Source of the DNA: Escherichia phage vB_EcoM_ULIM3 | Strand: one strand, 5' to 3' | Length of the DNA stretch: 64,000 bases | Sequence record: OQ850289 | Shown: one piece after another, positions 1 through 64,000 of the stretch | Numbering within the stretch: the stretch's first letter is position 1 | How the letters are laid out: each line of letters starts with the position of its first letter | Notes under the pieces: model-generated | The model's database searches: none | Told to the model about the DNA's origin: nothing | What the model saw: the letters and a program-made list of their open reading frames with translations, nothing else | Made by a program: the position numbers and the translations under genes

Positions 1-5276
<5,276 letters not shown>

Positions 5277-5278
5277 TA

Positions 5279-6451
5279 ATGGCAGTAGGTGAAATTCAAA
5301 TTAGTGCCTTGCCTCAAGCATCCTTACCAATTGACCTTAGTGATATCTTCCATCTTAAGCAGGGTATTGAGGATAAGAGGTGTACTCTTGAGCAATTACT
5401 TGCTCCACACGCAAGCCTAAGAAATAACCCTCATGGTGTTACTAAAACACAAATTGGTTTAGATAATGTTATTAATGCTCTTCAGTTAGTCGCTGAAAAT
5501 AACTTATCAGATATTGTTAATGTAGCTGAGGCAAGAGCAAATCTACAGATTATGTCTTCAGAAGAGGTTAATAACCTTGTCCAGCAACATATCAAGGACA
5601 AGAGTAACCCACACAATACAACTAAGGCACAGGTTGGTTTAAGTAATGTTCAGAACTGGACAACATCTAATCTGTATAACGAAGATGCAGATAAGTATGC
5701 TACAGCAAGAGCAGTAAATAACTTGTACAAGGCTGTTCAGGCTTCTTATCCAGTAGGTACTATCCATCTTTCTATGAACTCTGCAAACCCTTCCACATAC
5801 TTAATTTGTGGAGGTACTTGGGAGTTAGTTTCAAAAGGCAGGGCATTGGTTGGCTATGACTCTGATACAAGACCAGCAGGTTCTGTATTTGGCGCTTCAA
5901 CTGTCACTTTGTCAGTTAATAACATACCTCAGCACTCCCACTCTGTGTCTCTTAGCGGTGGTGGTCACACTCATAATGCAACTGTGTCAATTTCAGCTTT
6001 TGATTATGGGACTAAGACTACAAACTCTTTTGACTATGGGACAAAAGCTACTAACACAACTGGTAACCATACACACAGTGTGTCAGGTAACACTAGCACC
6101 AATGGTACTCACAACCATGATGTGTATCCTAGAGAAAATGATGGCACTGGTAATGCTGTGGCTGACTCTGATGGTGGTGGTGCAAGAAGGACATCAAGGA
6201 CTTCTAGTGATGGTGCGCACTCACACAGCTTTAACGTCACATCTGGTGCATCAGGTGACCACAGCCACACGGTTGGTATTGGTGCTCACAGTCATACAGT
6301 TGGTATTGGTTCACATACGCATAGTGGCACTGTAACAGTTTCTTCTTCTGAACATACACATAGTGGCAATACAAATAGTGTTGGTGGAGGTCAGGCAGTT
6401 AATATTGAACAGCCATCCTTCGTACTGTATGTATGGCAGAGAACAGCTTAA
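5279..6451 (+). CDS. tail fibre protein with C-terminal HxH repeats
   Basis: 390 aa; C-terminal third has repeated H-x-H motifs (HTHS, HSHT, HNHD) and FDYGTK repeats; terminator follows. Confidence 0.75.
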   Translation: MAVGEIQISALPQASLPIDLSDIFHLKQGIEDKRCTLEQLLAPHASLRNNPHGVTKTQIGLDNVINALQLVAENNLSDIVNVAEARANLQIMSSEEVNNLVQQHIKDKSNPHNTTKAQVGLSNVQNWTTSNLYNEDADKYATARAVNNLYKAVQASYPVGTIHLSMNSANPSTYLICGGTWELVSKGRALVGYDSDTRPAGSVFGASTVTLSVNNIPQHSHSVSLSGGGHTHNATVSISAFDYGTKTTNSFDYGTKATNTTGNHTHSVSGNTSTNGTHNHDVYPRENDGTGNAVADSDGGGARRTSRTSSDGAHSHSFNVTSGASGDHSHTVGIGAHSHTVGIGSHTHSGTVTVSSSEHTHSGNTNSVGGGQAVNIEQPSFVLYVWQRTA

Positions 6452-6497
6452 TTTCTTTACAGGGGCTTTATAGCCCCTTTTAAGAGGAAAATTTATA

Positions 6498-8852
6498 ATG
6501 GCAGATTACAAATTGAGTGAGCTAAACTCAATCGACACAATCCGTTCAGATGACCTTCTTCATGTCAGAGTTAAAAAGAGACCTGAAATGCTGGGTGATG
6601 AAGACCGTCGAATGACCTATCAAGATTTCTTAGCATCTTTTAAGCTTGAAAGATTTGTTCAGATTGCTGGTAGCACTATGACGGGTGACTTAGGAATTGT
6701 TAAGCTACTTTACGGTGGCAAGGCTGTATTCGACCCCACAGGCTCTTCTGAGATTACTGTTGGTGATGTTTTAAAGACTTTTAAAATCAACGCAAACGGC
6801 CTTAAACTAACTATTGCAGACGCTTCAAGGTCGGCAACTGTTTATCATACTTTGAATAAGCCAAGCCCTAATGAACTTGGGATGAGAACTAATGAAGAGA
6901 ATGACGCAAGGTATGCAAGACTAGCCGTGAATAATACCTTTAGAGGTACTCAAGCTATCCTCTCTGACAATGAAGCGCTCATTATTAAAAATATCACTCA
7001 AGGTGCTCCACTCTATCTTCGTGGTCAAGATGCAGATGGTACTAACAGATGGTATCTAGGTAATGATAATAGGGGTACAAATAATCTTGTATTGAAGAAT
7101 GTAAAGTCTGACGTTTCAATTGCTATTTTAGAGAATTTGGTGACAGTCAACAGAACTCTTCAAATTGCTGGCCAAGTTCAGCCTTCAAGTTTTGCTAACT
7201 TAGATGCTAGGTATTTTACCCAGACAGCAGCTAATCAGAGATTTGCGCAGTTAGCTGGCAATAATACATTTAGTGGTTCTAATATTTTCACTAATTTTGT
7301 TATTAAGAAGAATGCTAATGCTATTACTATTCAAAATGTAGATACAACTGCGGCTTTGTATATCCAAGCAAGGAAATCAGATGGAACTAATAAGTGGTAC
7401 ATTGGTAATGATGGTGATGAAAACATTGTAAACATCTATAACTATTTAGCAAAAACACAAATCTCATTAGGTAACACCATTACCATGAGCAGAACAGTCC
7501 AAATTGGTGGTCAAGTACAACCTTCTGATTGGACTAACATTGATTCTAGATATATTCCGGCAGCCACTTTGAGTAATCTCCCTAAACTTAATGTGTCTAA
7601 TACTTTTACAAATGTGCAAACTATTGTATCTAACAACGAGGGTTTGGTATTAAGGAACTTGACACAGGGGCAGCCACTATATATCCGTGGTGTTGATACT
7701 GAGAATGTTTCTAGATGGTGGTTAGGTGTAGGTGGTCCAAACTCTAATGTGGTAACACTTAACAACAACTATTCTGACACTAAAATCTCACTTGGTGGCT
7801 CATCAGTAATGACTAATAAGAGCTTAGCTATTACTGGTCAAGTACAACCTTCTGACTTCTCTAACTTAGATGCTAGATACTATACCCAAGCTGCCGCAAA
7901 CGCAAGATATATGCTTGCAAGCATCACTGGTTCGGCTTCTGAAGCAGATGGTGGTGATGGTGTTGCATGGGATGCAAAAACAGGTCTTTATAAGGTTACT
8001 AACACCACTGGACAGTCTTCTTCACTTGTATATCACATGTTTTTAGGGACTAGTTCTACACCATCTGCACAATTAAAGTTTTCGTTTAAAAATGGTGGGA
8101 TGTGGTATAGAACATCAAGAGATGCCTATGGCTTCGAAGTTAATTGGTCTAAAGTTTACACGGAAGCACAAAAACCAACCCCTTCAGAGATTGGTGCATA
8201 CACTAAAGCTGAAACTGACCAGAAAATTGCAACAGCAATTAGTGACTCTACAGACCTTAACAAAATCTATCCAGTTGGTATTGTAACGTGGTTTAACAGT
8301 AATGTTAACCCTAATACAGCACTCCCTGGTCTAACTTGGACGTACCTGAATAATGGTGTTGGTAGAACTATCAGAATCGCAGCAGCAAACGGTTCAGATG
8401 TTGCTACAACTGGTGGTTCAGATTCTGTGACATTAGCTGTTGGTAACTTACCATCACACACTCACAGTTTCTCTGCTACCACTTCATCTTTTGATTATGG
8501 TACGAAGAACACTAACAGTACTGGTGCACATACCCATTCAGTTAGTGGTACTGCTGCATCTGCTGGGCAACACGCACACAGAATTTCACAGGGTGACAAC
8601 GCTAACGTTTCATCAGGTAGAGTCGCATCTTCAAACTCTGCTCAGACCCATGTTGGTTGGACTGAAAATGATGGTGTTCACACCCACTCAGTTAGTGGTA
8701 CTGCTGCATCTGCTGGTGGACATGCTCACTCTGTAGGTATTGGTGCTCATAGCCACACAGTTAGTGGTAACACTGGTGGTACAGGTTCTGGTTCAGCATT
8801 TAGTGTTACTAACCAGTTCTACAAGTTAATGGCTTGGGTAAGAACTGCTTAA
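6498..8852 (+). CDS. long tail fibre protein with triplicated shaft repeat and HxH tip
   Basis: 784 aa; three ~110 aa internal repeats each ending GQVQPS(D/S)(F/W)xN(L/I)D(A/S)RY; C-terminal FDYGTK and HxH repeats shared with 5279-6451. Confidence 0.8.
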   Translation: MADYKLSELNSIDTIRSDDLLHVRVKKRPEMLGDEDRRMTYQDFLASFKLERFVQIAGSTMTGDLGIVKLLYGGKAVFDPTGSSEITVGDVLKTFKINANGLKLTIADASRSATVYHTLNKPSPNELGMRTNEENDARYARLAVNNTFRGTQAILSDNEALIIKNITQGAPLYLRGQDADGTNRWYLGNDNRGTNNLVLKNVKSDVSIAILENLVTVNRTLQIAGQVQPSSFANLDARYFTQTAANQRFAQLAGNNTFSGSNIFTNFVIKKNANAITIQNVDTTAALYIQARKSDGTNKWYIGNDGDENIVNIYNYLAKTQISLGNTITMSRTVQIGGQVQPSDWTNIDSRYIPAATLSNLPKLNVSNTFTNVQTIVSNNEGLVLRNLTQGQPLYIRGVDTENVSRWWLGVGGPNSNVVTLNNNYSDTKISLGGSSVMTNKSLAITGQVQPSDFSNLDARYYTQAAANARYMLASITGSASEADGGDGVAWDAKTGLYKVTNTTGQSSSLVYHMFLGTSSTPSAQLKFSFKNGGMWYRTSRDAYGFEVNWSKVYTEAQKPTPSEIGAYTKAETDQKIATAISDSTDLNKIYPVGIVTWFNSNVNPNTALPGLTWTYLNNGVGRTIRIAAANGSDVATTGGSDSVTLAVGNLPSHTHSFSATTSSFDYGTKNTNSTGAHTHSVSGTAASAGQHAHRISQGDNANVSSGRVASSNSAQTHVGWTENDGVHTHSVSGTAASAGGHAHSVGIGAHSHTVSGNTGGTGSGSAFSVTNQFYKLMAWVRTA

Positions 8853-8931
8853 TCCCTTGTTGACTGATTGTTAAGATGGTGTTAATATTCTTTATGGGTA
8901 TTCTCACCATCTTGGCTGATGAGGTGATTAA

Positions 8932-9129
8932 ATGCCTACAATCCTAGCAATTCTTCTAAAAAATCTAGGCAGCTTCTTCTGGAAACTCATTTTATCCCTT
9001 CTAAGTGAATACATGATTGAGAAAGTGTTCTTTAAGCTTGCAAGATACCTTGCGAGTAAAACAGACACACCTATTGATGATGAGTTCGTAGATAACTTAG
9101 AAAAAGCTTTTAAGGGGGAGAATAAATGA
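8932..9129 (+). CDS. small hydrophobic protein
   Basis: 65 aa ORF with hydrophobic N-terminus, after the tail-fibre genes. Confidence 0.4.
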   Translation: MPTILAILLKNLGSFFWKLILSLLSEYMIEKVFFKLARYLASKTDTPIDDEFVDNLEKAFKGENK

Positions 9130-9497
9130 AGTGGCTAGAGGAAGCTTTTAAAAATAATATTGGTGCAATTGTAGTTGGTATTTTTAGTGTTATTGGGATG
9201 TATACCACGATGCAAGTTTCAAGTGGTAAACAAGAAGTGTCTGTCACAACAAAGTTACAGCAGCTAGATAATTATTCCAAAAGTAACTATTCAGCTATTC
9301 GTGATTTACAGTCTGACATGAGACTGATTCAGCTAGGGATGGAGAACCAGAAAGTTCAGTTAGAGAATGTTAAGGGTGAAAACGCAAAACTTACCAAAAC
9401 TCTTGATAAATTCTCTGACAGTGTGAACAATCTGGCTCAATCAGTATCAGCCTTGCAAGCTATTACTGAGAAGAACACAAAGAATACTGAAAAATAA
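9126..9497 (+). CDS. membrane-anchored coiled-coil protein
   Basis: 123 aa; N-terminal TM segment (IGAIVVGIFSVIGMY) then coiled-coil-like sequence; ATGA overlap with upstream ORF. Confidence 0.5.
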   Translation: MKWLEEAFKNNIGAIVVGIFSVIGMYTTMQVSSGKQEVSVTTKLQQLDNYSKSNYSAIRDLQSDMRLIQLGMENQKVQLENVKGENAKLTKTLDKFSDSVNNLAQSVSALQAITEKNTKNTEK

Positions 9498-9503
9498 AAT
9501 TTT

Positions 9504-9535
9504 AAGGCTCCTTTTTACGGGAGCCTTTTTTGTTT
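9504..9535. terminator. bidirectional intrinsic terminator between convergent units
   Basis: Hairpin AAGGCTCC-TTTTTAC-GGGAGCCTT with T-run on + and A-run upstream (T-run on -). Confidence 0.7.
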
Positions 9536-10434
9536 TACTTGCCTACTGACAGAGGTGCTTCAATCTTCCCTGCATGTTGGTAGTTGTTAATACCACCAAT
9601 AAAGTCACTTGCAGTAAGGTGTTTTAGGTCACTTAGTGTGTTAAGCTGCACACCAATCTCAAAAGTAGGTGCATGGAACTCTTTATTGTTCATCAGTTCA
9701 TAAACCTGCTTCATATGATTCTGATAAATCTGAGTGTCTCCAAAGACACCTATCAAGTATCGTGGAGTGTATCCAGTCATCTTACAAAGAACTTCTAAGA
9801 TGAAGCCATAAGACGCAATATTAAACGGAAGCCCTAAAAAGGTGTCTACAGAACGTTGATACCATTGCAAATCCACTTCACCTTCGTTAGTGATATAAAT
9901 CTGAAACAGTACATGACAAGGTGCTAAAGCCATCGAATTAGCTGCAATATCTGCTGCATTCCAAGCATTAACAAGCATGTAGCGGTCTGTGATATCACCT
10001 TTCATCTTCGTTACTAAGGTTTCTAACTGGTCTACAACACAACCATTATGACCTTCAAAGTTTCTCCACTGAACCCCGTAGATTCTCCCACCTGCATCTT
10101 CTAACCAGTCTTGTTCAGAAGAATAGTTAGAGCTTAACCAGCGTTTAAAATCATCTGACCAGATAGTCCAGCGTTCCCCATCATTTTCACCCCAAGTACG
10201 GTAACGGAGTTCACCAAGTTTATTCTCACCGTTCAGGAACCATAAAGCTTCCCCAATAACTTGCCGTGTAAACACCTGTTTAGATGTTAAGAGTGGGAAA
10301 CCAGTTCTCATATCAAAACGAAATTGTGGTGGAGCAAATGCAGAGATAACGTCTCCAGTTCGTGTAGTACGCAGTTCACCAACGGATAGAACATGGTTCA
10401 GAATATTTTTGTAACTTGAATCTGCTTGTGACAT
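9535..10434 (-). CDS. thyA: thymidylate synthase
   Basis: 299 aa; ThyA motifs ALWFLNG, MALAPCH, LGLPFNIASY, DTQIYQNHM. Confidence 0.9.
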   Translation of the reverse strand: MSQADSSYKNILNHVLSVGELRTTRTGDVISAFAPPQFRFDMRTGFPLLTSKQVFTRQVIGEALWFLNGENKLGELRYRTWGENDGERWTIWSDDFKRWLSSNYSSEQDWLEDAGGRIYGVQWRNFEGHNGCVVDQLETLVTKMKGDITDRYMLVNAWNAADIAANSMALAPCHVLFQIYITNEGEVDLQWYQRSVDTFLGLPFNIASYGFILEVLCKMTGYTPRYLIGVFGDTQIYQNHMKQVYELMNNKEFHAPTFEIGVQLNTLSDLKHLTASDFIGGINNYQHAGKIEAPLSVGK

Positions 10435-10435
10435 A

Positions 10436-10981
10436 TCAAAAGTGTCCTTTTACTTGTGGAACATAAATTTCAAAGGTTGCTTTACCATCATCTGAGGGTC
10501 TTGACTGCACCTTTGCAAATACACGGCTATCATACAATTTATCGAAGAAGTTTTCAAAAGGTAAATACACAGTGGCCTCTTCAGTGACTTTATGGAAAAC
10601 TGTATGGAAAACCACACCAGCATACGGCAAAGCATCGACAAGAACACCTGCACCACCAATTACAAAGACATCTTCATCAATAGAGCTGTCAAGATACTTC
10701 AAAAATGCTCCAAAGGATTCTTTACTAGCCTTAGCATACATTACATCGTCTTTGTCAAAGTCTATACCCAAATATGGAACAGAGTTCGTTAAGACGAGGT
10801 TTGTACGTTCTGGTAATGGTTTGCTACCCAGAGTCTTAAAAGTTTCATTACCCATGACTACTAAGTTATCTTTAGTGAGTCTCTTAAACTCTTGCATATC
10901 CTGTTTATGTCGAGGCCACGGCATACCAGTTGGAGTACCAAACTCCCCATTTTCACCACTTGCAAAGATTAATTTAATCAT
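10436..10981 (-). CDS. frd: dihydrofolate reductase
   Basis: 181 aa; DHFR-like N-terminus (IFA..GxPW, VVMGNETFKTLG, NLVLT); adjacent to thyA as in T4 frd-td. Confidence 0.8.
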   Translation of the reverse strand: MIKLIFASGENGEFGTPTGMPWPRHKQDMQEFKRLTKDNLVVMGNETFKTLGSKPLPERTNLVLTNSVPYLGIDFDKDDVMYAKASKESFGAFLKYLDSSIDEDVFVIGGAGVLVDALPYAGVVFHTVFHKVTEEATVYLPFENFFDKLYDSRVFAKVQSRPSDDGKATFEIYVPQVKGHF

Positions 10982-11238
10982 TTTGTAAATCCTTTCTTAA
11001 TGAACCAGTTGATAACACTCTTCACAGCTTTATTGCTATGGTAGATTAAGTGTGGTGTAGGTTGGTATGAACCATAAGCCCAGAAAGCAATGATTTCATT
11101 ACATCCTGTACACCTTGTACTCTCTTCAGCAATATGACCGTTGACTATTTCACTTACCTCGCCTTGTAAGTCTGTACACCCACAATGTGGACATCGGATA
11201 GGTGTTCCATCAGACTCATAGCAGTGTTCAATTTTCAT
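10978..11238 (-). CDS. small zinc-ribbon protein
   Basis: 86 aa with CPHCGC ... CTGC cysteine pairs. Confidence 0.5.
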   Translation of the reverse strand: MKIEHCYESDGTPIRCPHCGCTDLQGEVSEIVNGHIAEESTRCTGCNEIIAFWAYGSYQPTPHLIYHSNKAVKSVINWFIKKGFTK

Positions 11239-11755
11239 CTATTTAACCTCAAAAACTGGCTCAAGAACCAATATAAAGTCTACACAGTCATCTTCTTCAT
11301 CCAGAATACCATCAAAGTTCTTAGGAACGAAGTCGAAGAGGCTCATAACAAAACAGTCAGAAGTGACCTTAATAGTTCCTCCCATGTTCTCTACAGTTAA
11401 CACTGTACGACTTTCTTTTACCTCCCTCAGAAGATTACCCACAAAGTCATCTAAGAAATACTTCATCAGTGACTTGAAACCTTTAGGGTAATCTGTACCA
11501 GAGTATGTTTCAATCTGAGGAACAAGTTTAACATTTATACTCGTCTTTGTTAAGAACGTGCTAGAGAACATACTATCAGGTAACTTACAAACAGTCTTTC
11601 CAGTACCTTCATGCTCAATCTCAACAAAACCAGCTTCATCGCCACATGTAACTATTTTAAAAGATGCTTCATTCTCATACTGTGAAGCCATAAACTTTTT
11701 AAGCATCTCTTTAAGGAAATCTGCATGAGCATCTTGTAAGTAGATATCAATCATA
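11239..11755 (-). CDS. hypothetical protein
   Basis: Track ORF 11239-11856; shortened to ATG (MIDIY) preceded by AGGTG, which removes overlap with the upstream gene. Confidence 0.5.
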
Positions 11756-11767
11756 GTTAAACACCTA

Positions 11768-12127
11768 TTATGGGAACAGACACTTAATGTCATCGTTTTT
11801 GAAAACGAAGCTTGTGTAGTTGTGACCATCAACATCCAACCAAACAGCCTGAACATCTACACCATCAAGATTCTGGTAAAGCTCTTTGATGAAGTGGTCT
11901 TTCACAATCTGACTGCTAGTTGTTTCCAGCTTAATGTTCGAGATTGCTGAACCTACAGCCATATAGCCCATGACACGTTTCTTCTCAGTATGCTTAATCT
12001 TACCATCTTTGTAAGCCATAATGAGATTGGAGAGAATCTTCACACCATAATACTTTTCAAGGTGAGTTGGTACGCCATAAAAGCCTAATGCGAAGTTTTC
12101 AGAGTGGATAATGTTTTCACGTTTCAT
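11768..12127 (-). CDS. hypothetical protein
   Basis: 119 aa ORF. Confidence 0.5.
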   Translation of the reverse strand: MKRENIIHSENFALGFYGVPTHLEKYYGVKILSNLIMAYKDGKIKHTEKKRVMGYMAVGSAISNIKLETTSSQIVKDHFIKELYQNLDGVDVQAVWLDVDGHNYTSFVFKNDDIKCLFP

Positions 12128-12128
12128 A

Positions 12129-12458
12129 TTAATCTGCCAACCTTAAATTGAAATTAACACCAAATTTTTCACATACTTCCAACATATACTCAAGGGAGAC
12201 GTTACCAGTGAGATGGATTATGTTGGATACACGAGCCTGAGAGATACCACAAATTTTAGCAACTTGCTCTTGAGAAAGGCCTCTGGATTTAATCTCTCTC
12301 TTAAAACGATGTGCAACGAAGTCTCTCATTTCGTCTACATCCATTGGACAAATATAACTCTCCATTTCAGCCTCTCTATCAGCCTCCCAATCATCTTGTG
12401 GGGCATAAGGGTCAAAAACCTCATTCATCTTTCTTCTTCCGTTTGCGTGAAGTGTCAA
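12129..12458 (-). CDS. putative HTH DNA-binding protein
   Basis: 109 aa; helix-turn-helix-like segment LSQEQVAKICGISQARVSNI; start may be the internal Met (MNEVF). Confidence 0.55.
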   Translation of the reverse strand: MTLHANGRRKMNEVFDPYAPQDDWEADREAEMESYICPMDVDEMRDFVAHRFKREIKSRGLSQEQVAKICGISQARVSNIIHLTGNVSLEYMLEVCEKFGVNFNLRLAD

Positions 12459-12633
12459 TCAATGAATCTATGTTTGTAGCCCTAACCTTTTCACGTTCAT
12501 CATTAAGATAATCATCAAGAGCCTTTTCAATCTGTGAATCATCTTGACAGATAACTGTAAAGACTGTAAATCCGTCTGTATCGTCAATTATCTTACCATA
12601 ACCGCTTCTGGGATGTAACTTTTTAAGAGCCAT
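12421..12633 (-). CDS. hypothetical protein
   Basis: 70 aa ORF. Confidence 0.4.
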   Translation of the reverse strand: MALKKLHPRSGYGKIIDDTDGFTVFTVICQDDSQIEKALDDYLNDEREKVRATNIDSLIDTSRKRKKKDE

Positions 12634-12634
12634 A

Positions 12635-13018
12635 TCAAATACCTGTGCAGCTTCTGTTTTCTAAGAAATACTCCACACCATACATAGCTTTTTGCATTAA
12701 ATCTTCTTTAAACTGGATACGATGATTGAGCATAGCCTGTACATCAATATCATCAGGGTGCTTCTCTTTAATGTTTGCAGATTGCAGGAAGTACTCTGCA
12801 AGAACGCGATACTGGTAGTCAGTCACCTTATCAGTCATCTCTGTCAAAGACTCTTCAGAGATGGGTTTAAGTAACTCACCATTAGCTAGAGCAACACCTT
12901 TTACAATCTGGCAAGTGTCTTCTGGAACACCTGATAAGTCCACATTTGGAAGTTCTGTTGCATTGACTGGTAAATTCATTGCCATAACCATTGCAGCAGC
13001 TAATAAAATCTTTTTCAT
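12635..13018 (-). CDS. secreted/periplasmic hypothetical protein
   Basis: 127 aa; N-terminal signal-peptide-like MKKILLAAAMVMAMNLPVNA. Confidence 0.55.
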   Translation of the reverse strand: MKKILLAAAMVMAMNLPVNATELPNVDLSGVPEDTCQIVKGVALANGELLKPISEESLTEMTDKVTDYQYRVLAEYFLQSANIKEKHPDDIDVQAMLNHRIQFKEDLMQKAMYGVEYFLENRSCTGI

Positions 13019-13068
13019 AATGACCTCAAAGTTATATTAAATTTTGTATTACATTGAGTATAAAAATA

Positions 13069-13107
13069 AGCTATAACACCTGACTTGTCAACAGATTTTA
13101 TAGCTTA
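13069..13107 (-). promoter_or_regulatory. palindromic operator-like site overlapping a TTGACA -35 element upstream of 12635-13018
   Basis: AAGCTATAA ... TTATAGCTT 9 bp inverted repeat with TTGACA in the 21 nt spacer (minus-strand reading). Confidence 0.4.
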
Positions 13108-13139
13108 TTTGGCAGATTTTTTATAAGGCTACTGCCATC

Positions 13140-13480
13140 CTTCCATACCAAACCTCACCTGACCTCGCCTAACCCTACCTTACTCCACCATACAGCACCT
13201 TATTAAAACACCCTGTTTAAAGACCTTTTAAAAAGGTAAGTCTCATTTTAATGTAGCTGAGACTAACTACCCATACCTCACCCTACCAGACCCTACCGAA
13301 CATCACTTAAAAACCCTCTTAGAAGACTCTTAAGTGATGTAATCGAATTTTAATGTAGCTCCGATTAACTACCCATACCTCACCTCACCCAACCATACCA
13401 TGCCTTGCCAGACCGCACCTTACCTCATTAAAAGACCCTCTTAAAAGACCTTTTAAAAAGGAGCCTCCGAAGAGGCTACC
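13140..13480 (-). repeat. non-coding repeat region (purine/GGT-rich on - strand) with conserved ~150 bp element
   Basis: No ORF; contains 7 bp inverted repeat AGTCTCA..TGAGACT and 10 bp inverted repeat CATCACTTAA..TTAAGTGATG; element recurs at 14720-14895. Confidence 0.6.
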
Positions 13481-13488
13481 TAGTCAAC

Positions 13489-13929
13489 TTAGAAAGGTTT
13501 TCTACGTTGCTTGTTAATGTTAGCTTTCATAGCAGCTAAATGGTTTTGCTGTTCAATCAGTCGTGAACGTTCTTGATGACTAAGCGCCATAGTGTTCACA
13601 TTCTCAATTGCTTGAGTGGCTTGCTTTAAAGCTCGACCAATCTTACCAGACATTTTGCGTTTTGCAATAGTTGCTTGATGCTTAGGTTCAACCACACGAT
13701 AACCAACACCCATTGAAGCAACCAGATAAATCTTCTCTTCTTTAAGAAGCTTTTCAATAAACTTCTCAAGTCGGTTTAGACGTGTAAGTGCATAAGCCTT
13801 CATTTCATCTTCGTACTTAACAATGTCACCTTGATAAGTTGGCTTCACAATACCTAAGAAGGTGTCCATCTCGGAATGTGATACAGTGTCGCCGTAACTA
13901 AACTTTGCTGCTAATGCTTTTGTATTCAT
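13489..13929 (-). CDS. hypothetical protein
   Basis: 146 aa ORF flanked by repeat regions. Confidence 0.55.
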   Translation of the reverse strand: MNTKALAAKFSYGDTVSHSEMDTFLGIVKPTYQGDIVKYEDEMKAYALTRLNRLEKFIEKLLKEEKIYLVASMGVGYRVVEPKHQATIAKRKMSGKIGRALKQATQAIENVNTMALSHQERSRLIEQQNHLAAMKANINKQRRKPF

Positions 13930-13931
13930 AA

Positions 13932-14537
<606 letters not shown>

Positions 14538-14589
14538 TTAGTTGATTGTTAAGTTGTTTGTAAAGAACCCTCAACAGAAGACTCTTTAG

Positions 14590-14900
14590 AAACTTGGTAG
14601 ATTTTTAACGTGGCTACTACCATCCACCCATACCTCACATCACCATACCATACCATACCATACCATACCATACCTGACCGGACCTAACCAAACTCCACAG
14701 CACCATACATCACATCACACAACCTTATTAAAAGACCCTGTTTAAAGACCCTTTAAAAAGGTAAGTCTCATTTTAATGTAGCTGAGACTAACTACCCATA
14801 CCAAACAGCACCGCACTATGCCTTACCCCACCTCACCGAGCCTCGCCCCACATCACTTAAAAACCCTTTTCAAAGACTCTTAAGGGATGTTGGTGAGTAC
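14590..14900 (-). repeat. non-coding repeat region, second copy of the conserved element plus (CATAC)6 microsatellite
   Basis: No ORF; 14720-14895 near-identical to 13195-13345; pentanucleotide CATAC x6 at 14644-14673. Confidence 0.6.
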
Positions 14901-14954
14901 CCGTTGGTTTATGCTGCTCAGTATACTCACCAAATTTTCTATGTCAACAACTTT

Positions 14955-16055
14955 TTACTCATAATCCCTAATAACTAACCCAACAGGGAACTGTAAAGAC
15001 CCCTTACGAGTCATCTTCTGGAACTGAACCGTTAAAGGCTTCCCGATAAACTCTTCAGGATGCTCAGCCAGATACTGCTTTTTCTCATGAGTGGTTTTCC
15101 ATGAGACATCTACAAAGACGTTAGGAAGAGTCTCTACAACGAACTTACCATGACCACGTTTATCAGTCTTTACACCAGTTACTTTAAACTCTTCAGTGTG
15201 CATCTTCTTGTGCTTAATCAAGAAGTATGAACGGTGACAACACTCATAGAAGGAGTCTTCAGAGATTGAACGGTACATTGCACCTTCAAACTTAGCTTCA
15301 ACCCACTTATCATGAGCTTCATCAAATTCTTCCCAAGAATTTACACGGATAGTCTGCACAGGAACAACTCTACAGGTATCCCCAAGCTCAACAATAGGTG
15401 AGTTATCAATAACTTCACGACGCTCAGGCCAAGATTTTGAATTGTCACAGATATCATACCAGTAGAATTTAAGAAGGTGACGGTCTGGATTGTCAGCATT
15501 CTTAATCATAGACACAATATCTTCTAAGTCCCAACCATGAGCATAAATCTCTCCATCAAAGTCTTCAACTTGCGGATGTAATTTAAGCAACAAAAGTAAG
15601 TCTGGTATTAGTTCTGCTGGAACGTTGTAAACAGTATTCTCACGAGAATAAGCTGTGAAACCGACTGAATCAGCATCTCTTGAAATTCTACAACGTACAC
15701 CATCCAGTTTCGGTTGAGCATCAGCAGGGAACTTCAGATACTTTGCATGACTAACCTTTGCAGCATCATGAGCAAGCTGTACACCTACCTTCTCAGTATT
15801 CTGTGCAGACTCTTTTGTGTAAGCATACCCTTTACGGTCAACTTGCTTTTTATACTTAGCAGCAACTTCAAAGAGAGCTTGCTGTTCAGCATTACGCTCA
15901 TTCTTTTTACCGATGTTTTTAGGTTCTGCTGTATACTCTTCAAACATCATCTTGCCATTTTCTTTGCCATAGGTTGTAATAACCTTGTCACCTACAGCAG
16001 TACATGACCAGATGTTAAAAGAGCCATCTTTATTTTGTTTGTACAGTATTGTCAT
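14955..16055 (-). CDS. ATP-dependent DNA ligase
   Basis: KLDGVRC adenylation motif (KxDG), EGAMY and LIKHKK downstream motifs; start set to ATG 16055 (MTILY) with GAGGA SD. Confidence 0.8.
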   Translation of the reverse strand: MTILYKQNKDGSFNIWSCTAVGDKVITTYGKENGKMMFEEYTAEPKNIGKKNERNAEQQALFEVAAKYKKQVDRKGYAYTKESAQNTEKVGVQLAHDAAKVSHAKYLKFPADAQPKLDGVRCRISRDADSVGFTAYSRENTVYNVPAELIPDLLLLLKLHPQVEDFDGEIYAHGWDLEDIVSMIKNADNPDRHLLKFYWYDICDNSKSWPERREVIDNSPIVELGDTCRVVPVQTIRVNSWEEFDEAHDKWVEAKFEGAMYRSISEDSFYECCHRSYFLIKHKKMHTEEFKVTGVKTDKRGHGKFVVETLPNVFVDVSWKTTHEKKQYLAEHPEEFIGKPLTVQFQKMTRKGSLQFPVGLVIRDYE

Positions 16056-16056
16056 T

Positions 16057-16248
16057 TTATTCCTCTGAGTGATACCAAGTATTGCAAGCATTACATGCGT
16101 AAAGCTCTAAATCATTTTTATCTGGTTTATGAAAACAGTTTGCTCCGCAGTGGCAACGAAACGGTTTTCCACCAACTGTCAGGATGAAGGATTGAACCTT
16201 TCCATCAGGAGTTCGTACAGCATTTTTATGCTTATCTTCTTTGTTCAT
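16057..16248 (-). CDS. small zinc-finger protein
   Basis: 63 aa; CHCGANC ... CNACN cysteine pairs. Confidence 0.5.
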   Translation of the reverse strand: MNKEDKHKNAVRTPDGKVQSFILTVGGKPFRCHCGANCFHKPDKNDLELYACNACNTWYHSEE

Positions 16249-16451
16249 TTTCTCTTACCACCAATCTCTACGTCAATCACTTGAACATCACCAGCAACAT
16301 CGAACTTATGAATGATGCTTTCCACAGTGTAAGTCCAACCCTCGATTCGAACCAACTCACCTTCTCGTGGAACTATTGGATTACGTTGAGCTACGGTTGT
16401 AGTGGAGTGAACAACATCATAACAGTAGATATAGTTTACTAGGACTTCCAT
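16245..16451 (-). CDS. hypothetical protein
   Basis: Track ORF 16245-16550 trimmed to the internal ATG (MEVLV) with GGTGAGGTG SD, avoiding overlap with the lipoprotein gene. Confidence 0.4.
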   Translation of the reverse strand: MEVLVNYIYCYDVVHSTTTVAQRNPIVPREGELVRIEGWTYTVESIIHKFDVAGDVQVIDVEIGGKRK

Positions 16452-16461
16452 CTTGAGCACC

Positions 16462-16719
16462 TCACCCAATAACAGTAGTGTGTGATTGACCATTTTTGCC
16501 ATAGCTATAAGATGTTGTTGTTTGAGAGTTTGGACACCTGACAACAACAATGTCTCTGCTTATGGCATCACCATGTAACTTATAGACTCTGCAATCTTGC
16601 ATCTCTGGTGGGAGGCTATAAGAAGCGTTTTTGTCCTCGTAAGAGGGATTACAGCCAGATAGAAAAATTACTCCAAGTGCAACCATTGCTTTCACACAAC
16701 TCTCAACCTTATTGTTCAC
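16462..16719 (-). CDS. putative lipoprotein
   Basis: 85 aa; signal peptide ending in lipobox-like LSGC. Confidence 0.55.
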   Translation of the reverse strand: MNNKVESCVKAMVALGVIFLSGCNPSYEDKNASYSLPPEMQDCRVYKLHGDAISRDIVVVRCPNSQTTTSYSYGKNGQSHTTVIG

Positions 16720-16851
16720 GATAGTCTACCTCTCTGTATGTTTTTAAATAGTGAGTGATGAGTTCTGGTAATTCACTACGTTTAACGTTTGAACGAAGAA
16801 GTGTCCAGTCAAAACCTTTACCAACCCTTCCCCAGAGACTGTACATTTTCT

Positions 16852-17085
16852 TCATAGCAACTCCAGAATATCAATACGTTCACCTTTGAGTACTCCAGTA
16901 CGGTCTTTTGCAATCTTACCTTCAACAATAAGAATGTGTGCAGACCTTAAAGTGTCACTGTTAAAGGCTTTTACGAACTTGCTAGGCATCACTACAATAC
17001 ACATCTCCTGAATCAACTCTGGAGTATAGCAATTGTCGTGAAGTTGCTGAATAACGTCTGCAAGTGTCATTTTTGATGTCTCCAA
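16852..17085 (-). CDS. small protein, paralogue A
   Basis: 77 aa; shares the motif GKIAKDxTGxLKGERxxIxxLL with 17273-17491. Confidence 0.55.
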   Translation of the reverse strand: METSKMTLADVIQQLHDNCYTPELIQEMCIVVMPSKFVKAFNSDTLRSAHILIVEGKIAKDRTGVLKGERIDILELL

Positions 17086-17276
17086 TACTCAATATCAATA
17101 AGTTCTTGTGCAATGCTTTTCAGATTACCTTTCAAGAAAACCTTCTCAGAACCTGAAAGAGATGAATTGTCAATTAACCTGTTCATTCTCTCAAACAACT
17201 TCTGCTTACGATTCTTGATAGTTTCCTTTGAAGCACCTTTCATCATCGCTGCATGGGTTCTTCCACGGTGGCTCAT
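17067..17276 (-). CDS. small basic protein
   Basis: 69 aa ORF between the two paralogues. Confidence 0.45.
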   Translation of the reverse strand: MSHRGRTHAAMMKGASKETIKNRKQKLFERMNRLIDNSSLSGSEKVFLKGNLKSIAQELIDIEYWRHQK

Positions 17277-17491
17277 AGTAAACTCTCAATATTTACACGC
17301 TCACCTTTCAAGTATCCTGTCTTATCTTTTGCGATTTTGCCTCCAGCGATAAAGATATCTACTCTACGTAGAACTTCAGGGTTTACCTTCAAATTCCTAC
17401 AGCTACTGCAAAGAACAATAAACAGCCCTTCAATCTCTTTTTGAGAGTAACCAGCACATTGCAACTGGACTTCAATTTCTGAAAGTGTCAT
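17273..17491 (-). CDS. small protein, paralogue B
   Basis: 72 aa; C-terminal motif shared with 16852-17085. Confidence 0.55.
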   Translation of the reverse strand: MTLSEIEVQLQCAGYSQKEIEGLFIVLCSSCRNLKVNPEVLRRVDIFIAGGKIAKDKTGYLKGERVNIESLL

Positions 17492-17552
17492 GTGACCTCC
17501 TATACAAGATACAGTATAAGGTACTCTTCCATGAGCACCTTGTCAATACTAA

Positions 17553-20252
17553 TTAGTGTACTTCAAGCCAGCTTTTACCAACCTTACCAGTACCTGTAAC
17601 AAGCGTTTCTTTCTTAAGGCCTAAGTTCTTAGAAGCTTGTCCATAATACCAGTCAGTAACTGCTTTCACTTCTGCCGTCATACTTTCTGGGCATTCCCAA
17701 CTCGTCTCATCGTGATATGCGCAGAGTAAGCGAGCACCAATAGCTGGTTGACGACCATTCAACTTCATCAAACCTTCGTCAATCATACGACGACAAGCAA
17801 GGTTAATTGCCTCATTTTGAATCTGAGCCTCTGAACCCATCAAAAGATAGTTCAATAATTTGTGTGGAGATTTACACCACAACCAAGCTCCAGCAACCTT
17901 TACAAAGCCCCCTTTAGAAATTGCAGCAGTCTTACCAAACACCTCTTCAAGAGCCTTTTTAGTTGCTTTGTAGTCAGCTTCCAAGTCATCTAGTAGCTTC
18001 TTAATTTTAGGCAAACGGATAAAGTAAGTCTGTTTAGTCAGCGCACCTTCCTGAGTAGTCGCAGCTTTAATCGTCTTAGCAAACTTCTCATCACCTGCAC
18101 CGAATAGCAGTGCATAGATACCATTCTTAGCTTTCTTACGACCTTTGCTAATCTCATGAAGAAGATTCTCATCCTGAGTAGCTCGACAAGTCAAGATGTC
18201 CTGCTCATCGTTCAAGCTAAAGTAGATACTGTTCAGTGTATGTGCATCAGTCCCTGAATAGACAACGTACAGGTCATTCTCAGAGTCATAGCGAAGGTAC
18301 TTATCAATCTCTGGGTTTAGGTACTCATCAAAATGTTTGCAGTAATAGCGTCCATCTTCTTGACGAATGAACTCAATCTCTTCTTTACCTTGCGTTACCG
18401 CTTTGGTGAAGTCTTTGTCACCCATAAAGTTACAAAGGAGAACTAGCTGGGCTGAGTTCATGTCTACAGAGACAACGTTAGTACCTTCTTCACAAATCCA
18501 CACTGCCCTCATTGGTTCCCCATAGACAGCAGCACCAGATGGTACGTTTACAATACCATATTGTGTCATACGTCCAGTTGAAGTACCAAACACCATTGCA
18601 CCAGCACTAAGGCGACCATCGGGACGAATCTGGTTCAACCAACCTTTTTCATCATCCTTTGAGTTCTCAATAGTTCTGCGTCGGTGCATCAAAGTATAGT
18701 ACTTAGCAATCTTCTGTCCAAGTTCACCTTCAATCGTATCATAAGATGATTCAGTAAGTTTTGGTGAAGTACGGATTAAGCAAGGCTCAAGCAAATCTGT
18801 GTATTTCTTCACAGACCAGTTATGCTCAATGTACTGGACACCTTCATGTTCAACATAACTTAAACCACATCGTTCCACCATTTCCTGCCACTTAGGATGT
18901 TTTGTAATCATCTTTTTATTGTCTTTGAAACGACAAACTTTGACAGGGCGACCGTCTGAGTCTTTCTTGTAGTTCCAGTCATCTGGAATCCAACCAACTG
19001 ATTTCAAGTAGTCTTTAACAACTGCTACCTGAGTCATACGAGAAACTTCAAACTCAATTGGTGTATATGGTGCATCAATCAAACCTGTGTAGCGACTTGA
19101 CTCAAGTTCAAAGTGGTTAACAACGTGGCTGTTATAGTACTTCACAGTTTTGACTGTTTTTACTGGCTTCCAGTCTTTGCACTTCTTACCAATCTTTGCA
19201 TTCAACTCATTGCAAATTGCACGAGCATCCTTCATTGCTACAAAACCTTCCTTGTACTCTTCACCAGTTACAGAGTTGGTTGGTGTATAGCAATTTCTCT
19301 TTTCAATGTTAAAAATCTTCGTAGTTGGCTTACCAAATGGTTTGATTTCGTATGTCTGCATCTCACCATTACGTACCTGCTGACGATACTTTGTCTTAGG
19401 GTACTTGGTAATTCTTTTCAGTCCATCTGCATGACCAAATGTTTCAACATACTCATTCCAAGCTTTTGCAAACTCTTCTCCAGTGACTTTACCTTTGGTC
19501 TTAATAGTTGGAGGTAGATGTGGTTCAACCTCTGAAGCAAGCTCATTAGTCAACTTGTCAAGTTCCTTTACATGGAACTCCATAAGCTCTTTATCAGCTT
19601 TCCAACCATTGATAGCTTGCTGGCTCATCCAGAAAGATGTCTCTTTAGCTCGCATGTAGGTTTCATAAGTGTCTATGCCACACTTCTTAAGCTTGAGATA
19701 CTCGTTATCAAGTGCCCGTTTAGTTTTGGCGTTAATACGGATATCTTCTACAACACGAGTGAAGATTTCTGCATTCCACACACCCCAATGCTCAATCTCT
19801 GGCTTACGAACACCAACACGAGCACCCCATGCAGCCAAGCCATGAGCACCTTTATAACCCTTTGGAGTTGGTCTATCCATCCACTGAACACGAGACTGGA
19901 TAAGAGAATCCTGAAAGAAATTACTCCACGGCTTACACTTTGGATTATCAAAGTTCCATAAATCAGGTGCAATGTGATTAAAAACCCACCAGTCATAACC
20001 GAGACCGTTATGGATGCAAAGACGTTTCGCCTTTAATGCAAACTCAATACCTTCACGCAAACCACCCTTAATGTACTTGGTGTACTTGTGACCGAGGATA
20101 GGCTCATCTGTAAAAACCCATACAGGTGGCTCTTCATCATCAGATTTATAGTCTGCGAAAGCCATTACGTGCACTTTAGTGAACTCAAGGAGTAAACCAT
20201 CAGTTTCTGTATCACCAACTAAATGTAAGTTTTTAAAATCTACGTTTTCCAT
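17553..20252 (-). CDS. DNA polymerase, family A, with 3'-5' exonuclease domain
   Basis: N-terminal exo motif GDTETDG; motif A (VVSVDMNSAQL), motif B (KxxxYALLFGAG), motif C (YHDE); start moved to ATG 20252 (MENV) with GGGAG SD. Confidence 0.85.
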   Translation of the reverse strand: MENVDFKNLHLVGDTETDGLLLEFTKVHVMAFADYKSDDEEPPVWVFTDEPILGHKYTKYIKGGLREGIEFALKAKRLCIHNGLGYDWWVFNHIAPDLWNFDNPKCKPWSNFFQDSLIQSRVQWMDRPTPKGYKGAHGLAAWGARVGVRKPEIEHWGVWNAEIFTRVVEDIRINAKTKRALDNEYLKLKKCGIDTYETYMRAKETSFWMSQQAINGWKADKELMEFHVKELDKLTNELASEVEPHLPPTIKTKGKVTGEEFAKAWNEYVETFGHADGLKRITKYPKTKYRQQVRNGEMQTYEIKPFGKPTTKIFNIEKRNCYTPTNSVTGEEYKEGFVAMKDARAICNELNAKIGKKCKDWKPVKTVKTVKYYNSHVVNHFELESSRYTGLIDAPYTPIEFEVSRMTQVAVVKDYLKSVGWIPDDWNYKKDSDGRPVKVCRFKDNKKMITKHPKWQEMVERCGLSYVEHEGVQYIEHNWSVKKYTDLLEPCLIRTSPKLTESSYDTIEGELGQKIAKYYTLMHRRRTIENSKDDEKGWLNQIRPDGRLSAGAMVFGTSTGRMTQYGIVNVPSGAAVYGEPMRAVWICEEGTNVVSVDMNSAQLVLLCNFMGDKDFTKAVTQGKEEIEFIRQEDGRYYCKHFDEYLNPEIDKYLRYDSENDLYVVYSGTDAHTLNSIYFSLNDEQDILTCRATQDENLLHEISKGRKKAKNGIYALLFGAGDEKFAKTIKAATTQEGALTKQTYFIRLPKIKKLLDDLEADYKATKKALEEVFGKTAAISKGGFVKVAGAWLWCKSPHKLLNYLLMGSEAQIQNEAINLACRRMIDEGLMKLNGRQPAIGARLLCAYHDETSWECPESMTAEVKAVTDWYYGQASKNLGLKKETLVTGTGKVGKSWLEVH

Positions 20253-20424
20253 TTTTACTCCCTCTAAAATCATTAACCTCATACATTACTGCAAAAAATT
20301 ATAAAAAGCAAGTTGACAATGTACTTGACAAGGTGTTAATCTTTGCGAAGTGGGTTTTTACTTAAAAGGTTACTTAACAGTTTAACTATACAGATACTTT
20401 AAAACTCTTAAAAGATTATTTAAT

Positions 20425-20465
20425 AGCTTTTAAAAAGCTTTAAAGTATAACGTATAGAATACGTT
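20425..20465. promoter_or_regulatory. two palindromes in the divergent intergenic region
   Basis: AGCTTTTAAAAAGCT (15 bp) and AACGTAT-AGA-ATACGTT in AT-rich spacer between polymerase and 20510 ORF. Confidence 0.4.
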
Positions 20466-20509
20466 AAGATAAAAGATTAAAACTTAATAGTTACTTAAAA
20501 GAGGCTTAC

Positions 20510-20932
20510 ATGCAGAAAATGTTTGTTCACCCAGACATAGCTGACTTTGTTAGAGCTTTGCAGAAGTTGGAAGAACTTGACATTGCTGCTCAACGGGAAT
20601 ATGCTCACCATCACAGGAGAATGGTTGATATACAACATGAAATAGAGTTGTCTGAAAACTATGAAGATGACTTAAAATGCTCTGTATTTGAGCATATGAA
20701 AGATGTTGCTACAGCTAGACGTAAAGCTAAAGACACAGTTGCTTTACTAGATTCTCTTAAAAAGAGGTTGCAAAGTGGTACAGACCTGTGTAATCTAGCG
20801 TCACTGATTAATGATGTTGAAACTTCTTGGGATAGACATTACTATCCACGTTCTGAAAAGACACTTGACTTTTCTTCATCCGAAAACTTAAAATGTTCTA
20901 GAAAGAAACTTAACCAACTGAGAGAGAAATAA
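20510..20932 (+). CDS. hypothetical protein
   Basis: 140 aa ORF. Confidence 0.55.
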   Translation: MQKMFVHPDIADFVRALQKLEELDIAAQREYAHHHRRMVDIQHEIELSENYEDDLKCSVFEHMKDVATARRKAKDTVALLDSLKKRLQSGTDLCNLASLINDVETSWDRHYYPRSEKTLDFSSSENLKCSRKKLNQLREK

Positions 20933-20933
20933 T

Positions 20934-21746
20934 ATGAATATCAATGTAGAACAAATGCTTGAAGAAAAAGGTATTGACGAAGCATTCTTAATCAATGCCG
21001 TAGAAAGCATGGCTATGATTCTTCGTGGAAACAACTATACAGAACAGTTTATGCCTGCAAGCTATAACCTGCCTAAAGACAAGTCTGATAACGGTGCTTT
21101 TGCAGAACAGGTTAATATGATGCTGTGTGACAAAACACTTGCTTTAGCATCTATTGTTGTAGGTGTTGATGCTCTTGCAGAGTTCATTTTTTATGAGATG
21201 CAGAAAAATGACTATATCGCCATGACCTCTGAAGAAAAAGACTCGCTACTGCTCTTAGGTTATGATGAGCTAGTTAACCTATTAATTTCGTCAACGAGTG
21301 CTGTTATGGCTGCTCTTGAGAAGCGCATGGAAGAGAAGCTGTCACGATATGGAAAACTTGATTGGGGTGTAGAGGAATTAAACCCACGAATCAAAGAGAT
21401 TATCCAGCAAACCAAAGATTCTTTGGAAGAAGCTGTAAAAAATGATTCTGTAGCTGACATAGAGCCACTTCAGGTGAAAGTTGCATTGATGATTCCAGCC
21501 ATCTCCACGATGATGAATATCGTTGCACTAATCCAGCTTTCACAGATGATGGGCACAAGCATTGAGTTCATTGAGAGTATGACTGGTGGTGTGAGTATGC
21601 AAGCAATCAATGATGTTCTGGTGAGCATTGGTGCTTCAATCATTGAAGAGAAGCTGCGCATTAACTTTGGTGATGATTTTGTGAAGCAAATCTCAGCTAT
21701 GGCTGAAAAAGAGTATTCACAGACTAATACTGACCAACTGCACTAA
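20934..21746 (+). CDS. hypothetical protein
   Basis: 270 aa ORF followed by terminator. Confidence 0.55.
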   Translation: MNINVEQMLEEKGIDEAFLINAVESMAMILRGNNYTEQFMPASYNLPKDKSDNGAFAEQVNMMLCDKTLALASIVVGVDALAEFIFYEMQKNDYIAMTSEEKDSLLLLGYDELVNLLISSTSAVMAALEKRMEEKLSRYGKLDWGVEELNPRIKEIIQQTKDSLEEAVKNDSVADIEPLQVKVALMIPAISTMMNIVALIQLSQMMGTSIEFIESMTGGVSMQAINDVLVSIGASIIEEKLRINFGDDFVKQISAMAEKEYSQTNTDQLH

Positions 21747-21764
21747 GTCTTTATAAACCTTACA

Positions 21765-21789
21765 AGCCTCCTTAGTTGGGGGCTTTTTA
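21765..21789 (+). terminator. intrinsic terminator
   Basis: AGCCTCC-loop-GGGGGCT followed by TTTTT. Confidence 0.6.
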
Positions 21790-21807
21790 GTAATTAAGGG
21801 AGATAGA

Positions 21808-22551
21808 ATGAGTAATATTATCGCATTTACTGGAAAGGCACGTTCTGGAAAAGACACCTCATGTTCTATTGTTAAGAATATCCTAGAAGATGAGTATGGC
21901 TACAATGTTGCAGTAATGGCCTATGCAGACAACCTTAAACTCTCTGCATCAAGGATATTTGACTTGACTTGGAATGACCTGTACGGTGAAACTAAAGAGA
22001 CTCCACAGGTTTTTGATTTATCATACTCTGAACTGATGTTCAAGGTCACAGAAGCTATGGAGTTTACCTTCAGAGGCGAACGTTATCATACGGACTTCAA
22101 ACTCATGTCAGAGTTAACCGGACGATTAATTATGGAACTAAAGAAGGTTGCTAAACCGACTCTATTAACACGTCTGGGATTTAGTAAAAAGTATAAATTT
22201 TCATCAAGACAGATTCAACAGATTTGGGGTACTGAAGTTATCCGTAAAGTTATGGGTGACAAATTCTGGGCTAAAGACCTCGAAAAACGAATGGTAAATT
22301 TCTTTGACGTTTGCTCACTTAAGAATCAGGACGGTGTTGTTTTAATCAGTGACTTAAGGTTTGACTCTGAAGCTGAGTGGCTGAGCAGATTTGCACACCA
22401 AACTATTGAAGTAAAAAGAGACAATGTGGATAAGGTTTCGTCACATGTTTCAGAAAATGGGATTTCTACCAAATATGCGCGTGACATTATTCATAATAAT
22501 GGTACTCTTGCAGACCTTGAAAGCAAGTTAAGAGCTATCCTGAAAATTTAA
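21808..22551 (+). CDS. putative deoxynucleoside monophosphate kinase
   Basis: 247 aa; N-terminal P-loop IIAFTGKARSGKDT closely resembles T4 gp1 (LSGVKRSGKDT). Confidence 0.65.
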   Translation: MSNIIAFTGKARSGKDTSCSIVKNILEDEYGYNVAVMAYADNLKLSASRIFDLTWNDLYGETKETPQVFDLSYSELMFKVTEAMEFTFRGERYHTDFKLMSELTGRLIMELKKVAKPTLLTRLGFSKKYKFSSRQIQQIWGTEVIRKVMGDKFWAKDLEKRMVNFFDVCSLKNQDGVVLISDLRFDSEAEWLSRFAHQTIEVKRDNVDKVSSHVSENGISTKYARDIIHNNGTLADLESKLRAILKI

Positions 22552-22559
22552 AAGAGAGA

Positions 22560-22760
22560 ATGAAGATGAGAGTAAAAGATAATTTTAAAGTTATTGACCA
22601 TCGTTTAGTGGAACTCTCATCTCTTTCCAATGAGGTAATGATTGAACGTCTTAAGAGAGTTGAATCACGAAGGAAAGAGATTGCAGATGAGATTCATGAA
22701 CTGGACAAGATTGAAAATGGATTGAAGGCAGAACTACAACGAAGAGGTGCTAATGTCTAA
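22560..22760 (+). CDS. hypothetical protein
   Basis: 66 aa ORF, coiled-coil-like. Confidence 0.4.
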   Translation: MKMRVKDNFKVIDHRLVELSSLSNEVMIERLKRVESRRKEIADEIHELDKIENGLKAELQRRGANV

Positions 22761-24738
22761 AGGTCGTAAATTGAAAGAGGCTGGTCAGTTTGTTGGTCAT
22801 TGTGCATGTCCACGTTGTGGTTCATCAGATGCTGGTTCAATCTACCATCACGACGATGATTCTTATTCAATGACTTGCTTTAGTTGTAATAAAGGTTTCC
22901 CAGAGTGGGATTTTGATAAAGGACAAATTGTGAGCACTTATTCTACTGGTTCAGATAATAAAAACCGTACTTTCCGTGGGATGGATTTAGACGATGTAAA
23001 AGAAAACCTTGAAGCAATGGACTTGAAAGACAGGAAGATTCCTGCAAAAGTTCTTGAACGCTTAGGTATCAAGGTTGACATTGACAGTGATGGTGAAATT
23101 GATGCACATTTCTATCCGACTTACAAACGTAATGAAGATGGCAAACTAGAACATGTTGGCTACCGTGTTCGTCACCGTTACCCAGAGGACCATCCAAAAG
23201 AACACCTACGTGGTAAGCTAAAAGACTTTTCAGGTGGTGTTGGAGACATTAAAGGTGAACTGGCAATGTTCGGTTCATGGATTGCTCCAGAAGGTGGCAA
23301 CCGTCTATTCATCTGGGAAGGTGAGATGGAATGTGCTACGGCAATCTACATGACTTCTCTGGCAATTAAAGATAAGTCTCGTCGTAAGAACTACTGTCAC
23401 GTATCTGTTCCATCAGGTGCAAACATTAAGTCTATCAAAGACAACTATCAGTACATTACATCATTTGATGAGATTTACTTGTGCTTTGATAACGATGAAG
23501 CAGGTGCTAAAGCAACAAAAGAGGCTGCTGGCATCCTACCTATTGAGAAGGTTCGTTTATTCCAGTATCCAGAAGGTGTAAAAGACCTTAATGAATGGTG
23601 GACAAAGTTCTATAAAGAGAAAGATACAGTTCTGGAAGGGTTTAAGCAGCGTATCTACAATGCACCTCGTTACTGCCCTGCTGGTATCAAGAACTTTGCA
23701 GACGGTTTTGAGGCAATGAAGAATCGTGGTCAGATTCCATTGATTCCTTTTCCAGAATCTTTCGGAGACTTGAACAGGCTAACTTACGGTGGTTACGGTT
23801 TAGGTGAGATTACGACTATTGCAGCACCATCTTCAGTAGGTAAGTCAGCTTACACTCGTGAGATGATTTATTCAGCTTGGAAAGAAACTGATTATAATAT
23901 CGGTGTAATTCCTGTAGAAGATACCTATGAAGAGTTGATGGAAATGCTCTGTGCAATCCACCTGAGCAAACAGATTTCTGAGATTCCTTATGATGAACGG
24001 GATTGGGATGAATTAAAGGGAGCACACGCAGAGCTTTCAAAAGGTCGTCGCATCCATATCGTTGACCATCAAGGGGCGATTGACCAAGATAACCTGCTGG
24101 AGTTTGTTGACTATCTTGTTAACAGTTTAGACTGTAAGATTATTATTCTTGACCCTATTACATTGGCTCTGTCACGTTCTGATACGGATGAAGAGGAAGT
24201 CTTGTCTGAACTATTGCGTCGTTGCAAACGCTACCAGTATGCACAGGTAAACGTTTGTCACGTTCGTAAGAGTGCAGGTGGTCAGAAAGCTAACTCTGAA
24301 GGTGGAGATATCTCTGAAGAGGATATTAAGGGTTCTGGTGCGTATTTCCAGATTTCCATGAACAACATTCTGTTAATGCGTAACAAGGTTGACCCAGACC
24401 CTGTTAAGAAAAACTTGACAAAAATCAAGTTAACTAAGTGTCGTCGTCATGGTAAGTCAACAGGTATTGCTGGTCATACTTGGTACAATCCAGACACAGG
24501 ACGTCTTATCAAAGCTTCTGGATGTGGTGTTGACATTGATGGTGCAGCAGAAAATATTCGTCAACAGTTTGGTATTGGTGAAGCTGAAGACCATTATGAC
24601 GACTCTTTACCTCATTATGAGGATGAAGTGTTTGACCGTGAGACTGGTGAAGTCTATACTGAAGAACAGCGTCAAAGCTCAACGATTCCACCTGTATTAA
24701 GTGAGGATGCAGATGACTGCCCGTTTGAAACTGAGTGA
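22747..24738 (+). CDS. DNA primase-helicase
   Basis: 663 aa; N-terminal zinc ribbon CPRCGSSD..CFSCN, TOPRIM-like LCFDNDEAG, Walker A APSSVGKS. Confidence 0.8.
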   Translation: MLMSKGRKLKEAGQFVGHCACPRCGSSDAGSIYHHDDDSYSMTCFSCNKGFPEWDFDKGQIVSTYSTGSDNKNRTFRGMDLDDVKENLEAMDLKDRKIPAKVLERLGIKVDIDSDGEIDAHFYPTYKRNEDGKLEHVGYRVRHRYPEDHPKEHLRGKLKDFSGGVGDIKGELAMFGSWIAPEGGNRLFIWEGEMECATAIYMTSLAIKDKSRRKNYCHVSVPSGANIKSIKDNYQYITSFDEIYLCFDNDEAGAKATKEAAGILPIEKVRLFQYPEGVKDLNEWWTKFYKEKDTVLEGFKQRIYNAPRYCPAGIKNFADGFEAMKNRGQIPLIPFPESFGDLNRLTYGGYGLGEITTIAAPSSVGKSAYTREMIYSAWKETDYNIGVIPVEDTYEELMEMLCAIHLSKQISEIPYDERDWDELKGAHAELSKGRRIHIVDHQGAIDQDNLLEFVDYLVNSLDCKIIILDPITLALSRSDTDEEEVLSELLRRCKRYQYAQVNVCHVRKSAGGQKANSEGGDISEEDIKGSGAYFQISMNNILLMRNKVDPDPVKKNLTKIKLTKCRRHGKSTGIAGHTWYNPDTGRLIKASGCGVDIDGAAENIRQQFGIGEAEDHYDDSLPHYEDEVFDRETGEVYTEEQRQSSTIPPVLSEDADDCPFETE

Positions 24739-24994
24739 TAGTTACAAAAGAGAGGGGTTCATACCCTTCTTTGAAGAAAAAAGTTTAAATGAATTTCAGG
24801 AAGAGTGTTTGACAAAGGTTGATAGGTTCTATAGAATGCTCTACATGAAATGTGATGGAGGCGTTGAGGTAGAAGAAAAGTTCCATCACAGTATGATAAC
24901 AGTCACTATTACTATACCTCGACATAATATTGGTTGGCTGTTTATAATTAAAGAAAATGTGTTTGAATATCAAGTATATCGGAGAATATCATGA
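24701..24994 (+). CDS. hypothetical protein
   Basis: 97 aa ORF overlapping the 3' end of the helicase gene; weak. Confidence 0.3.
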   Translation: MRMQMTARLKLSDSYKREGFIPFFEEKSLNEFQEECLTKVDRFYRMLYMKCDGGVEVEEKFHHSMITVTITIPRHNIGWLFIIKENVFEYQVYRRIS

Positions 24995-25140
24995 AACACT
25001 CTAAAGCATTTGAACAAGTTTTTGGGGATTCCTTAAAAGCCACTGCTGGTAAACCAGCAAAATACTATGAAGAGAAGCGTGTAAGAACTGGAAAAACTGC
25101 ACGTAAAGCAGCTTCTAAAGATAAGCACAACTTCCAGTAA
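24991..25140 (+). CDS. small basic hypothetical protein
   Basis: 49 aa ORF not in track; GGAG SD 7 nt upstream of ATG; lysine-rich. Confidence 0.3.
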   Translation: MKHSKAFEQVFGDSLKATAGKPAKYYEEKRVRTGKTARKAASKDKHNFQ

Positions 25141-25146
25141 TTAATG

Positions 25147-25175
25147 TTTGACAATAGAGTATCAACAAATTAGAA
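25147..25175 (+). promoter_or_regulatory. sigma70-type promoter upstream of SSB-like gene
   Basis: TTGACA - 17 nt - TAGAAT. Confidence 0.55.
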
Positions 25176-25212
25176 TTGGTACTCTTCATAAATTGAGATA
25201 GAGGTTTAAATA

Positions 25213-26070
25213 ATGTCTAAAGTTGTTAAAATGAAAGCTCCGGTAGAGAAGTACAACGGCACTGAACGTCAAACTCTGCGTTACCTTCTGAAAGATGTCT
25301 GGTTTTATTACCTGAACACTTCACCACGTCCGGGAAAAGGTAAATCTATTGATAAGAAATTCCCAGGCAAAGACTGTAACTACAGCGTATCAATTCTGGC
25401 AGAAGACGGTAACAAACTTTTTAAAGAGTTTACTAAGTCTAAGAAAAATCCAGAAGGCTGGGATAAAGTTACTACTGAAGCAGTTGATGCAGATGACTTC
25501 GAAGAGAAGTTTGGTTGTAAACCACCTTTTGAAGCAGACACTTACTACATCTTGAAAGTAAGTCGTGCAGCAGCTTATAAAGATGGTGCTGTATGGACAG
25601 CTAAACAGTCATTCCCTGTAATGCTGATTGAAGAAGTAAATGGTAAGCGTGTAGCTGTTAAACAGCCGATGAAGAAAATCAAAGCTCAAGCATCTGATAA
25701 ACATGAAGATGACAAGAACTATGATGTAATTCATCCAGATATTGCAGTTGGTAACGGTTCTTTCGGTAGTGTGATTCTCTCTACTCACTTCTACACTTTT
25801 GAGAACAATGTTCTGACAAAACCTATTCAGGAACAGTTTATCATTGATACTCTTGTACCTTACACTGGTGGTAACGGTGCTAATGGTGAACCTGAACTGG
25901 ATGAAGATGAACTGGCTATGCTTGGCCTTGACGGTGTTGAAGATAACGGTGAAATCACTGAAGAAGACGCAACAGACCACAAACCTTCGAATAATTCTGA
26001 TGATGGTGACGATGAAGACTTGCCAGACCCAGATGACGAAGAAGATGAAGACTTCGATACAGAAGACTAA
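25213..26070 (+). CDS. putative single-stranded DNA-binding protein
   Basis: 285 aa; highly acidic C-terminal tail (DDGDDEDLPDPDDEEDEDFDTED); located between helicase and exonuclease. Confidence 0.5.
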   Translation: MSKVVKMKAPVEKYNGTERQTLRYLLKDVWFYYLNTSPRPGKGKSIDKKFPGKDCNYSVSILAEDGNKLFKEFTKSKKNPEGWDKVTTEAVDADDFEEKFGCKPPFEADTYYILKVSRAAAYKDGAVWTAKQSFPVMLIEEVNGKRVAVKQPMKKIKAQASDKHEDDKNYDVIHPDIAVGNGSFGSVILSTHFYTFENNVLTKPIQEQFIIDTLVPYTGGNGANGEPELDEDELAMLGLDGVEDNGEITEEDATDHKPSNNSDDGDDEDLPDPDDEEDEDFDTED

Positions 26071-26089
26071 TCTCTAAAAAGTTACTTTA

Positions 26090-26117
26090 AAGCCCTGTAC
26101 TTAGTATGGGGCTTTTT
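26090..26117 (+). terminator. intrinsic terminator
   Basis: AGCCC-loop-GGGCT hairpin followed by TTTTT. Confidence 0.5.
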
Positions 26118-26133
26118 CATATGGAGAGCCATA

Positions 26134-27174
26134 ATGGAGAAGTACACATTAACAAAACTTCCCGATTCAGTTACACATGTTTTTATTGACTCTGACAGTA
26201 TTGCCTATAAAGGTGCTTGTGTAGTTGAGAAAGCAAAATATAAATATGTCAATAAACTCACAGCAGAGGAATCTGATTCGTTTGATAATGCAAAAGATGC
26301 TGCAAGATGGTTAGCAGACCAGAGAATCCTTGTGGAAGAGCTTGGCCTGACATTTGATGAAGATGAATGGGAAAGACAGACTTGGAAAGAAGCTAAGAGT
26401 GAGAAAGAAGCTATCATGGCGACTCAACAGGTGCTTCAGGAATGGCTTAAGGTTGTTGGTAAAGAAAGAACTTGGGTGGGTTATTTAACAGAGAAAGGTG
26501 TGCATAAGCATAAAGACATTAAAGGTCTTGAGCACCAATATCAAGGTAACCGTAAAGATGCTGTCACACCAACACACTTAGTTGCTTGTCGTGAATATCT
26601 TCTGTCAAGACCAGAGTTCAAACTCTTAAGGGGTGGCTTCGAAGCCGATTCAATCGTAATTGCTAAAGCTGAAAAGATGGGTAAGAAAGCTGCTCTTATG
26701 AGTATTGACAAAGACCTTCGACAAGCTGAAGGGACTTATTGTATTGATATGACTTATGAAAAGTCACCACTGATTTTTATTGCTGACAACAATGTTGGTG
26801 ATATCTGGGATTGCCCTATCAAATCAAAACCAAAAGCTGCAAAAACAGTTGGTGTAGGTTTTAAATTCTTGTGTTATCAGGCTGTTGCTGGAGATAATGC
26901 AGACAACTACTTTGGCCTTAAAGGTGCTGGTAAAGTAGCTGTGATGAATGCTTTAGATGGTAAAGAGACCTACAAAGAGTGTCTTGATGCTATCTATGAA
27001 CTCTATGCTAAAAAAGAGTCTTACACCTATGTGTCATGGGATGGACAGACTGTTACCAAAACACCATTAGAGTTAATGGAACAACATTTCTGGGTAGCAT
27101 ATCAAGAGAGAAATCCAAAAGATAATTTCTCTTTTAAGAAATATAATTGGGAGCCGTGTATGAATGAAGATTAA
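26134..27174 (+). CDS. putative 5'-3' exonuclease / RNase H (FEN family)
   Basis: 346 aa; acidic clusters THVFIDSDSIA and FEADSIVIAKAEK...MSIDKD resemble T4 RNase H. Confidence 0.55.
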   Translation: MEKYTLTKLPDSVTHVFIDSDSIAYKGACVVEKAKYKYVNKLTAEESDSFDNAKDAARWLADQRILVEELGLTFDEDEWERQTWKEAKSEKEAIMATQQVLQEWLKVVGKERTWVGYLTEKGVHKHKDIKGLEHQYQGNRKDAVTPTHLVACREYLLSRPEFKLLRGGFEADSIVIAKAEKMGKKAALMSIDKDLRQAEGTYCIDMTYEKSPLIFIADNNVGDIWDCPIKSKPKAAKTVGVGFKFLCYQAVAGDNADNYFGLKGAGKVAVMNALDGKETYKECLDAIYELYAKKESYTYVSWDGQTVTKTPLELMEQHFWVAYQERNPKDNFSFKKYNWEPCMNED

Positions 27175-27661
27175 AGGATTTGGCAATTGCCCCACCTATG
27201 GTCATTGGGTATCTTTGTGTGGGGAAGTTGACCCCACTAAACATTTTGGCTTTGTCTATTTAGTATACTGTAAGAAAACCGGACAATATTATATCGGAAA
27301 GAAACAGCTTAATAGTGTGACCAAAAGAAAAGTTGCTGGCAAGACTCGGAAGAAGGTAGTCACTAAGGAAAGTGATTGGATGACTTATGAGACTTCTTCT
27401 GAGTATATTAAAAAAGATATTGAGAGCTTTGGAAAAGAATTTTTTGACTTTTATATTATTCAAACCTACCACACAAAAGGTGGTCTAGTTTATGGTGAAG
27501 CAAACCTTCAACATAAATTCGATGTAATGACAAAAAGGATTGACTCTAAGCTCAGACTCTTCTACAATGCCAATATTGCAGCAATTAAGTTTATTACTAA
27601 AGAAACTTATGAAGATGCTGAAAAAAGAATCCATAAGGTAATGAAAGCAAACTGTGCTTGA
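27164..27661 (+). CDS. putative GIY-YIG endonuclease
   Basis: 165 aa; motif FVYLVYCKKTGQYYIGKK (GIY..YIG). Confidence 0.55.
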   Translation: MKIKGFGNCPTYGHWVSLCGEVDPTKHFGFVYLVYCKKTGQYYIGKKQLNSVTKRKVAGKTRKKVVTKESDWMTYETSSEYIKKDIESFGKEFFDFYIIQTYHTKGGLVYGEANLQHKFDVMTKRIDSKLRLFYNANIAAIKFITKETYEDAEKRIHKVMKANCA

Positions 27662-27667
27662 TAACTA

Positions 27668-27931
27668 TTGAGAGAGAATAAAATGTTTAACAAAAGTAAA
27701 GCTGTGAGTCATGTAGCAAAAGTTGACAGCAAGATTGAAGAACTTGAGCGCATTCTTGCAAATGCCAGAGAGTCAATAATTAAAGAGGTTGAAGCTGTTG
27801 AATCTCAAATGCAGCACCTAATGCTTAAACGTCAAGAGCTACGTGAGCATCTGGAATATATTGAAACACGAGAGCTAAAGGTTAACAGATATTTTAAGGA
27901 GTCAGAATGTTTAACTCAAGAGAATCAGTAA
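27668..27931 (+). CDS. hypothetical protein
   Basis: 87 aa ORF. Confidence 0.45.
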   Translation: MRENKMFNKSKAVSHVAKVDSKIEELERILANARESIIKEVEAVESQMQHLMLKRQELREHLEYIETRELKVNRYFKESECLTQENQ

Positions 27932-28662
27932 AAAACTGGAATCTTCGTTGTGGAAACACTCAAAAGCAACCCTACAGCAATGAGTATTGGGAATCTTTGA
28001 AATCTCAATCTCTATGTATGCTTGAAGAAGCAAAAGAGCTTGTAAAAGCAATTGAAGAGAAAGACCCCATTGAGACACTGGATGCTCAGGCAGATTTGCA
28101 ATATGTTCTTGACGGTTTGATTTACCTGTCACAACATGACCATAATGGTGCTATGGAAGCTGTTTGCCATAACAATGACCTAAAATACACAGACAACTAT
28201 GAAGAAGCTTTAAAACGTCTTGCAGATATTGAGAAGCGTACTGGTCAAGAGTGTATCATCAGAATGTCAGTAGTTGATGGCAAAGAATGGTATGCAATTG
28301 TTCGTGCAGCCGATGGGAAGATTATGAAGCAATCTAATCTCCCTAAAGTTCAGCTTGGTGAATACATTGTAGAACTTGAAAGCCAAGAACTTTTTGTGGT
28401 AGTATCTGAGACATGCGTTATCTGCAAAGGTATTGTATGTAGCTTAAAGGATTTGGGTGTAGATGGTTTTGTAGAAGTTAATCCAATTACCTCTAAAGCA
28501 GATAAAGATTTCTGTAAAGAGAATGGACTATGGATTGCAGATATTGTCTACTATGATGGTGAGCAGTTCCATGTAACCTCATACCCAAAACTGAATTATG
28601 ATGCTAATAACCTGAAGTGCTGGTTAAAAGGGGTTGGTTATAATGGATTCACAGAACATTAA
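27907..28662 (+). CDS. hypothetical protein
   Basis: 251 aa ORF. Confidence 0.55.
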   Translation: MFNSRESVKNWNLRCGNTQKQPYSNEYWESLKSQSLCMLEEAKELVKAIEEKDPIETLDAQADLQYVLDGLIYLSQHDHNGAMEAVCHNNDLKYTDNYEEALKRLADIEKRTGQECIIRMSVVDGKEWYAIVRAADGKIMKQSNLPKVQLGEYIVELESQELFVVVSETCVICKGIVCSLKDLGVDGFVEVNPITSKADKDFCKENGLWIADIVYYDGEQFHVTSYPKLNYDANNLKCWLKGVGYNGFTEH

Positions 28663-28966
28663 TAAAGAAGGTGTGGCTCAGAAGAGCCACTTCTCAAACT
28701 ACAATATCTCTATGACGGTGTTTATGAATGACCCGTTACTTGAGAAGTATGGTGAGACTCCAGATACACTTCTGGATAATGAACAAGTTTTAAAAGCAGT
28801 TCTGTACAAATACGGGATTGATATTGAGAAAGAGTATTCTTTTGAAATCTGTCAACACAGGAATACTTTTGGTAAAGTTGTAATGGCTCCACTCTTCATG
28901 GGTGTAGAAAGAACTGACTATGGTTGGTTATATCTAAAAAGAAACTTGGAGAAATACCGTGTCTAA
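28634..28966 (+). CDS. hypothetical protein
   Basis: 110 aa ORF. Confidence 0.45.
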   Translation: MVIMDSQNINKEGVAQKSHFSNYNISMTVFMNDPLLEKYGETPDTLLDNEQVLKAVLYKYGIDIEKEYSFEICQHRNTFGKVVMAPLFMGVERTDYGWLYLKRNLEKYRV

Positions 28967-29291
28967 AGCAAAAAAGCTATCTTATGATGACATTATCTCA
29001 GGTGCTAAATTAGGTGTTGATAGTATCGGACAAGATGTTAAGCACGGGGACACAGTCATGTACTGTGACGACAGAAGAGGCAGAAGTGCAATCTTGTTTG
29101 GAAGAGTTGTGTGCAAGATGCGAGGTAATTACGTTGTTGAAGACATGAATGTGGATGTCACAAAACAGCTTGAAATAATTATGAATAGTAATATATCATG
29201 GTTCGTGAATTGTATGCACACCTCTTCAGTCACAAAGGTAAGTGATAAGTTTTACGATATGTGGCAGAATGAGCAAATTTTCAAGATTTAA
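28959..29291 (+). CDS. hypothetical protein
   Basis: 110 aa ORF followed by terminator. Confidence 0.5.
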   Translation: MSKAKKLSYDDIISGAKLGVDSIGQDVKHGDTVMYCDDRRGRSAILFGRVVCKMRGNYVVEDMNVDVTKQLEIIMNSNISWFVNCMHTSSVTKVSDKFYDMWQNEQIFKI

Positions 29292-29295
29292 ACTA

Positions 29296-29321
29296 GGGAG
29301 CCTCTTCGGAGGCTCTTTTCA
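29296..29321 (+). terminator. intrinsic terminator
   Basis: GGGAGCCTC-TTCG-GAGGCTC followed by TTTTC. Confidence 0.7.
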
Positions 29322-29337
29322 TCTGTAGGATTCAAAA

Positions 29338-31572
29338 ATGATTAAGACAATTAAAAAATCAAACGGTACAGTAGTAAGCTTTGACCCAGAAAGACTGAAT
29401 AAGTGGGCATCATGGGCAGATAAGCGTGGAATCATCTGGTCAGAAGTCACTATGGAAGCCATGAAACGTGTCTATGAAGGTTGCACTACAAAAGAGATGC
29501 ACCAAGCTATGATTGATGTTTGTGTTGATAAACAAACTCAAGAGTACTCAGACATGGCTGGGCGGCTACTTCTGGGGATTATCTACAAAGAAGCCTTTGG
29601 GGGCTTTACTAAGGTTCCTACGCTGATTACCTTCGTTAAAAATATGGAGAGAGCAGGACTTTGGGAGAAGATGGATTATTCACAGGAAGAGCTTGAATAC
29701 CTGCAAGGTTACATCGTGCACTCAAAAGATATCTCTTACGGTTATGCAGTCTTGAAACAGTTCAGAGACAAGTACGGCATCCGTGATATTAAAACGGGAA
29801 GACTGTTTGAGTCACCACAATTTATGTTTATGGGTATGGCTATGAAAGCCTTTGAGAAGCAACCAAAGCACCGTAGACTGCAAGATGTTATCAAGCTGTA
29901 CACTTACCTATCTGACCTGAAGATTAACGCTCCTACGCCTTATTTAAACGGTTTAAGAGCCACCAAGTCAGGCTATGCGTCATGCTGTTTGATTAAGGCA
30001 AATGATACTGCTGAATCACTTGGTATTGCTGCAAAGGTTGCTTATGATATGACTACAAAGCAAGCTGGTATTGGTATGCTGATGGAGACTCGCACTATTG
30101 GTGATGGTATCCGTCAAAATACTATTGAGCACATGGGTAAACTACCTTATTACAAGCTTGTACGTTCATCTGTAGAGGCAAACAAACAGAAGAGTCGTGG
30201 TGGTTCAGCTAATAACTTCTACACTGCTCTAGACCCGCAGATTGAAGATTTACTGCGTTTGAAGCACCCTACAACGGTTCCTTCTAAACGTATTAATGAG
30301 ATGGACTACTCATTCGGCACAAACGATTATTTCTGGCAGTGTGTTCAGTATGATACAGATTGGTTGCTATTCTCTTACAAAGATGCACCAAAACTCTATG
30401 ATATGTTCTACACAGCATCTGCTGATGAGTTTGCTATGGCAGTTGGTCACGCAGTACATTCAGGAGTTAAGCACAGACGAGTCAAGGCTCGTGAAATTGC
30501 TAAGCTGTTTATTCAACAGCGTTATGCTACAGGTCGTGTGTATCCATTCTTCACTAACAACGCAAACACACATACACCATTTAAAGAACCATTGAAGATG
30601 TCAAATCTTTGTATGGAAATTGTATTGCCAGTGTATGGTTTTGAGAAAGAGACAGACCTTTACAGAGACGATGCTGTGAAAGAGGATGGTGAGGTGGCTC
30701 TTTGCTTCCTAGCTAGTTTGGTTGCAGGGAGAATTTCAGAAGATGAATACGCTGACGTTGCTTATTATGCTCTTGCAATGGTTGACTCCGTTATTGACCT
30801 TATGGATTATCCGTATCCGTCGATGCGTAACCATGTTCAGAAGCGTCGTTCTGTTGGGATTGGCCTTACAAATGTGGCTCATTACCTTGCGAAGAACTAC
30901 GTGAACTACTCTTCACGAGCAGGTAAAACGAAACTTCATGAACTTGCAGAGATGCACTCTTACTATCTGCATGAAGCCTCGCTGAGACTTGCTAAAGAAC
31001 GTGGCGTGCCAGAGTACATGAAGTTCACTAAGTATCCTGAAGGCTGGGTTCCTCCAAAGACAGCTAACAAGAAGATTGATGAAAAGCATGATGCAAAACT
31101 ACGATATGATTGGGATGACTTAGCACAACGTATCAAAGAAAATGGTGGAATCCGAAACTCTGTATTAGAAGCTTACATGCCTAATGAGAGTTCTTCACTA
31201 GCAACTAATACGACAAATGGCTTGTACCCAATTCGTGACTTTATTTTAACTAAAAAGTCTGCAACTGGTAACGTGCTGTTTATTGTTCCAGATTATGAAG
31301 AGTTGAAGTATGTCTATGAAATTGCTTGGGGTATTGACACCTTTGACCTGATTGATTGTTATGCAATTGTTCAAAAGTTCACTGGTCAAGCTATCTCTTC
31401 AGATTTCTATGTTGACTACGCAAAAGCTAAGAAGGTATCATTGGCTCAAGCTTTGAAGTACATGATTTATGCCAACTCGGTAGGTATGAAAACCATGTAC
31501 TACCTTAACAGTCGCATTGGTGTAGGTAAATCTGCACTGCAAGATGCTTATTGCGAGGGTTGTGGTGTTTAG
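29338..31572 (+). CDS. nrdA: ribonucleotide reductase class I alpha subunit
   Basis: 744 aa; N-terminal ATP-cone-like region (VVSFDPERL), large-subunit size, immediately followed by nrdB and glutaredoxin. Confidence 0.85.
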   Translation: MIKTIKKSNGTVVSFDPERLNKWASWADKRGIIWSEVTMEAMKRVYEGCTTKEMHQAMIDVCVDKQTQEYSDMAGRLLLGIIYKEAFGGFTKVPTLITFVKNMERAGLWEKMDYSQEELEYLQGYIVHSKDISYGYAVLKQFRDKYGIRDIKTGRLFESPQFMFMGMAMKAFEKQPKHRRLQDVIKLYTYLSDLKINAPTPYLNGLRATKSGYASCCLIKANDTAESLGIAAKVAYDMTTKQAGIGMLMETRTIGDGIRQNTIEHMGKLPYYKLVRSSVEANKQKSRGGSANNFYTALDPQIEDLLRLKHPTTVPSKRINEMDYSFGTNDYFWQCVQYDTDWLLFSYKDAPKLYDMFYTASADEFAMAVGHAVHSGVKHRRVKAREIAKLFIQQRYATGRVYPFFTNNANTHTPFKEPLKMSNLCMEIVLPVYGFEKETDLYRDDAVKEDGEVALCFLASLVAGRISEDEYADVAYYALAMVDSVIDLMDYPYPSMRNHVQKRRSVGIGLTNVAHYLAKNYVNYSSRAGKTKLHELAEMHSYYLHEASLRLAKERGVPEYMKFTKYPEGWVPPKTANKKIDEKHDAKLRYDWDDLAQRIKENGGIRNSVLEAYMPNESSSLATNTTNGLYPIRDFILTKKSATGNVLFIVPDYEELKYVYEIAWGIDTFDLIDCYAIVQKFTGQAISSDFYVDYAKAKKVSLAQALKYMIYANSVGMKTMYYLNSRIGVGKSALQDAYCEGCGV

Positions 31573-31627
31573 TTTTAACAACTATGAGGGTCGTAAAAGA
31601 CCCTCTAAAAATAACTTTGGAGAGACC

Positions 31628-31885
31628 ATGAAAGATTTAATAGAAAAACATGAGCGACCAATATACTTGCTCTACAAACCCCGCAAAACATTGTACTATG
31701 TGAGCAGCACAGGTATCATGATAAAGCAGAATGATGACTTATGGGTCACTGGAGCATCTTACATCTCTACAGCAGATGGTAAAATCTACGCAAGACCTTA
31801 TGAGATGTTTAACAAAGAGAATTGGGAAGTTTTAGACAGAAAACAAGCCTTAGAAATGATAAAGAAAGGAGAAATCACGCTATGA
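31628..31885 (+). CDS. hypothetical protein
   Basis: Track ORF 31544-31885 trimmed to ATG 31628 (MKDLIEK) with GGAGAG SD. Confidence 0.4.
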   Translation: MKDLIEKHERPIYLLYKPRKTLYYVSSTGIMIKQNDDLWVTGASYISTADGKIYARPYEMFNKENWEVLDRKQALEMIKKGEITL

Positions 31886-32955
31886 TTAACCAGCACCCAA
31901 TCTTTTTAGGTGGTGAGAGAAAAACTTTTGACTCACTTAATAAGCACTACCCAAAAATCTTCGAACTTTATAAACAACAAAAAGCACAAGACTGGTCAGA
32001 AGATGAGTTCCCTTTTGAACAATCACGTCTTGATTTTGAGAGTGTCCCAGCATCAATGTCAGGTGTAATGCTTGAGATTCTTAAGTGGCAGTGGGAAGCA
32101 GACACTCAAGTTGCTAAGAGCTTGGCATTTGCCTTTGCACCCTTTATCTCTGATGACATCTATGCAACTGCAATTATGAAGCAGTCTGAGATTGAAAACC
32201 TACACGCTCTTACTTACTCAGAGATTGTAAGACAATGTATTAAAAACCCTGAAACAATCTTAGATGAGATTAACCAGAATGTTGCTGTACAAGACCGATT
32301 AAAAACTGTGAATCGTGTTCTTGAAGAATTACTGGATGAAGGTATAAACTATCGTCTGAGTTATGTGCGTGACTCACTTCTGGACAAAGACCCTTTACAC
32401 TTCCATAAAGTGATTCTAAAAGGTCTATTTGCAGTGACTGCACTTGAAGGTATTTCTTTTATGGCATCTTTTGCATGTACTTTTGCACTTGATGCTCAAG
32501 ATAAATTTCAAGGTATTGCTCAAGCTGTCCAGAAAATTATGCTTGACGAAATCCTTCACACTAAAATTGATATTGAAGTTTTAAAAGAAACTTTAAGAGA
32601 TGATGAGTGGCAAAAAGCTTTCCAACAAATTCTTCCAGAGATTAAAGTAATCTTAGATGAAGTAGTTGAAAGTGAAGAGAAATGGTCGTATTATATCTTC
32701 TCCGAAGGACGTGCTGTAGTTGGGTTAAATACAAAGCTTCTTCATGAGTGGGTTTACTATAATGCTGCCCCACTGTATGATATGTTTGGCATTCCCAGAG
32801 ATTTTGTAGCTCCTAAAGAACCACCTTTGAAGTATATGATTAAGAAGATGGAAATTGATAAAGAGCAGAATGCTAATCAGGAGCAACAGAACGGTGCGTA
32901 TTTATTGAATACTATTGTAGATGATTTGAATAGTGGATTTTTAGAGGTTCCTTAA
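31882..32955 (+). CDS. nrdB: ribonucleotide reductase class I beta subunit
   Basis: Start set to ATG 31882 with AAGGAG SD; small-subunit size, directly after nrdA. Confidence 0.8.
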   Translation: MINQHPIFLGGERKTFDSLNKHYPKIFELYKQQKAQDWSEDEFPFEQSRLDFESVPASMSGVMLEILKWQWEADTQVAKSLAFAFAPFISDDIYATAIMKQSEIENLHALTYSEIVRQCIKNPETILDEINQNVAVQDRLKTVNRVLEELLDEGINYRLSYVRDSLLDKDPLHFHKVILKGLFAVTALEGISFMASFACTFALDAQDKFQGIAQAVQKIMLDEILHTKIDIEVLKETLRDDEWQKAFQQILPEIKVILDEVVESEEKWSYYIFSEGRAVVGLNTKLLHEWVYYNAAPLYDMFGIPRDFVAPKEPPLKYMIKKMEIDKEQNANQEQQNGAYLLNTIVDDLNSGFLEVP

Positions 32956-33197
32956 TGACTTATGTAATTTACTCCAAAACTGGATGCCCTCAGTGTGAGA
33001 CTGCAAAGAATTTTGCGAAAGCTCGTGGTATTGACCATGTTGTGAGAATGTTAGGGCAGGATTATGAACTGCCAGACCTGATGGATATTGCACAGATGCC
33101 AGTTCGTCAGATGCCATTCATCATGAAAACTGACGGTCAAAACCTAAAACCTGTTGGGACGCTACAGAATTTTATGGCAGAGGTGAATAATGCTTAA
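32955..33197 (+). CDS. glutaredoxin-like protein
   Basis: 80 aa; N-terminal CPQC redox motif (YSKTGCPQCETAK). Confidence 0.75.
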   Translation: MTYVIYSKTGCPQCETAKNFAKARGIDHVVRMLGQDYELPDLMDIAQMPVRQMPFIMKTDGQNLKPVGTLQNFMAEVNNA

Positions 33198-33396
33198 ACG
33201 CATTTGGGAAGGTTTGGTTGTTGATGCACCAGCTATTGTGATTGGTATGCTGATTGTTAACCTATTTACTGACTTTGAACAAGGTTCATTGTTTGGAGCC
33301 ATGTTACTATGGGTTATCTTCGAAATATTAGAGATACAGCTAGGCATCACTGAAAAACTAAGAAAACTCGTTTCAAAGTTTTCTAAAAAGATTTAA
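33190..33396 (+). CDS. small membrane protein
   Basis: 68 aa hydrophobic ORF. Confidence 0.4.
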   Translation: MLKRIWEGLVVDAPAIVIGMLIVNLFTDFEQGSLFGAMLLWVIFEILEIQLGITEKLRKLVSKFSKKI

Positions 33397-33401
33397 AATG
33401 A

Positions 33402-33425
33402 AAGGGTCTCTTCGGAGACCTTTTT
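33402..33425 (+). terminator. intrinsic terminator
   Basis: GGGTCTC-TTCG-GAGACC followed by TTTTT. Confidence 0.7.
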
Positions 33426-33444
33426 AGCATGTAAAGGTGCAATA

Positions 33445-35589
33445 ATGAACAAAGTACAGATTATTAAAAAGAATGGCTCACTTGAAGAACCTGATATCAA
33501 AAAAGTTTTAGCAGCAGTAACTAAGTCAGCTAACAGGGTTGGATATAAAGAACTCCCACCAGATGTTACCCAAGCTCTTGAGTCAGCATTCATGAGGATT
33601 CTGGTAAAGTCCACTAAGCAGAATAATTTACTCATCTCAGTCAATGATATTCACAGCATTGTTGAGGGTGCTTTGGCAGAAGTCAATCACGAGATTTATG
33701 AGTCTTACTCAACATACAGAAATTACCGGAAAGAGGTTGCTCAAAATTGGGATGAGCTTTACCAAAAGACTAGAGACACGCTCTTCTTAGGTGACCGTGA
33801 AAACGCTAACTTTGACAGCAGTTTAATTTCTACAAAAGGTTCAATTATTCGTGGTTACCTGACTAAAGAAATCTTTAAGCAGTACCATTTAACACCAGAG
33901 GAACTTGAAGCCATTGAAAAAGGGTTTATCTACATCCATGACTTAAGAGACCTGATTTTTGGCGGCATTAACTGTTGCTTGTTTGACATTGGTAAAGTAC
34001 TGAAAGGTGGCTTTGAAATGTCTGGCATCGAATACTGTGAACCGAAGTCTGTACTGTCAGCCTTACAGGTTATTGGTGATGTAGTTCTTTCAGCAACTGC
34101 ACAGCAATTTGGCGGCTTTACTTTAGCAGAGATTGATAAGGTACTTGTACCGTATGCTAAGAAGTCTCTACGCTACCATGCTGAGAAAGCAGCATCTTAT
34201 GGTATTCCTAAAGAACATTACCATAATTATATCATGGAGCAGCTACAGATTGAATTAACTCAAGGTTTTCAGTCACTTGAAATGAAACTGAACACTGTAC
34301 CTTGCAGCCGTGGTGATTTCGCATTCACAACTTTAACATTTGGTTTACTTGACTCAGATATGTCTAATGAAGACAACCGACTACAATACATGATTGCAAG
34401 TACTCTCCTAGATGTTCGTATGAATGGACAAGGTAAGAGCAAAAAACCTGTTGTATTCCCTAAACTTGTTTATATCTACGACCAGAAGAGACATGATGAA
34501 AATATCTGTCAAGGTCACCTGTACAGTAAAGCTATTGAGTGTTGCTCTAAAGCAATGTATCCAGATTTCTTAAGTGTATCTGGTCATGGTGCTGTAGCAG
34601 AGGCTTTTGAGCGTTCTGGTAAGGTGATTTCACCGATGGGTTGCAGAGCCTTCTTATCTCCATATCTTAATGAGGATGGGGAAGAGTTCTATGTTGGTCG
34701 TGCTAACATTGGTGCTGTATCTTTGAACTTGCCAATGATTTACCAGTATTCTAAAGAGAATGGTTTAGATTTCTGGAAAGAGCTTGATAAGTACCTAGAG
34801 ATGATTCGCAGCTTCCACAAGAAACGCTACGAAATGATTGCTAATATGCCAGCAAGTTCTAACCCTCTTGCATTCACACAAGGTGGTTTGTACAAAGGTA
34901 TTAAGAAACCTACTGATAAGGTTGGTTGGGATATTGTGAAGTCCTTCACAGCTTCTTTTGGGGTTACCGCACTGGATGAGTTATCTGTTCTTGCTGAAGG
35001 TAAACGGCTGCATGAAGCTGGGAGCTATAGTTTTGCATACGATGTTCTGGCATACATTAACATGAAAACTGAAGAGTTTAAAAATGAAGATGGCTTCTTA
35101 TATGCTGTCTATGGTACTCCAGCAGAATCACTTTGTGGAACTCAGCTAAAACAGTTCAGAGAAATGTTTGGTGTTATTAAAGGCGTTTCTGACAAGGAAT
35201 ACTTTACAAACAGTTTCCATATGAATGTTACGGCAGACATCTCACCATTTGAGAAGCAGGACTTAGAAGAGCCATTCTTCCATATCTGTAGAGGTGGCAG
35301 AATCCAGTATGTAAGGGTAGCTAACCCAGAAAACTTAACAGCACTTAAAAGTTGTATTACCAGAGGGATGTTGAAGGGTTTTTATCAGGGACTTAACTTT
35401 GACTTAGCAATCTGTGAGCATTGTGGTAACAGACCAAAGGCTGATGTTGAAGAATGTGAGGTTTGCCATTCACATGATATCTCTGTGATTAACAGGGTGT
35501 GTGGGTATCTTGGGTGGACTAAGATTAAAGGCGAATCCCGAATGAACGATGCAAAAATTGCTGAGATTCGTGACAGAATCTCTATGTAA
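33445..35589 (+). CDS. nrdD: anaerobic ribonucleoside-triphosphate reductase
   Basis: 714 aa; C-terminal Cys cluster CEHCGN..CEVCH and glycyl-radical motif RVCGYLG. Confidence 0.85.
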   Translation: MNKVQIIKKNGSLEEPDIKKVLAAVTKSANRVGYKELPPDVTQALESAFMRILVKSTKQNNLLISVNDIHSIVEGALAEVNHEIYESYSTYRNYRKEVAQNWDELYQKTRDTLFLGDRENANFDSSLISTKGSIIRGYLTKEIFKQYHLTPEELEAIEKGFIYIHDLRDLIFGGINCCLFDIGKVLKGGFEMSGIEYCEPKSVLSALQVIGDVVLSATAQQFGGFTLAEIDKVLVPYAKKSLRYHAEKAASYGIPKEHYHNYIMEQLQIELTQGFQSLEMKLNTVPCSRGDFAFTTLTFGLLDSDMSNEDNRLQYMIASTLLDVRMNGQGKSKKPVVFPKLVYIYDQKRHDENICQGHLYSKAIECCSKAMYPDFLSVSGHGAVAEAFERSGKVISPMGCRAFLSPYLNEDGEEFYVGRANIGAVSLNLPMIYQYSKENGLDFWKELDKYLEMIRSFHKKRYEMIANMPASSNPLAFTQGGLYKGIKKPTDKVGWDIVKSFTASFGVTALDELSVLAEGKRLHEAGSYSFAYDVLAYINMKTEEFKNEDGFLYAVYGTPAESLCGTQLKQFREMFGVIKGVSDKEYFTNSFHMNVTADISPFEKQDLEEPFFHICRGGRIQYVRVANPENLTALKSCITRGMLKGFYQGLNFDLAICEHCGNRPKADVEECEVCHSHDISVINRVCGYLGWTKIKGESRMNDAKIAEIRDRISM

Positions 35590-35598
35590 AACTTGACA

Positions 35599-35639
35599 AG
35601 GTGATGTGGGTGTTGATAGGCTTACATCACCTTTTTTAT
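35599..35639 (+). terminator. intrinsic terminator
   Basis: AGGTGATGT-loop-ACATCACCT followed by TTTTTT. Confidence 0.6.
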
Positions 35640-35743
35640 TGGATGTTAGACATGGCAGAGAGTATTATTGGGTTGTTCATAGGTTCTGTCTTACTAGGGT
35701 TCTTTTTAGGACTCTCTTATTGTGAGTTGAGAGATAAGTTAAA

Positions 35744-35944
35744 ATGTTTAAAATACCAAAAACGTTGATATACATACTACATATTCTAGTCTTCTTCTTT
35801 GGGGTTAGTGTTATGGTATGGGGTTTCTCAGACCCACAATGGAGTTTTGCATATCATGGTCAGATGGATTTATGGTCATGCTTCAAACCATTTTTAGGGT
35901 TAGCTATAGCATTCAGTGCATTGCCAACTAAGGTGAAATTATGA
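35744..35944 (+). CDS. small membrane protein
   Basis: 66 aa, two hydrophobic segments. Confidence 0.45.
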   Translation: MFKIPKTLIYILHILVFFFGVSVMVWGFSDPQWSFAYHGQMDLWSCFKPFLGLAIAFSALPTKVKL

Positions 35945-36336
35945 TTAAGTTGAACCAAAAACAGTTAGAGTGGATTAAAGATTATGCCTCAGAGTGTGGC
36001 TCTTATGAAAAGAATCACGTAAGATACTCAACATTCCACACGACCTTTACATTGTACATTAGTGACAACGTTCTAAGTGATTCCGTAGAAGATTGTGCAG
36101 CGTTGCCTAATGAGTTGCTTGACAAATTAGTTGTAGTCACTGGAACTTGGTCTGAAGAAGACGGCCATGAATTATCTAACGATGTTGTCTTCTACAGTAT
36201 TGATAACATTATGAATCCAGAGTACATTATGTTAATGACTTGTGCACAAGACTGTGTGCCATTGCAAAACTTCATTAAAGAGCACTGTGAAGAGTTTATT
36301 ACTAAACTGGTTCCTTATCAGGTGGTATTTGAATGA
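35941..36336 (+). CDS. hypothetical protein
   Basis: 131 aa ORF. Confidence 0.5.
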   Translation: MIKLNQKQLEWIKDYASECGSYEKNHVRYSTFHTTFTLYISDNVLSDSVEDCAALPNELLDKLVVVTGTWSEEDGHELSNDVVFYSIDNIMNPEYIMLMTCAQDCVPLQNFIKEHCEEFITKLVPYQVVFE

Positions 36337-36395
36337 GTAAAACAATTCGAAGAAAAGGTTTAAATAATATTTATATGTATTGGTGAGGTAACTAG

Positions 36396-36881
36396 ATGAA
36401 TTACATGGAGATTAGGCCATTTGACACAGCTAATGGTGAAGGGGTTCGTGTAAGCCTCTTTGTAGCTGGTTGTAAGCACCACTGTGAAGGCTGCTTCAAC
36501 AGGGAGTCTTGGAAGTTTAATGCTGGTAAAGAGTTTACTTATGCAAACCTCTACGGCATCATTAAGTTAATGGATGATGAGGCCATCAGTGGGTTGTCAA
36601 TACTCGGTGGAGAACCTCTGGATGATAGAAATATTCGGGAGGTCACCAACATTTGTAAACGTATTAAAACTGTTTACCCAGAAAAGTCTATCTGGCTCTG
36701 GACAGGGTTTCAACTACACGAAAAAATTCACTTAGATGTGATGAAATATGTTGACGTGGTGATTGATGGTAAGTATGATTCATCTAAACCAACAGTCAAA
36801 CCTTATCGTGGTTCTGATAACCAAAACCTCTGGAGAAAAGAGTATGGGTGGCAAGGTGATTGTCAATGGCGAGCAGAATAA
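36396..36881 (+). CDS. nrdG: anaerobic ribonucleotide reductase activating protein (radical SAM)
   Basis: 161 aa; CKHHCEGCFN = CxxxCxxC radical-SAM cluster motif near N-terminus. Confidence 0.8.
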   Translation: MNYMEIRPFDTANGEGVRVSLFVAGCKHHCEGCFNRESWKFNAGKEFTYANLYGIIKLMDDEAISGLSILGGEPLDDRNIREVTNICKRIKTVYPEKSIWLWTGFQLHEKIHLDVMKYVDVVIDGKYDSSKPTVKPYRGSDNQNLWRKEYGWQGDCQWRAE

Positions 36882-36962
36882 ATTTAAATGTTGGTGACAG
36901 TATTGTTGGTGTCACTGAAAAGAACTTAAAACATTTTGTGAAAAGATTGAGAGAGATATGAA

Positions 36963-37220
36963 ATGGGACTCTGGAATAGTTTTAAATCAAAAGTAAAAGC
37001 AGCACTAGCTTCATTAGGTATGCTCACTGGTGTTGATGTGGCTCATCTTATGCAGAACTTCAAGATGGATGAGAAGCTGGCTAATGAGATTATGAAAAGT
37101 ATCTATGTAGGCCGTGGTAAAGGTGGTAAGAAACAAGCACATCGACCAACTGGTGCAGCAGCTATTAAACGGGCAGCTAAGAAAGCTCGTAACCGTAAAC
37201 GTAATAAGAAGGCTAAATAA
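36963..37220 (+). CDS. hypothetical basic protein
   Basis: 85 aa; Lys/Arg-rich C-terminus. Confidence 0.45.
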   Translation: MGLWNSFKSKVKAALASLGMLTGVDVAHLMQNFKMDEKLANEIMKSIYVGRGKGGKKQAHRPTGAAAIKRAAKKARNRKRNKKAK

Positions 37221-37222
37221 TC

Positions 37223-37543
37223 ATGAGCAAAGTTTATAACACTCGTAAATTACAGATTTTCGTACTGTGCCAGTTTATGGCTAAAGAGTATAACTACTAC
37301 TACTGTGGCACAGGGTTCATCAGTGACAATGACGGCTCATATCTACCGTTCAAAGAGGCTGTAAAACTCTTCAATGAAGAAGTAAGCTCTAAGAAAGATA
37401 TCGAAAAGGTTAAGCTAACCTACAGTAAGAAAGATAAGAAGATTATCTGCCTAGATAACTTTGTAAAAGTTACTGGAGAAGCAAAAGAGTTTATGGATGA
37501 GAGTGAGATTTCATTCACAAGCATCTTGAAAGTAGCTCAGTAA
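37223..37543 (+). CDS. hypothetical protein
   Basis: 106 aa ORF followed by terminator. Confidence 0.5.
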   Translation: MSKVYNTRKLQIFVLCQFMAKEYNYYYCGTGFISDNDGSYLPFKEAVKLFNEEVSSKKDIEKVKLTYSKKDKKIICLDNFVKVTGEAKEFMDESEISFTSILKVAQ

Positions 37544-37555
37544 ACAGATACTATA

Positions 37556-37581
37556 AGGGAACTGTAAAGGTTCCCTTTTTA
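37556..37581 (+). terminator. intrinsic terminator
   Basis: AAGGGAAC-loop-GTTCCCTT followed by TTT. Confidence 0.65.
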
Positions 37582-37594
37582 TTTTGGAGATAAC

Positions 37595-37945
37595 ATGTAT
37601 CTGTCAAACCTGAAACGTTCTGCTGCAATGTCAGTGTTAAGACTCAGTTTTGATGAGCGTCAAGAGTTTATAGACTCCCACAAATATGACCCTTCAAATT
37701 CTAATCACATGGTTCTTTGGAATCGTGATAACTTCCGTGAAAGAGCACTTGTCCGTTATTACCCACACTACACAATAGATAACCTGTATGAATGGTGTGT
37801 TGTGAAGAACACCATTGCAACACTGAACAATCTTTGCAGGTATACGGGTAAGCAAACATTTACATTAGGTCATCACAAACCTGTTACAAAAGGTGGTGAA
37901 CATCACTGTGCAAACTGGTTTATCCAAACTAAAGCTGATAACTAG
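37595..37945 (+). CDS. putative small HNH-like nuclease
   Basis: 116 aa; C-terminal GHHKPVTKGGEHHCANW resembles an HNH motif. Confidence 0.35.
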   Translation: MYLSNLKRSAAMSVLRLSFDERQEFIDSHKYDPSNSNHMVLWNRDNFRERALVRYYPHYTIDNLYEWCVVKNTIATLNNLCRYTGKQTFTLGHHKPVTKGGEHHCANWFIQTKADN

Positions 37946-38102
37946 AAGCAAGGAGATAGCCTCCTAAGTATCCCTAAGATGACCTATGAAGAGCAAGAGA
38001 AATATATCAAAAATAATATGCCAGATGTGCTTGACAACAACTATACAGATTTGGCAATATCTCTCCTGTTGAAGTTCGAGACAGTTTATAGGGCAACTTA
38101 TA

Positions 38103-38381
38103 ATGGCTAAAGAAAAGTGGGAGATTTTACCATTAGTCAGTGAAGGAGGTAATGGTTGTGAAATGTACATGATACGTGGTCATGTTCCAGAGCCAATTGC
38201 ACTTGAGATGGTAAACAACTTTACAGATGGTTCTTACAAAGACTTAGGCGAACCAACTGTCAAGCAACAATGGGTTAAACCTGTACCAGACAGCACAGGT
38301 AACTGTAGTGTACTTTATCACGTTGTAGACCCTGCAAAATGCAAATCTGCAATGGCAGTAACAAACGTAACTTTTGATTGA
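38103..38381 (+). CDS. hypothetical protein
   Basis: 92 aa ORF. Confidence 0.45.
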   Translation: MAKEKWEILPLVSEGGNGCEMYMIRGHVPEPIALEMVNNFTDGSYKDLGEPTVKQQWVKPVPDSTGNCSVLYHVVDPAKCKSAMAVTNVTFD

Positions 38382-39274
38382 GAGAGAAAACTATGAAAAC
38401 ATCTATCCGTGTCACAATTCATTCACCGACTAAAGGAACTCATGAAGAAGAGTTTAACATAATCCAATTCCCTTCTGGTGAGATTGGTGGCCACTTTTCA
38501 CAAGAGCTTGTTGATTTTACTGCTTATGCAGCATCATCTATTAACAATGTGGTTATGATTGTAAAGGGTTATGACAAAGACACACTGTTTGCTGTGGCAC
38601 TGGCTAAAGAAGCAATTGACGATTTAGTTCCTCATGATTATGCCCTGAAGACTGTCATTTTTTACTACTTGCCAAATGCACGATACGACCGTCACATGTT
38701 TAAAGGCGACGCAGCAGCTTTAAAGGTTTTTGCTAAACAGGTAAATGCAATGGGATTTGGTGCAGTCTGTGCAGTTGACCCTCACAGTTATGTACCAGAT
38801 AACCTGTTTAACTGCTTCCAAAGTATTCCTCAAAAGGAGATTGCAGTCCACTATGCAAATGACCCTCTAATTGATTACTTAGTAGCCCCAGATGCAGGTG
38901 CTTCTAAGAAGATTGCAGAGACTGCTAAAGAGGTGGATAAACCATATATCACAATGTCTAAGGTGCGAAATCTTAAGACTGGAGAAATCACTGGTATGCG
39001 AATCCTTGACGATGTTGATTTGACCGATAAAACCGTCATGATTCTTGATGATATCTGTGATGGTGGTCGAACCTTCGTAGAGGCAGCTAAACACCTACGT
39101 GAAGCAGGTGCAAAACGTGTTGAGCTTTATGTAACACATGGTATCTTCTCTAAAGGTGTTGAAAACCTTCTTGACAACGGTATCGACCATATTTACACTA
39201 CAAACTCTTTAGGCGAAGCTAAAGACCGTGGCTTAACACATTATGGTCAAGTTACTGTAGCAAACATTGATTAG
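38378..39274 (+). CDS. ribose-phosphate pyrophosphokinase family protein (Prs-like)
   Basis: 298 aa; PRTase motif VMILDDICDGGRTF, PHDYALKTVIFYYLPNARYDR and VAPDAGASKK collinear with Prs. Confidence 0.8.
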   Translation: MREKTMKTSIRVTIHSPTKGTHEEEFNIIQFPSGEIGGHFSQELVDFTAYAASSINNVVMIVKGYDKDTLFAVALAKEAIDDLVPHDYALKTVIFYYLPNARYDRHMFKGDAAALKVFAKQVNAMGFGAVCAVDPHSYVPDNLFNCFQSIPQKEIAVHYANDPLIDYLVAPDAGASKKIAETAKEVDKPYITMSKVRNLKTGEITGMRILDDVDLTDKTVMILDDICDGGRTFVEAAKHLREAGAKRVELYVTHGIFSKGVENLLDNGIDHIYTTNSLGEAKDRGLTHYGQVTVANID

Positions 39275-39282
39275 GTAACAGT

Positions 39283-39774
39283 ATGAATAAGGGTTATTTT
39301 GAAAGATACCTAATATATGAACCAGATACAGGTTTATTAATTTGGAGAGTAACCCTTTGCAGTACCGCTATTGCTGGTAATGTGGCTGGCACAAGGTCTA
39401 AGAAGGGTTATATCCAAGTCCAGATAAATAAGAAGAGGTACTATGCACATAATATTGCATGGATTATGTCTGGAGGTGAGATACCAAGTGGATATGAGAT
39501 AGACCACATAGACCTTGATAAATCTAATAATAAGTTGGAGAATTTAAGACTTAGCACAAAGTCACAAAATCAGAGGAACAGGGGTATATACAAGAATAAT
39601 AAAACTGGTGTGAAGGGTGTAAGTTTTTGTAAACAAACAGGTCTTTACAAAGCAAGAGTCATGCTTTACCATAAAGAATACTTTTGTGGAAGATTTAAAA
39701 CGGTAGAAGAAGCAAAAGAAGCTGTAATTAAAAAGCGAATAGAACTTCATGGTGAGTTTGCAAGACATAACTAA
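39283..39774 (+). CDS. HNH homing endonuclease with AP2-like DNA-binding domain
   Basis: 163 aa; HNH region YAHNIAW..IDHIDLDKSNNKLENLRLSTKSQN; AP2-like KGVSFCKQTGLYKARV..FKTVEEA; inserted between Prs-like and NAMPT-like genes. Confidence 0.75.
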   Translation: MNKGYFERYLIYEPDTGLLIWRVTLCSTAIAGNVAGTRSKKGYIQVQINKKRYYAHNIAWIMSGGEIPSGYEIDHIDLDKSNNKLENLRLSTKSQNQRNRGIYKNNKTGVKGVSFCKQTGLYKARVMLYHKEYFCGRFKTVEEAKEAVIKKRIELHGEFARHN

Positions 39775-39788
39775 GAGAGAGATAAAAT

Positions 39789-41570
39789 ATGAGTAAGTCA
39801 CTTTACGCAGTACCAGCAGGTCTTAATGCAGATGCTTACAAGGCATCACATATATATCAGTATCCAGATGCTACGCAATATCTTATGTTGAACCTGACAC
39901 CACGTAGTGACAAATGGTTTAACAGCCCCTTAGCAATTGATGGTGTAGTAGCTTTTGGTATTCAACGTTTCGTTAAAGATTACTTGATAGACCACTGGAA
40001 CGCCACTTTCTTTGAACGTGATAAAAAAGAAGCCATTGATGAAATCTTAGAAGTCATGAATGGTGTTCTGGGTAAAGATGCTATCAGTCGAGAGCATTGG
40101 GAAGCACTTCACGACTTAGGTTATCTACCAGTTGAAGTATACGCTGTAGAAGAAGGTACAGTTGTCCCTATGCGTGTCCCAATGATTGTTTTCCAGAACA
40201 CTGTTTCAGGTTTCCATTGGGTAGCAGGTTATCTGGAAGATGCTTTCTCTGCTGAGATTTGGAAGGCTTGTACCATTGCAACTATTGCATTGCACTACAA
40301 ACGTATCTGTAAGAAGTGGGCTGACCTTACTTGTGACAATGACTTACATTTACCTTATCAGTGCCATGATTTTGCTATGCGTGGTATGTCCGGCTTTACT
40401 GATGACGCATTTAATGCTGTAGGTCACTTAACCAGCTTTAAAGGGACTGATAGCTTCCCTGCTGTGTACACAGCTAAACGCATCTATGGACAGTCCTACC
40501 CAATTTCTGATATTGGTAGTTCTGTACCAGCCACTGAACACTCTGTCATGTGTGCAAACATTGCTTGGGAAGGTGGTAATGAGTTGATTGAAGAGGAAAG
40601 ACGCTTTAAAGGTGAGTTACAAACCTTCCGTCGTTTCTTAACAGAAACTTACCCAACTGGTATTGCAAGTATTGTTTCAGATACTTATAACTTCTGGAGA
40701 ACTGTGTCAGAAATCTTACCAGCACTCCGTAAAGAAATTATGGAACGTGATGGTAAACTGGTAATTCGCCCTGACTCTGGAGACCCTGTACATATTGTCA
40801 CAGGTTATAAAGCAATCCACTTAGAGTGTGCTAAAAAGGCTTATTACGAGCACCTAAGCAAGCTTGAAGCCAGCGACACAATGTTGAATGCTGTTCTGAA
40901 CATGAAGCTTGAAAACATCAACTATGGTGTTGCTGGATGGCTACTGTCAGAAGGCTACGAAATGGTTGTTGACAGAGAAGACTTTGAAGTTGCTGATACA
41001 GTGCTGTTGAAAAACGCTTATATGGTTGGCTCTGCAAACGTTGTAACACGTCCTGTAGCGGAGATTGATGGAGCTATCAAGACACTGTATAACATCTTTG
41101 GAGGAACTATCAACTCTAAAGGTTTTAAAGTACTGGATGAGCATATCGGGCTTATTTATGGCGACTCTATCACGTTGGAACGTGCAAACGAAATACTGAA
41201 GCGTTTGTATGAAATGGGTTTTGCAAGCTCTAACGTAGTGTTTGGTGTAGGTTCTTACACTTACCAGTACATGACTCGTGACACCTTTGCATTTGCTGTC
41301 AAAGCAACTCTTGCAAGCATTGGTGGTAAAGAGATTATGCTTGCAAAAGACCCTAAAACAGATAGTGGTGTTAAGAAGTCTGCTTTTGGTGGTGTAGCAC
41401 CTATGTGGGATGGTGAAAATCTGAAAGCTGTCGATGGCTATGGGTTCCAGAGCTTTGCAGATGCACTTGAACACCCAGCTTGTGCTTTACGTCTAGTCTT
41501 TAGCGACTCTGAGCAGTTCGGCTACACGACTCTTGGTGATATTCGAAATAATATTGACAAGCAGCTTTAA
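39789..41570 (+). CDS. nadV: nicotinamide phosphoribosyltransferase family protein
   Basis: 593 aa; size and overall similarity to NAMPT/NadV-type enzymes; gene symbol tentative. Confidence 0.7.
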   Translation: MSKSLYAVPAGLNADAYKASHIYQYPDATQYLMLNLTPRSDKWFNSPLAIDGVVAFGIQRFVKDYLIDHWNATFFERDKKEAIDEILEVMNGVLGKDAISREHWEALHDLGYLPVEVYAVEEGTVVPMRVPMIVFQNTVSGFHWVAGYLEDAFSAEIWKACTIATIALHYKRICKKWADLTCDNDLHLPYQCHDFAMRGMSGFTDDAFNAVGHLTSFKGTDSFPAVYTAKRIYGQSYPISDIGSSVPATEHSVMCANIAWEGGNELIEEERRFKGELQTFRRFLTETYPTGIASIVSDTYNFWRTVSEILPALRKEIMERDGKLVIRPDSGDPVHIVTGYKAIHLECAKKAYYEHLSKLEASDTMLNAVLNMKLENINYGVAGWLLSEGYEMVVDREDFEVADTVLLKNAYMVGSANVVTRPVAEIDGAIKTLYNIFGGTINSKGFKVLDEHIGLIYGDSITLERANEILKRLYEMGFASSNVVFGVGSYTYQYMTRDTFAFAVKATLASIGGKEIMLAKDPKTDSGVKKSAFGGVAPMWDGENLKAVDGYGFQSFADALEHPACALRLVFSDSEQFGYTTLGDIRNNIDKQL

Positions 41571-41584
41571 AAGTATATGATAAG

Positions 41585-41608
41585 AGGCTCCTACGGGAGC
41601 CTTTTTAA
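41585..41608 (+). terminator. intrinsic terminator
   Basis: GAGGCTCC-TAC-GGGAGCCTT followed by TTTT. Confidence 0.7.
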
Positions 41609-41623
41609 TTTCTGGAGAATGCT

Positions 41624-41968
41624 ATGGACAACCTTTCCATATGGTTTAACAAGAAACCTGTGCAACCGAAATACTTACAAGTTGCCTATACAGACATCCT
41701 TGAAGTTCTCGGTAAAGAAAAGTTTGAAAAGTTTTGTGAAGGTATCTACAATCACCACTGCCAATTTGCTACAAAAGAAGGTATGTTTGTCATAGAACAG
41801 TTCTTTGGCAGAGACCCAGATGACTACGAAGAGATTAGCTTTGTAATGAAATACATGATAGAGTATATTGAAAATCGTGGATTCGAAGTTAATCCTGAAT
41901 TTTATGAACATGAGGGTGTGCCTTTAGCAAAAGGTTTTGATGGCATACTCGTTAACTGGACTTGGTGA
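41624..41968 (+). CDS. hypothetical protein
   Basis: 114 aa ORF with GGAGA SD. Confidence 0.5.
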   Translation: MDNLSIWFNKKPVQPKYLQVAYTDILEVLGKEKFEKFCEGIYNHHCQFATKEGMFVIEQFFGRDPDDYEEISFVMKYMIEYIENRGFEVNPEFYEHEGVPLAKGFDGILVNWTW

Positions 41969-42309
41969 AAATTATGAAAATCAAAGAGATGAACATCAAC
42001 ATTGTCTTAGAAGAGCGTTGGGAGAACATCAAGAAACCTGAAAATGGTCATAAGCTCCTTAACAAAATTTTAGTAGCAGCTAAAGAAGAACTGACTGGTA
42101 AGATTGCAGCAGCAATCACAATAAAGGTCTGTGTAAAAGGTCTTCCAGACAATCACCAATTTGCACTTGACGAGTTTAAAGAAAGCTTCTACAATCCAAA
42201 CAAACAGATGCTTGAAAGTAACTTTGCAGTGTCTACAAGTATTGTCCATGACAGAAGCTTTATCCTTTACAAGAATATGAGAGGTGAGTCATGCAAGCAT
42301 ATTGGATAG
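41962..42309 (+). CDS. hypothetical protein
   Basis: 115 aa ORF. Confidence 0.5.
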   Translation: MVKIMKIKEMNINIVLEERWENIKKPENGHKLLNKILVAAKEELTGKIAAAITIKVCVKGLPDNHQFALDEFKESFYNPNKQMLESNFAVSTSIVHDRSFILYKNMRGESCKHIG

Positions 42310-42467
42310 AAATTCTACTGTCACTTGGTAGCGTAGCAGTATTTGTTTATCTTCTTTGTAAGTACTATGCAGAGCACAAAAAATGTGACTACTGTAATGG
42401 AGAAGGTTATACAAGAGCAGGTTGCTGCCCTATGTGTGGTGGTTCTGGTAAAATGTTTAATAAGTGA
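42291..42467 (+). CDS. small membrane-anchored protein with two CxxCxGxG (DnaJ-type zinc finger-like) motifs
   Basis: 58 aa ORF below track cutoff; GAGGTGA SD; TM segment then CDYCNGEG and CPMCGGSG. Confidence 0.4.
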   Translation: MQAYWIEILLSLGSVAVFVYLLCKYYAEHKKCDYCNGEGYTRAGCCPMCGGSGKMFNK

Positions 42468-42495
42468 TTTAACAGTAAACTAAGAGGAAAGTATT

Positions 42496-44862
42496 ATGCG
42501 CATGGTAAACGACCACGCAGAAGTGATTAAGAGTTCAACTTCTTTAGAGACGTCTCAAGCACAGATTACAATGACACCTGAAATGTTCAGCCTTTTGAGT
42601 TCTGGTGTATATACCTTTAAAGAAAGGGCAGTTATTCGTGAACTGTCATGTAACGCAGTAGATGCTCAGAAAGAAGCTGGAAAAGAGAACATCCCATTCC
42701 ATGTGCATTTACCTACTCGTTTTGAGCCTTACTTTGAAGTTCGTGATTTTGGAACTGGATTAACTCATGACAAAGTTATGAGCTTGTACCTAAACTACGG
42801 GGCTTCTACAAAGAATGACTCCAATGACTACATTGGTGCAATGGGTATCGGCTCAAAGTCACCATTTGCAATTGCTCAGTCATTCACAGTATCTAGCTAT
42901 GTTGATGGTGTTGTTAATAAGTACTCTGTTTACCTTGAGAATGGTATCCCTCAAGTAACTAAGCTGACAACTAACCCAACAAAAGAACCTAATGGTTTAG
43001 CTGTACGTGTGGCAGTTGCTGACCACCGTATCTCAAAGTTCTTTGAAGAAGCTGGTAATGTATACTCATACTTTGCTGTAAAACCAGAAAGTAATATTGT
43101 GTACGACGATGTATTAGCAGATATGAACGTCATTGCCCGTGAAGAGGGTGTTTATGATGCCATGATTCATAAGCAAAGTTGGCGTTCTAGTGGTAACAGG
43201 ACAGAGTTTAATGTGGTGATGGGTAACATTGCCTACCCTGTTAACATGGAAGCATTACTTGGTGATGACTTCTTCAAAGTATTGCCAGAATTTTTCCGTA
43301 GGAGCGTAGACCTTGTAAACATCTACATGCCTATTGGTTCAGTTGCTATTGCAGCTTCTCGTGAAGCATTGCAGATGAATGACACGACAAAAAATGTTAT
43401 CATTGAGGCTACTAAAAAGATAACTGAAGCCATTACAAAGGATGTTATCAAGAAAGTTAATAGCCAACCTACACTTATGGATGCTGCACAGGCTTATGCA
43501 GAGTTACGTTTGAACTCACGAGAAATGTTTAATGCTGTGTGTCCAAAGCTAGAGTGGGGAGGTGTTAAGCTTGACTCTCTGGAAGAAGAATTACTAAACA
43601 TTCGTCGTGGGATTATCTACGCAGAAGACGGCTCAGTCATTTATGAACGTGATGGTAAAGGTAATATTAAGGTTGATAGGAACGGAAACAATATACCTAA
43701 AGTGGACTACCTATACAATCCAGTTGCTTATGTCAAGTTCAACTCTTTAGAGAGTAAGATTCGTGCAACAGCACTTTCCTACACTCAAGAGGCAAGTATG
43801 TTCAATATCTTTGGCGCAATGCGTAAAAGCCAAATTGAACAGTTTTTGTTCGTGATTAATGACCGTCGCAATAAAAACGGTACTGAGAAGACTGTAGGAC
43901 GCAATCAAATCTTGCGTGGTGCATGTCGAGACTACGCTAACGAGTCAGGTCTGTTCCACAGATACAATGGTATTGTGTTTGTATTCTCGACTGAAAAAGA
44001 GTTAGATGATTTAATCAATCTACACAAACTTGATAAAAGCTTGTTAAAGATTGTGAAGATGTCTGATAAGGAACATCACTATCAGCGTAAAGAAGCTGTA
44101 AGAGGTGTTGTAAAACTCTGGAAAGCTGTTCCAGCAGAAGGTGTAGCTTCCTATAAAGAGGTTTCAGAGGACTTTGATACAATTGAAGAGCCTCAACTTT
44201 ATATCAAGGCAGTAGGTGACACTGTTGATGGCGAATGTTTTTGCTCATCTCCAGAAGATGTAGCCAAGTCAGTTGCTAATGTTACAGGGAAGACAGTCTA
44301 TGTTTTCCGAAAAGCAAATTGGAAAAAGATACCAGAAGACTGGATTGAAGTAGATGAGAAACTCTTGAACGACAGCTTAACTGATGTTCATTGGATTAAT
44401 CATAACAGGTATATGACACGCATCTACATGAATGGTGTTCTTGACCTTACAAGTAGCTGGATTATTGCCAGAAACTTTACATTCAATAATAGGAAGATTT
44501 CTCGTGGTTATTGCTATTCACGGGATACAAACAAAACTATCTTCCTAGAAGGTAATGAAGAGGCTGTAGAGGCAATGTTCGGTAAAATCCAATACGTTGC
44601 TGCACCGTTTGCATACACTTATACTATTAGTGTATTGAAAACTTTGAAAGACTGTCTTGACAATGATACAAAGCTTTACAAGAAAATTAAGAAAGCTGGT
44701 GACCGTATGGTCATTAAGGTGACAAACTACCTTTCAAAAAGAAAACAAGAAAACTTCTTGCTTTCTCATTTAGATTGGAATAAAGTGTCACCCATCGAAG
44801 TGAGTAAGTTCTTAGGCTTTGATGTAAAATGTGTTCCAGAAGGGACTACAATTTACGATTAA
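42496..44862 (+). CDS. rIIA: rIIA-like protein
   Basis: 788 aa; N-terminal region collinear with T4 rIIA (FSLLSSGVYT, RELSCNAVDA, RDFGTGL, NDYIGAMGIGSKSPF). Confidence 0.85.
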   Translation: MRMVNDHAEVIKSSTSLETSQAQITMTPEMFSLLSSGVYTFKERAVIRELSCNAVDAQKEAGKENIPFHVHLPTRFEPYFEVRDFGTGLTHDKVMSLYLNYGASTKNDSNDYIGAMGIGSKSPFAIAQSFTVSSYVDGVVNKYSVYLENGIPQVTKLTTNPTKEPNGLAVRVAVADHRISKFFEEAGNVYSYFAVKPESNIVYDDVLADMNVIAREEGVYDAMIHKQSWRSSGNRTEFNVVMGNIAYPVNMEALLGDDFFKVLPEFFRRSVDLVNIYMPIGSVAIAASREALQMNDTTKNVIIEATKKITEAITKDVIKKVNSQPTLMDAAQAYAELRLNSREMFNAVCPKLEWGGVKLDSLEEELLNIRRGIIYAEDGSVIYERDGKGNIKVDRNGNNIPKVDYLYNPVAYVKFNSLESKIRATALSYTQEASMFNIFGAMRKSQIEQFLFVINDRRNKNGTEKTVGRNQILRGACRDYANESGLFHRYNGIVFVFSTEKELDDLINLHKLDKSLLKIVKMSDKEHHYQRKEAVRGVVKLWKAVPAEGVASYKEVSEDFDTIEEPQLYIKAVGDTVDGECFCSSPEDVAKSVANVTGKTVYVFRKANWKKIPEDWIEVDEKLLNDSLTDVHWINHNRYMTRIYMNGVLDLTSSWIIARNFTFNNRKISRGYCYSRDTNKTIFLEGNEEAVEAMFGKIQYVAAPFAYTYTISVLKTLKDCLDNDTKLYKKIKKAGDRMVIKVTNYLSKRKQENFLLSHLDWNKVSPIEVSKFLGFDVKCVPEGTTIYD

Positions 44863-44867
44863 AGTGT

Positions 44868-44897
44868 TTGACAAGGGGCTTCAAAGCCCCTTAAAAT
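44868..44897 (+). promoter_or_regulatory. TTGACA element with embedded stem-loop between rIIA and rIIB
   Basis: TTGACA-AGGGGCTTCAAAGCCCC-TTAAAAT; hairpin lacks a T-run, so terminator function is uncertain. Confidence 0.35.
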
Positions 44898-44941
44898 AGC
44901 ATCACAAAATGATTTATTAACTAACAAGAGAGAGTAATAAG

Positions 44942-46051
44942 ATGACTACTAAAACTAAAGCACAGATTGACGCAGAAATTTACAAACTGGTTAAAGAGGG
45001 CAAGCTGACTAAAACCGCTATTGCACAGAAATTTAACACCTCAACCCGTTCAGTCGGTCGTGCTGTAGAGCGTCATGAAGCAACCTTAAAAGGGAATAAG
45101 AAGGTGACTTCTACACCAGCTACGAAGACTTTGAAGCAAGTTGCTAAGACCTTTAAAAAGAAAGCTGACAAACCAGTTGAAAAGGTTGTTAAAGATGCTG
45201 TACAGAAAGCTCCGGTAAATAAACTGCATGAAGCTATGCAGAAAGATGACAAGATTGAGTACATGATTACTGGTGACTCTGTAATTATGACTTACGGTTC
45301 AGAATCTGAAATTGTTGAGTCTACTCATCCGAACTATCAAGAGATTGTAGTTCATGTTGTGAAAGGTGAGTTCAAAAAAGCCTTTGAACTGATGAACATT
45401 CGCAAGTCTATCGAAAACTTCACTCAGGGCGCTATCACAATCAAAGGTGACAAGTTATTCTACGGTGCTGTTGAGATGCGTTCTACTCTGGTTGACCGTA
45501 TTCTTCACATGATGAAGACTGGTGATAAAGGTTTTGAACGACTTGTAATGTTCTTCGAAAAACTGATGGAAAACCCATCTAAAGATTCCGTAGAACAACT
45601 TTGGGGCTTCGTATCTCACCTTGATGTTGAAATTGATGAAGAAGGCTACATCATTGGTTGGAAGAAAGTATCTACTCGTGAAGGCAAGCTGGTTGACTCC
45701 CACACCTACAGAGTACCTAATGATTTGGGTAACATTGTAGAAATGCCACGTTGGATGGTTGATAATAACCGTAACGTGACTTGCTCTCAAGGTCTTCATG
45801 TTGGTGCTTGGGATTATGTTCGTTGTTTCTCAGGCGATACAATTCTGAAGGTTCGTGTCCATCCACGAGACGTTGTATCCGTACCAACTGATTACAACGA
45901 TATGAAGATGCGCTCGTCTCGTTATGAAGTTGCAGCAATCGTTGATAATCAACGTAAAGTGCTGAAAGCATGGGATGGTAAGACTGAAGCTTTACATGTC
46001 ATCGTCGGTACTGCTGGAGAACTTATCTCCCAACGTAAACGTGAAATCTAA
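44942..46051 (+). CDS. rIIB: rIIB-like protein
   Basis: 369 aa; collinear with T4 rIIB (LFYGAVEMRSTLVDRIL, FFEKLMENPS, VHPRDVVSVPTDYNDMKMRSSRYEV). Confidence 0.85.
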   Translation: MTTKTKAQIDAEIYKLVKEGKLTKTAIAQKFNTSTRSVGRAVERHEATLKGNKKVTSTPATKTLKQVAKTFKKKADKPVEKVVKDAVQKAPVNKLHEAMQKDDKIEYMITGDSVIMTYGSESEIVESTHPNYQEIVVHVVKGEFKKAFELMNIRKSIENFTQGAITIKGDKLFYGAVEMRSTLVDRILHMMKTGDKGFERLVMFFEKLMENPSKDSVEQLWGFVSHLDVEIDEEGYIIGWKKVSTREGKLVDSHTYRVPNDLGNIVEMPRWMVDNNRNVTCSQGLHVGAWDYVRCFSGDTILKVRVHPRDVVSVPTDYNDMKMRSSRYEVAAIVDNQRKVLKAWDGKTEALHVIVGTAGELISQRKREI

Positions 46052-46066
46052 TAAGTAATTTCTTAA

Positions 46067-46092
46067 AAGGCTGCTTCGGCGGCCTTTTTTAT
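46067..46092 (+). terminator. intrinsic terminator
   Basis: AGGCTGC-TTCG-GCGGCCT followed by TTTTTT. Confidence 0.65.
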
Positions 46093-46151
46093 TTGTATTT
46101 TGTGCAGAGTGCTGTATAATTGTTGTCACGATAAACTAAACAGGAGAACCA

Positions 46152-46700
46152 ATGAAGAAATTGATTCTAGGTTTGTGCTTAATGTTTACAGCACACTTAT
46201 CTTATGCAGTTGACTGCCCAGAGCTATCAATTAGCCAAAAAGTAAACATGTTAAAAGCTTACCAGTATGGTGAGAATAACATGGGTAAAGGTTGGGGTAT
46301 CACTCTAGCTGCTATAGCCTTACAAGAGTCAGAGTTAGGTCTGAAGGTAGAGAATAAAAAGACACATGATTATGGTATTTTCCAGAATCACTTGAAGACT
46401 GTTGTAAAGCGTAACAAAATTAGCCCTAATGTGGCTAAAAAGAAACTCTTAAGAGACTTTGATTATGCTGCGAAGGAAACTCACAAAGAGCTTGAGTTTT
46501 GGACAAAGGTGCATGGTCAGCCAAAGTCAAAGAAGACTTTACAAAAAGTTTTAGCATCATATAATGCTGGGTATTCGTACAGAATCCCTAAAGCTAAGAA
46601 GTATTCTCAAGATGTCTATAACAACATGAAAGTAATTGCTCAATGTGAATTTGCAACAAACATTTCTAAGGTAAATCATGAAAAAATTAAGAAAGTCTGA
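46152..46700 (+). CDS. putative secreted lytic transglycosylase-like protein (candidate endolysin)
   Basis: 182 aa; signal peptide MKKLILGLCLMFTAHLSYA; SLT-like AIALQESE and DYGIFQ motifs. Confidence 0.45.
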   Translation: MKKLILGLCLMFTAHLSYAVDCPELSISQKVNMLKAYQYGENNMGKGWGITLAAIALQESELGLKVENKKTHDYGIFQNHLKTVVKRNKISPNVAKKKLLRDFDYAAKETHKELEFWTKVHGQPKSKKTLQKVLASYNAGYSYRIPKAKKYSQDVYNNMKVIAQCEFATNISKVNHEKIKKV

Positions 46701-47373
46701 TGAAGTACTGTGTCATGCTTATGACTTACATCCTCATGAGTTAGGTCTTGATTCCTGTGTATGGACTCCAGAACAGTGTAGGGATTTTGAAGACACTGCA
46801 AGAGAAGTTGTATGTTCACTAGAAGAGTTTCACACATCAGAGCCAATTGTGAATGTTGTAGATAAAGAGACTGGACAAACTATAGGTGTAAGTCGTGATA
46901 GCTTAGTCATAGTCAATAAAGACCTTGTAGAAAAAGGGAATCTCATCTTAGCAGATATTGATGGTGTTCTTACAAATTTTAATCACGAAGATTGTTCAAC
47001 GGAATTGACTGACGGTTCATTCTCGCAGTACACTAATCTTCTTGACTCTGTAAGAGCAAAACCAACGTATGTTTTCAATATCATTGATGCAATTGCTAAT
47101 CATGCTGCTGTTGGACTCTTGACAGCGAGAGGTGAATCTCAGAGAATACCTACTGAGATGTTTTTAAGGCATAACACAGAGCATGACTACATGCTTTTTA
47201 TGCGTGGTTTTGGGACTAACTCTATAAGTGCAGAAAGTTTGAAAGTGAGGATGATTCAGTCTTGCATTCTGCCTTACTTTAATATAGTATGTTTTATAGA
47301 AGATACAGAGAAGAATGTTCAGAAGGTAAACAGAATCCTTCCACACATTAAAACCATGTTAGTTAAACATTGA
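46678..47373 (+). CDS. hypothetical protein, possible HAD-like hydrolase
   Basis: 231 aa; LILADIDGVLTNF resembles HAD motif I (DxDG); weak. Confidence 0.35.
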   Translation: MKKLRKSDEVLCHAYDLHPHELGLDSCVWTPEQCRDFEDTAREVVCSLEEFHTSEPIVNVVDKETGQTIGVSRDSLVIVNKDLVEKGNLILADIDGVLTNFNHEDCSTELTDGSFSQYTNLLDSVRAKPTYVFNIIDAIANHAAVGLLTARGESQRIPTEMFLRHNTEHDYMLFMRGFGTNSISAESLKVRMIQSCILPYFNIVCFIEDTEKNVQKVNRILPHIKTMLVKH

Positions 47374-47849
47374 GAGAAGAACTTATGAACAATATCATTA
47401 CGGTAGCACTGGACGATACGGCAAACAAATCTGAAGTAGTTCGTAAAATGATTCAAGGTAACTTTGAAGGTAAAATTTTCCGTGCTGTTAATGTAAAAGC
47501 TGATGGTAGCATTCGTGAATATCGTGCATTGTTGAACGTTAAGAAGCACGTAAAAGGTGTTGGTTCAACGACTGCACACAAAGAAAACCTGATGACTATC
47601 TATGATATGGGTAAGGCTTCAGAGTTAGGTGCTGAAGGTATCGTTAAAGAAGGTGCTCCGTATCGCTCTTTCAATCTGGAAACTACTCTTATGCTTTCCT
47701 TTACAAGTGGTTCTAAAACAATCACTTATCTCTTTACTGATGCTGCAACGGTATCTGCTATTAAGGATAGCACTGTCAAAGCTGGCGTAGTTGCTGCTGC
47801 AAAAGCTTCTTCGATGGCTGCGAATATCCTTGCTAAAGTCCTCGGTTAA
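47370..47849 (+). CDS. hypothetical protein
   Basis: 159 aa ORF followed by terminator. Confidence 0.5.
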   Translation: MREELMNNIITVALDDTANKSEVVRKMIQGNFEGKIFRAVNVKADGSIREYRALLNVKKHVKGVGSTTAHKENLMTIYDMGKASELGAEGIVKEGAPYRSFNLETTLMLSFTSGSKTITYLFTDAATVSAIKDSTVKAGVVAAAKASSMAANILAKVLG

Positions 47850-47859
47850 GGTTAAGATA

Positions 47860-47883
47860 CAGGCTCCTTCGGGAGCCTTTTTC
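47860..47883 (+). terminator. intrinsic terminator
   Basis: AGGCTCC-TTCG-GGAGCCT followed by TTTTT. Confidence 0.7.
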
Positions 47884-47901
47884 ATTTCAGGAGATTGTTA
47901 A

Positions 47902-48249
47902 ATGACATTTAAAGAGTTCTGTCAAGCTACTTTCATAATTGTTTTCTTAGTTGGGGTAGGTGTCTGGGGAGGATACTCTTACAGAGACTATCAAGTTGCT
48001 GAAGCTGAGCTAAATAATGAGAAACTAATAAGTGTTGCCAAAGATGCTTATCAGGAAGGTTTAGTCACACTCAGCACCAATTACAAAAATGATTTGAAAG
48101 ATGTGCTTGCTAAGAATAAGCACACAAAAGAGGTACTAACATATGAAAAAACTAAGCCAGAGTTTTATAATGTTTGTGTTACTGATAACTATGTCAGGGT
48201 GTTCAACGAACAAAGTGAGCAGTACATTCAAAAACTCCCAAGTAAGTGA
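47902..48249 (+). CDS. putative i-spanin-like protein
   Basis: 115 aa; N-terminal TM (FIIVFLVGVGVWGGY) then coiled-coil-like domain; 3' end overlaps a lipoprotein ORF in another frame. Confidence 0.45.
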   Translation: MTFKEFCQATFIIVFLVGVGVWGGYSYRDYQVAEAELNNEKLISVAKDAYQEGLVTLSTNYKNDLKDVLAKNKHTKEVLTYEKTKPEFYNVCVTDNYVRVFNEQSEQYIQKLPSK

Positions 48250-48412
48250 GAGTGATAAGTACACTCAAGAAGACTCAAGATTCACTATTAAAGGTAATAC
48301 TGGTAGTGATGTGGCAGCAGCCCTTGAGTTCTATCGTGATGGGTTTTACCAGTGCACAATCAAAGCTAATAACCTTATTGATATGATTTTATTAGGAAAT
48401 AAACAGCAATGA
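48143..48412 (+). CDS. putative o-spanin-like lipoprotein
   Basis: 89 aa; signal peptide with lipobox-like ITMSGC; start embedded in 47902-48249. Confidence 0.4.
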   Translation: MKKLSQSFIMFVLLITMSGCSTNKVSSTFKNSQVSESDKYTQEDSRFTIKGNTGSDVAAALEFYRDGFYQCTIKANNLIDMILLGNKQQ

Positions 48413-48678
48413 CAGAGAATGAAGATACTTTTTACGTAGAGGGGTACTTACTGTTACCGCGACCAAAAGAAACTTATATGCGAATCGACTTCATACCAAC
48501 CATTATGGATAATGTGATGTGTCATATCTTTATGCAGGGTGTCACAGCACAGCTTAAGCATGTTGGTAAAGACTGCAAAATAAAGGTTGACACTCATCCA
48601 GAAATCAAAGAGAATCACTACACATGGTTCTTACCAGACTCTAAAGAAATCTTAGCAATTCTTAAAACGAGGAAATGA
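48409..48678 (+). CDS. hypothetical protein
   Basis: 89 aa ORF. Confidence 0.45.
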   Translation: MTENEDTFYVEGYLLLPRPKETYMRIDFIPTIMDNVMCHIFMQGVTAQLKHVGKDCKIKVDTHPEIKENHYTWFLPDSKEILAILKTRK

Positions 48679-48989
48679 TTATGCAATTCCAGCCAACAAA
48701 TCGTGGATTTTCTTATGCAGAATTTAAAGATGCTAAAGGGGAAGTTTGTACTTTACAAGAGAGTTCATCATACGAACCATGTGTCTGGTTAGGTGCTAAA
48801 GAGGTCTCTGTTCAGTACCTAGATGGTGGCTGGAAAACACTTGATATCCCAGCATTAGTAGGTAAAGATTTTGTAGGTAACCAAAGAATGAAACTCAATC
48901 AAGAACAGGTAAAAGAACTGTTGCCGTACCTTCAATACTTTGCTGAAAATGGTGAATTGCCAACAGAGGAACTTACAAATGCAGATTAA
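48675..48989 (+). CDS. hypothetical protein
   Basis: 104 aa ORF. Confidence 0.45.
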   Translation: MIMQFQPTNRGFSYAEFKDAKGEVCTLQESSSYEPCVWLGAKEVSVQYLDGGWKTLDIPALVGKDFVGNQRMKLNQEQVKELLPYLQYFAENGELPTEELTNAD

Positions 48990-49305
48990 TGGAAGAGACT
49001 TTGTAGCCGTTTACTATGAGAAAGGTAAAGAAGTTGGCGTAGCACAATTGTCTTATGGCAATGGTAAGTGGTTATATGGAACAATCGCAGTAGTCGGGAC
49101 AAGAAGTGATACAAAAACCTTTAAAGATTGTGTTGAGCTTCTTGAAGAATCCATCCAGAATCATTGGTGTCTGATATGGATGACTGACAATGAAGTGATG
49201 GAACGTTTCAAAAAGATTGATATCAACATTGATAGTATTGAGCATGTTGATTTATATGAACTGACTGAGAAGGTAAATTATGAGAGTAATTCTAGCCAGA
49301 GATAA
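48979..49305 (+). CDS. hypothetical protein
   Basis: Track ORF 48940-49305 trimmed to internal ATG (MQINGRDF) to reduce overlap. Confidence 0.4.
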   Translation: MQINGRDFVAVYYEKGKEVGVAQLSYGNGKWLYGTIAVVGTRSDTKTFKDCVELLEESIQNHWCLIWMTDNEVMERFKKIDINIDSIEHVDLYELTEKVNYESNSSQR

Positions 49306-49507
49306 AAAGACACGGAAAATTATCCGGTCAGCAGTATTCATTGGAAGAAATAAAGTGATTCCATTTACAGCAAATGATGTGATAGCCTACAGGGAAAAAT
49401 TAGCATTTAGTTATTGCTTGCGTGGCTTCATCTCACAACCATTGGAAGACTTCAAAAGTCGTTGTGGTAAAGGTATCATCATTCAAGAGGCAATTATCAA
49501 TGGCTGA
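49280..49507 (+). CDS. hypothetical protein
   Basis: 75 aa ORF. Confidence 0.4.
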   Translation: MRVILARDKKTRKIIRSAVFIGRNKVIPFTANDVIAYREKLAFSYCLRGFISQPLEDFKSRCGKGIIIQEAIING

Positions 49508-49700
49508 CTTCTGCAAAGACTGTTCTATTGAAATGTTCGGACGTGATACAGGTGACTTAAAAGGTCTCATCACTGAAGATGACTTTAAAGCTGGTTATGC
49601 AATGCCAGTAATCTGTGAAGGCTGTGGGTGTATCTGGGTAGACCACGAAGGACAGCGTGTAAAACCTTCAGAAGATAAAGAATCTTGGGAGAGATGTTAA
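49500..49700 (+). CDS. small zinc-ribbon protein
   Basis: Track ORF 49422-49700 trimmed to ATG 49500 (MADFCKDC); CKDC ... CEGCGC. Confidence 0.4.
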   Translation: MADFCKDCSIEMFGRDTGDLKGLITEDDFKAGYAMPVICEGCGCIWVDHEGQRVKPSEDKESWERC

Positions 49701-50486
49701 ATGGGTATTGTAAAAATCATCAAAGGTGATATCTTTGATGCCTTTGATAAAGGCAAATTTGATATCATTGGTCATGGTTGCAACTGTATGAATTTCATGG
49801 GTGCAGGTATTGCAGCAACTATTTCTAAGCGTTATCCAAAAGTGTATGATACTGACACAGAAGTTTACCTGTTTGCAGGTGGCATTCGTCACAAACCCTG
49901 TGAAAATTTACTAGGTAATTTCTCTGTAGCACGTTTAAAACAAGGCCGTATAGCTAACCTTTACACCCAACTTCATACTGGTAAAGATGCCCGATACAGT
50001 GCTTTAGAGTCATCTTTGAAACAGCTTAACAGATACTGTGAAGTTAACCAGTTGAAGAAAGTTGGTCTACCTATGATTGGTGCAGGTATCGGTGGGCTTG
50101 ACCCTCAAGCTGTCACAGTTATCATTAATCAGGTGATGAAGAGTGTAGATGTTTATCTGTATGTCTATGAAGCAAAAATGTATAATGAGTTACACTCAGG
50201 TTGGAAAAACTACTGTGAACCAGAATACTTTGCAGGTGTAGTTGTGTTCACAGATAACGAAGTTACCCTCTTCAGACGAAGAAAAGGTAAGATACATCAA
50301 AGTAACCCTCCGGTTGAAAAGATGTCTCTGAGTAACGCTCTAGTTACCCACCTGTCGAAGAGCAATCACAGGATTGCAGTAACATTTGGCAGTGATGCAG
50401 ATACTTATATCTATGCAAGAACTGATGAGGATATCGAGACAGTTTTCTCTTCACCAGAAGTTACCTTCTTAGACGCAAAGAACTAA
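49701..50486 (+). CDS. putative macro-domain protein (ADP-ribose binding/processing)
   Basis: 261 aa; N-terminal IIKGDIFDA ... IIGHGCNCMNFMGAGIAATISKRYP resembles macro domain signatures. Confidence 0.5.
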   Translation: MGIVKIIKGDIFDAFDKGKFDIIGHGCNCMNFMGAGIAATISKRYPKVYDTDTEVYLFAGGIRHKPCENLLGNFSVARLKQGRIANLYTQLHTGKDARYSALESSLKQLNRYCEVNQLKKVGLPMIGAGIGGLDPQAVTVIINQVMKSVDVYLYVYEAKMYNELHSGWKNYCEPEYFAGVVVFTDNEVTLFRRRKGKIHQSNPPVEKMSLSNALVTHLSKSNHRIAVTFGSDADTYIYARTDEDIETVFSSPEVTFLDAKN

Positions 50487-50557
50487 GAAACTCTGTAGAA
50501 TATTCACAATAGACCAAGCCTTTCTTATCTGGTAAATTTTTCAGGTAAGGAGGCTTT

Positions 50558-50753
50558 TTCATTTCAGAATTGTGCAGGTAGATTTCTATAGAGAAACCTG
50601 TAGAGAAAATATTGAACTCCAAAGAGAAAATTCATTTTCAAACTGTGCAGATAATCTCCAAAGAGCTTTTTCATTTTCAAAACGTGCAGACCCCGCTCAG
50701 GTCGGGCAAGAAAAATCATTTTAGATTTGTGCAGGTAGGTTTTTATAGAGAGC
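50558..50753. repeat. four direct iteron-like repeats
   Basis: Core TCATTT(T/C)(C/A)(A/G)A(A/T)(T/C/A)(T/C)GTGCAG(G/A)(T/C) at ~50558, 50631, 50670, 50714; copies 1 and 4 share ~38 bp. Confidence 0.6.
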
Positions 50754-50761
50754 CAGACCAA

Positions 50762-50792
50762 CCCCTCTCCCCCTCTTACTCCCCCTCTCCCC
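50762..50792 (-). other. G-quadruplex-forming motif (C-rich on + strand)
   Basis: + strand CCCC-TCT-CCCCC-TCTTACT-CCCCC-TCT-CCCC, i.e. four G4-5 tracts on - strand. Confidence 0.55.
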
Positions 50793-50914
50793 AAAAGTCA
50801 AGAGAAAAATTTGTAGCGGATTGAAAAATAATTCTTGATTTGTGTTCTGTTTTGTGGTAGTCGTGTGCGCCCGTTTCATTACAGTTTTGCCAAAAATATT
50901 TTTAAAATTTTTTC

Positions 50915-50974
50915 TTGACTCTTTGAACGTGGTTATCTAGTATTTGCATCAACGGGGAGGGAATGACCTTCCCC
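50915..50974 (+). promoter_or_regulatory. early promoter cassette 1 with 5' leader stem-loop
   Basis: TTGACT-17-TAGTAT, then GGGGAGGG-AATGA-CCTTCCCC hairpin and conserved RBS (CTGGAG-9-ATG). Confidence 0.6.
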
Positions 50975-51006
50975 ACTAAATAAAGTCCTAAACTGGAGGT
51001 TCAAAA

Positions 51007-51387
51007 ATGGCATATCGCGCACCTAAATTCATCAATAAAGACAACTTTCGCAACGCACTGGAGAAGTCACTTGATGAAAATTTTAAAGGTAACATTATCG
51101 TTGTTCACGCATTCAATTTTAAGTATGATGTAAACGGGAATAGAATCAACCATTACACGGCAACCATGTTAGATGGTACACTATCAAGTGAAAAAGCCGT
51201 ACTGAATGCACTAGCAGGACGCGGAAAAGTATTAGTAAGATGCGATAAGCGACGTTATCAGGGTGGCGCATATGGTTATGATGATGCTGTTTATCATCTT
51301 GAAAATATGGGCTATAAAGTAGAAAAAGCTGGGGTATCGCAAATCATCGGGAGCGATGGTTATGTAACAATCTTCAAAATTAACTGA
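51007..51387 (+). CDS. hypothetical early protein
   Basis: 126 aa ORF directly after promoter cassette. Confidence 0.55.
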   Translation: MAYRAPKFINKDNFRNALEKSLDENFKGNIIVVHAFNFKYDVNGNRINHYTATMLDGTLSSEKAVLNALAGRGKVLVRCDKRRYQGGAYGYDDAVYHLENMGYKVEKAGVSQIIGSDGYVTIFKIN

Positions 51388-51388
51388 T

Positions 51389-51477
51389 AAAGTACTTTAC
51401 AAGGGGCTTATAGTTCAATAGAGTAAGCCCCAGATAAAGAGCTTTACCACTCAATCCTAAATTGGAGAATCTGAAAA
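51389..51477 (+). promoter_or_regulatory. class B intergenic element, copy 1
   Basis: AGTACTTTACAAGGGGCTTA..TAAGCCCCAGATAAAGAGCTTTACCACT..GGAGA..ATG; hairpin with TTTACA-17-TAGAGT embedded. Confidence 0.5.
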
Positions 51478-51771
51478 ATGGCTATTATCAAAAACGTTGT
51501 AATTACTGCAAAAACTCGTGATGACGCTCGCGTTATGGCTAAAAAGTTATGCGGGAAAGTTGTTGACAATGGGAAAAAATCTGCTGTAAGATGGGGCGTA
51601 AAGGTTGATAAACAGTTGAAGTTAAAAAATTCACCGATAAACCTTTTTACATGTGTAAACACTATCGGGAAGACAAATGTATACACGAAAAAGGCATACA
51701 TTAGACGCGTAGCATTAACATCCCCCATTCGTACAATGAGAGGTTATGCAAAGCTGAAAATTAACAAATAA
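51478..51771 (+). CDS. hypothetical early protein
   Basis: 97 aa ORF after class B element. Confidence 0.5.
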   Translation: MAIIKNVVITAKTRDDARVMAKKLCGKVVDNGKKSAVRWGVKVDKQLKLKNSPINLFTCVNTIGKTNVYTKKAYIRRVALTSPIRTMRGYAKLKINK

Positions 51772-51856
51772 AGTACTTTACAGGGGGCTTAAAAGTTGAT
51801 ATCTTAAGCCCCAGATAAAGAGCTTTACCACTTAATCCTAAACTGGAGATTCAAAA
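51770..51856 (+). promoter_or_regulatory. class B intergenic element, copy 2
   Basis: Same conserved element with GGGGGCTTAA..TTAAGCCCC hairpin. Confidence 0.5.
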
Positions 51857-52369
51857 ATGAAAACTGTAGACGCTACCTTTGAAGTTGTAAAAGAAAAATT
51901 TTCCATCATCTACGAAGCGGTAAATTGCTACGAAGCAAGCCATAATCTTGATAATTGGGAGTTTACAGATGACCATCAAGGCGGTGTGACTGTTAAAAAT
52001 CCTAACTGTCAGCGTAATGATTTTAAATATGCAATCCCTTTGCATTACAGCCTTAAACAGCTTTCAAGTGACTATGCAAAACAAGGCCGGGAAAATCCAT
52101 CAAAAGAGGCTTACGCAAGCTTACAAAAAGAACTAGAAAGAGATTTAGAGGCTTCAGAGTACAACCTTGCCGCGAAAGTTGTGGATGCAAATGGTCAAAC
52201 AATTTTAGACAGTTTTTATATTGGCTACGCTTTTGATTGGTGCTATAGTGACGGCGATGATTTAGAGGATAGACTAAAAGAAGAGGTGAACAATTCAGAC
52301 GCAGAATCTGAAGTATTAGAACGTTTGGAATCACTAAAAGATTCAGTGATGAATATCTTTAAGAACTAA
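51857..52369 (+). CDS. hypothetical early protein
   Basis: 170 aa acidic ORF. Confidence 0.55.
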   Translation: MKTVDATFEVVKEKFSIIYEAVNCYEASHNLDNWEFTDDHQGGVTVKNPNCQRNDFKYAIPLHYSLKQLSSDYAKQGRENPSKEAYASLQKELERDLEASEYNLAAKVVDANGQTILDSFYIGYAFDWCYSDGDDLEDRLKEEVNNSDAESEVLERLESLKDSVMNIFKN

Positions 52370-52374
52370 ATAGA

Positions 52375-52461
52375 TTTCTTTACACGGGGTTATCAAGCTG
52401 GTAGGATAGCCCCAGATAAAGAGATTTATCAAATAAAGCCCTTAAACTAGGAGATTCTAAA
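52375..52461 (+). promoter_or_regulatory. class B intergenic element, copy 3 (divergent)
   Basis: GGGGTTATC..GATAGCCCC hairpin then AGATAAAGAG and RBS. Confidence 0.45.
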
Positions 52462-52758
52462 ATGAAATTATCAAATCAAGTGCGTGAAAATCTAAGCAAA
52501 TTACTCAACAAAATTGATTTCATTGAAACATCAAGGAATAATCATGATGTTATGGAATGGTTACACGGCAAAATAAAAGGCCGTCGTGTAGTGATTTGCT
52601 TATGGAACAGTTGCAGGGAGTATAAAAAACCTGTATTGCAAGTTAATATCTATGATGATACTTTTAAAAGTCCTGTAAAGTCTAAAAGCGATTTATTAGA
52701 ATCCTATGAGATAACTGTAAATGGCAAAGTATCACGTAAAGAGGAAACACCATGTTAA
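52462..52758 (+). CDS. hypothetical early protein
   Basis: 98 aa ORF. Confidence 0.5.
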   Translation: MKLSNQVRENLSKLLNKIDFIETSRNNHDVMEWLHGKIKGRRVVICLWNSCREYKKPVLQVNIYDDTFKSPVKSKSDLLESYEITVNGKVSRKEETPC

Positions 52759-53084
52759 TGACTGGTATCACTGCAATCATTGCCATTTTCGCGCTATATA
52801 AGGCATATAAAGCCTATAATCTAGCAAATAAGGCAATCACACAGCAGGTTAGTAATAGCCTTGTAGAAAGCTTTCTAGGGCGCCTCAGTGATGAGCAAAT
52901 AAAGCGGCTAGAGATGAGCTTCAGATATAAAGCGAAAACCTATCAGATAAGTGACATCTTCAAAGATAATTTTCAGTTAGTTGATGATTATAATTCTCTG
53001 ATAAATGCTTTAAATGTCAGTGACTTAAAAGACTACTACGCTGTAATTGTTCAAGAATTGAGCAAACGAAAACAAAACTGTTGA
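52752..53084 (+). CDS. hypothetical early protein with N-terminal TM
   Basis: 110 aa ORF; hydrophobic N-terminus; stop overlaps -35 of next cassette. Confidence 0.5.
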   Translation: MLMTGITAIIAIFALYKAYKAYNLANKAITQQVSNSLVESFLGRLSDEQIKRLEMSFRYKAKTYQISDIFKDNFQLVDDYNSLINALNVSDLKDYYAVIVQELSKRKQNC

Positions 53085-53140
53085 CACTGGTTTTTAGATA
53101 GATTAAATTACACATCAACGGGGAGGGAATGACCTTCCCC
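53081..53140 (+). promoter_or_regulatory. early promoter cassette 2
   Basis: TTGACA-17-TAAATT then GGGGAGGG..CCTTCCCC hairpin; ~95 bp near-identical to 53942-54037. Confidence 0.6.
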
Positions 53141-53172
53141 ACTAAATAAAGTCCTAAACTGGAGATTCCAAA

Positions 53173-53445
53173 ATGTATACTACTAACAACGGTCGCACCT
53201 TAAACGTAACCCTACGCCACTATGTGAACGGTGTAATGCACTTCGAGGATTTACAAGCTGAACAGCACATTTTGGATTGGCAAGTTGCAGGACTCCAAAA
53301 AACTGCTACAGGATACGGGAAAAAGATTCCAACCAGTTGGAAAGTATACTACGAAGGACGTTTGCGCAGAATTTATCAAGATGTGCAAAGCAATAGCGCA
53401 TCGAGTTACATTATAGTAAAAGGCAAAAAACTGCATTTAATGTAA
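53173..53445 (+). CDS. hypothetical early protein
   Basis: 90 aa ORF. Confidence 0.5.
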   Translation: MYTTNNGRTLNVTLRHYVNGVMHFEDLQAEQHILDWQVAGLQKTATGYGKKIPTSWKVYYEGRLRRIYQDVQSNSASSYIIVKGKKLHLM

Positions 53446-53516
53446 AGTACTTTACAAGGGGCTTATAGTTCGATAAAGTAAGCCCCAGATAAAGAGCTTT
53501 ACTACTCAATCCTAAA
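53445..53516 (+). promoter_or_regulatory. class B intergenic element, copy 4
   Basis: GGGGCTTATAGTTCGATAAAGTAAGCCCC hairpin and conserved flanks. Confidence 0.5.
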
Positions 53517-53936
53517 TTGGAGAACTTAAAAATGGCTATTAATAACCGTGAATTATCAATGTTAAAAGCACGTTTGACCGTTAATCGAATCAACATTATG
53601 ACATCATCAGCGCCTGATGAGACATTGCACAACATTATCGGAAAGATTCAAAGCGTTATTTTAGACGTTGAAAACGTAAAAAGTTCATTGGCTGACGTTG
53701 CAGCAGGTATCACGCTAGACGGTGCGCAATATGAAATGTCCGACATGTTAGGCAAATCAAAGGTAATGAATAAAGAGCTTGATTTAAAGATGTTCCGATT
53801 TGCTGTTAAAGTATGGCTATCCGTCGAGTATGACGCTAATTTTGCAATCGCTGATTTCTTTGCCACTTGGTTACAACGTAATTTGACAAATCACGATTTT
53901 CGTGATGTCTGTGATGCAATTTATGCAGAACTCTAA
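53517..53936 (+). CDS. hypothetical early protein
   Basis: 139 aa ORF. Confidence 0.55.
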   Translation: MENLKMAINNRELSMLKARLTVNRINIMTSSAPDETLHNIIGKIQSVILDVENVKSSLADVAAGITLDGAQYEMSDMLGKSKVMNKELDLKMFRFAVKVWLSVEYDANFAIADFFATWLQRNLTNHDFRDVCDAIYAEL

Positions 53937-53945
53937 AAAATTTTG

Positions 53946-54005
53946 TTGACACTGGTTTTTAGATAGATTAAATTACACATCAACGGGGAGGGAATGACCT
54001 TCCCC
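53946..54005 (+). promoter_or_regulatory. early promoter cassette 3
   Basis: TTGACA-17-TAAATT then hairpin; duplicate of cassette 2. Confidence 0.6.
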
Positions 54006-54037
54006 ACTAAATAAAGTCCTAAACTGGAGATTCAAAA

Positions 54038-54241
54038 ATGGCTATTATTAATGGTTTAACCATTGAAACTACACACATCAAAGATATCAAAGTTGGTGAT
54101 ATAGTCCTTTCCCACGGCGTAGAAAAAACTGTCACTGCAAAGGATATCAAAGAGGATTCTTTCATGGGTAGGACTCTCTTCGGTGATTCTTATTGCTTAG
54201 GCTATCTTGCAGTTTTAAAAGTTGTCAAAAATAACAAATAA
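54038..54241 (+). CDS. hypothetical early protein
   Basis: 67 aa ORF. Confidence 0.45.
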   Translation: MAIINGLTIETTHIKDIKVGDIVLSHGVEKTVTAKDIKEDSFMGRTLFGDSYCLGYLAVLKVVKNNK

Positions 54242-54327
54242 AGTACTTTACAAGGGGCTTAAAAGTTGATAACTTAAGCCTCAGATAAAGAGCTTTACCA
54301 CTAAATCCTAAACTGGAGATTCTAAAA
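54241..54327 (+). promoter_or_regulatory. class B intergenic element, copy 5
   Basis: Conserved element, hairpin with one mismatch (GCCTC). Confidence 0.45.
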
Positions 54328-54576
54328 ATGATGAACTACTTTAACATTCCCGATACCTGTAGATTATTGACACAAGAAGAAAATTTGGGTAAACCTTTCA
54401 TTTACCACATGCCAGATAACACGGCAAAAACTTATAGTTACAATGTTAACCGTTTCACCGCATACGCTGCAAAGAACGGCTATAGGTTGGTTACTCAAAA
54501 AGTAATGCTGGTTACAACTGCTGGCGAGATTCCTACAGTTGCAGTCAAACTAGTTTTCTCAAAGAAAGTTAAATAA
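54328..54576 (+). CDS. hypothetical early protein
   Basis: 82 aa ORF. Confidence 0.5.
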   Translation: MMNYFNIPDTCRLLTQEENLGKPFIYHMPDNTAKTYSYNVNRFTAYAAKNGYRLVTQKVMLVTTAGEIPTVAVKLVFSKKVK

Positions 54577-54661
54577 AGCACTTTACAAGGGGCTTATAGT
54601 CCGATAAAGTAAGCCCCAGATAAAGAGCTTTACCACTAAATCCTAAACTGGAGATTCAAAA
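54577..54661 (+). promoter_or_regulatory. class B intergenic element, copy 6
   Basis: GGGGCTTATAGTCCGATAAAGTAAGCCCC hairpin and conserved flanks. Confidence 0.5.
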
Positions 54662-55204
54662 ATGAAATGTTTTCACGGAACTACTCAAGAAAATTTCCTC
54701 AACCTGATTAATAACGGTGATAAACCATCGGGCGCATGGAATTGTTCGGATATGGACGGCAATTTTTACGTGTATCCAGAAAATAAAATCTATGGCGACG
54801 ATGATGAAGAGATAACATCGGAAGGTATTCAGCAAGCTCTAGGCAATGCCACTATTACGGCGGCCTTCCAGATGAAAACCCAAAATATTGTTATCTTAGA
54901 ACTCGATATTCCAGAGGATGAGCTAAATGATGATTATTCTTGTGATAATATGTCGAGTGTAGCAAGTTTTACAGAGTACTTTGATGTAAATTGGATTAAA
55001 AAGGTCTATACAACAGAGTTTAACGCTATGTATTCGCCTTTTTGTCTTCCTTCACTGGATAACCCAAATATGAACTATCTTGATGAGACATTAGAACTAC
55101 TTGCTAAAAGTGTTCAACAGTCGGACAGTATTCAGGTTTTTTGTGACATCATGGATACACTGACAGGAAACATTGCAGAAGAGGATTTAAAGAGCTTTTT
55201 CTAA
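54662..55204 (+). CDS. hypothetical early protein
   Basis: 180 aa acidic ORF, followed by terminator. Confidence 0.55.
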   Translation: MKCFHGTTQENFLNLINNGDKPSGAWNCSDMDGNFYVYPENKIYGDDDEEITSEGIQQALGNATITAAFQMKTQNIVILELDIPEDELNDDYSCDNMSSVASFTEYFDVNWIKKVYTTEFNAMYSPFCLPSLDNPNMNYLDETLELLAKSVQQSDSIQVFCDIMDTLTGNIAEEDLKSFF

Positions 55205-55235
55205 AAACCTATGCAATAACCTTATAAACACTGAT

Positions 55236-55257
55236 TAGCCCCTCACAGGGGCTTTTA
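55236..55257 (+). terminator. intrinsic terminator
   Basis: AGCCCCT-CACA-GGGGCT followed by TTT. Confidence 0.55.
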
Positions 55258-55270
55258 GAGGGCTTAAATC

Positions 55271-55504
55271 ATGCTTACAACCGTTTACCTTATCCTTTCT
55301 ATTTGTAATGGCCATTCATGTGATTTTAAAGGGCTTGAGGAGTTCACAGGAAGTAAAGAAAATGCTATTCAAGTTTGCCAGATAGCAAGACAAGACTATC
55401 CCGCTAGTGATGATATACAATGTTACTTTAAGACAGAAGATGAAGACGGTATCTATTTTGACAGCGTAGATGGTCAGTATGAAATTATCATTGAAAAAGA
55501 CTAG
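55271..55504 (+). CDS. hypothetical early protein
   Basis: 77 aa ORF. Confidence 0.45.
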   Translation: MLTTVYLILSICNGHSCDFKGLEEFTGSKENAIQVCQIARQDYPASDDIQCYFKTEDEDGIYFDSVDGQYEIIIEKD

Positions 55505-55561
55505 ACAAGCCTGATAAAAATCTGTAAATTGTCAATCAACGGGGAGGGAATGACCTTCCCC
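55502..55561 (+). promoter_or_regulatory. early promoter cassette 4
   Basis: TAGACA-17-TAAATT (TGn extended -10) then GGGGAGGG..CCTTCCCC hairpin. Confidence 0.55.
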
Positions 55562-55595
55562 ACTAAGTACAATCCTTAAACTAGGAGATTCAAAA

Positions 55596-55937
55596 ATGGC
55601 TTATGTAACCGTAATTACCGATAAAGAAAATTCATCTTGGTCAACTCAAGTAAGTGATAAGATGTCACCTATGCAGTGCCTAAAATACTTTGAGCAGTGG
55701 AATAAAGGCGAGGACACAAGCCCCTTTCAAGTGATGCAGATTATCCATGTAGACAACGAAGGGAATAAAACGGTTTTAAATAGTGAGTACTACGCAAGCC
55801 GTTTTGAAACGAGAAGTAAAACAATGAAGCTTTTACGTGAATCCGGTTACTCCCATATCGCCGCGCTAATCTGGGATGACCTGCTAAAAAGTCAGCGTAT
55901 CAGCTATGTAAAACCTGAAAAAATATTCATCAGTTAA
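55596..55937 (+). CDS. hypothetical early protein
   Basis: 113 aa ORF. Confidence 0.5.
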   Translation: MAYVTVITDKENSSWSTQVSDKMSPMQCLKYFEQWNKGEDTSPFQVMQIIHVDNEGNKTVLNSEYYASRFETRSKTMKLLRESGYSHIAALIWDDLLKSQRISYVKPEKIFIS

Positions 55938-56065
55938 TCAATAACTTACAAAAAACTTTTAAAAAAGTGTTGACAATACCCATTGACATTGGTAACTTTG
56001 TTCGAGGGGGTTATCTAAAAGGGATTCACTTAAAAGATTCTTTATAGATAAGCTCAAAAAATTAC

Positions 56066-56124
56066 TTGCAATCAACTATCAAAACAAGTAAATTACTAAT
56101 CAACGGGAAGGCAATAACCTCCCC
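56066..56124 (+). promoter_or_regulatory. early promoter cassette 5 (variant hairpin)
   Basis: TTGCAA-17-TAAATT then GGGAAGG-CAATAA-CCTCCCC hairpin. Confidence 0.55.
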
Positions 56125-56156
56125 ACTAAATAAAGTCCTAAACTGGAGATTCTAAA

Positions 56157-56687
56157 ATGAACAAATTTCAAGCTATCAACTTCATTCGTTCAAATGCTGT
56201 AATGTCTAAGCCTGTAAAAGATACATACGAATTCCGTTGTAATGGGGTACATTTCGCAACAATCACCAAATCAGAAAACGGGGCTTATTACGTTCATCGT
56301 CGTAATGTCTCAACCGTTGTAGTCTCTCACTTTATGCAAGCTGTAGCGGAATTATTACCGTTATTCTTAGAGATTTATCTAGATGAGTGTAAAAACGTTC
56401 ACAACCACGTTAAAAGCCTTTTAAACGGTTATAAAATGGCTTATGAACGCTCTATCAAGTCCTTAAACAAGTTTTACAATGCACCTGCAAATACTGTTTC
56501 AATGGCTTATGATGTAAACGGTGAGTTAGTTAGTCTCTTTAAAGTGGAAGAAATTAAGCTGTATAATTTACGTCCTAGTGGTTACTCTAAGACTCTTGGT
56601 GAAGGTTTATCATTTAATATCAAGAACTTAGAAAAAACTTTAAAAGACATTGAAAAAGATATTGACGAGATAATCAAAAGTCTGTAA
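56157..56687 (+). CDS. hypothetical early protein
   Basis: 176 aa ORF. Confidence 0.55.
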   Translation: MNKFQAINFIRSNAVMSKPVKDTYEFRCNGVHFATITKSENGAYYVHRRNVSTVVVSHFMQAVAELLPLFLEIYLDECKNVHNHVKSLLNGYKMAYERSIKSLNKFYNAPANTVSMAYDVNGELVSLFKVEEIKLYNLRPSGYSKTLGEGLSFNIKNLEKTLKDIEKDIDEIIKSL

Positions 56688-56721
56688 ATTGTCAATCAAC
56701 GGGGAGGGAATGACCTTCCCC
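56662..56721 (+). promoter_or_regulatory. early promoter cassette 6
   Basis: TTGACG-17-TAAATT then GGGGAGGG..CCTTCCCC hairpin. Confidence 0.6.
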
Positions 56722-56753
56722 ACTAAATAAAGTCCTAAACTGGAGTTATCAAG

Positions 56754-57017
56754 ATGGAAAACGTAGAATTAACCACACTTTTACAAATTGCAACTGACAA
56801 AGAAGATGTAGCACTGTTTCACCGTATCGAAAGCGATTTATTCAATGGTGAAATCATCAAAGAATCTTATGAAGTTGTCGGATTCAAAGATGGTAAAGCG
56901 TTTGGCTTTTTTGACCTCGACAAAGGCAACGCTGTCACAAAGTATGATGTTGTATCTTGTGAGATTCTTACAAAATACAACGAAAAAAGGCTTGCAACAT
57001 ACGCCAATATGCAGTAA
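56754..57017 (+). CDS. hypothetical early protein
   Basis: 87 aa ORF. Confidence 0.5.
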   Translation: MENVELTTLLQIATDKEDVALFHRIESDLFNGEIIKESYEVVGFKDGKAFGFFDLDKGNAVTKYDVVSCEILTKYNEKRLATYANMQ

Positions 57018-57049
57018 ATTACTAATCAACGGGAGGCGATAACCTCCCC
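56992..57049 (+). promoter_or_regulatory. early promoter cassette 7 (variant hairpin)
   Basis: TTGCAA-17-TAAATT then GGGAGG-CGATAA-CCTCCC hairpin. Confidence 0.55.
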
Positions 57050-57083
57050 ACTAAATAAAACCCTTAAACTAGGAGATTCAAAA

Positions 57084-57332
57084 ATGGCAACTATCCGCGC
57101 TACTGTCAATGCCTATGGCTGTTATACTCTGGACGTTAAATTCGATATTGGTGGAACTGATGAGTGTTTTTCATTAGTGAAGACAGTTATCAAACAAGTT
57201 ATTCCAGATTATAACCCTACTGATGACTTCTGGAAAGATGCTGTAAAAGAGGCATTAAACGACGAGCATCACTATCATTACTGGGGTGACTTGATTGTTT
57301 CCCTGTACTACAATAAACAAGGTTACAACTAA
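57084..57332 (+). CDS. hypothetical early protein
   Basis: 82 aa ORF followed by tandem hairpins. Confidence 0.5.
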   Translation: MATIRATVNAYGCYTLDVKFDIGGTDECFSLVKTVIKQVIPDYNPTDDFWKDAVKEALNDEHHYHYWGDLIVSLYYNKQGYN

Positions 57333-57342
57333 TCGACGCAAC

Positions 57343-57397
57343 GGGGCTAAATAGCCCCAGATACCTCAACAGCCCCTGTTTAAAGGGGCTTTTTTAC
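57343..57397 (+). terminator. tandem stem-loops ending in an intrinsic terminator
   Basis: GGGGCT-AAAT-AGCCCC then AGCCCCT-GTTTAA-AGGGGCT followed by TTTTTT. Confidence 0.7.
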
Positions 57398-57399
57398 GT

Positions 57400-58940
57400 C
57401 TATTGAATCCTTATACAATCCCTTTCCAGAATCTTATCAGACCTTAAAAGCAATAACTCTATAGTCTACTCTATAACCTCTTATCAAATCAACTTAAATA
57501 AAAGCCAATAACCCCAGAAAGGGGATGGCCCATTTAAACGCTCTATAAAGCTCTATAACAGCCTTATCAACCTAACTTAAGGGATTGCATTACCTCACCC
57601 TAAAAAGCCCTTTATAAAGCTTCTCAGAGCCTTAAAAGAATCTTATAAGGGTGTAAGCTTTATCATCTCATTAGTATTCTTGTGAATAACTAAACAACCC
57701 CTTGATAGTCACTAAAAAGTATGTTATAGGGGGCTTTAAAGTTACTTTGAAGTAGCTTAAAAGTTACGTAAAAGAGGCTATAAAGTTACGTAAATGCTAG
57801 CCCCCTTAACATTTTCTTAACAATTTCTTAACAATCCCTACATAGTTATGCTTTTAAGGCACTTGTTAGCAACTTGTTAGCCCCTTGTTAAATCTCTGTT
57901 AAGACCACGTAAAAGCCTTGTAAGAGTCTTTGACATAGCCTTAAAAGCTCCTGTAAAGCCCTATAAAGAGGTATCTGTACAGTTGGGGGATAGATACTAG
58001 GAAGAGGTTTAAAAGAGGCTATAAAGAGCTATAGAGAGCTTTTAAGAGGTATGTTTAAGGAATCACTAAGAAGCAAAGGGAACGATAAGAAAAGAGTAGT
58101 GACCATGTTAATAGCTTGTTAAAAAGATTAAACACTTGTTAAAAACTTGTTAATTATCTTAACAAAATAACTCTTAAAAATTAACTTGTTAGCTCTTGTT
58201 AGTCATCTGTTAAGAGACTATAAAGACCATGTATCGACTGTTAAGAACTTGTTACAGCCTTGTTAGTTCTGTTAAGAATCTGTTAAGACCTTTGAAGAGT
58301 TGTTAAGAAGATGTGAGAGCTGTTAAGAGATTGTTAAGGATATTTTAAAATTTTGCAAAGTACTTGTAAGGGAGCTGTTAAGGGCTACCAAGCAGATATA
58401 CATCTTCTACAGATATTTTTGAGTTCCTTCAAAGACCCTAAAAAATGACTTGATAGTCCTATTTTATAAAAATTTTAAGATTCTGAATAATTACCTATAC
58501 AGTCTTTTAAAAATACAGGCAGAAACAGGCTTATAAGATACCTTGTTAGTACCGTGTTAGACCTTGTGAGATAAGGTCTGTAAAGATATTCCTGTTAAGT
58601 TTGTTAAAACAGTCTATATAGAGGCTTAGTATTCCCTAGTGAACACCTATAGAGAGTGTCATAGGTAACATAGAGATTAAGAGGTGTATAGGAGCTTCTA
58701 AGAAGGTGTAGAGAGATGGTTAAGGTGATTGTATAGGTTGTTAAGAAGGCTTGTTAGAAGAGTGTTTAGAAGGGCTATACAGAGGGGCTATTAAGACCAC
58801 TAGATAGTTACTAAGATACTATATAGTACTATATAACTATATATAGAGAGTAAGATTAAGAAGGTTGTTAAGAAGGGTAGATATTTTATTCACATATGAT
58901 GGTGACCCAGAGGTTGGGACAACCGATAAAATTTTATAAA
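57400..58940. repeat. ORF-free region dense in short degenerate motifs
   Basis: No ORF >60 aa on either strand; >25 copies of (C/T)TGTTA(A/G)(G) and CTATAAAG-like motifs; purine-rich + strand; between convergent units. Confidence 0.7.
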
Positions 58941-58968
58941 AATTAAAAAGCCCCCGATTAAGGAGGCT
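58938..58968 (-). terminator. putative intrinsic terminator for the minus-strand cluster
   Basis: Minus-strand reading: GAGCCTCC-TTAATC-GGGGGCT followed by T-rich run. Confidence 0.45.
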
Positions 58969-58979
58969 CTTAAGATATT

Positions 58980-59528
58980 TTAAATCAGTGTTTCCAGAAC
59001 TGTTTTTAATGATGACTTGGTTGTCTGATAAAAATGAGTAAATCCATTGTTGTTATCAAATACCTGCATCATGATATCATCTCCCTTGATTGGGTACACT
59101 CGGATATCATAGTGAAAACCATTAAAGACACAAGAACCACTACAGAATGCTCTAAAGTCATCCACTGAGATGTACTCTTCATGACCTGTGATTTTTATAC
59201 AAACACCTTTACTCGGTCTCTTAGGGTTGATATCTTCCATCACAGACATACTCTGTCCACCAAGAGATACCATAGTGACTACTTTACGGTTCTTCTGTCT
59301 AAAGTACATCTTAACTTTCTGCAAAGTGTCTTCATAGAACGGATAAGACCTTTCTACAAAGATTCCTTCAAGTGGCTCTTTACCATTTTCAACTTCTCTG
59401 TTATGCCGTACTGCAAAGATAATTTGTTCGAACCAGTCAAGATTTTCTTCGGAGAGTGCTTCCCGAATATCACTCCAATCAAGAACTAGATAGTTACCTT
59501 CAACTTCTTTTAAGTTATCTTTTTCCAT
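58980..59528 (-). CDS. hypothetical protein
   Basis: Track ORF starts at a TTG codon (59573); first ATG is at 59528 (MEKDNL). Confidence 0.5.
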   Translation of the reverse strand: MEKDNLKEVEGNYLVLDWSDIREALSEENLDWFEQIIFAVRHNREVENGKEPLEGIFVERSYPFYEDTLQKVKMYFRQKNRKVVTMVSLGGQSMSVMEDINPKRPSKGVCIKITGHEEYISVDDFRAFCSGSCVFNGFHYDIRVYPIKGDDIMMQVFDNNNGFTHFYQTTKSSLKTVLETLI

Positions 59529-59541
59529 ATCTATCACACCA

Positions 59542-60006
59542 TTATCGTAAAACTTGGTAAGCTGGAACTGCAAACTTGTTGCCGTTGTTCTTAATGAGGT
59601 CTTCTTCTGTTACTAAGAATGTAATCCCACACAAGTGTGTGTAGTGGCTACCATACTCAAATATTTTAAGTAAGTATTTACCATCGTGATAAACAGATTC
59701 TACTACACCTTTTGCAACAATCTTTCCAGTCTTGAAATCTTTAAGAGGGTATACATTACCAACTTTAGGGACTGTTTTCATCTCAGGTTCTTTTAGCTTC
59801 TCACTAACTTCTACATCACCTAGTAAGTGAGAACTTTCAAACGCTACATATTGCATATAGGCTTCTGAGCATTCCCAGATAAAACAATGTACAAGAACCT
59901 TAGCAGCATGTCTTGAGCAATTTAACTTATCACAAATTTCTTTGTACATTTCGTCTTTAGTTGAGTTGTCAAGCATTGCTTTTTGAACTACTTCTTTAAC
60001 TTTCAT
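59542..60006 (-). CDS. hypothetical protein
   Basis: 154 aa ORF. Confidence 0.5.
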   Translation of the reverse strand: MKVKEVVQKAMLDNSTKDEMYKEICDKLNCSRHAAKVLVHCFIWECSEAYMQYVAFESSHLLGDVEVSEKLKEPEMKTVPKVGNVYPLKDFKTGKIVAKGVVESVYHDGKYLLKIFEYGSHYTHLCGITFLVTEEDLIKNNGNKFAVPAYQVLR

Positions 60007-60424
60007 AAGCTCTCCGAATAACCCTATTAAGCATCTCTAAAGTCAGTTTTCCAGACTCTAAATGTGGCATAACAAGCTTTAAAGCTTTTTCAACATCATG
60101 CACAACATCTATTATACCTTCTGCATAGGCTTCTACAAGGATATCTTTTACATTTTGTGATTTACCTTTTTGTGGTATCACTAGACGCATATCAAACTCA
60201 TTTGCTTGAGGATGGTTCTTACCACGCCAGAAACCGTCCTTATCAAAGCTTATAAAGTTATCCTCATTAAAATTAATACCACAAACAACAAACTTATCTA
60301 GCACTATGCAGTTGAGAGGGTAATCATCACTTGCATCATTCATTCCAAGAAACTTAACAGTAGCTATATACCTCTGTGTCTTTGCATCTACAATGTCAAG
60401 TTCTTTACCTATGTACTCTTTCAT
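59996..60424 (-). CDS. hypothetical protein
   Basis: 142 aa ORF. Confidence 0.5.
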   Translation of the reverse strand: MKEYIGKELDIVDAKTQRYIATVKFLGMNDASDDYPLNCIVLDKFVVCGINFNEDNFISFDKDGFWRGKNHPQANEFDMRLVIPQKGKSQNVKDILVEAYAEGIIDVVHDVEKALKLVMPHLESGKLTLEMLNRVIRRAYES

Positions 60425-60427
60425 CTC

Positions 60428-60700
60428 TTAAATCCTATCAATTTGAAACTCTTCAGGTAACTCAGCCACCACTTTTAAATAGTAAGCATCAGAGATTGTA
60501 TGCTTTGTCTCATAGCTACCATTCTTAATCCAGTTATAATTTTCTGGTATTCCATCATCATTACAAAAACCTGAGTACATAATTGCTCTGTGGATTATAT
60601 TTTTATTAGAGTATGCAACATCTACAATATAGTATGTTTTTTCTTTCCAACCACCTTCAGGTTTACAAATACCTGAGATACCCTCTAATTCTGGTGTCAT
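60428..60700 (-). CDS. hypothetical protein
   Basis: 90 aa ORF. Confidence 0.45.
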   Translation of the reverse strand: MTPELEGISGICKPEGGWKEKTYYIVDVAYSNKNIIHRAIMYSGFCNDDGIPENYNWIKNGSYETKHTISDAYYLKVVAELPEEFQIDRI

Positions 60701-60753
60701 TTCACTACCTTCTAAGTTTCTACAAAGGGGCTATCAAGTAACCCCTTAATCTA

Positions 60754-60978
60754 TTACTCAGACTTTTCAGTCTTCTTATCGGATTTCTTACTGGTCTTCT
60801 TCTCAGCTTTCTGTTCAGGTTCCTTCTCAGAAGTTGCCTTGATAAACATATCAAGAAGCTCTGATAAGTCACTTTTCAGCAAAGTAACAGGCTGCTCATT
60901 GTAGAAGTTTTTGTCAAGATAAACTTTGAACTCTTCTATAGAAGGAAATCCAAAAATTGGTACAGGTGTCTTAATCAT
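60754..60978 (-). CDS. hypothetical protein with lysine-rich C-terminus
   Basis: 74 aa ORF. Confidence 0.45.
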   Translation of the reverse strand: MIKTPVPIFGFPSIEEFKVYLDKNFYNEQPVTLLKSDLSELLDMFIKATSEKEPEQKAEKKTSKKSDKKTEKSE

Positions 60979-61054
60979 TACTTAGTCTCTCCATAGGCAT
61001 CTTTCAAGATTGCCTTGTTAATCATTTCAGCGATTGCAAAACGAACACATACAG

Positions 61055-61588
61055 CTATAATTGTAGGTTGCATTCTTTACTTACCTCTTCAAGTTTAATC
61101 TCCGAGTCCTTAAGTCGTTTCTTATGAACTCTGAATCTTAGTAGTGAGACGATGATACCAGCTAAAGGAACAGCATACAAGTACCAAACATCATATACCT
61201 TTGCAGTAATCTGTGTAATAGTCAAGTCTTGAGCTATGTAGCTGATTGCTGATACGGCTAGTAATGTTGCTAAGAAGAAAACCAGTATCATAGCAATATT
61301 CAGACAACCTCTGGCATGGTATTCATGCTTAATGCACTTATTCTTTTCGTCAACAACCCTGTTGTAGTCATTTGTAAAGTCTCTGTAGAAAGCTTTCAAG
61401 TATTCTTGAGTGTAGCCTTCAAAGCAACCTGTACCGTACCAATAATCACCACCAAAGTGTGCTATGATACCGGTATCCCCATTCGGTTTGGTTACTCTCA
61501 AAGAGGTGTGATGACGAGTATCTTGATAGTCTATTTTGTATCTTTCTTCATAAATCATTTTCCAATCCCTCTCAGTCGTTTGTTCCAC
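61055..61588 (-). CDS. hypothetical membrane protein
   Basis: 177 aa; hydrophobic segments (ILVFFLATLLAVSAISYIA, VPLAGIIVSLL). Confidence 0.5.
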   Translation of the reverse strand: MEQTTERDWKMIYEERYKIDYQDTRHHTSLRVTKPNGDTGIIAHFGGDYWYGTGCFEGYTQEYLKAFYRDFTNDYNRVVDEKNKCIKHEYHARGCLNIAMILVFFLATLLAVSAISYIAQDLTITQITAKVYDVWYLYAVPLAGIIVSLLRFRVHKKRLKDSEIKLEEVSKECNLQL

Positions 61589-61773
61589 TCAATGTCAACA
61601 AGTCTTTGCAGGACTTTCCCTCTAGGTGTTACACCTTTTAAATCTGCATCGTAGCAACGGTAAAAGTCACCTTCAGCGTGTTTACTATAGCATTTTCTGA
61701 TATTCTGACTTCTACGATATTGCTCTAATAGGGACAGCTTGTAGTAATCTTCAACTGTAGTTAGTTTTTTCAT
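61555..61773 (-). CDS. hypothetical protein
   Basis: 72 aa ORF. Confidence 0.4.
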   Translation of the reverse strand: MKKLTTVEDYYKLSLLEQYRRSQNIRKCYSKHAEGDFYRCYDADLKGVTPRGKVLQRLVDIEWNKRLRGIGK

Positions 61774-61856
61774 TCTTTCACCACGTATCTTCTCAAGAAA
61801 CTAAAAAGGGAACTACCTCTCGATAGCTCCCATCATAGTTAATGTTGTATATTTGG

Positions 61857-62438
61857 TCAAGAGTATTTTTTAGGCAGTAATGCACTGCGCTTGTTCCTCT
61901 CTTCACTCAATAGTGCGATAAATTCGTCGCCTTTACCTTTCCACGGGCTGAATGAAGGGATATGCTCACGAATAGCCTCAATAACCGTCTTAAGTGCTGT
62001 ATTTTTCATCCACCAATCAGAATCTGCTGATGCCACTACGTAGAATCCACCTTCATCAGTCAGAATTGGCTCTGAGATACATGGAGAAATCAAAGTTGTG
62101 ACGATTGAACCATTGTTCATGTAGTATGTGCGCTTAATAACCTTTTCAAGAAGCTTGTGGAGGTCACCAAACAGTGTGACAAGCTCTTTATGGTCAATGT
62201 CTTTTTCGAGGCTTGCTCGATACTTCAATAGCGCAGCGTCAACCTCTCTGTCATTAAACTTGAAGTATTGTACTTCATCAACAAGGCAAACACTGATATT
62301 GTTGACATTCATAGTCAACTTACAGACTTTTGCAGGAGAATTGATACTTGGTTGAAAAAGTGCAACACAACCTTCAATGTTCCCAAAATGTTGGACTAGT
62401 GTTACTTGTGGGGTAATATTCTGTTGCTCTTCGGACAT
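61857..62438 (-). CDS. hypothetical protein
   Basis: 193 aa ORF. Confidence 0.5.
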   Translation of the reverse strand: MSEEQQNITPQVTLVQHFGNIEGCVALFQPSINSPAKVCKLTMNVNNISVCLVDEVQYFKFNDREVDAALLKYRASLEKDIDHKELVTLFGDLHKLLEKVIKRTYYMNNGSIVTTLISPCISEPILTDEGGFYVVASADSDWWMKNTALKTVIEAIREHIPSFSPWKGKGDEFIALLSEERNKRSALLPKKYS

Positions 62439-62782
62439 TACAGTTTCCTCATTAAATACTTTTTAAGTTGTGTGTTAGGTTTCTCAAAAACTTCTACAGA
62501 AGATATCTTGACAGCTTCACCACGCATACCTGTGTGTTTGAATATATAGTACTCTAACATCCCTATATACTTTGCTGGTAAGTCATGTTTGACATACACC
62601 GTTACAGAATCTTCAAATTCAACAACCTTTGTACCATCTTTGTAGTTAAACTCTTTAGGATGGTTGTAGTTGTCGATGTCGTACATTAAAAAGAGTCTTT
62701 TCCGTTGCATATCAAGCTTATTGGTTAAAGACTCTTTGATGTCTGAGAAGTTTTTATACACTATGACGTGGAGCTTACTCAT
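62438..62782 (-). CDS. hypothetical protein
   Basis: 114 aa ORF, start/stop coupled to neighbours. Confidence 0.5.
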   Translation of the reverse strand: MSKLHVIVYKNFSDIKESLTNKLDMQRKRLFLMYDIDNYNHPKEFNYKDGTKVVEFEDSVTVYVKHDLPAKYIGMLEYYIFKHTGMRGEAVKISSVEVFEKPNTQLKKYLMRKL

Positions 62783-63068
62783 CGTTAAACTCTCTGACGA
62801 AGAAGTAGTTGACTTTATTATTACCTACCATAAGGTCAAAGCAGGTATTCTCAAAAGGTTTGTTGTAGGCATCATATGAAGTATACGTATCAGCTACTTG
62901 TTTAGTATTGAGCTTTTTACTTGATGGGTTTAAGAGGCCACCATACAGCTTCTTGATAGCCTCTTCTACAACAGACCAGATAATTTCGTCAGTAATTTCT
63001 TCGTACAGGTCAAGTTCACGCTCTAGTGAGAAGTCACAAATAGGGAAGATAACCTGTACTTTACTCAT
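62775..63068 (-). CDS. hypothetical protein
   Basis: 97 aa ORF. Confidence 0.5.
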   Translation of the reverse strand: MSKVQVIFPICDFSLERELDLYEEITDEIIWSVVEEAIKKLYGGLLNPSSKKLNTKQVADTYTSYDAYNKPFENTCFDLMVGNNKVNYFFVREFNDE

Positions 63069-63463
63069 TAACGAATCACCTGTGAGACTTGAATTGCTTC
63101 AGTTACTGACAAGTCACCTACCTTCTCTTCTTTAATAAAAGTGAAGGTAAGTTCAACAGGTTCTTGCTCTTCTTGCTCAACTGGAACACCATTAAGCTCA
63201 TCAAAGATTGATTGAGTTGTCCAGTCTTCTCCACCATCTGGATAGTGGATTGCATAAAGAGGAAACTCTAAATTATACCAAGCGAAAACAGGACAACCAT
63301 CTGCATCATCTCGACATCTGTGGAGATATGTATTCGTACCTTCAAAATGCAAATGAAGATTACCATTCTTCTCAAAGAGAAGAGCATCTTGCAGGTCTAA
63401 TTCTTCATTTTCACTGTAACGACTGACATCAACTTTAACGTGGATATGACTGCTATTATTCAT
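63068..63463 (-). CDS. hypothetical protein
   Basis: 131 aa acidic ORF. Confidence 0.5.
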   Translation of the reverse strand: MNNSSHIHVKVDVSRYSENEELDLQDALLFEKNGNLHLHFEGTNTYLHRCRDDADGCPVFAWYNLEFPLYAIHYPDGGEDWTTQSIFDELNGVPVEQEEQEPVELTFTFIKEEKVGDLSVTEAIQVSQVIR

Positions 63464-63854
63464 AAAAACCTCTCTCTGCTTGTTCGATTTTTGCTCTTAA
63501 AGCTTCACAATGTTGTAAATGATAGTTAGCTTCTTGTTCATGTGTTGCTAACTGCCTTTCAAGAACAGTTTTATAATAACTTGCGAGTTGCTCTTTTGTC
63601 AATGGGTGCTCTGAAATAATATCAAGTCCACTTTCACCAAGAGGATTGAATTGTCCATGTTCGTTGACATTGTAAGTCTCAAACTTGAACAGGCCATTGT
63701 TCACAGACTCAATAGGTGACAATTCAACAAGCTCTACAGTAAACCGTGTATATACCTTGTCACCTCTTGAAACCACATTGTTTCCGACAATGCGTACAAG
63801 CGAGCCATTACGAGTGTACTTAAAAGTACCAAAGTCACTAGCCCAAAGTTTCAT
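63456..63854 (-). CDS. hypothetical protein
   Basis: 132 aa ORF with AAGGAG SD upstream. Confidence 0.55.
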   Translation of the reverse strand: MKLWASDFGTFKYTRNGSLVRIVGNNVVSRGDKVYTRFTVELVELSPIESVNNGLFKFETYNVNEHGQFNPLGESGLDIISEHPLTKEQLASYYKTVLERQLATHEQEANYHLQHCEALRAKIEQAERGFYE

Positions 63855-63873
63855 GGTTTTCTCCTTAGAAAAT

Positions 63874-63903
63874 AAAAAAAAAAAAAAGGCTCCCGAAGGA
63901 GCC
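63874..63903 (-). terminator. intrinsic terminator (minus strand) with long T-run
   Basis: GGCTCC-TTCG-GGAGCC followed on - strand by T14; appears as A14 before the hairpin on +. Confidence 0.7.
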
Positions 63904-63913
63904 TATGAAGATA

Positions 63914-64000
63914 TTACTTTGGATATACACTGTCAAGATAAATGTTAGCTTCCATTCTACGTCTGTTTTTCAGGCCGTTTGAAGTGACCTTCTCACCTTT
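63914..64000 (-). CDS. 3' end of a minus-strand gene extending beyond the window (5' partial)
   Basis: Open reading frame from window edge to TAA at 63914-63916, then terminator. Confidence 0.3.
   Translation of the reverse strand, partial: KGEKVTSNGLKNRRRMEANIYLDSVYPK

What the first reader, a model, noticed from the sequence alone, without database searches (positions are those of the whole stretch)
5279..8852. Two tail fibres with shared HxH-repeat tips and a triplicated shaft module
Both fibre genes end in FDYGTK repeats followed by dense H-x-H motifs, the type of repeat that coordinates metal ions in phage fibre tips. The longer gene has three tandem ~110 aa repeats each ending GQVQPSDF(S/T)N(L/I)DARY. 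Module sharing between two fibres suggests recombinational exchange of receptor-binding parts and possibly dual receptor specificity.
Basis: partly seen in the sequence, partly recalled or inferred. Interest (0 to 1): 0.45.

Follow-up and report, generated by a model that had tools for sequence, protein, structure and literature searches.

The report
Felixounavirus short and long tail fibres

Summary
The window is 100% identical to Escherichia phage vB_EcoM_ULIM8 (Felixounavirus). ORF 5279-6451 (390 aa) and ORF 6498-8852 (784 aa) are syntenic orthologues of the short (gp26) and long (gp27) tail fibres seen by cryo-EM in phage Bas63.

- **Tips.** Both end in a collar, HxH needle and head module homologous to the T4 gp37 tip (PDB 2XGF). 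There are 9 and 6 HxH motifs, against 1.4 and 0.3 expected.
- **Shaft.** The long fibre has exactly three homologous units of about 110 aa (Pfam PF20744). They are related to the T7 gp17 pyramid domain, and a Mu-S-like domain follows them.
- **Sharing.** Within this phage the two tips share architecture only: 35% identity and different heads. Nothing indicates a recent exchange between the two genes here.
- **Exchange in relatives.** Cassettes do move. Flanks are 90-99% identical while tips and unit bodies drop to about 50-60%. Some relatives carry a T4-type head, or the same head on both fibres. Unit bodies swap between positions 1 and 3.
- **Dual receptor use.** Plausible, already hypothesised in print, and untested.

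Novelty: already known. Interest is low.

The parts
4974..5276 (+). Context: 100-aa orthologue of Bas63 gp25, the trimeric platform to which the long fibre attaches
   Evidence: 98% identical to bas63_0025 and in the same gene order. Its role comes from the Bas63 cryo-EM paper PMC12609058. PHROG 4141 has no named function.
5279..6451 (+). Short tail fibre (STF) gene, 390 aa; orthologue of Bas63 gp26 and VpaE1 gp74
   Evidence: Annotated 'tail fiber' in OQ850290.1. 74.5% identical to bas63_0026 over its full length. PHROG 2097 tail fiber, E 1.7e-138.
5279..5746 (+). STF N-terminal baseplate-binding part and thin shaft (aa 1-156), with two NPHxxTKxQ[IV]GLxNV motifs (aa 50-66 and 110-126)
   Evidence: Conserved among relatives: 0.84-0.99 of sampled phages identical per 20-aa bin. 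The motif pair appears as DNA repeat family D9. The role is inferred from Bas63.
5747..5932 (+). STF collar domain (aa 157-218)
   Evidence: Pfam PF21939 Gp10_C, E 3.8e-17, covers aa 154-263. The region aligns to the collar of T4 gp37 2XGF and to T4 gp10.
5933..6121 (+). STF descending needle strand (aa 219-281): HSH, HTH, 2x FDYGTK, HTH, HNH
   Evidence: Motif positions; alignment to 2XGF.
6122..6217 (+). STF head (aa 282-313, VYPRENDGTGNAVADSDGGGARRTSRTSSDGA), the predicted receptor-contacting apex where the chain turns back
   Evidence: Least conserved part of the STF: 0.31-0.44 identical. Nucleotide identity falls to 0.53-0.66 against phages whose flanks are 0.9-0.99. Position inferred from the 2XGF alignment.
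6218..6448 (+). STF ascending needle strand (HSH, HSH, HSH, HTH, HTH) and the C-terminal strand that returns to the collar (aa 314-390)
   Evidence: The C-terminus EQPSFVLYVWQRTA is conserved.
6462..6481 (+). Intergenic hairpin GGGGCT-TTAT-AGCCCC followed by TTTT, ahead of the LTF ribosome-binding site
   Evidence: Read directly from the sequence. The terminator scan did not call it. Function untested.
6498..8852 (+). Long tail fibre (LTF) gene, 784 aa; orthologue of Bas63 gp27 and VpaE1 gp75
   Evidence: Annotated 'tail fiber'. 67.4% identical to bas63_0027 over its full length. PHROG 4277 matches aa 1-784 to profile positions 1-780.
6498..6881 (+). LTF N-terminal baseplate-binding region (aa 1-128)
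   Evidence: Conserved at 0.82-0.94 and 100% identical in ULIM9. Not homologous to the repeat units by hhalign.
6882..7214 (+). Shaft unit R1 (aa 129-239)
   Evidence: Pfam PF20744; unit HMM 132 bits; hhalign.
7215..7553 (+). Shaft unit R2 (aa 240-352), with a small insertion (NIFTN) found only in units at this position
   Evidence: Units at position 2 never cluster with units from other positions.
7554..7880 (+). Shaft unit R3 (aa 353-461). Its body is of a type that sits at position 1 in Bas63
   Evidence: 62% identical to R1 of Bas63, against 44% to its own R1. The linker stays position-specific.
7881..8258 (+). gp37_C / Mu-S-like domain (aa 462-587)
   Evidence: Pfam PF12604, E 8.3e-20. 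Matches phage Mu tail fibre S (PDB 8JU3) residues 330-430, E 3.7e-21. Variable among relatives (0.36-0.56) and only 37% identical in ULIM9.
8259..8456 (+). LTF collar domain (aa 588-653)
   Evidence: Pfam Gp10_C at 26 bits, just under the 27-bit cut-off. Aligns with the STF collar. Conserved at 0.86-0.91.
8457..8579 (+). LTF descending needle strand (aa 654-694): HTH, FDYGTK, HTH, HAH
8580..8678 (+). LTF head (aa 695-727, RISQGDNANVSSGRVASSNSAQTHVGWTENDGV), the predicted receptor-contacting apex
   Evidence: Most variable segment of either gene: 0.10-0.41, with nucleotide identity 0.26-0.59. In the tblastn search with LTF aa 639-784, only 16 of 204 matching phage records have a match covering at least 80% of the query.
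8679..8849 (+). LTF ascending needle strand (HTH, HAH, HSH) and C-terminal strand (aa 728-784)
   Evidence: Pfam PF03335 Phage_fiber repeat at aa 724-736. Aligns to 2XGF. Conserved at 0.84-1.0.

Best explanation
The region encodes the two fibres of a Felixounavirus (phage vB_EcoM_ULIM8). Each is inferred to be a homotrimer fixed to the baseplate by its N-terminus. The short fibre would attach to a wedge subunit, and the long fibre to the platform protein encoded just upstream.

Both fibres end in a T4 gp37-type receptor-binding tip. A collar domain is followed by a needle in which the chain runs down, forms a small head at the apex, and runs back up to the collar. HxH motifs on both strands point inward. 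By analogy with T4, each motif from the three chains gives six histidines around one iron ion, which stiffens the needle. That would allow up to 9 metal sites in the short fibre and 6 in the long one.

The variable head is the most likely contact with the receptor, which in this genus is the LPS core or O-antigen. The extra length of the long fibre comes from three tandem units related to the T7 gp17 pyramid domain, plus one Mu-S-like domain.

Shown here: gene identity, orthology, domain homologies, motif statistics, copy number, and the mosaic pattern of variation. Inferred from relatives: trimer state, attachment points, metal binding, and the head as the receptor contact.
For: - **Identity and annotation.** 100% nucleotide identity to OQ850290.1 over 5279-8852, where both genes are annotated as tail fibres.
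- **Orthology.** Same gene order as Bas63 genes 0023-0029. Flanking proteins are 96-98% identical; the fibres are 74.5% and 67.4% identical over full length.
- **Structure in relatives.** Bas63 cryo-EM shows a 430 A short and a 630 A long fibre, both with collar, HxH needle and head tips like T4 gp37. Sf14 shows the same.
- **Virion presence.** VpaE1 gp74 and gp75 were detected in virions by mass spectrometry. Their gp37 homology lies at the same residues (146-362) as found here.
- **PDB matches.** STF aa 146-362 match 2XGF at E 4.8e-29. LTF aa 648-763 match at E 3.8e-14.
- **Motif excess.** The HxH count exceeds every one of 20,000 shuffles.
- **Shaft units.** Pfam PF20744 matches three times and PF12604 once. 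The unit profile hits the T7 gp17 pyramid domain (7BOZ, 4A0T) at E about 1e-7. All 36 sampled long fibres have exactly three units at the same positions.
- **Variation.** It concentrates in the heads, as expected of receptor contacts.
- **Receptor class.** The genus is reported to use LPS, not protein receptors.
Against: - No experiment exists on ULIM8 itself. Metal content, trimer state and receptor are all inferred.
- The Bas63 and Sf14 fibre densities were too poor for side chains and were interpreted with AlphaFold models.
- The shaft-unit bodies and the Mu-S-like domain vary as much as the heads, so the head may not be the only specificity determinant.
- No homologue of the T4 gp38 chaperone is present in the window (best tblastn E 0.23). 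Folding therefore cannot follow the T4 route in every respect.
- My own structure prediction of one unit failed (pLDDT 37.8).
Confidence: 0.9

Rival explanations
1. The two fibres recognise two different receptors. For example, one would bind reversibly to an outer LPS or O-antigen structure and the other irreversibly to the LPS core. This is a refinement of the main explanation rather than an alternative to it, and it matches the first reader's suggestion.
For: In ULIM8 the two head-bearing segments (FDYGTK to His box) are only 35% identical. STF-head and LTF-head types assort in 13 different combinations across 35 phages. The Sf14 authors propose different receptors for the two fibres. Bas63 depends fully on an intact LPS core yet is only slightly inhibited by O16 antigen.
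Against: There are no binding data. In 4 of 35 relatives both fibres carry nearly the same head (71-85% identity; a 41-aa identical run in L036). Two specificities are therefore not required for this virion design.
Confidence: 0.45
2. The similarity of the two tips in this genome results from a recent recombination or gene conversion between the two fibre genes.
For: Short DNA patches of 34-50 nt at 74-82% identity lie at the FDYGTK and GIGAHSHTV motifs. Real inter-locus transfer exists in relatives: 200 nt at 91% in L036 and 275 nt at 77% in JH2.
Against: In ULIM8 the tips are 35% identical in protein and the longest identical run is 10 aa. STF and LTF tips form two separate clades in 9 phages. 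The shared patches fall on structurally constrained motifs.
Confidence: 0.04
3. The short protein is not a receptor-binding fibre. It would instead be a T4 gp10-like baseplate strut that merely carries a collar domain.
For: Pfam's only hit above threshold for it is Gp10_C (E 3.8e-17). T4 gp10 chains match aa 140-220 at E 4e-5 to 1e-4.
Against: The match to the T4 gp37 tip is far stronger (E 4.8e-29) and extends through the whole needle and head, aa 146-362. The orthologue in Bas63 is a 430 A fibre whose head lies free along the sheath. Its head is hypervariable, which a buried strut would not be.
Confidence: 0.03
4. The variable shaft units and the Mu-S-like domain of the long fibre are additional lateral binding sites for surface glycans. 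Host range would then be set by several cassettes, not only by the head.
For: Unit bodies are 0.25-0.46 conserved while the junctions are 0.70-0.79 conserved. Unit bodies move between phages and between positions 1 and 3. ULIM8 and ULIM9 were isolated on the same strain and lyse different strain sets. Their heads are at least 94% identical, but the Mu-S-like domain is 37% identical, R1 80% and R3 77%.
Against: High divergence can also reflect weak constraint on exposed surfaces of a structural spacer. Host-range differences between two phages can come from many other genes. No binding data exist, and copy number and length are strictly conserved, as expected of a spacer.
Confidence: 0.2

Closest known systems
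Bas63 (Escherichia phage JohannRWettstein) STF gp26 and LTF gp27, cryo-EM, Sci Adv 2025 (PMC12609058)
   Same: Same genus, gene order, lengths (382 vs 390 aa; 784 vs 784 aa) and domain order. Both have gp37-like collar, needle and head tips. The flanking baseplate proteins are 96-98% identical.
   Different: The fibres are only 74.5% and 67.4% identical, with different heads and different unit bodies. The ULIM8 STF has 9 HxH motifs against 7 in Bas63. The paper counts five beta-helix repeat domains in the LTF; by sequence only three are mutually homologous.
T4 gp37 receptor-binding tip (PDB 2XGF)
   Same: Collar, six-stranded needle with inward HxH motifs, and a head at the chain reversal. The FDYGTK and GIGAHSHTV motifs are shared. 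E 4.8e-29 for the STF and 3.8e-14 for the LTF.
   Different: 39-43% identity. The heads differ. HxH counts are 9 and 6, against 7 in T4. In T4 the tip sits at the end of a four-protein fibre and needs the gp38 chaperone, which has no homologue here. T4 uses OmpC or LPS, whereas this genus is reported to use LPS only.
VpaE1 gp74 and gp75 (Viruses 2015, PMC4690856)
   Same: Two fibre proteins in the virion. gp74 aa 146-362 is homologous to T4 gp37, exactly as here. The N-termini are conserved and the middle of gp75 is variable.
   Different: The paper reports 54% identity between gp75 aa 584-780 and T4 gp37, so gp75 appears to carry a T4-type head. Locus L025, an IMG/VR contig I take to be VpaE1 from memory of that genome's length, has a head 92% identical to T4's. 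The ULIM8 LTF head is of another type.
T7 gp17 pyramid domain (PDB 4A0T, 7BOZ) and Pfam PF20744 gp37_trimer
   Same: Each of the three shaft units matches PF20744 (E 2.2e-62 overall). The unit profile aligns to gp17 residues 368-435 at E 1.3e-7.
   Different: T7 has a single pyramid domain directly under a beta-sandwich tip. Here three copies are stacked in tandem in mid-shaft, followed by other domains.
Phage Mu tail fibre S (PDB 8JU3, 5YVQ) and Pfam PF12604 gp37_C
   Same: LTF aa 480-581 align to Mu S residues 330-430 at E 3.7e-21.
   Different: In this LTF the domain is internal, followed by a gp37-type collar and needle. The Sf14 authors found no homologues of the Mu chaperones gp50 and gp51 in the Sf14 genome. 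I did not test this for ULIM8.

Membership tests
Felixounavirus/Mooglevirus STF-LTF pair (Bas63 gp26/gp27 type) | Position in the baseplate module: wedge 2, wedge 1, 100-aa platform, STF, LTF, two small ORFs, then thymidylate synthase on the opposite strand | tested here: met
   The order is identical in the window, Bas63 and seven other phages.
Felixounavirus/Mooglevirus STF-LTF pair (Bas63 gp26/gp27 type) | Full-length sequence homology to the characterised proteins | tested here: met
   74.5% (STF) and 67.4% (LTF) identity to Bas63 over full length. PHROG 2097 and PHROG 4277 match.
Felixounavirus/Mooglevirus STF-LTF pair (Bas63 gp26/gp27 type) | Presence in the virion as trimeric fibres | not testable with these tools
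   Known only for relatives: Bas63 and Sf14 by cryo-EM, VpaE1 and Sf14 by mass spectrometry.
T4 gp37-type receptor-binding tip | Collar domain preceding the needle | tested here: met
   STF: Pfam Gp10_C at E 3.8e-17, plus alignment to the 2XGF collar. LTF: 26 bits against a 27-bit cut-off, but its collar aligns with the STF collar.
T4 gp37-type receptor-binding tip | HxH motifs on both a descending and an ascending strand, separated by a head segment (chain reversal) | tested here: met
   STF has 4 descending and 5 ascending motifs; LTF has 3 and 3. Both strands align to 2XGF.
T4 gp37-type receptor-binding tip | Octahedral coordination of iron by six histidines from three chains | not testable with these tools
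   Inferred from homology. The Bas63 paper describes the T4 case.
T4 gp37-type receptor-binding tip | Dependence on a gp38-type assembly chaperone encoded downstream | tested here: not met
   T4 gp38 has no match in the window (best tblastn E 0.23). The downstream ORFs are small proteins whose homologue is annotated 'putative holin' in Michonne. This affects assembly, not the fold.
Pfam PF20744 gp37_trimer / T7 gp17 pyramid domain | Match to the family profile above its curated cut-off | tested here: met
   207.5 bits against a 21.7-bit cut-off, in three stretches. The profile also hits 7BOZ and 4A0T at E about 1e-7.
Pfam PF20744 gp37_trimer / T7 gp17 pyramid domain | Interdigitated trimeric beta fold | tested here: inconclusive
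   An AlphaFold2 monomer model of one unit, built from a 3-row alignment, gave pLDDT 37.8 and is unusable.
Pfam PF12604 gp37_C / Mu S-like domain | Match to the family profile and to a solved member | tested here: met
   71.2 bits against a 22.5-bit cut-off. PDB 8JU3 matches at E 3.7e-21.

The most novel reading that the evidence does not exclude
The long fibre is a string of five independently exchangeable cassettes rather than a passive shaft with one binding tip. The cassettes are three pyramid-type unit bodies, the Mu-S-like domain and the needle head. The internal cassettes would contribute to host recognition by lateral glycan binding.

The conserved junctions (GQVQPS..N.DARY, FDYGTK, GIGAHSHTV) would serve as recombination joints. 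These joints would let unit bodies move between phages and between positions 1 and 3 of the same fibre.

ULIM8 and ULIM9 would be a natural test pair. They differ in host range, have nearly identical heads, and have divergent internal cassettes.
Probability: 0.2. Interest if true: 0.45.

Novelty: already known. Interest (0 to 1): 0.14.

Why it matters
For annotation, it settles what the two genes are and gives a residue-level domain map: baseplate-binding part, units, collar, needle strands and head. That map can guide host-range engineering of a phage already tested against ETEC in pigs.

The biology is not new. The two-fibre design, the gp37-like HxH tips, the repeat domains and the idea of two receptors are published for Bas63, Sf14 and VpaE1.

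- There are exactly three sequence-homologous units in all 36 fibres sampled.
- Unit bodies switch between positions 1 and 3.
- Some relatives carry the same head on both fibres, or a T4-type head.
- ULIM8 and ULIM9 differ mainly in internal LTF cassettes.

Tried and rejected
- **Structure prediction of one shaft unit.** I used AlphaFold2 with the only alignment the tool would accept, the three window units. Mean pLDDT was 37.8, so the model is unusable and I ran no fold search on it.
- **A fourth or fifth sequence-homologous unit.** I tested the N-terminal region (aa 40-126) and the gp37_C region (aa 462-587) by hhalign. Probability was at most 5%, so I rejected this. A weak indirect link remains: the unit profile hits Mu S at E 0.008.
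- **Recent exchange between the two genes of this phage.** Rejected.
- **A T4 gp38-type chaperone in the window.** None found.
- **NCBIfam.** No family matches either protein.
- **The PhageMaP preprint on Bas63.** It holds nothing on the fibre genes.
- **The T4 gp37 tip paper (PMC2996694).** It is not held in the library. Statements about iron coordination therefore rest on the Bas63 paper's description and on general knowledge.
- **The nested ORFs 5850-6335 and 8440-8736 (+ strand, other frame).** I considered them and set them aside. They lie inside the Gly/His/Ser/Thr-rich needle regions and have no support.
- **The large protein-database searches (search for homologous proteins, the search of protein representatives).** I did not run them, because the annotated phage collection and the literature already answered the question.


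Full report
**Source and genes.** The stretch 5279-8852 is 100% identical to Escherichia phage vB_EcoM_ULIM8 (OQ850290.1, Ounavirinae, Felixounavirus). The record annotates both ORFs as 'tail fiber'. They are 5279-6451 (390 aa) and 6498-8852 (784 aa), both on the + strand. They follow a Baseplate_J-like wedge protein, a second wedge protein and a 100-aa ORF. Two small ORFs follow them, then thymidylate synthase on the opposite strand.

**Check of the observation.**
- FDYGTK occurs at aa 241 and 251 of the short protein and at aa 665 of the long one.
- HxH occurs 9 times in the short protein and 6 times in the long one, always from the collar onward.
- Residue shuffles give means of 1.4 and 0.31. 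None of 20,000 shuffles reached the observed counts.
- GQVQPS occurs at aa 225, 338 and 447 of the long protein. It closes three units of 109-113 aa that are 32-44% identical in protein and about 50% in DNA.
- The units are clearly homologous: hhalign gives 99.9-100% probability and E 1e-34 to 1e-41. Pfam PF20744 matches three stretches.

**What the proteins are.** The short protein aligns from aa 146 to 362 with the crystal structure of the T4 gp37 receptor-binding tip (2XGF) at E 4.8e-29. The alignment covers the collar, both needle strands and the head. Its collar also matches T4 gp10. The long protein matches 2XGF at aa 648-763 (E 3.8e-14) and phage Mu tail fibre S (8JU3) at aa 480-581 (E 3.7e-21). 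Pfam reads the long protein as three gp37_trimer domains, one gp37_C domain, a collar and a fibre repeat. A profile of 27 units from nine phages hits the pyramid domain of the T7 fibre gp17 (7BOZ, 4A0T; residues 368-435) at E about 1e-7. So the 'triplicated shaft module' is three stacked pyramid-type trimerisation domains.

**Orthology with characterised fibres.** Phage Bas63 (MZ501086.1) has the same gene order. Its genes 0023, 0024, 0025, 0028 and 0029 are 96-98% identical to the window's proteins. Genes 0026 and 0027 are 74.5% and 67.4% identical to the two fibre ORFs.
- The Bas63 cryo-EM paper (PMC12609058) identifies gp26 as a 430 A short tail fibre and gp27 as a 630 A long tail fibre. 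[quoted passage not shown] The long fibre has additional repeat domains, and gp25 is its platform.
- The Sf14 paper (PMC11821841) reports the same two fibres. It notes T7 gp17-like and Mu-like domains and a gp37-like distal tip, and suggests that the fibres bind different receptors.
- The VpaE1 paper (PMC4690856) found both proteins in virions by mass spectrometry. It reported the gp37 homology at the same residues in 2015.

The feature is therefore already known.

**Mechanism.** By homology, each fibre is a homotrimer. In the needle the chain descends, forms the head and returns, which gives six strands. Each HxH motif from the three chains would supply six histidines around one metal ion, as in T4. 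That allows up to nine sites in the short fibre and six in the long one. The heads are aa 282-313 in the short fibre and aa 695-727 in the long one. They are the likely receptor contacts. The genus is reported to use LPS rather than protein receptors. These steps are inferred, not shown, for ULIM8. No homologue of the T4 chaperone gp38 is present in the window.

**Recombination and module sharing.** Within ULIM8 the two tips are 35% identical over 239 aligned positions. The longest identical run is 10 aa (VGIGAHSHTV). At DNA level there are only 34-50 nt patches at 74-82% identity, on the FDYGTK and His-box motifs. In nine phages the short-fibre tips and long-fibre tips form separate clades. 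Sharing in this genome is thus old paralogy, not recent exchange.

Exchange is nevertheless common in the genus:
- **Mosaic pattern.** Against five Felixounavirus relatives, nucleotide identity is 0.9-0.99 in the flanks. It falls to about 0.5-0.65 in the short-fibre tip (5850-6450), the unit bodies (6900-8100) and the long-fibre head (8550-8700). The unit junctions stay conserved.
- **Discordant histories.** REP8 has a 97% identical short fibre but a 66% identical long fibre.
- **T4-type heads.** The long-fibre needle and head of REP8 are 72% identical to T4 gp37 over 138 aa. Its head-bearing segment is 91% identical to T4's, and those of loci L016 and L025 are 87-92% identical.
- **Exchange between the two loci.** In 4 of 35 phages the two fibres of one phage carry nearly the same head. 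Locus L036 has a 41-aa identical run and 200 nt at 91%. JH2 has 275 nt at 77%.
- **Units changing position.** All 36 long fibres sampled (34 distinct) have exactly three units at the same positions. The unit bodies, however, switch position. R3 of ULIM8 is 62% identical to R1 of Bas63 but 44% to its own R1. R1 of L018 is 83% identical to R3 of L034. Position 2 never mixes, and the linkers stay position-specific.

**A lead, not a result.** ULIM8 and ULIM9 were isolated on the same ETEC strain and lyse partly different strains (PMC10223428). Their short fibres are 97% identical and both heads are at least 94% identical. The long fibre differs in the Mu-S-like domain (37%), R1 (80%) and R3 (77%). 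This is compatible with internal cassettes influencing host range. Other genes could equally explain the difference.

**Limits.** My structure prediction for one unit failed (pLDDT 37.8). The fold assignment therefore rests on sequence and profile homology and on the published models. The Bas63 paper counts five repeat domains in the long fibre. By sequence only three are mutually homologous. The Mu-S-like domain may be a distant fourth, given the unit profile's weak hit to Mu S at E 0.008.

**Verdict.** It is right in spirit, but not by its own argument, on recombination. It is untested on dual specificity. Novelty: already known. Interest is low.

Noticed in passing
window 6462-6481: A hairpin GGGGCT-TTAT-AGCCCC followed by TTTT sits between the short-fibre stop codon and the long-fibre ribosome-binding site. 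It could act as a partial terminator that sets the ratio of the two fibres. The consensus terminator scan did not call it.
   Followed up: no
L036:1533-5098 (IMG/VR contig of 87,603 bp, the same length as Enterobacteria phage UAB_Phi87); L006 (phage JH2): In these relatives the short and long fibres of the same phage carry almost the same head. L036 has a 41-aa identical run and 200 nt at 91%. JH2 has 275 nt at 77%. This indicates transfer between the two fibre loci.
   Followed up: partly
L003:4720-7077 (phage REP8); also L016 and L025: The needle and head of these long fibres are of the T4 gp37 type: 72% identity over 138 aa for REP8, and 87-92% in the head-bearing segment. The same tip cassette therefore circulates between Felixounavirus and Tequatrovirus.
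   Followed up: partly
window 7554-7880 versus L002:5080-5412: The body of shaft unit 3 in ULIM8 is of the type found at position 1 in Bas63 (62% identity, against 44% to ULIM8's own unit 1). Unit bodies move between positions 1 and 3 while the linkers stay position-specific. Position 2 never mixes.
   Followed up: yes
L042 (phage ULIM9) versus window 7881-8258: ULIM9 was isolated on the same strain as ULIM8 but has a partly different lysis pattern. Its heads are nearly identical to ULIM8's, yet its Mu-S-like long-fibre domain is only 37% identical.
   Followed up: partly
window 8932-9129 and 9126-9497; 9504-9527: Two small ORFs (65 and 123 aa) lie just downstream of the long fibre and are 98% conserved against Bas63. 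Their N-termini look hydrophobic by eye. The Michonne homologue of the second is annotated 'putative holin'. A two-way terminator-like hairpin follows at 9504-9527.
   Followed up: no
window 8860-8888: A promoter-like site (TTGACT, 17 nt, TAATAT with TG) lies in the gap after the long-fibre gene. It overlaps an imperfect inverted repeat (AAGATGGTG ... CACCATCTT).
   Followed up: no
window 5426-5476 and 5606-5656 (short fibre aa 50-66 and 110-126): The short fibre's N-terminal half carries two copies of an NPHxxTKxQ[IV]GLxNV motif. That stretch (aa 30-132) draws tblastn hits in unrelated phages, such as Bacillus phage Shbh1 and Ralstonia phage FLC1-1B.
   Followed up: no
window 5850-6335 and 8440-8736, + strand, alternative frame: Open reading frames of 161 and 98 aa are nested inside the needle-coding regions. 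They are most likely a by-product of the Gly/His/Ser/Thr codon bias there, and nothing supports them.
   Followed up: no
L010 (Erwinia phage Tian) and L011 (Yersinia phage vB_YenM_P778): These more distant Ounavirinae keep a short-fibre homologue (about 43% identity). The fibre genes I tested downstream of it (Tian 058-060; P778 061-062) have none of the pyramid-type units. The triplication is thus confined to the Felixounavirus/Mooglevirus branch.
   Followed up: partly

Follow-up and report, generated by a model that had tools for sequence, protein, structure and literature searches.

Escherichia phage vB_EcoM_ULIM3 very probably carries the standard DNA-metabolism genes of Felixounavirus, an old combination inherited collinearly in at least three genera

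We analyzed a window of 64,000 nucleotides of Escherichia phage vB_EcoM_ULIM3 (OQ850289; the window is this whole stretch), and we are confident that it belongs to a Felixounavirus with the standard DNA-metabolism genes of its group, an old combination whose backbone has been inherited collinearly in at least three genera. The window makes up about 73% of a Felixounavirus genome (subfamily Ounavirinae, family Andersonviridae), and the group (Felix O1, wV8 and VpaE1) consists of virulent myoviruses that infect Escherichia, Salmonella and Shigella. A sequence-only reading had placed at 9535-36881 a mosaic, mixed-ancestry set of replication and nucleotide-metabolism genes that marked a highly autonomous virulent phage. 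All the genes that it listed are present, each backed by a profile, motif or structure-database match (Table 1); td to nrdG fall inside this 27-kb span, but not rIIA/rIIB (42496-46051) or the baseplate (285-8852). The virulent lifestyle was also borne out, as Felixounavirus relatives are described as lytic and lacking temperate markers (PMC11737134; PMC3185647). What did not hold is the mosaic as a feature of this window: the complement is fixed and published for the Felix O1 group as a whole. In 2010 the genome paper on Felix O1 reported the same replication and nucleotide-metabolism genes with the same outside affinities, among them a polymerase and a primase-helicase that are T7-like, a baseplate protein resembling P2 gpV and a fibre resembling T4 gp37.

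Table 1. Features of the window, with amino-acid identity (%) to the homologues in Hena2 and Arno162
Feature	Position	Strand	Basis or content	Hena2	Arno162
Simple baseplate module, P2/Mu-type order	285-4974	+	Pfam PF22479, PF18352, PF04865; PHROG hub and wedge families		
Baseplate plug (Pam3_gp18)	285-626	+			
Baseplate hub	626-1603	+			
Baseplate spike (Gp138_N-type)	1603-2226	+			
Baseplate wedge-1	2226-2645	+			
Baseplate wedge-2 / Baseplate_J (J-like)	2645-4114	+		52	48
Baseplate I-like protein	4111-4974	+			
Two tail-fibre genes	5279-6451, 6498-8852	+	Pfam gp37_trimer (E 2e-62), gp37_C, Gp10_C		
Thymidylate synthase (td)	9535-10434	-	PF00303, E 4e-73	44	52
Dihydrofolate reductase (frd)	10436-10981	-	PF00186, E 2e-22		
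ATP-dependent DNA ligase	14955-16091	-	PF01068, 32.6 bits (cut-off 26.2)	63	39
Family A DNA polymerase (PolA), N-terminal 3'-5' exonuclease domain	17553-20282	-	PF00476, 55.6 bits (cut-off 34.3)	63	68
dNMP kinase, T4 gp1 family	21808-22551	+	PF21448, 77 bits, E 2e-21	26	37
T7 gp4-type bifunctional primase-helicase	22747-24738	+	Zn finger, Toprim (Toprim_2), DnaB_C domains	69	68
285-aa conserved protein, candidate gp2.5-type SSB	25213-26070	+	Acidic C-terminal tail, position		
5'-3' exonuclease, T7 gp6-like	26134-27174	+	PHROG 107	54	51
GIY-YIG (SegE-type) nuclease-domain protein	27164-27661	+	PF19835, E 1e-27	62	52
Class Ia RNR cassette	29338-33197	+	Pfam; nrdA 29338-31572, nrdB 31822-32955, glutaredoxin 32955-33197		
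Class III RNR cassette	33445-36881	+	Pfam; nrdD 33445-35589, nrdG 36396-36881		
PRPP synthetase	38378-39274	+	Pfam	42	45
HNH endonuclease gene	39283-39774	+	Separates PRPP synthetase and NAMPT genes		
Nicotinamide phosphoribosyltransferase (NAMPT)	39789-41570	+	Pfam	46	50
rIIA	42496-44862	+	PHROG 612, E 2e-189; tblastn to T4-like rIIA	36	41
rIIB	44942-46051	+	PHROG 609, E 1e-88	58	55
Equivalent of the genus's ~0.58-kb direct terminal repeat	57800-58389		Inside 1.5-kb ORF-free region 57370-58930		

At the nucleotide level, positions 1-6000 and 9000-37000 were 99.7-100% identical to Escherichia phage VpaE1_ev035 (LR699048). A 1-kb identity profile against this phage showed the span 9535-36881 to be a single block at 99.7-100%, with patchy identity outside it (78-99%): 93-97% in the tail-fibre stretch at 6-9 kb, between flanks of ~100%, 78-94% at 37-40 kb, and 87-99% at 42-64 kb. 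Megablast of positions 9535-30000 (99.8% identical to VpaE1_ev035) matched 268 phage records, 153 of which cover at least 80%, and over 150 complete genomes of phages share the block. The taxonomy of the matches likewise supports the genus assignment. Gene order was identical between the window and its annotated relatives, and VpaE1_ev035, wV8 (EU877232), VpaE1 and Salmonella phage Felix O1 have both its gene content and its order. The 37-40 kb stretch includes an extra HNH gene that is missing in VpaE1_ev035 (~450 unaligned bases at 39273-39774) and whose product is 34% identical to T7 gp3.8. Because no record in the phage collection matched the whole window at 99% or more, and because identity is lower in the right third (87-99% to VpaE1_ev035, ~94% to the best other match), we consider the phage a recombinant strain.

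Some proteins of the group have been deposited under bacterial names (e.g. Shigella flexneri), as might be expected if the window came from a bacterial prophage or island, or from a chimeric assembly, and not from a lytic phage genome. This we regard as extremely improbable: along its entire length the window is collinear with phage genomes that are complete and linear (84-92 kb), neither an integrase nor host flanking DNA was seen in it, and its internal terminal-repeat region is what is expected of a circularly assembled lytic phage contig that was opened arbitrarily. Bases 1-581 of phage D4 (PP886228) recur at 88859-89439, and both copies map to 57800-58389 of the window; direct terminal repeats have been reported via PhageTerm (PMC11737134). 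The terminal-repeat region also holds phased TGTTAAG arrays.

Two phages of other genera, Hena2 of Erwinia (Kolesnikvirus) and Arno162 of Pectobacterium (Arnovirus), have a backbone collinear with that of this phage, with amino-acid identities of 26-69%. The backbone comprises the baseplate, td, ligase, PolA, dNMP kinase, primase-helicase, acidic 285-aa protein and exonuclease, followed by the GIY-YIG protein, MazG, PRPP synthetase, NAMPT, rIIA and rIIB; a large number of small ORFs is not shared. Collinearity at such identities in two further genera leads us to infer that the backbone was assembled anciently and has been inherited as a unit. Vertical inheritance would also draw on the pairwise identities, but these are markedly uneven between genes (63 versus 39% for the ligase and 26 versus 37% for the dNMP kinase in Hena2 and Arno162, respectively) and to that extent speak against it. 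The GIY-YIG protein, labelled 'NAD synthetase' or 'Phage protein' in public records, is conserved and collinear in all three genera and is therefore a backbone gene rather than a recent homing insertion.

Could recent, independent transfers from T7-like, T4-like and P2/Mu-like donors instead account for the replication, nucleotide-metabolism and baseplate modules? The best outside relatives do vary by module, with the primase-helicase and polymerase nearest T7-type proteins, the dNMP kinase and rIIA nearest T4-like proteins, and Baseplate_J and gpV-type domains in the baseplate. However, identities outside the family are 21-36% for these genes, far too low for recent transfer, P2 gives no match at all, and GC is uniform over the modules (0.37-0.41). 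A recent mosaic is effectively refuted because this set of genes occurs in one conserved order in three genera whose proteins have diverged to 26-69% identity, and we judge it very unlikely. Within Andersonviridae the modules appear largely to share one lineage history, given the collinearity and the single ~100% block. Ancestry is mixed only at a deep, generic level, where the replisome is nearest T7-type and the ribonucleotide reductases (RNRs) are bacterial-type; the RNR slot also varies. Vibrio phage ICP1 (Mohonavirus) matches 12 of the 106 window ORFs, including NrdA (47% identical), NrdB (44%), NrdD (54%), NrdG (43%), PRPP synthetase (37%), NAMPT (42%), the baseplate J-like protein (29%) and the primase-helicase (21%), but its metabolic genes are no nearer than bacterial homologues and its genome layout differs.

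The replication proteins resemble those of T7 at low identities overall, although the virion here is that of a myovirus. The primase-helicase, with its Zn finger at C21-C47, matches T7 gp4 structures (E 2e-40) and is 27.9% identical to T7 gp4 over 599 aa (E 4e-43). The polymerase, which matches its wV8 counterpart at 100% identity, had T7 gp5 as its top solved match (E 4.5e-11); it is 22% identical to gp5 (E 1e-12) and has the exonuclease domain in common with it, but carries a ~75 aa insertion between motifs A and B. Alignment to T7 gp5 placed ExoI at DTE 24-26, motif A at D607, motif B at R715/K719/Y723 and motif C at HDE 857-859. The steric-gate position is Gln here and Glu480 in T7. The exonuclease is 21% identical to T7 gp6 over 221 aa (E 2e-5). 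The ligase has the adenylation motif K128-L-D-G, it is nearest to the ligases of ASFV and Chlorella virus among solved structures, and tblastn against T7 gp1.3 gave no match.

The 285-aa protein may be a gp2.5-type single-stranded DNA-binding protein (SSB). Its C-terminus is acidic (last residues ...DEDFDTED), the acidic tail and the tail Phe are invariant in 11 homologues, and its gene lies between the primase-helicase and exonuclease genes in three genera, a place in which an SSB would be expected by comparison with T7. It had no Pfam or PDB match, belongs to PHROG 3877 (function unknown), and reached an hhalign probability of only 24% against T7 gp2.5.

In the RNR slot, the top solved match of NrdA was E. 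coli NrdA (E 4e-126), and the glutaredoxin active site is CPQC. The class III cassette (PF13597, ATP cone, Gly_radical, Fer4_12), in which small ORFs separate nrdD and nrdG, encodes an NrdD with an ATP cone and an RVCGYLG glycyl-radical motif and an NrdG with the motif CKHHCEGC. NrdA and NrdD are ~31% and ~30% identical to T4-like enzymes but 47-57% to rV5-like, ICP1 and bacterial enzymes (NrdD 52-55% to Vibrio, Photobacterium and Sutterella NrdD), and the ATP cone distinguishes this NrdD from T4-like NrdD. Judged by sequence, the RNRs are bacterial-type, nearest to bacterial, rV5-like and ICP1 enzymes, and not T4-type. The complement differs among genera: the window has classes I and III, Hena2 class I only (without nrdD and nrdG), and Arno162 class III only (without nrdA, nrdB, grx and frd). 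This complementary presence, with both cassettes in the window at one map position, might reflect independent gains of nrdAB-grx and nrdDG by different genera from cellular or other phage sources. In line with such gains, NrdA is 55% identical to that of the unrelated Klebsiella phage KB57 versus 57% to that of Hena2 from the same subfamily, NrdD is 52-55% identical to those of Vibrionaceae, Sutterella and ICP1 versus 57-60% to those of family members Arno162 and P778, and the NrdD ATP cone is bacterial-type, T4-like NrdD alignments leaving it uncovered. However, the best matches beyond the genus are still within-family copies in the same slot, a pattern that also fits ancestral presence followed by loss of nrdDG in Kolesnikvirus and of nrdAB/grx/frd in Arnovirus, and slow RNR evolution would give similar identities to many lineages without transfer. 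We therefore hold independent gain to be possible but somewhat doubtful.

The T4 precursor genes (gene 1, frd, td, nrdAB, nrdC and nrdDG) and rIIA/rIIB have counterparts of the same enzyme families here. In the window frd adjoins td, upstream in the direction of transcription, and in T4 the two genes are adjacent in the same order; the pair here lies 18 kb from nrdAB, on the opposite strand. The label 'T4-like' was sustained at the family level and not beyond: the dNMP kinase, which matches the T4 gp1 structure (PDB 1DEK, E 5e-4), is ~25-28% identical to T4-like gp1, rIIA shares ~30-36% identity with T4-like rIIA over its N-terminal third, and td, found in both Hena2 and Arno162, is no nearer to T4 td than to bacterial ThyA. 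Both rIIA and rIIB, likewise found in Hena2 and Arno162, had no Pfam match and were recognised by PHROG profiles and tblastn only. A MazG-like pyrophosphatase gene is also present, and an Rfam scan of the whole window, which covered group I introns, gave no match at or above a family's gathering threshold.

The baseplate J-like protein (489 aa) matches 'wedge protein 2' (gp023) in the solved baseplate of the Felixounavirus phage Bas63 (PDB 9ndy, E=0), and is essentially identical to it; the Bas63 cryo-EM paper describes this baseplate as minimal and compact. The 'P2-like' character of the baseplate in the window is real only at the level of profiles and gene order, since the order spike, W-like, J-like, I-like, fibre agrees with the P2 V-W-J-I-H operon, but tblastn against P2 V/W/J/I found no match, and P2 gpJ has ~300 aa. 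In contrast to a P2/Mu-type baseplate, the fibres here bear T4 gp37/gp10-type C-terminal domains.

Enzyme identities are demonstrated by these sequence matches, and roles in infection would be those of the respective families. A T7-type replisome of gp4-like primase-helicase, gp5-like polymerase, gp6-like exonuclease and ATP-dependent ligase, probably with the acidic-tailed SSB, would copy the genome. NrdAB-Grx (aerobic) and NrdDG (anaerobic) reductases would supply dNDPs and dNTPs, Td and Frd would provide dTMP, the gp1-type kinase would phosphorylate dNMPs, and PRPP synthetase and NAMPT may aid nucleotide and NAD supply. Autonomy would extend to dNTP supply and DNA replication, in which the phage appears largely self-sufficient, but transcription appears host-dependent because the Felix O1 paper reported host-type sigma-70 promoters; such promoters in relatives suggest that, unlike T7, the phage has no RNA polymerase of its own. 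Beyond the RNR slot, variation is confined to free-standing homing endonucleases, tail fibres and the early region: homing endonucleases are gained and lost, within-genus recombination patches lie outside 9535-36881, and the early region and tail fibres are also exchanged by recombination among genus members. Taken together, the gene complement is one already known for the Felix O1 group, and its combination of T7-like replication, T4-like nucleotide metabolism and a simple baseplate is a published, inherited hallmark of that group rather than a new mosaic.

The window belongs to the genus Felixounavirus (Ounavirinae, Andersonviridae), the classification carried by the records that match it. 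In a megablast search of 50,697 phage records with positions 9535-30000, 268 records matched, nearly all of them Felix O1-type phages of Escherichia, Salmonella and Shigella, and at least 80% of the query was covered by 153 records. The best match was Escherichia phage VpaE1_ev035 (99.8%, full query); dozens of Felixounavirus members were 94-99.8% identical across 98-100% of this 20-kb query, and over the rest of the window identity was 92-99%. The open reading frames (ORFs) of the window coincide gene for gene with the annotated maps of two such relatives, HMD-P10 and VpaE1_ev035, and follow the Felixounavirus order of tail and baseplate genes, a minus-strand block from td to the polymerase, and a plus-strand block running from the kinase through the ribonucleotide reductases (RNRs) and NAMPT to rII. 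The genus is also defined by a genome of ~84-90 kb, a cluster of ~20-24 tRNA genes and short direct terminal repeats. A tRNA scan of the whole window found none, the VpaE1_ev035 cluster lying in a part of the genome outside it, and an Rfam scan of the whole window found nothing, which leaves the window without group I introns or RNA genes to account for.

The sequence-only reading had seen a mosaic replication and nucleotide-metabolism complement at 9535-36881, and every gene that it named was recovered by Pfam, PHROG, PDB-sequence and motif checks. The genes from td to nrdG do lie within that span; rIIA/rIIB and the baseplate module lie outside it. The same programme has further members in the exonuclease, the MazG-like pyrophosphatase, PRPP synthetase, NAMPT, the GIY-YIG protein and the 285-aa protein. 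It has been reported that Felix O1 encodes an exonuclease, aerobic and anaerobic RNRs, PRPP synthetase, a phosphoribosyltransferase, DHFR, dNMP kinase, thymidylate synthase, a ligase, a polymerase closest to podovirus polymerases including that of T7, a primase/helicase closest to those of T7-like phages, a P2 gpV-like baseplate protein, T4 gp37-like fibres, rIIA/rIIB and multiple HNH endonucleases (PMC3185647, 2010). Because that paper and the Bas63 baseplate study cover the gene set, the feature is the ordinary, already known gene complement of Felix O1-like phages. Its value as a discovery is small: hundreds of genomes carry the set, and its resemblances to T7, T4 and P2 had been set out for Felix O1 by 2010.

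Features of the window, with amino-acid identity to the counterparts in Erwinia phage Hena2 and Pectobacterium phage Arno162
Feature	Position	Strand	Hena2	Arno162	Details
Baseplate module	285-4974		52% (J-like)	48% (J-like)	plug, hub, spike, wedge, Baseplate_J, I-like
td	9535-10434	-	44%	52%	adjoins frd
frd	10436-10981	-			adjoins td
Two ORFs	13489-13929; 13932-14534	-			PHROGs 5926 and 4652
ATP-dependent ligase	14955-16091		63%	39%	KxDG motif K128-L-D-G; PF01068 32.6 bits (cut-off 26.2)
Family A polymerase (PolA)	17553-20282	-	63%	68%	DNA_pol_A 55.6 bits (cut-off 34.3)
270-aa ORF	20934-21746	+			in replication module
dNMP kinase, gp1 family	21808-22551		26%	37%	full-length PF21448, 77 bits (cut-off 27)
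Primase-helicase, T7 gp4-type	22747-24738		69%	68%	Zn finger 21-47, Toprim_2 225-283, DnaB_C 338-496
285-aa 'hypothetical protein'	25213-26070	+			between primase-helicase and exonuclease
gp6-like exonuclease	26134-27174		54%	51%	
GIY-YIG (SegE-type) protein	27164-27661	+	62%	52%	165 aa; Pfam E 1e-27; overlaps exonuclease stop codon
MazG-like pyrophosphatase	27907-28662				
nrdA, nrdB, CPQC glutaredoxin	29338-33197				PF02867, PF00317, PF03477; PF00268; PF00462
nrdD, nrdG	33445-36881				PF13597 (E 1e-114), ATP cone, Gly_radical; RVCGYLG (NrdD), CKHHCEGC (NrdG)
PRPP synthetase, NAMPT	38378-41570		42%, 46%	45%, 50%	
HNH endonuclease	39283-39774	+			HNH_3 and AP2-like domains
rIIA, rIIB	42496-46051		36%, 58%	41%, 55%	adjacent; PHROG 612 (E 2e-189), PHROG 609 (E 1e-88)
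Early-region repeats	50904-57088				two repeat families
Terminal-repeat region	57370-58930				~1.5 kb, ORF-free, low GC

The polymerase, 100% identical in protein sequence to that of phage wV8, is a family A enzyme with a 3'-5' exonuclease ExoI motif, and alignment with T7 gp5 placed its catalytic sites at D24/E26 (ExoI), D607 (motif A), R715/K719/Y723 (motif B) and H857-D-E (motif C). Residues 606-613, in motif A, read VDMNSAQL, with Gln612 aligned to the conserved motif-A Glu (T7 Glu480), the residue that serves family A polymerases as sugar 'steric gate'; motifs A and B are separated by an insertion of ~75 residues. Both Gln612 and the insertion were invariant across the Felixounavirus window and the Kolesnikvirus and Arnovirus phages compared (three genera). 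The ligase is an ATP-dependent DNA ligase of the nucleotidyltransferase superfamily, its OB domain (PF14743) scoring 23.2 bits, under the cut-off of 28. The primase-helicase combines a Cys4 zinc finger, a Toprim domain and a DnaB/RecA-type helicase in one polypeptide, and its residues 151-594 match T7 gp4 structures (E 2e-40). The 285-aa protein is kept in the three genera and has at its C-terminus an acidic tail (...DDEEDEDFDTED) whose Phe is invariant. T7 gp2.5 and bacterial SSBs end likewise, and this tail and the position of the gene suggest a candidate gp2.5-type replisome SSB. A phmmer search of this protein against the PDB gave no match, hhalign with T7 gp2.5 reached no more than 24% probability, and the structure models were unusable (pLDDT 36.7 from the single sequence and 40.5 from an 11-sequence alignment), which makes their Foldseek matches meaningless.

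The description of the precursor and rII genes as T4-like holds at family level and not below it. Its full-length profile match places the dNMP kinase in the family of T4 gp1, a kinase of dGMP, dTMP and hm-dCMP; the direct match to 1DEK was weak, and identity to T4-like gp1 is ~25-28%. The td product is no nearer to T4 td than to bacterial ThyA, and the RNRs are not of T4 type. Homology and adjacency assign rIIA and rIIB to the T4 rII pair, which in T4 protects against Rex-type exclusion and acts in lysis timing. The pair had no Pfam model match; only PHROG profiles and tblastn detected it, similarity of rIIA to T4-like rIIA being confined to residues ~10-330, the N-terminal third (30-36% identity).

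A Mu/P2-like baseplate had also been proposed, and here gene order and domains agree with P2: the order spike (V)-W-J-I-fibre and the gp25-like and Baseplate_J domains correspond to the P2 V-W-J-I-H map. In a tblastn search of all window ORFs against P2, the V, W, J and I counterparts were unmatched and the only matches were of short fibre repeats to gpH, so that 'P2-like' holds at the level of profiles and gene order. Two fibres with gp37/gp10 domains lie downstream of the module. The J-like protein matches gp023 of the Felixounavirus Bas63 (PDB 9ndy) with E=0; the cryo-EM study of Bas63 solved the baseplate of this genus, termed it minimal and compact, and reported structural relatedness to T4, phiTE and GP4 (PMC12609058, 2025).

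To place the complement beyond the genus, we compared the 106 window ORFs with three genomes, those of Hena2 (Kolesnikvirus), Arno162 (Arnovirus; both genera belong to Andersonviridae) and Vibrio phage ICP1. The backbone was present and collinear in Hena2 and Arno162, from which we infer that the combination of a T7-type replisome, a T4-type kinase and rII pair and a simple baseplate predates the genus split and was passed on as one unit. Beyond the family identity fell steeply, to at most 31% for the polymerase, to at most 29% for the primase-helicase (with T7-like phages) and to ~30-36% for rIIA, which excludes those groups as recent donors. Taken together, these comparisons indicate that what looks like a mosaic is an old architecture of the family, passed on stably. 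The proposed modular, mixed ancestry is thus partly supported: the backbone is common, and the RNR slot differs between genera; real module flux is narrowed to this slot, homing endonucleases, tail fibres and the early region.

Within the genus, identity to the full VpaE1_ev035 genome, profiled in 1-kb steps, was 99.7-100% at 1-6000 and 9000-37000, 93-97% in the tail-fibre region (6000-9000), 78-94% with ~450 extra bases at 37000-40000, and a patchwork of 87-99% at 42000-64000, which includes the early region. This profile indicates that the whole of 9535-36881 is one block with one recent history, and the drops at 6-9, 37-40 and 42-64 kb carry the signature of recombination among genus members. 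No record in the phage collection reached 99% identity for the right part of the window, which therefore comes from an unsampled recombinant strain within the genus, one absent from that collection.

Several smaller genes differ in how far they are shared. The HNH endonuclease gene sits as an insertion in the gap between PRPP synthetase and NAMPT and is missing in the otherwise near-identical VpaE1_ev035; its product is 34% identical to T7 gp3.8. Since Arno162 has an annotated homing endonuclease in the same gap, the gap suggests a recurrent homing site. The GIY-YIG protein is labelled 'NAD synthetase' or 'Phage protein' in public records and PHROG 447, and a PDB sequence search with it gave no significant match. 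Because Kolesnikvirus and Arnovirus have it in collinear position with 52-62% identity, its gene looks like a core gene and not a mobile homing endonuclease; by analogy, a T4 EndoII-like role in host-DNA degradation is conceivable. A sigma-70-like site close to consensus (TTGACA-16-TATACT, 14947-14920) and a hairpin resembling a terminator (13477-13462) flank the ORFs of PHROGs 5926 and 4652, which have no counterpart in Hena2. On the minus strand, 13462-14947 looks like a self-contained, moron-like unit within the replication block; a sigma-70 promoter and terminator scan of 9000-22000 gave counts not above shuffled expectation, and from it no more than individual sites are used, purely as description. 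The 270-aa ORF carries the doubtful label 'minor tail protein', given by public records and PHROG 4251; no homologue of it was detectable in Hena2 or Arno162, where similar-sized ORFs occupy the same position.

The terminal-repeat region lies between convergent transcription units, and the 581-bp direct terminal repeat of phage D4 maps to 57800-58389 within it. Arrays of YTGTTAR / CTATAAAG-type motifs, spaced 10-11 nt apart, run through the repeat and its flanks, with an inverted YTGTTAR form at the left repeat edge, and 27 of the 94 YTGTTAR matches in the window fall inside 1.05 kb of this region. As Hena2 shows enrichment of the motif at the homologous end too, the array is probably a conserved protein-binding array for packaging or replication initiation. 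Such arrays recall the short-repeat arrays beside the T7 terminal repetition. Ahead of the early genes stand seven copies of a conserved intergenic cassette (…ATCAACGGGGAGGGAATGACCTTCCCCACTAAATAAAGTCCTAAACTAGGAGATTC..ATG; a hairpin, then the ribosome-binding site), and a second repeat family has five 101-nt copies; both are probably repeated promoter or leader units. Direct repeats between early genes have been reported in Felix O1 (PMC3185647). Together with the candidate SSB, the mislabelled GIY-YIG protein and the odd motif-A residue of the polymerase, the terminal-repeat arrays are under-annotated features of a phage group in therapeutic use.

The genera differ clearly at module level in one place, the RNR slot. 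At one and the same position (29338-37543), the window carries nrdAB with glutaredoxin as well as nrdDG, Hena2 carries nrdAB with glutaredoxin only, and Arno162, which is also without frd, carries nrdDG only. The first set encodes a class Ia RNR with glutaredoxin; among solved structures NrdA is best matched by E. coli class Ia R1, and the NrdA ATP cone (PF03477) scored 20.5 bits, under the cut-off of 25.8. The second encodes a class III RNR, with the glycyl-radical motif in NrdD and the radical-SAM CxxxCxxC motif in NrdG, and NrdD matches the T4 NrdD structure (E 3e-75). NrdA is 55% identical to that of Klebsiella phage KB57, 47-49% to ICP1 and ~31% to T4-like phages; NrdD is 57-60% identical to those of Arno162 and Yersinia phage P778, 52-55% to Vibrio, Photobacterium and Sutterella enzymes and to ICP1, and ~30% to T4-like phages, which are without the ATP-cone region. 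Both window RNRs are bacterial-type, not T4-type, enzymes. We considered a special phage-to-phage link with ICP1 (NrdD 53.5%) and dropped it, bacterial NrdDs being equally similar. The Hena2 comparison had pointed to nrdDG as a gain specific to Felixounavirus, a reading weakened by the 57-60% identity of NrdD in Arno162 and P778, in or near the family. We lean towards ancestral presence with differential loss over independent gains, because the within-family copies are the best matches from outside the genus and occupy the same slot.

It is possible, if somewhat short of probable, that the slot flanked by the MazG-like gene and PRPP synthetase is a genus-specific site of exchange or loss in Andersonviridae that is matched to host oxygen ecology. 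Enteric Felixounaviruses would then retain both class I and class III RNRs, the Erwinia lineage of aerobic plant surfaces class I only, and the Pectobacterium lineage, with its low-oxygen soft-rot hosts, class III only. If this is so, the RNR cassette, adaptive and swappable, would be the only truly mosaic part of the complement, on a backbone that is vertically inherited.

Follow-up and report, generated by a model that had tools for sequence, protein, structure and literature searches.

The closest described counterparts of the elements analysed here are the promoter-early stem-loop (PeSL) elements of T4-type phages, which are composite promoter/terminator cassettes (PMC2839356, PMC4122927). 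In these cassettes a strong sigma-70 promoter with A/T-rich DNA upstream is combined with a stem-loop that may lie over the −35 or −10 box; they are further characterized by G-T pairs, about 100 bp of conserved sequence and an association with indels (PMC2839356, PMC4122927). A second point of comparison is the VIPR system of phage SUSP1, which is of type II and whose guide RNAs (vrRNAs) carry a pseudoknot tail known from the SUSP1 clade (bioRxiv 10.64898/2026.04.26.720920,.720927). The promoters, terminators and palindromes of the locus are not described in these preprints, and the palindromes considered here lie outside the VIPR components as the preprints define them.

The window, a 64-kb stretch of DNA, belongs to a Felix O1-like phage (Felixounavirus). 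An initial annotation had proposed three palindromes in promoter regions as candidate binding sites for phage regulators such as an HTH protein, and all three are present to within one base of where it placed them:

13064 to 13110, minus strand: palindrome (a), the proposed terminator/attenuator stem for the last vrRNA
20425 to 20439, unstranded: palindrome (b), AGCTTTT-A-AAAAGCT, a copy of a recurrent CTTTTAAAAAG motif
20448 to 20466, unstranded: palindrome (c), TAACGTAT-AGA-ATACGTTA, with perfect 8-nt arms

For (a), the annotated arms were AAGCTATAA at 13068-13076 (its start had been given as 13069) and TTATAGCTT at 13098-13106, and the reported overlap with a TTGACA upstream of the gene at 12635-13018 also holds. 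For (c), the annotated sequence was AACGTAT-AGA-ATACGTT at 20449-20465. When spacers of up to 25 nt are allowed, (a) is the longest perfect inverted repeat of the window, and arms of at least 13 nt were found in 7 of 200 dinucleotide-preserving shuffles. In the window, 171 repeats reach an arm length of 7 nt or more, where shuffles give 121 +/- 9, and 47 reach 8 nt or more, where shuffles give 32 +/- 6. Taken alone, (b) and (c), with arms of 7-8 nt, are unremarkable against chance, and the case for them as real elements comes from comparative data and not from within-window statistics. Promoter-like hits of a consensus scan are not enriched in the 12000-21000 region (25 vs 20.6 +/- 5.5). Another stem-loop sits between −35 and −10 at 44868.

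Judged by its components, the region upstream of (a) appears to be a type II VIPR locus, comprising a promoter at 14947, two vrRNAs, vipr, vap and three vrRNAs:

14890 to 14947, minus strand: promoter TTGACA-16-TATACT (14947-14920), with 11/12 matches, and an overlapping inverted repeat
14795 to 14849 and 14627 to 14691, minus strand: two vrRNA repeat tracts upstream of vipr
13932 to 14519, minus strand: vipr, encoding the RAMP-like protein of the VIPR system (PDB match and homologs)
13489 to 13929, minus strand: gene in the vap1 position, 146 aa, assigned solely by its position beside vipr
13462 to 13477, minus strand: G+C-rich terminator-like hairpin AGCCUCUUCGGAGGCU, then CCUUUUUAAAAGG, just past the vap stop codon (−12.7 kcal/mol)
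13372 to 13426, 13270 to 13299 and 13142 to 13201, minus strand: three vrRNA repeat tracts, (NNGGY)n, downstream of vap
13300 to 13340, minus strand: second-longest perfect inverted repeat, with 11-nt arms, forming a 19-bp hairpin (−19.7 kcal/mol)
13110 to 13142, minus strand: H-type pseudoknot tail of the terminal vrRNA, AAGG-A-UGGCAG-UAG-CCUU-AUAAAAAAU-CUGCCA, adjoining (a)

Residues 1-195 of Vipr, for which 520 homologs were found, match PDB 36pp_D, 'SUSP1 Vipr protein', with E = 6e-128. As in SUSP1, an accessory gene lies beside vipr and vrRNAs of 6-13 NNGGY units with invariant 3′ pseudoknot tails flank the genes on both sides, although the window carries 2 + 3 vrRNAs rather than 1 + 3. 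The protein in the vap1 position is 99-100% identical in amino-acid sequence across genera and gave zero matches in Pfam and PDB searches. The NN positions of the vrRNAs differ between close relatives while GG(T) is constant, and the window contains no GGY/NN tracts outside the VIPR locus. A pseudoknot tail follows each of the five tracts; 98.6% of its cells are paired, and both stems carry changes on both sides. The hairpin at 13300-13340, located between two vrRNAs, lacks a U-tract and has a paralogous copy at ~14850-14890, ahead of the first vrRNA tract.

Palindrome (a) overlaps a promoter-like site and is embedded in a conserved block:

13063 to 13091, minus strand: sigma-70-type promoter-like site, TTGACA (13091-13086), 17-nt spacer, TATTTT (13068-13063)
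13045 to 13145, minus strand: conserved block of about 100 bp containing the pseudoknot tail, (a) and the promoter

The perfect arms of (a), AAATAAGCTATAA (13064-13076) and TTATAGCTTATTT (13098-13110), are 13 nt each and 21 nt apart; if an internal mismatch and a G.T pair are allowed, one of each, the stem extends to 19 bp. The 9-nt loop, UUGACAAGU, contains TGTCAA, which reads as the −35 TTGACA on the minus strand, and the −10 falls in the 3′ arm and the U-tract, UUAUUUUUAU, that directly follows the hairpin (8 U in 10 nt). Because of the G.U pair, the predicted fold is stronger as minus-strand RNA (−17.2 kcal/mol) than as plus-strand RNA (−13.0 kcal/mol); its z-score is −3.77. A terminator scan with a loop limit of 8 nt did not call (a), since the loop exceeds that limit. 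The overlapping promoter has 10/12 consensus matches in the consensus scan, the same site carries a predicted-promoter annotation in phage AYO145A, and natural variants of the region alter TATACT and spare TATTTT. Relative to the start codon at 13018 (ATG), the repeat occupies the stretch from 46 to 92 nt upstream.

With a stem-loop and a U-rich tract closing a small-RNA gene, (a) resembles an intrinsic (Rho-independent) terminator, and the A-tract 5′ and U-tract 3′ of the stem also recall a bidirectional terminator. It departs from the intrinsic type in its four G-C pairs, 9-nt loop, A-U stem base and overlap with a promoter. The likeness to PeSLs includes a near-consensus sigma-70 promoter with A/T-rich DNA upstream, a stem-loop over the −35 at (a) and over the −10 at the 14947 promoter, and stems that include G-T pairs. 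Conservation likewise extends over about 100 bp, the elements lie between genes where indels or mosaic junctions occur, and stem sequences differ between cassettes while the promoter boxes remain constant. However, the lineage here is Ounavirinae rather than T4-like, the stem of (a) is A/U-rich and 19 bp long rather than built of a G-run and C-run, and (a) closes a guide-RNA array, whereas a PeSL closes an ORFan. The terminator and promoter activities of (a) are, moreover, predictions from sequence. Unlike classical PeSLs, (a) is single-copy within the window, and thus recombination between repeats would not be possible by (a) alone.

Across three genera, the block around (a) differs by 0-1 substitutions. 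The neighbouring vipr and vap genes are 84-91% identical at third codon positions (differences of 9-16%), which predicts about 12 changes per 100 bp. The stretch from the pseudoknot tail to TATACT (~13055-13145, ~90 bp) shows zero substitutions relative to Moogle and SUSP2, and in Sf18 it is changed at the tail edge only. The arms of (a) are unchanged in every locus examined; variable positions within the stem-loop are limited to the internal-loop A and the wobble G. Among the loci compared, (a) has no covariation of its own, and the argument for its pairing thus relies on analogy and strand asymmetry. The conserved block stops just short of gene 12635-13018, at a mosaic junction; the protein encoded just downstream is ~34% identical across genera, and on the upstream side the products of vipr and vap share 98-100% identity.

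We also compared 41 distinct regions upstream of homologs of gene 12635-13018. Palindrome (a) is present in 34 of these loci, in each case adjoining the last vrRNA's pseudoknot tail on its 3′ side, and is missing from the remaining seven, which are Mooglevirus-like and have no vrRNAs. Nine distinct loci carry (a) and vrRNAs with vipr and vap both missing. In minimal loci of 276-285 nt, a promoter, a leader hairpin, one vrRNA and (a) follow one another in that order, with (a) as the sole terminator-like element, and these loci appear to be complete small-RNA genes. No comparable hairpin was found after the last vrRNA in two distant VIPR loci (L079 and L082), which indicates that (a) is a feature of this phage clade and not of VIPR systems generally.

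The inverted repeat at the 14947 promoter has arms TTGGTGAGTA / TACTCACCAA at 14924-14933 and 14890-14899. In different genomes, four unrelated arm sequences occupy the same position, with 54 of 54 cells paired and six of the nine pairs changed on both sides; in a control with slid alignments, 30-44% of cells were paired. This pattern shows that selection at the 14947 promoter acts on pairing and not on a protein recognition sequence. With its 5′ arm ahead of the predicted start, the hairpin could form only in read-through RNA or in DNA.

The remaining two palindromes are found between the divergent polymerase gene and gene 20510, where a further promoter-like site is present:

20313 to 20330, plus strand: TTGACA hexamers in tandem, 12 nt apart, with A/T-rich DNA in front, unchanged in three genera

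This site is a candidate early promoter for the rightward replication operon. The CTTTTAAAAAG motif of (b) has 17 occurrences, where 5.3 +/- 1.9 are expected, and its core is exact at 13225, 13450 and 20427, all three copies being in these intergenic regions. Palindrome (b) is thus a conserved, A/T-type member of the CTTTTAAAAAG family of repeats, and it sits among a series of CTTAAAAG-like units. Palindrome (c), which precedes the ATG at 20510 by 44 nt, is predicted to form a stem of 7-8 bp closed by a 3-nt loop (−5.8 kcal/mol). Its 16 haplotypes keep seven pairs with zero unpaired cells, compensatory changes occur at two pairs (A-U to U-A and C-G to U-A), and the loop varies from AGA to AAC. 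In Erwinia and Pectobacterium relatives (c) is gone and a canonical promoter, TTGACT-18-TATGAT, occupies the site.

The proposal that the palindromes are operators has its most natural candidate regulator in one gene of the downstream operon:

about 12129 to 12428, minus strand: Cro/C1-type HTH protein (PF01381, E = 6e-10)

This protein, a genuine HTH_3 member, might bind (a) and autoregulate its own operon, as do restriction-modification C proteins or phage repressors. Like Cro/CI and C-protein operators, (a) places dyad symmetry over a promoter ahead of the regulator's operon, bracketing the −35 and overlapping the −10 with a footprint-sized element of ~35-47 bp. The protein is 71-77% identical across genera, its recognition helix, ISQ(A/S)RVSNI, is as invariant across three genera as (a) is, both are limited to Felixounavirus, Suspvirus and Mooglevirus, and arms and a loop that do not vary at all would be compatible with sequence-specific recognition. 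We nevertheless regard this role as very unlikely. Every one of the 41 distinct loci has the HTH gene, including the seven that lack (a), where its recognition helix is the same; (a) instead follows the terminal vrRNA (34/34 vs 0/7). Half-sites of Cro/CI-type dimers are typically about one helical turn apart, whereas the arms of (a) are 34 bp apart from centre to centre rather than ~10 bp. No half-site is common to (a), (b) and (c), an arm of (a) has no second copy in the window (with up to two mismatches, copies are at chance, 8 vs 4.6 +/- 1.9), and the sister repeat at 14947 is free to vary in sequence as long as complementarity is kept. Arms that change yet stay complementary, as at 14947 and (c), are the signature of a nucleic-acid stem. 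What survives of the initial annotation is that the palindromes belong to conserved, promoter-bearing intergenic regions and are under selection, as seen in the (a) block and the (c) dyad; the operator role is not supported. There is similarly little reason to favour another vrRNA-linked protein, such as Vap1 (13489-13929), which by binding (a) could couple VIPR to the downstream operon. Type II Vap proteins, which boost VIPR defence, are predicted to bind DNA (bioRxiv 10.64898/2026.04.26.720920), (a) belongs to the VIPR/vrRNA module, and Vap matches (a) in its conservation. However, the nine loci with (a) and vrRNAs but neither vipr nor vap indicate that Vap is not required for (a), a recognition sequence for Vap is unsupported, and the objection from arm spacing holds here too.

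It is also improbable that the inverted repeats act as DNA, for example as cruciforms or single-strand hairpins at promoters or a replication origin, so that, for instance, supercoiling might control promoter activity or cassettes might be moved at recombination hot spots. The hairpin at 14947 would lie outside the transcript of the promoter there, the elements are located at mosaic junctions, PeSLs have been proposed as recombination sites (PMC2839356), and the divergent polymerase / 20510 region is A/T-rich with many short repeats. However, G.U (G.T) pairs in (a), the 14947 hairpin and the pseudoknot stems are confined to the sense strand, which favours RNA of that strand; the stem of (a) as DNA reaches only −10.7 kcal/mol, and an origin at this place is without independent support. 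That (b) and (c) are functionless by-products of the A/T-rich CTTAAAAG-like array or of overlapping −10-like hexamers is unlikely as well. Arms of 7-8 nt are at chance level, the region divides into ~11-nt units ending in TAAAAG, TAACAG or TATAG, the symmetry of (b) is not strict and is shifted in some genomes, and the centre of (c), readable as the −10-like hexamer TAnnnT (TAGAAT or TAACAT), lines up with the true −10 in Erwinia phages. Yet (b) sits inside a 40-nt block that is invariant in three genera, and the retention of seven pairs in (c) through two double substitutions is improbable without selection for pairing.

We therefore prefer, with a probability of about 0.55, the explanation that the palindromes are three different promoter-region stem-loops with no common regulator, and that (a) marks the 3′ boundary of the vrRNA array as a composite terminator/promoter. 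On the minus-strand transcript, (a) would fold into its A/U-rich stem-loop followed by the U-tract and so might stop or attenuate transcription leaving the last vrRNA, whose mature 3′ end would be the pseudoknot. The same DNA would serve as a sigma-70-type promoter with an A/T-rich upstream arm, restarting transcription into 12635-13018, 12421-12633 and the HTH gene. Palindrome (c), located between the tandem TTGACA promoter and gene 20510, may most simply be a leader-RNA hairpin. Overall, we read the palindromes as ordinary stem-loops that accompany promoters, not as operators of the HTH protein. The most likely role of (a) is to end the last vrRNA of a phage VIPR system, a type of system described only recently, and to restart transcription into the operon that follows.

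The three palindromes listed in the initial annotation are all present in the window, which belongs to a Felix O1-like myovirus. Phages of this kind are in wide use for typing and biocontrol. Over 12000-21000 it shares 99.5% identity with Escherichia phage VpaE1_ev035 and 93-95% with many Felixounavirus genomes. Compared with database phages the window is mosaic, with 57300-59000 sharing 99.9% identity with vB_EcoM_ULIM8 and 94.9% with VpaE1_ev035. The Felix O1 genome paper describes the polymerase-proximal region as lacking recognisable promoters and leaves temporal control open (PMC3185647). The features relevant here are as follows.

Features of the two intergenic regions and of the VIPR locus (vrRNA, VIPR guide RNA; vipr, RAMP-like protein gene; vap, gene at the vap1 position)
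13019-13488: region A, non-coding, between the minus-strand genes 13489-13929 and 12635-13018
13064-13110, minus strand: palindrome (a)
14795-14849, 14627-14691, 13372-13426, 13270-13299 and 13142-13201, minus strand: vrRNA tracts of GGY/NN repeats, each with a pseudoknot tail
13489-13929, minus strand: vap, within the type II VIPR locus
13932-14519, minus strand: vipr, full-length match to PDB 36pp_D, 'SUSP1 Vipr protein' (E = 6e-128)
20283-20509: region B, non-coding, between the DNA polymerase gene 17553-20282 (minus strand) and gene 20510-20932 (plus strand)
20425-20439: palindrome (b), 7-nt arms
20448-20466: palindrome (c), 8-nt arms

The left end of the finding falls inside a complete type II VIPR locus (13110-14954, minus strand), with the order promoter 14947, two vrRNAs, vipr, vap (13489-13929) and three vrRNAs. 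Vipr polymerises on vrRNAs composed of alternating GGY/NN units with a 3ˊ pseudoknot cap, and the complex silences competing phages and satellites via a gapped RNA-DNA code (bioRxiv 10.64898/2026.04.26.720920, 10.64898/2026.04.26.720927). Expression of vrRNAs and Vipr binding were demonstrated in the VIPR preprint for SUSP1, which is not the phage studied here. The locus was first found via its 5-nt periodicity and covariation, and was then named through PDB 36pp and the preprints. Its five NNGG(T/C) tracts, of 6-13 units each, lie on the minus strand within 13019-13488 and 14520-14954 and nowhere else in the window. The NN positions are hypervariable, differing even among near-identical phages, and GG(T) is retained; every tract is followed by a conserved tail of ~35 nt that fits an H-type pseudoknot. 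In type 1 tails, all 165 of 165 cells are paired, three pairs are changed on both sides, and one of these three varies among G-C, G.U and A-U. In type 2 tails, pairing holds in 98.6% of cells and both stems contain double changes. The distribution of tract lengths across relatives has its peak at 12 units, in agreement with the 12 Vipr protomers observed by cryo-EM.

Several other observations concern this locus. A TRAP-like attenuation system, considered because of the 5-nt period and the ~12 units, was ruled out by the PDB match to Vipr and by the VIPR preprints. Rfam returned no family at gathering threshold for the whole window, and its sole match in 12950-15000 was a chance match to a snoRNA. 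A 19-bp hairpin, CAUCACUUAAGAGUCUUCUAAGAGGGUUUUUAAGUGAUG, lies directly 5ˊ of two vrRNA tracts (13300-13340 and ~14850-14890, minus strand; -19.7 kcal/mol; no U-tract). It could serve as a leader or in processing, and carries single uncompensated mismatches in some genomes. Distant Vipr homologs (37-50% identity) in a skin-metagenome phage (L079) and another contig (L082) also have GGY/NN tracts alongside (L079 2608-2960; L082 2851-2911 and 4070-4230), with tails that differ from those of the window. The L079 tail holds GGTTCGACTCC, which resembles a tRNA T-arm.

Palindrome (a) consists of perfect 13-nt arms (13064-13076 and 13098-13110) separated by 21 nt, and is thus longer than first described. 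It is the longest perfect inverted repeat of the 64 kb, and arms of this length arose in only 7 of 200 dinucleotide-preserving shuffles. Allowing one internal mismatch and one G.U pair extends it to a 19-bp stem with the loop UUGACAAGU. On the minus strand this loop contains TTGACA, with TATTTT located 17 nt downstream within the 3ˊ arm; the predicted promoter TTGACA-17-TATTTT matches the consensus at 10 of 12 positions as a pattern match. The hairpin has a predicted stability of -17.2 kcal/mol as minus-strand RNA versus -13.0 kcal/mol for the plus strand, and the U-tract UUAUUUUUAU lies directly 3ˊ of it. As a candidate intrinsic terminator, (a) combines this U-tract with a stem that is stable but A/U-rich and a loop of 9 nt; the terminator scan did not report it. 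No further copies of the arm, whether as extra operators or as recombining copies, were found in the window beyond chance, unlike the promoter core AAAGTTGTTGACA, which does recur. A search for inverted repeats bracketing a -35 element elsewhere turned up a single weak example, at 53946, and distant relatives had none.

The position of (a) ties it to the end of the vrRNA array, as nucleotide 13110 is both the last pseudoknot base of the final vrRNA and the start of (a). The comparison covered 41 distinct forms of the sequence preceding the 12635-13018 homolog. In 34 of them (a) occurs, and in every case it follows the tail of the last vrRNA directly. Twenty-five of these loci carry vipr and vap; the other nine lack vipr and have just one or two 'orphan' vrRNAs. 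The seven loci that lack (a) are all Mooglevirus-like and have no vrRNAs. An association of (a) with the vipr and vap genes thus gave way to one with the terminal vrRNA, which holds also where vipr is missing. The nine distinct orphan junction versions keep the tail, the promoter and (a), with no vipr or vap within the locus. In minimal loci, a gap of 276-285 nt holds a promoter, a leader hairpin, one vrRNA, (a) and the next gene. Judged from its sequence, such a locus is a complete small-RNA gene with (a) as its only terminator-like element. The orphans were seen in Felixounavirus IMG/VR contigs (L004, L008, L014, L019-L022 and L024) that have one or two GGY/NN tracts. Satellites carrying vrRNAs of their own are mentioned in the VIPR preprint, but vipr-less phages are not. 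Orphan vrRNAs could use the Vipr of a co-infecting phage or could act as decoys.

The arms of (a) are invariant in 24 close relatives, where variation within the stem-loop is confined to the internal-loop A and the wobble G. Citrobacter phage Moogle and Escherichia phage SUSP2 match the window without a single substitution over ~90 of the ~100 bp in 13045-13145, from the pseudoknot tail via (a) as far as TATACT; in Shigella phage Sf18 the only differences are at the upstream edge of the tail. Just downstream of TATACT the alignment diverges, and the next protein is only ~34% identical in these phages, a contrast that arises partly because the block sits at a mosaic junction. Genes upstream of (a) show 94-96% DNA identity and 84-91% identity at third-codon positions; third-codon identity is 70-74% in the ligase gene and 52-66% in the HTH gene. 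The vipr/vap cassette (13010-14959, compared with L026, L027 and L028) has the same 84-91% third-codon identity with proteins 98-100% identical, and is wholly absent from several Mooglevirus genomes. Because it is much less diverged than its ligase and HTH flanks and is missing from some genomes, the sequences suggest recent exchange of the cassette between phage genera. This shallower depth means that the invariance of (a) across three genera cannot be read as deep conservation. With 0-1 changes per 100 bp versus ~12 expected from the third positions of neighbouring genes, the (a) block nevertheless varies far less than third-codon positions do. Eight further contigs, all with unchanged arms, came from a metagenome scan that used the loop as its anchor. 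Two of their variants fall in TATACT and none in TATTTT, which favours TATTTT as the -10 element. Diverged versions that might reveal covariation were sought in the phage collection, IMG/VR and one metagenome scan, all of which gave invariant arms only.

Evidence for selection on base pairing comes from the sister promoter of (a), located at 14890-14947 on the minus strand. This predicted promoter, TTGACA-16-TATACT, matches the consensus pattern at 11 of 12 positions and is overlapped by an inverted repeat with 10-nt arms, the third-longest class in the window, whose stem overlaps the -10 element. In genomes without the vrRNA module, this same promoter stands directly in front of the 12635-13018 homolog, and its inverted repeat occupies the same position with unrelated arms.

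Arms of the sister-promoter inverted repeat
the window: TTGGTGAGT / ACTCACCAA
L055: ATAGCAAGT / ACTTGCTAT
L056 and ESh22: TTAGTGGGT / ACCCACTAG
L058, 3HA14 and Sf14: CTGACGGGT / ACCCGTCAG

The arms differ fully in four genome groups and are always complementary (14890-14947; L055, L056, L058, L066-L070). All 54 of 54 cells are paired and six of nine pairs are altered on both sides; sliding the partner by 1-3 columns leaves only 30-44% pairing. Arms that are unrelated yet always pair indicate that base pairing, rather than a protein recognition sequence, is selected at this site. Since the 5ˊ arm lies upstream of the predicted transcription start, this hairpin would form only in read-through RNA or in DNA.

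Identity across region B is 98-100% among Felixounavirus genomes and 80-87% with those of Suspvirus and Mooglevirus. The arm lengths of both (b) and (c) are at chance level for A/T-rich DNA. Across 16 haplotypes (c) retains all seven pairs, including two with double substitutions (A-U to U-A and C-G to U-A), along with a loop change of AGA to AAC. The predicted hairpin is weak (-5.8 kcal/mol), and lies 44 nt upstream of the ATG and clear of the ribosome-binding site. Its centre also reads TAGAAT or TAACAT (TAnnnT). Erwinia phages have lost the palindrome, and there this centre lines up with the -10 element of a canonical TTGACT-18-TATGAT promoter. This promoter was seen in Erwinia phages L030 and L032 (~9440-9475) and Pectobacterium phage Arno162 (L031, ~9300-9500). 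These three genomes belong to more distant Ounavirinae. In front of their 20510 homolog they retain the array of CTTTAAAG- and CTTAACAG-like units, and they have neither the HTH gene nor (a). Palindrome (b) lies within a 40-nt invariant block and its symmetry shifts in some genomes. Exact copies of its core, CTTTTAAAAAG, number three and are confined to regions A and B; allowing up to one mismatch gives 17 copies versus 5.3 +/- 1.9 expected. The region A copies are the U/A-tracts that follow the vrRNA tails and the vap terminator. Region B as a whole parses into units of ~11 nt ending in TAAAAG, TAACAG or TATAG. CTTWAMAG has 80 matches in the window, and 32 of these lie in intergenic DNA, which makes up 11% of the sequence. 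Presumed likenesses of AGCTTTA-12-TAGAAT at (b)/(c) to the T4 MotA box and of CUCUUAAAA to boxA were not adopted. Two predicted promoters with tandem TTGACA hexamers 12-13 nt apart occur at 20313-20330 and 55970-55988 (plus strand); each has an A/T-rich tract before it and CTTAAAAG-like units after it. In three genera the 20313/20325 pair does not vary.

The palindromes had been proposed as operators for phage regulators such as the HTH protein encoded at 12129-12428 (minus strand), and a role as operators of this protein is not supported. The HTH gene, with its conserved recognition helix ISQ(A/S)RVSNI, is present in 41 of 41 loci versus 34 of 41 for (a), so it is kept without (a), and (a) is instead tied to the terminal vrRNA. 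No half-site is common to (a), (b), (c) and the 14947 repeat. Half-sites of Cro/CI-type operators lie about one helical turn apart, in contrast to the 34 bp between the arm centres of (a); (b) and (c) are compatible with such operators in size and unrelated in sequence. The match of the HTH protein to PDB 8vd6 ('CAP REPEAT') is to a designed repeat protein and is uninformative. Pursued without the VIPR context, the operator idea would probably spend effort on the wrong protein. Because (a) shows no covariation of its own, protein binding there, by Vap1 or another factor, is possible.

The best-supported reading is that the palindromes are promoter-associated stem-loops, with (b) best regarded as a recurrent A/T palindrome. 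The closest known class is the promoter-early stem-loop (PeSL) of T4-type phages, a ~100-bp cassette that combines a strong sigma-70 promoter with A/T-rich DNA upstream of it and a stem-loop, which can overlap the -35 or -10 element. PeSLs contain G-T pairs, terminate or attenuate upstream transcription, and are located at sites of modular exchange (PMC2839356, PMC4122927). Similarly, (a) and the 14947 promoter have sigma-70-like boxes near consensus and a stable stem-loop on these boxes, with the -35 element in the loop at (a) and the stem over the -10 element at 14947. They also share the ~100-bp conservation and the position at an indel or mosaic junction, and CCTTATAAAAAATCTGCCAAATAAGCTATAAAATCTG lies upstream of TTGACA at (a), as tested for this class. 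Unlike PeSLs, (a) does not have many similar, recombining copies in the genome. Mechanistically, (a) would act as a composite terminator and promoter that closes the vrRNA array and restarts the next operon, and the covarying (c) would be a leader hairpin or one overlapping a -10 element; we infer termination, promoter use and the folding molecule.

Other candidate cassettes occur elsewhere in the window. The small-ORF region holds promoter-plus-stem-loop repeats at 50915, 53081 and 53946 (plus strand) and at 55535 and 56695 (minus strand), and units of TTGACA followed by GGGGAGGGAATGACCTTCCCC are repeated at 50-57 kb. The small-ORF cassettes correspond to the 39- and 57-bp repeats of the Felix O1 paper and resemble T4-type PeSLs.

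Additional stem-loops
51403-51431, 53458-53486, 54589-54617 and 51784-51812: hairpins GGGGCTTA...TAAGCCCC, small-ORF region
44868-44900: stem-loop between -35 and -10 elements

The stretch 57333-58979 comprises 1.6 kb without an ORF and is dense in ~10-11-nt units on both strands (CTTGTTAG, CTGTTAAG, CTTAAAAG, CTATAAAG), with 27 of the 80 CTTWAMAG copies of the window. It is 92-95% conserved in Felixounavirus genomes, where it is unannotated, and might be an origin, a packaging site or a protein-binding array. No shared late-promoter motif was seen in other intergenic regions, and the Bas63 essentiality preprint contains nothing on these elements.

A more far-reaching possibility, to which we assign a probability of only about 0.2, is that (a) is a dedicated, clade-wide boundary module of the vrRNA gene. 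As a terminator/promoter switch it would set how much transcription passes from the VIPR guide array into the downstream operon with the HTH gene. Together with the covarying 14947 hairpin, it would form conserved flanks for the gain, loss and reduction of the vrRNA/VIPR cassette between phage genera, reduction here referring to the orphan vrRNAs of vipr-less phages.

How Felix O1-like phages time their transcription still lacks an explanation (PMC3185647). Stem-loops selected for structure on their early promoters, as in T4-type PeSLs, give concrete elements for study. In addition, (a) marks the exact 3ˊ edge of the vrRNA array in VIPR, a class of RNA-guided silencing systems first reported in 2026. 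The two VIPR preprints make no mention of promoters, terminators or palindromes of the locus, and the published work does not state how vrRNAs are transcribed and terminated. A defined terminator/promoter at the end of the array would therefore aid the annotation and engineering of these systems, as well as the understanding of how the cassettes move.

What the first reader, a model, noticed from the sequence alone, without database searches (positions are those of the whole stretch)
16852..17491. Tandem paralogous small proteins separated by a small basic ORF
ORFs 16852-17085 and 17273-17491 share a C-terminal motif GKIAKD(R/K)TG(V/Y)LKGER(I/V)xI(L/E)(E/S)LL but differ N-terminally. Local duplication followed by divergence of small proteins in the replication block is typical of phage genes under host-interaction selection (inhibitors, anti-defence).
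Basis: seen in the sequence. Interest (0 to 1): 0.45.

Follow-up and report, generated by a model that had tools for sequence, protein, structure and literature searches.

The report
Two old paralogous small phage genes
Two 72-residue genes just downstream of the DNA polymerase gene of a Felix O1-like coliphage are real, anciently diverged copies of one small protein family of unknown function; the family is already catalogued and the genes are annotated as hypothetical in hundreds of sequenced relatives, so the finding is correct but fairly ordinary.

Summary

The window is a Felixounavirus, 99.9% identical to phages VpaE1_ev035 and ULIM8. A and B both match PHROG 4230 (unknown function); the middle gene matches PHROG 5180.

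The split is old: 54% nucleotide identity, synonymous sites saturated. Both copies are under purifying selection (dN/dS about 0.1), not diversifying selection. About 250 sequenced relatives carry at least one copy between polymerase and ligase: roughly 187 A only, 35 B only, 30 both.

The family is very narrow: 12 cluster representatives among 1.84 billion proteins. It is not detectable in the Erwinia-infecting sister genus, and phiEco32 gp100 is a remote homologue. The AlphaFold model is confident (pLDDT 90.5) but matches no solved structure.

Function is unknown. My best guess, at low confidence, is a stand-alone protein-binding module that acts through the invariant KDxTGxLKGE hairpin, more likely on a conserved host protein than on the phage replisome.

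The parts
17273..17491 (-). Gene B: 72-aa PHROG 4230 member, polymerase-proximal paralogue ('Moogle-type'; closer to the single-copy outgroup homologues)
   Evidence: ORF. phrog_4230 E=4.2e-36 over 1-72/72. Annotated as a hypothetical protein in ULIM8 and VpaE1_ev035. dN/dS 0.09. AF2 model pLDDT 90.5 with alpha1-alpha2-beta1-alpha3-beta2-beta3-alpha4. The divergent homologue P0153 hits only B-type copies by tblastn.
17496..17501 (-). AGGAGG Shine-Dalgarno sequence of gene B, 4 nt before its ATG, in the 61-nt polymerase-B spacer
   Evidence: Read from the sequence. No sigma-70-like promoter or terminator passed the scan in this spacer, so B is probably read through from the polymerase transcript.
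17067..17276 (-). Middle gene: 69-aa basic (+8, pI 10.3) all-helical protein, PHROG 5180. Its start overlaps the B stop (ATGA) and its stop overlaps the A start (ATGA).
   Evidence: phrog_5180 E=2.3e-46. AF2 pLDDT 85.8, three helices H3-13, H17-36, H42-68. dN/dS 0.07. Also found without any PHROG 4230 gene in Erwinia Kolesnikvirus and in T4-like Karamvirus PG7.
16852..17070 (-). Gene A: 72-aa PHROG 4230 member ('Felix-type'; orthologue of Felix O1 ORF93 = Felix01p173).
   Evidence: phrog_4230 E=8.3e-43 over 1-72/72. 219-nt CDS in relatives. dN/dS 0.13. The Felix O1 ORF93 transcript was detected by RT-PCR, maximal at 25 min like the polymerase ORF96 (PMC3185647 Table 3; ORF mapping).
16709..16855 (-). 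Next coupled gene: 48-aa PHROG 2381 protein whose ATG overlaps the stop of A (ATGA). It ends the run of four translationally coupled small genes.
17553..20282 (-). Family A DNA polymerase (909 aa), the upstream anchor of the variable small-gene island
   Evidence: annotated in relatives.
14955..16091 (-). ATP-dependent DNA ligase, the downstream anchor of the island (relatives annotate a 1101-nt CDS)

Best explanation
SHOWN. A and B are two anciently diverged paralogues of one small, soluble alpha/beta protein family (PHROG 4230). They lie in the polymerase-to-ligase operon of a Felixounavirus. A run of ATGA overlaps (B, middle gene, A, 48-aa gene) couples their translation. Each is under strong purifying selection. 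Either copy alone is the normal state in relatives; carrying both is a minority state (about 12%). The basic middle gene is an independent family, not an obligate partner.

INFERRED. Each paralogue works as a stand-alone protein-binding module. Its contact surface is the nearly invariant beta-hairpin plus loop G51-K-I-x-K-D56-x-T58-G59-x-L61-K-G63-E64. The more variable N-terminal helical half (alpha1-alpha3) tunes specificity or affinity. The partner is more likely a conserved enterobacterial host protein, engaged during the replication (middle) phase, than a component of the phage replisome. In that view the second copy widens or reinforces the interaction rather than reflecting an arms race.

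The three-gene arrangement B-mid-A arose in one of two ways: as the ancestral tandem state, later pruned to B-mid, mid-A or A alone; or by recombination at the shared middle gene between a B-mid genome and a mid-A genome.
For: Paralogy.

Real genes under constraint: dN/dS of 0.07-0.13. The Felix O1 ORF93 transcript was detected by RT-PCR (PMC3185647).

Architecture classes across 33 loci: pol-B-mid-A, pol-B-mid, pol-mid-A and pol-A, with breakpoints exactly at gene boundaries.

Counts in the phage collection: 65 records carry a B-type copy, 219 an A-type copy, 252-254 any copy, hence about 30-36 carry both.

Conserved hairpin: D56, T58, G59, L61 and G63 are invariant even in 31-48% identical homologues.

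Fold: a confident compact model (pLDDT 90.5). I saw no signal peptide or membrane segment on reading the sequence. Net charge is near neutral.

Host-linked rather than replisome-linked distribution: no family member is detectable in the whole genome of Erwinia phage phiEa104 (best E=2.7), although that phage shares the polymerase, ligase and primase-helicase module and even the middle gene. A remote homologue exists in the unrelated coliphage phiEco32: gp100, hhalign probability 93%, E=3.5e-7. It is probably the BFVD entry B0FIR2, which Foldseek matched at TM 0.61, probability 0.92; that identification is inferred from the 73-aa length and the hhalign result. The family HMM picks it as the best hit in that genome.

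The middle gene is not a partner: it occurs without PHROG 4230 (Kolesnikvirus, Karamvirus PG7), and PHROG 4230 occurs without it (VpaE1, SUSP1/2).
Against: There is no direct functional evidence of any kind: no interaction, phenotype or proteomic data.

Synteny argues the other way. The family sits between polymerase and ligase even in divergent uncultured relatives (L036, L039), as expected for a replication accessory factor.

Absence from Kolesnikvirus could be loss with functional replacement, or divergence beyond detection.

phiEco32 gp100 lacks the TGxLKGE part of the conserved loop. This weakens the idea that the hairpin is the universal functional site.

Host genus and phage genus are confounded, so 'host-linked' is not cleanly separable from phylogeny.
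Confidence: 0.35

Rival explanations
1. Replisome accessory factor. PHROG 4230 proteins bind a phage replication protein (family A polymerase, gp4-like primase-helicase or ligase) and modulate replication. The two paralogues would be sub-functionalised versions.
For: The family always lies between the polymerase and ligase genes, including in divergent relatives: L036 has pol-75aa-P0153-ligase, and L039 has pol-83aa-P0156-...-ligase. It is translationally coupled in the polymerase operon. Felix O1 ORF93 peaks at 25 min, together with the polymerase. It is quasi-core under purifying selection.
Against: It is not detectable in Erwinia phage phiEa104, which has the same replication module. The remote homologue phiEco32 gp100 sits in the early region, far from that phage's polymerase. 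There is no sequence relation to the phage's own primase-helicase. The polymerase-ligase interval is a general dumping ground for swappable small genes, including a lipoprotein, a Zn-ribbon-like protein and HNH endonucleases.
Confidence: 0.3
2. Arms-race anti-defence inhibitors. The duplication and divergence are driven by selection to inhibit variable host defence systems.
For: The proteins are small and non-structural. They lie in an island whose gene content varies between close relatives. Copy number is variable.
Against: dN/dS is about 0.1, with the putative interface invariant. At least one copy is present in nearly all Felixounavirus, Mooglevirus and Suspvirus genomes, rather than patchily. 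The split is ancient, not a recent expansion. No similarity to any characterised inhibitor in Pfam, NCBIfam or PDB.
Confidence: 0.12
3. Fragment or mimic of a RecA-fold helicase core. The C-terminal strand-hairpin (DIFI...GKIAKDKTG) would imitate the last beta-hairpin of DnaB/gp4/RecA-type ATPases (the 'l.K.R.tG' motif) and cap or poison an oligomer interface of a host or phage hexameric helicase or of RecA.
Confidence: 0.05
4. Two-component module with the basic middle protein (toxin-antitoxin-like, or an obligate heteromeric complex B-mid or mid-A).
For: ATGA translational coupling on both sides of the middle gene. B-mid and mid-A pairs are the commonest arrangements.
Against: PHROG 4230 occurs without the middle gene in VpaE1, SUSP1/2 and others. 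The middle gene occurs without PHROG 4230 in Kolesnikvirus and in the tRNA region of T4-like PG7.
Confidence: 0.05

Closest known systems
PHROG 4230 (phage orthologous group, function unknown)
   Same: Both A and B match the 72-position profile end to end (E=8e-43 and 4e-36). They have the same length, the same motif and the same genomic position as the annotated hypothetical proteins Felix01p173, JH2_060/062, Sf19_gp75, CPT_Moogle37 and Phi87_101.
   Different: Nothing differs. They are members. The group itself has no assigned function and no Pfam family. At E<=1e-3 the profile search found only 12 of the 50%-identity cluster representatives, out of 1.84 billion representative proteins.
phiEco32 gp100 (phi32_100, 73 aa, Kuravirus early region)
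   Same: A remote homologue: hhalign probability 93%, E=3.5e-7 over 55 columns. A BFVD model, probably of this protein (B0FIR2), matches at TM 0.61, probability 0.92. It is the best family-HMM hit in that genome. It is also a small early protein of a virulent coliphage with unknown function.
   Different: Only about 20% identical. It has an 18-residue N-terminal extension. It ends right after the second hairpin strand, so it lacks the TGxLKGE loop and the C-terminal helix. It is not adjacent to the polymerase and overlaps phi32_99.
T7 class II small proteins encoded just after the polymerase gene (gp5.5, gp5.7, gp5.9). Analogy from my own knowledge, not tested here.
   Same: Proteins under 100 aa encoded immediately downstream of a family A polymerase gene and co-expressed with replication genes. 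In T7 they bind conserved host proteins (H-NS, sigma-S RNA polymerase, RecBCD).
   Different: No sequence or fold similarity was found to anything in PDB. A and B are not strongly acidic DNA mimics (net charge -2 and +1). The analogy rests on position and size only.

Membership tests
PHROG 4230 | Full-length significant match to the family profile HMM | tested here: met
   A: E=8.3e-43, residues 1-72 on profile 1-72/72. B: E=4.2e-36, 1-72 on 1-72/72.
PHROG 4230 | Conserved core motif DI.I..G.I.KD.TG.L.G and N-terminal MT[LI]....QL....Y shared with the other members | tested here: met
   Invariant columns in alignments A2 and A3. Both window proteins carry them.
Tandem paralogues from duplication | Pairwise similarity above chance over a collinear alignment | tested here: met
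Tandem paralogues from duplication | The duplication is local and recent (paralogues closer to each other than to homologues elsewhere) | tested here: not met
   A and B are 43% identical. Each is 31-48% identical to single-copy homologues from distant phages. DNA identity is 54% with dS about 1.2, i.e. saturated.
Genes under host-interaction (diversifying) selection | Elevated dN/dS among orthologues | tested here: not met
   Median pairwise dN/dS is 0.13 for A (171 pairs) and 0.09 for B (6 pairs); the maximum is 0.46. Site-specific tests were not run.
Known anti-defence or host-inhibitor families | Sequence or fold match to a characterised inhibitor | tested here: not met
RecA-fold / DnaB_C helicase core | Profile match to DnaB_C or RecA-like models, Walker A/B motifs, domain of about 250 aa | tested here: not met
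HAD / P-type ATPase phosphorylation motif (DKTGT[LIVM]) | Motif embedded in a Rossmannoid HAD fold with motifs II-IV | tested here: not met
   B carries D56-K-T-G-Y-L. However, the protein is 72 aa with a three-stranded sheet, has no Pfam HAD hit, and the only HAD structures in Foldseek PDB have E of 5.6-9.7. I treat this as a chance resemblance.
Toxin-antitoxin-like or obligate pair with the middle gene | Strict co-occurrence of the two families | tested here: not met
   Each family occurs without the other.

The most novel reading that the evidence does not exclude
PHROG 4230 is a new small alpha/beta fold. It would be used by virulent enterobacterial phages of unrelated morphotypes (Felix O1-like myoviruses, phiEco32-like podoviruses) to seize one conserved host protein during the replication phase. 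Candidates are a RecA-fold ATPase or hexameric helicase, engaged by mimicry of its C-terminal hairpin, or a subunit of host RNA polymerase, on which Felix O1 depends throughout infection and whose temporal reprogramming is unexplained (PMC3185647). Paralogues A and B would then address two different targets or target states.
Probability: 0.07. Interest if true: 0.6.

Novelty: new member of a known kind. Interest (0 to 1): 0.25.

Why it matters
As it stands, it matters little. The genes are essentially identical to annotated hypothetical proteins of published phages, and tandem paralogous small genes are commonplace in virulent phages.

The modest value lies elsewhere. The family is quasi-core in a phage group widely used for Salmonella and E. 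coli biocontrol. It is under strong constraint. It has a confident predicted fold with no solved relative, and it is restricted to phages of Enterobacteriaceae. A cheap deletion and pull-down experiment could therefore uncover a new host take-over or replication-accessory mechanism.

The locus also gives a clean natural series (A only, B only, both, with or without the middle gene) for testing redundancy between paralogues.

Tried and rejected
(1) Pfam, NCBIfam and PADLOC scans of A, B, the middle gene and neighbours gave nothing meaningful.

(2) A PDB sequence search with the family profile, and with the middle protein, gave only noise.

(4) RecA-fold or helicase-fragment idea. hhalign against the window's primase-helicase gave nothing, so it is kept only as a 5% rival.

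(5) Idea that the gene preceding the family member in distant relatives (75-83 aa in L036 and L039, gp089 in phiEa104) is a third, cryptic paralogue. hhalign probability was 0.3%, so this is rejected.

(6) The exhaustive profile search of 1.84 billion representatives found only 12 proteins, with no bridge to a characterised family.

(7) Literature. No paper mentions phrog_4230. Searches on Felixounavirus or phiEco32 small, early or toxic genes gave nothing specific. The first search was too loose and was wasted. Only the Felix O1 genome paper gave usable transcription timing.

(8) Promoter and terminator scan. There is no convincing promoter in the polymerase-B spacer. A perfect TTGACA at 17546-17541 lacks a usable -10 at 16-18 nt.

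(9) The resemblance of DKTGxL to the P-type ATPase/HAD motif was dismissed, because the fold and size are incompatible.

(10) The middle protein's 'GASKETIKNRKQKL' stretch loosely recalls a GerE or sigma region 4 recognition helix. No profile support was found, so this stays a lead only.

Full report
WHAT THE WINDOW IS.
The 2.5 kb around the finding is 99.9% identical to Escherichia phage VpaE1_ev035 (LR699048) and 99.8% identical to vB_EcoM_ULIM8 (OQ850290). It is 80-93% identical to about 250 other Felix O1-like phages (Ounavirinae: Felixounavirus, Mooglevirus, Suspvirus). All genes of interest are on the minus strand. They lie inside the early/middle transcription unit that runs from the family A DNA polymerase (17553-20282) to the DNA ligase (14955-16091) and beyond.

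THE OBSERVATION.
B is 17273-17491 (72 aa). A was given as 16852-17085 (TTG start, 77 aa). Four things point to the ATG at 17070 as the start of A:
- The TTG is part of a GGAGA ribosome-binding site for that ATG.
- The ATG overlaps the stop codon of the middle gene (ATGA).
- Every annotated relative has a 219-nt CDS.
- All homologues begin MTLADV.

Both proteins match PHROG 4230 end to end (E=8e-43 and 4e-36). The ORF between them (17067-17276; 69 aa; net +8; pI 10.3) matches PHROG 5180. The next ORF (16709-16855, 48 aa) matches PHROG 2381. The junctions B/mid, mid/A and A/48-aa are all ATGA overlaps, which means translational coupling. B has a strong AGGAGG site. No promoter or terminator is predicted between the polymerase gene and B.

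ARE THEY REAL GENES?
Yes. Pairwise Nei-Gojobori dN/dS among orthologues from 33 related loci has these medians: 0.13 for A (171 pairs), 0.09 for B and 0.07 for the middle gene. In Felix O1 the A orthologue is ORF93 (Felix01p173) and the middle gene is ORF94. RT-PCR detected the ORF93 transcript, maximal at 25 min, in the same class as the polymerase ORF96 (PMC3185647, Table 3). I found no proteomic evidence.

HOW OLD IS THE DUPLICATION, AND HOW COMMON?
A and B are 54% identical at the DNA level, with synonymous sites saturated (dS about 1.2). Single-copy homologues from divergent uncultured phages (P0152, P0153, P0156, P0158) are 31-48% identical to B and 33-39% identical to A. The A/B split is therefore about as deep as the family itself. 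B is slightly closer to these outgroups, and P0153 detects only B-type copies by tblastn.

Across 33 loci four architectures occur:
- pol-B-mid-A: this window, ULIM8, VpaE1_ev035, UAB_Phi87.
- pol-B-mid: Mooglevirus, e.g. Moogle and Sf19.
- pol-mid-A: Felix O1, AYO145A and most Felixounavirus.
- pol-A: VpaE1, SUSP1/2 and others.

Breakpoints fall exactly on gene boundaries. Against AYO145A the window differs by a clean presence or absence of B. Against Sf19 homology stops at the last base of the middle gene.

In the phage collection, 65 records carry a B-type copy and 219 an A-type copy. Between 252 and 254 records carry at least one. That gives about 187 A-only, about 35 B-only and about 30-36 with both. 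The tandem state is thus a minority configuration. It is either the ancestral tandem that most lineages pruned, or a product of recombination at the shared middle gene between B-mid and mid-A genomes. I could not decide between these two.

THE MIDDLE GENE IS NOT A PARTNER.
PHROG 5180 homologues occur in two places without any PHROG 4230 gene. One is Erwinia phages of the genus Kolesnikvirus, where an unrelated helical 73-aa gene follows. The other is the tRNA region of T4-like Karamvirus phages such as PG7. Conversely, many Felixounaviruses have A without the middle gene. The AF2 model of the middle protein is a three-helix bundle or hairpin (pLDDT 85.8).

HOW WIDE IS THE FAMILY?
It is very narrow. 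The word-indexed searches returned only Ounavirinae-type sequences. An exhaustive profile search of 1.84 billion representative proteins found 12 representatives at E<=1e-3.

In two divergent uncultured relatives the gene is again between polymerase and ligase: L036 has pol-75aa-P0153-ligase, and L039 has pol-83aa-P0156-61aa-lipoprotein-ligase.

A six-frame scan with the family HMM gave three results:
- exactly two copies in this window;
- none in the complete genome of Erwinia phage phiEa104 (best E=2.7), which has the same polymerase, ligase and primase-helicase module;
- one weak hit in coliphage phiEco32.

The phiEco32 hit is gp100 (phi32_100, 73 aa, early region). Its remote homology is supported by hhalign (probability 93%, E=3.5e-7). 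A Foldseek match to a 73-aa phiEco32 model in BFVD (B0FIR2; TM 0.61, probability 0.92) is probably the same protein; I inferred that identity from length and from the hhalign result.

STRUCTURE.
AlphaFold2 with a 28-sequence alignment gives a confident compact model of B (pLDDT 90.5, pTM 0.77). The elements are alpha1 (3-12), alpha2 (17-21), beta1 (25-28), alpha3 (38-43), beta2 (46-49), beta3 (52-56), a conserved loop, and alpha4 (68-71).

The invariant residues (I46, G51, I53, D56, T58, G59, L61, G63) map to the beta2-beta3 hairpin and the following loop. That makes this region the obvious candidate for a functional surface.

WHAT IT MOST LIKELY DOES.
Nothing here establishes function. Weighing the indirect evidence, I favour a stand-alone protein-binding module that acts through the invariant hairpin during the replication phase.

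Arguments for a phage-replisome partner: conserved position between polymerase and ligase, co-expression with the polymerase, and quasi-core status.

Arguments for a conserved host partner: the family is undetectable in the Erwinia-infecting sister genus, which has the same replisome. It reappears, remotely, in an unrelated podovirus that shares only the host. And the polymerase-ligase interval is a general island of interchangeable small genes, including a lipoprotein, a Zn-ribbon-like protein and HNH endonucleases in relatives.

I give the host-directed binder about 0.35 and the replisome accessory role about 0.30. The helicase-mimic idea and the obligate pair with the middle gene each get about 0.05; the latter is essentially refuted by the independent distributions.

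NOVELTY AND SCORE.
The genes are already in GenBank as hypothetical proteins, and the family is catalogued as PHROG 4230. The paralogy and the architecture series do not appear in the papers I could search, but they are unsurprising. The points of mild interest are the apparently new small fold and the host-restricted, quasi-core distribution. Interest: 0.25.

Noticed in passing
window 16462-16719 (-): A small ORF (85 aa from GTG; relatives annotate 72-74 aa) with a lipoprotein signal (…VIFLSGC…), matching PHROG 902. Lipoprotein genes also sit between polymerase and ligase in distant relatives: L039 has a 112-aa product with a lipobox (…LALSGC…), and phiEa104 gp083 is annotated 'lipoprotein'. 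Possibly a superinfection-exclusion or receptor-masking lipoprotein.
   Followed up: partly
window 16057-16248 (-): A 63-aa ORF immediately upstream of the ligase gene with two Cys pairs (CHC…C / C..C), looking like a Zn-ribbon. It is duplicated or variable in some relatives (two s63-like hits in L022, L032 and L034).
   Followed up: no
L003 (VpaE1) 1-1439; L035 (Felix O1) 3288-3791; gaps of about 570 bp between polymerase and the next gene in L012, L016, L017 and others: Homing-endonuclease genes (HNH, endonuclease VII) are inserted at or inside the 3' end of the polymerase gene in several relatives. The VpaE1 polymerase is annotated in two pieces. Such elements next to the island may drive its gene-by-gene mosaicism.
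   Followed up: no
L042 (Enterobacter phage PG7) 2998-3207; L041 (Erwinia phage phiEa104) 2501-2752, unannotated there: The basic middle gene (PHROG 5180) has 50-59% identical homologues in the tRNA region of T4-like Karamvirus phages and in Kolesnikvirus. In phiEa104 the ORF is not annotated in the record. This is a mobile small gene shared across phage families.
   Followed up: partly
L044 (phiEco32) 14520-14741 (-), phi32_100: A 73-aa early protein of phiEco32 is a remote homologue of the A/B family (hhalign probability 93%). It overlaps phi32_99, which is annotated 'transcriptional regulator, D5-like'. It extends the family beyond Ounavirinae.
   Followed up: yes
L036 5774-6001; L039 576-827; L041 1200-1466: A different conserved small family (75-88 aa, with a motif of the type …hIhR/N.I.GL.DT.I.GT…GL.P.EL.FF) occupies the first position after the polymerase gene in divergent Ounavirinae-like phages and in Kolesnikvirus, but not in Felixounavirus. 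It is unrelated to PHROG 4230 by hhalign.
   Followed up: partly
search results: Records named 'Campylobacter phage A126' and 'Staphylococcus phage' (SA1 is cited in VpaE1 notes) carry this Felix O1-type locus at about 89-90% protein identity. These are probably mislabelled or contaminant Felixounavirus sequences in public databases.
   Followed up: no
window 17541-17546 (-), directly after the polymerase stop codon: A perfect -35 hexamer TTGACA, but no acceptable -10 at a 16-18 nt spacing in this phage. In AYO145A, which lacks gene B, a sigma-70 promoter is annotated at the equivalent place. The presence or absence of B may therefore change promoter geometry.
   Followed up: partly
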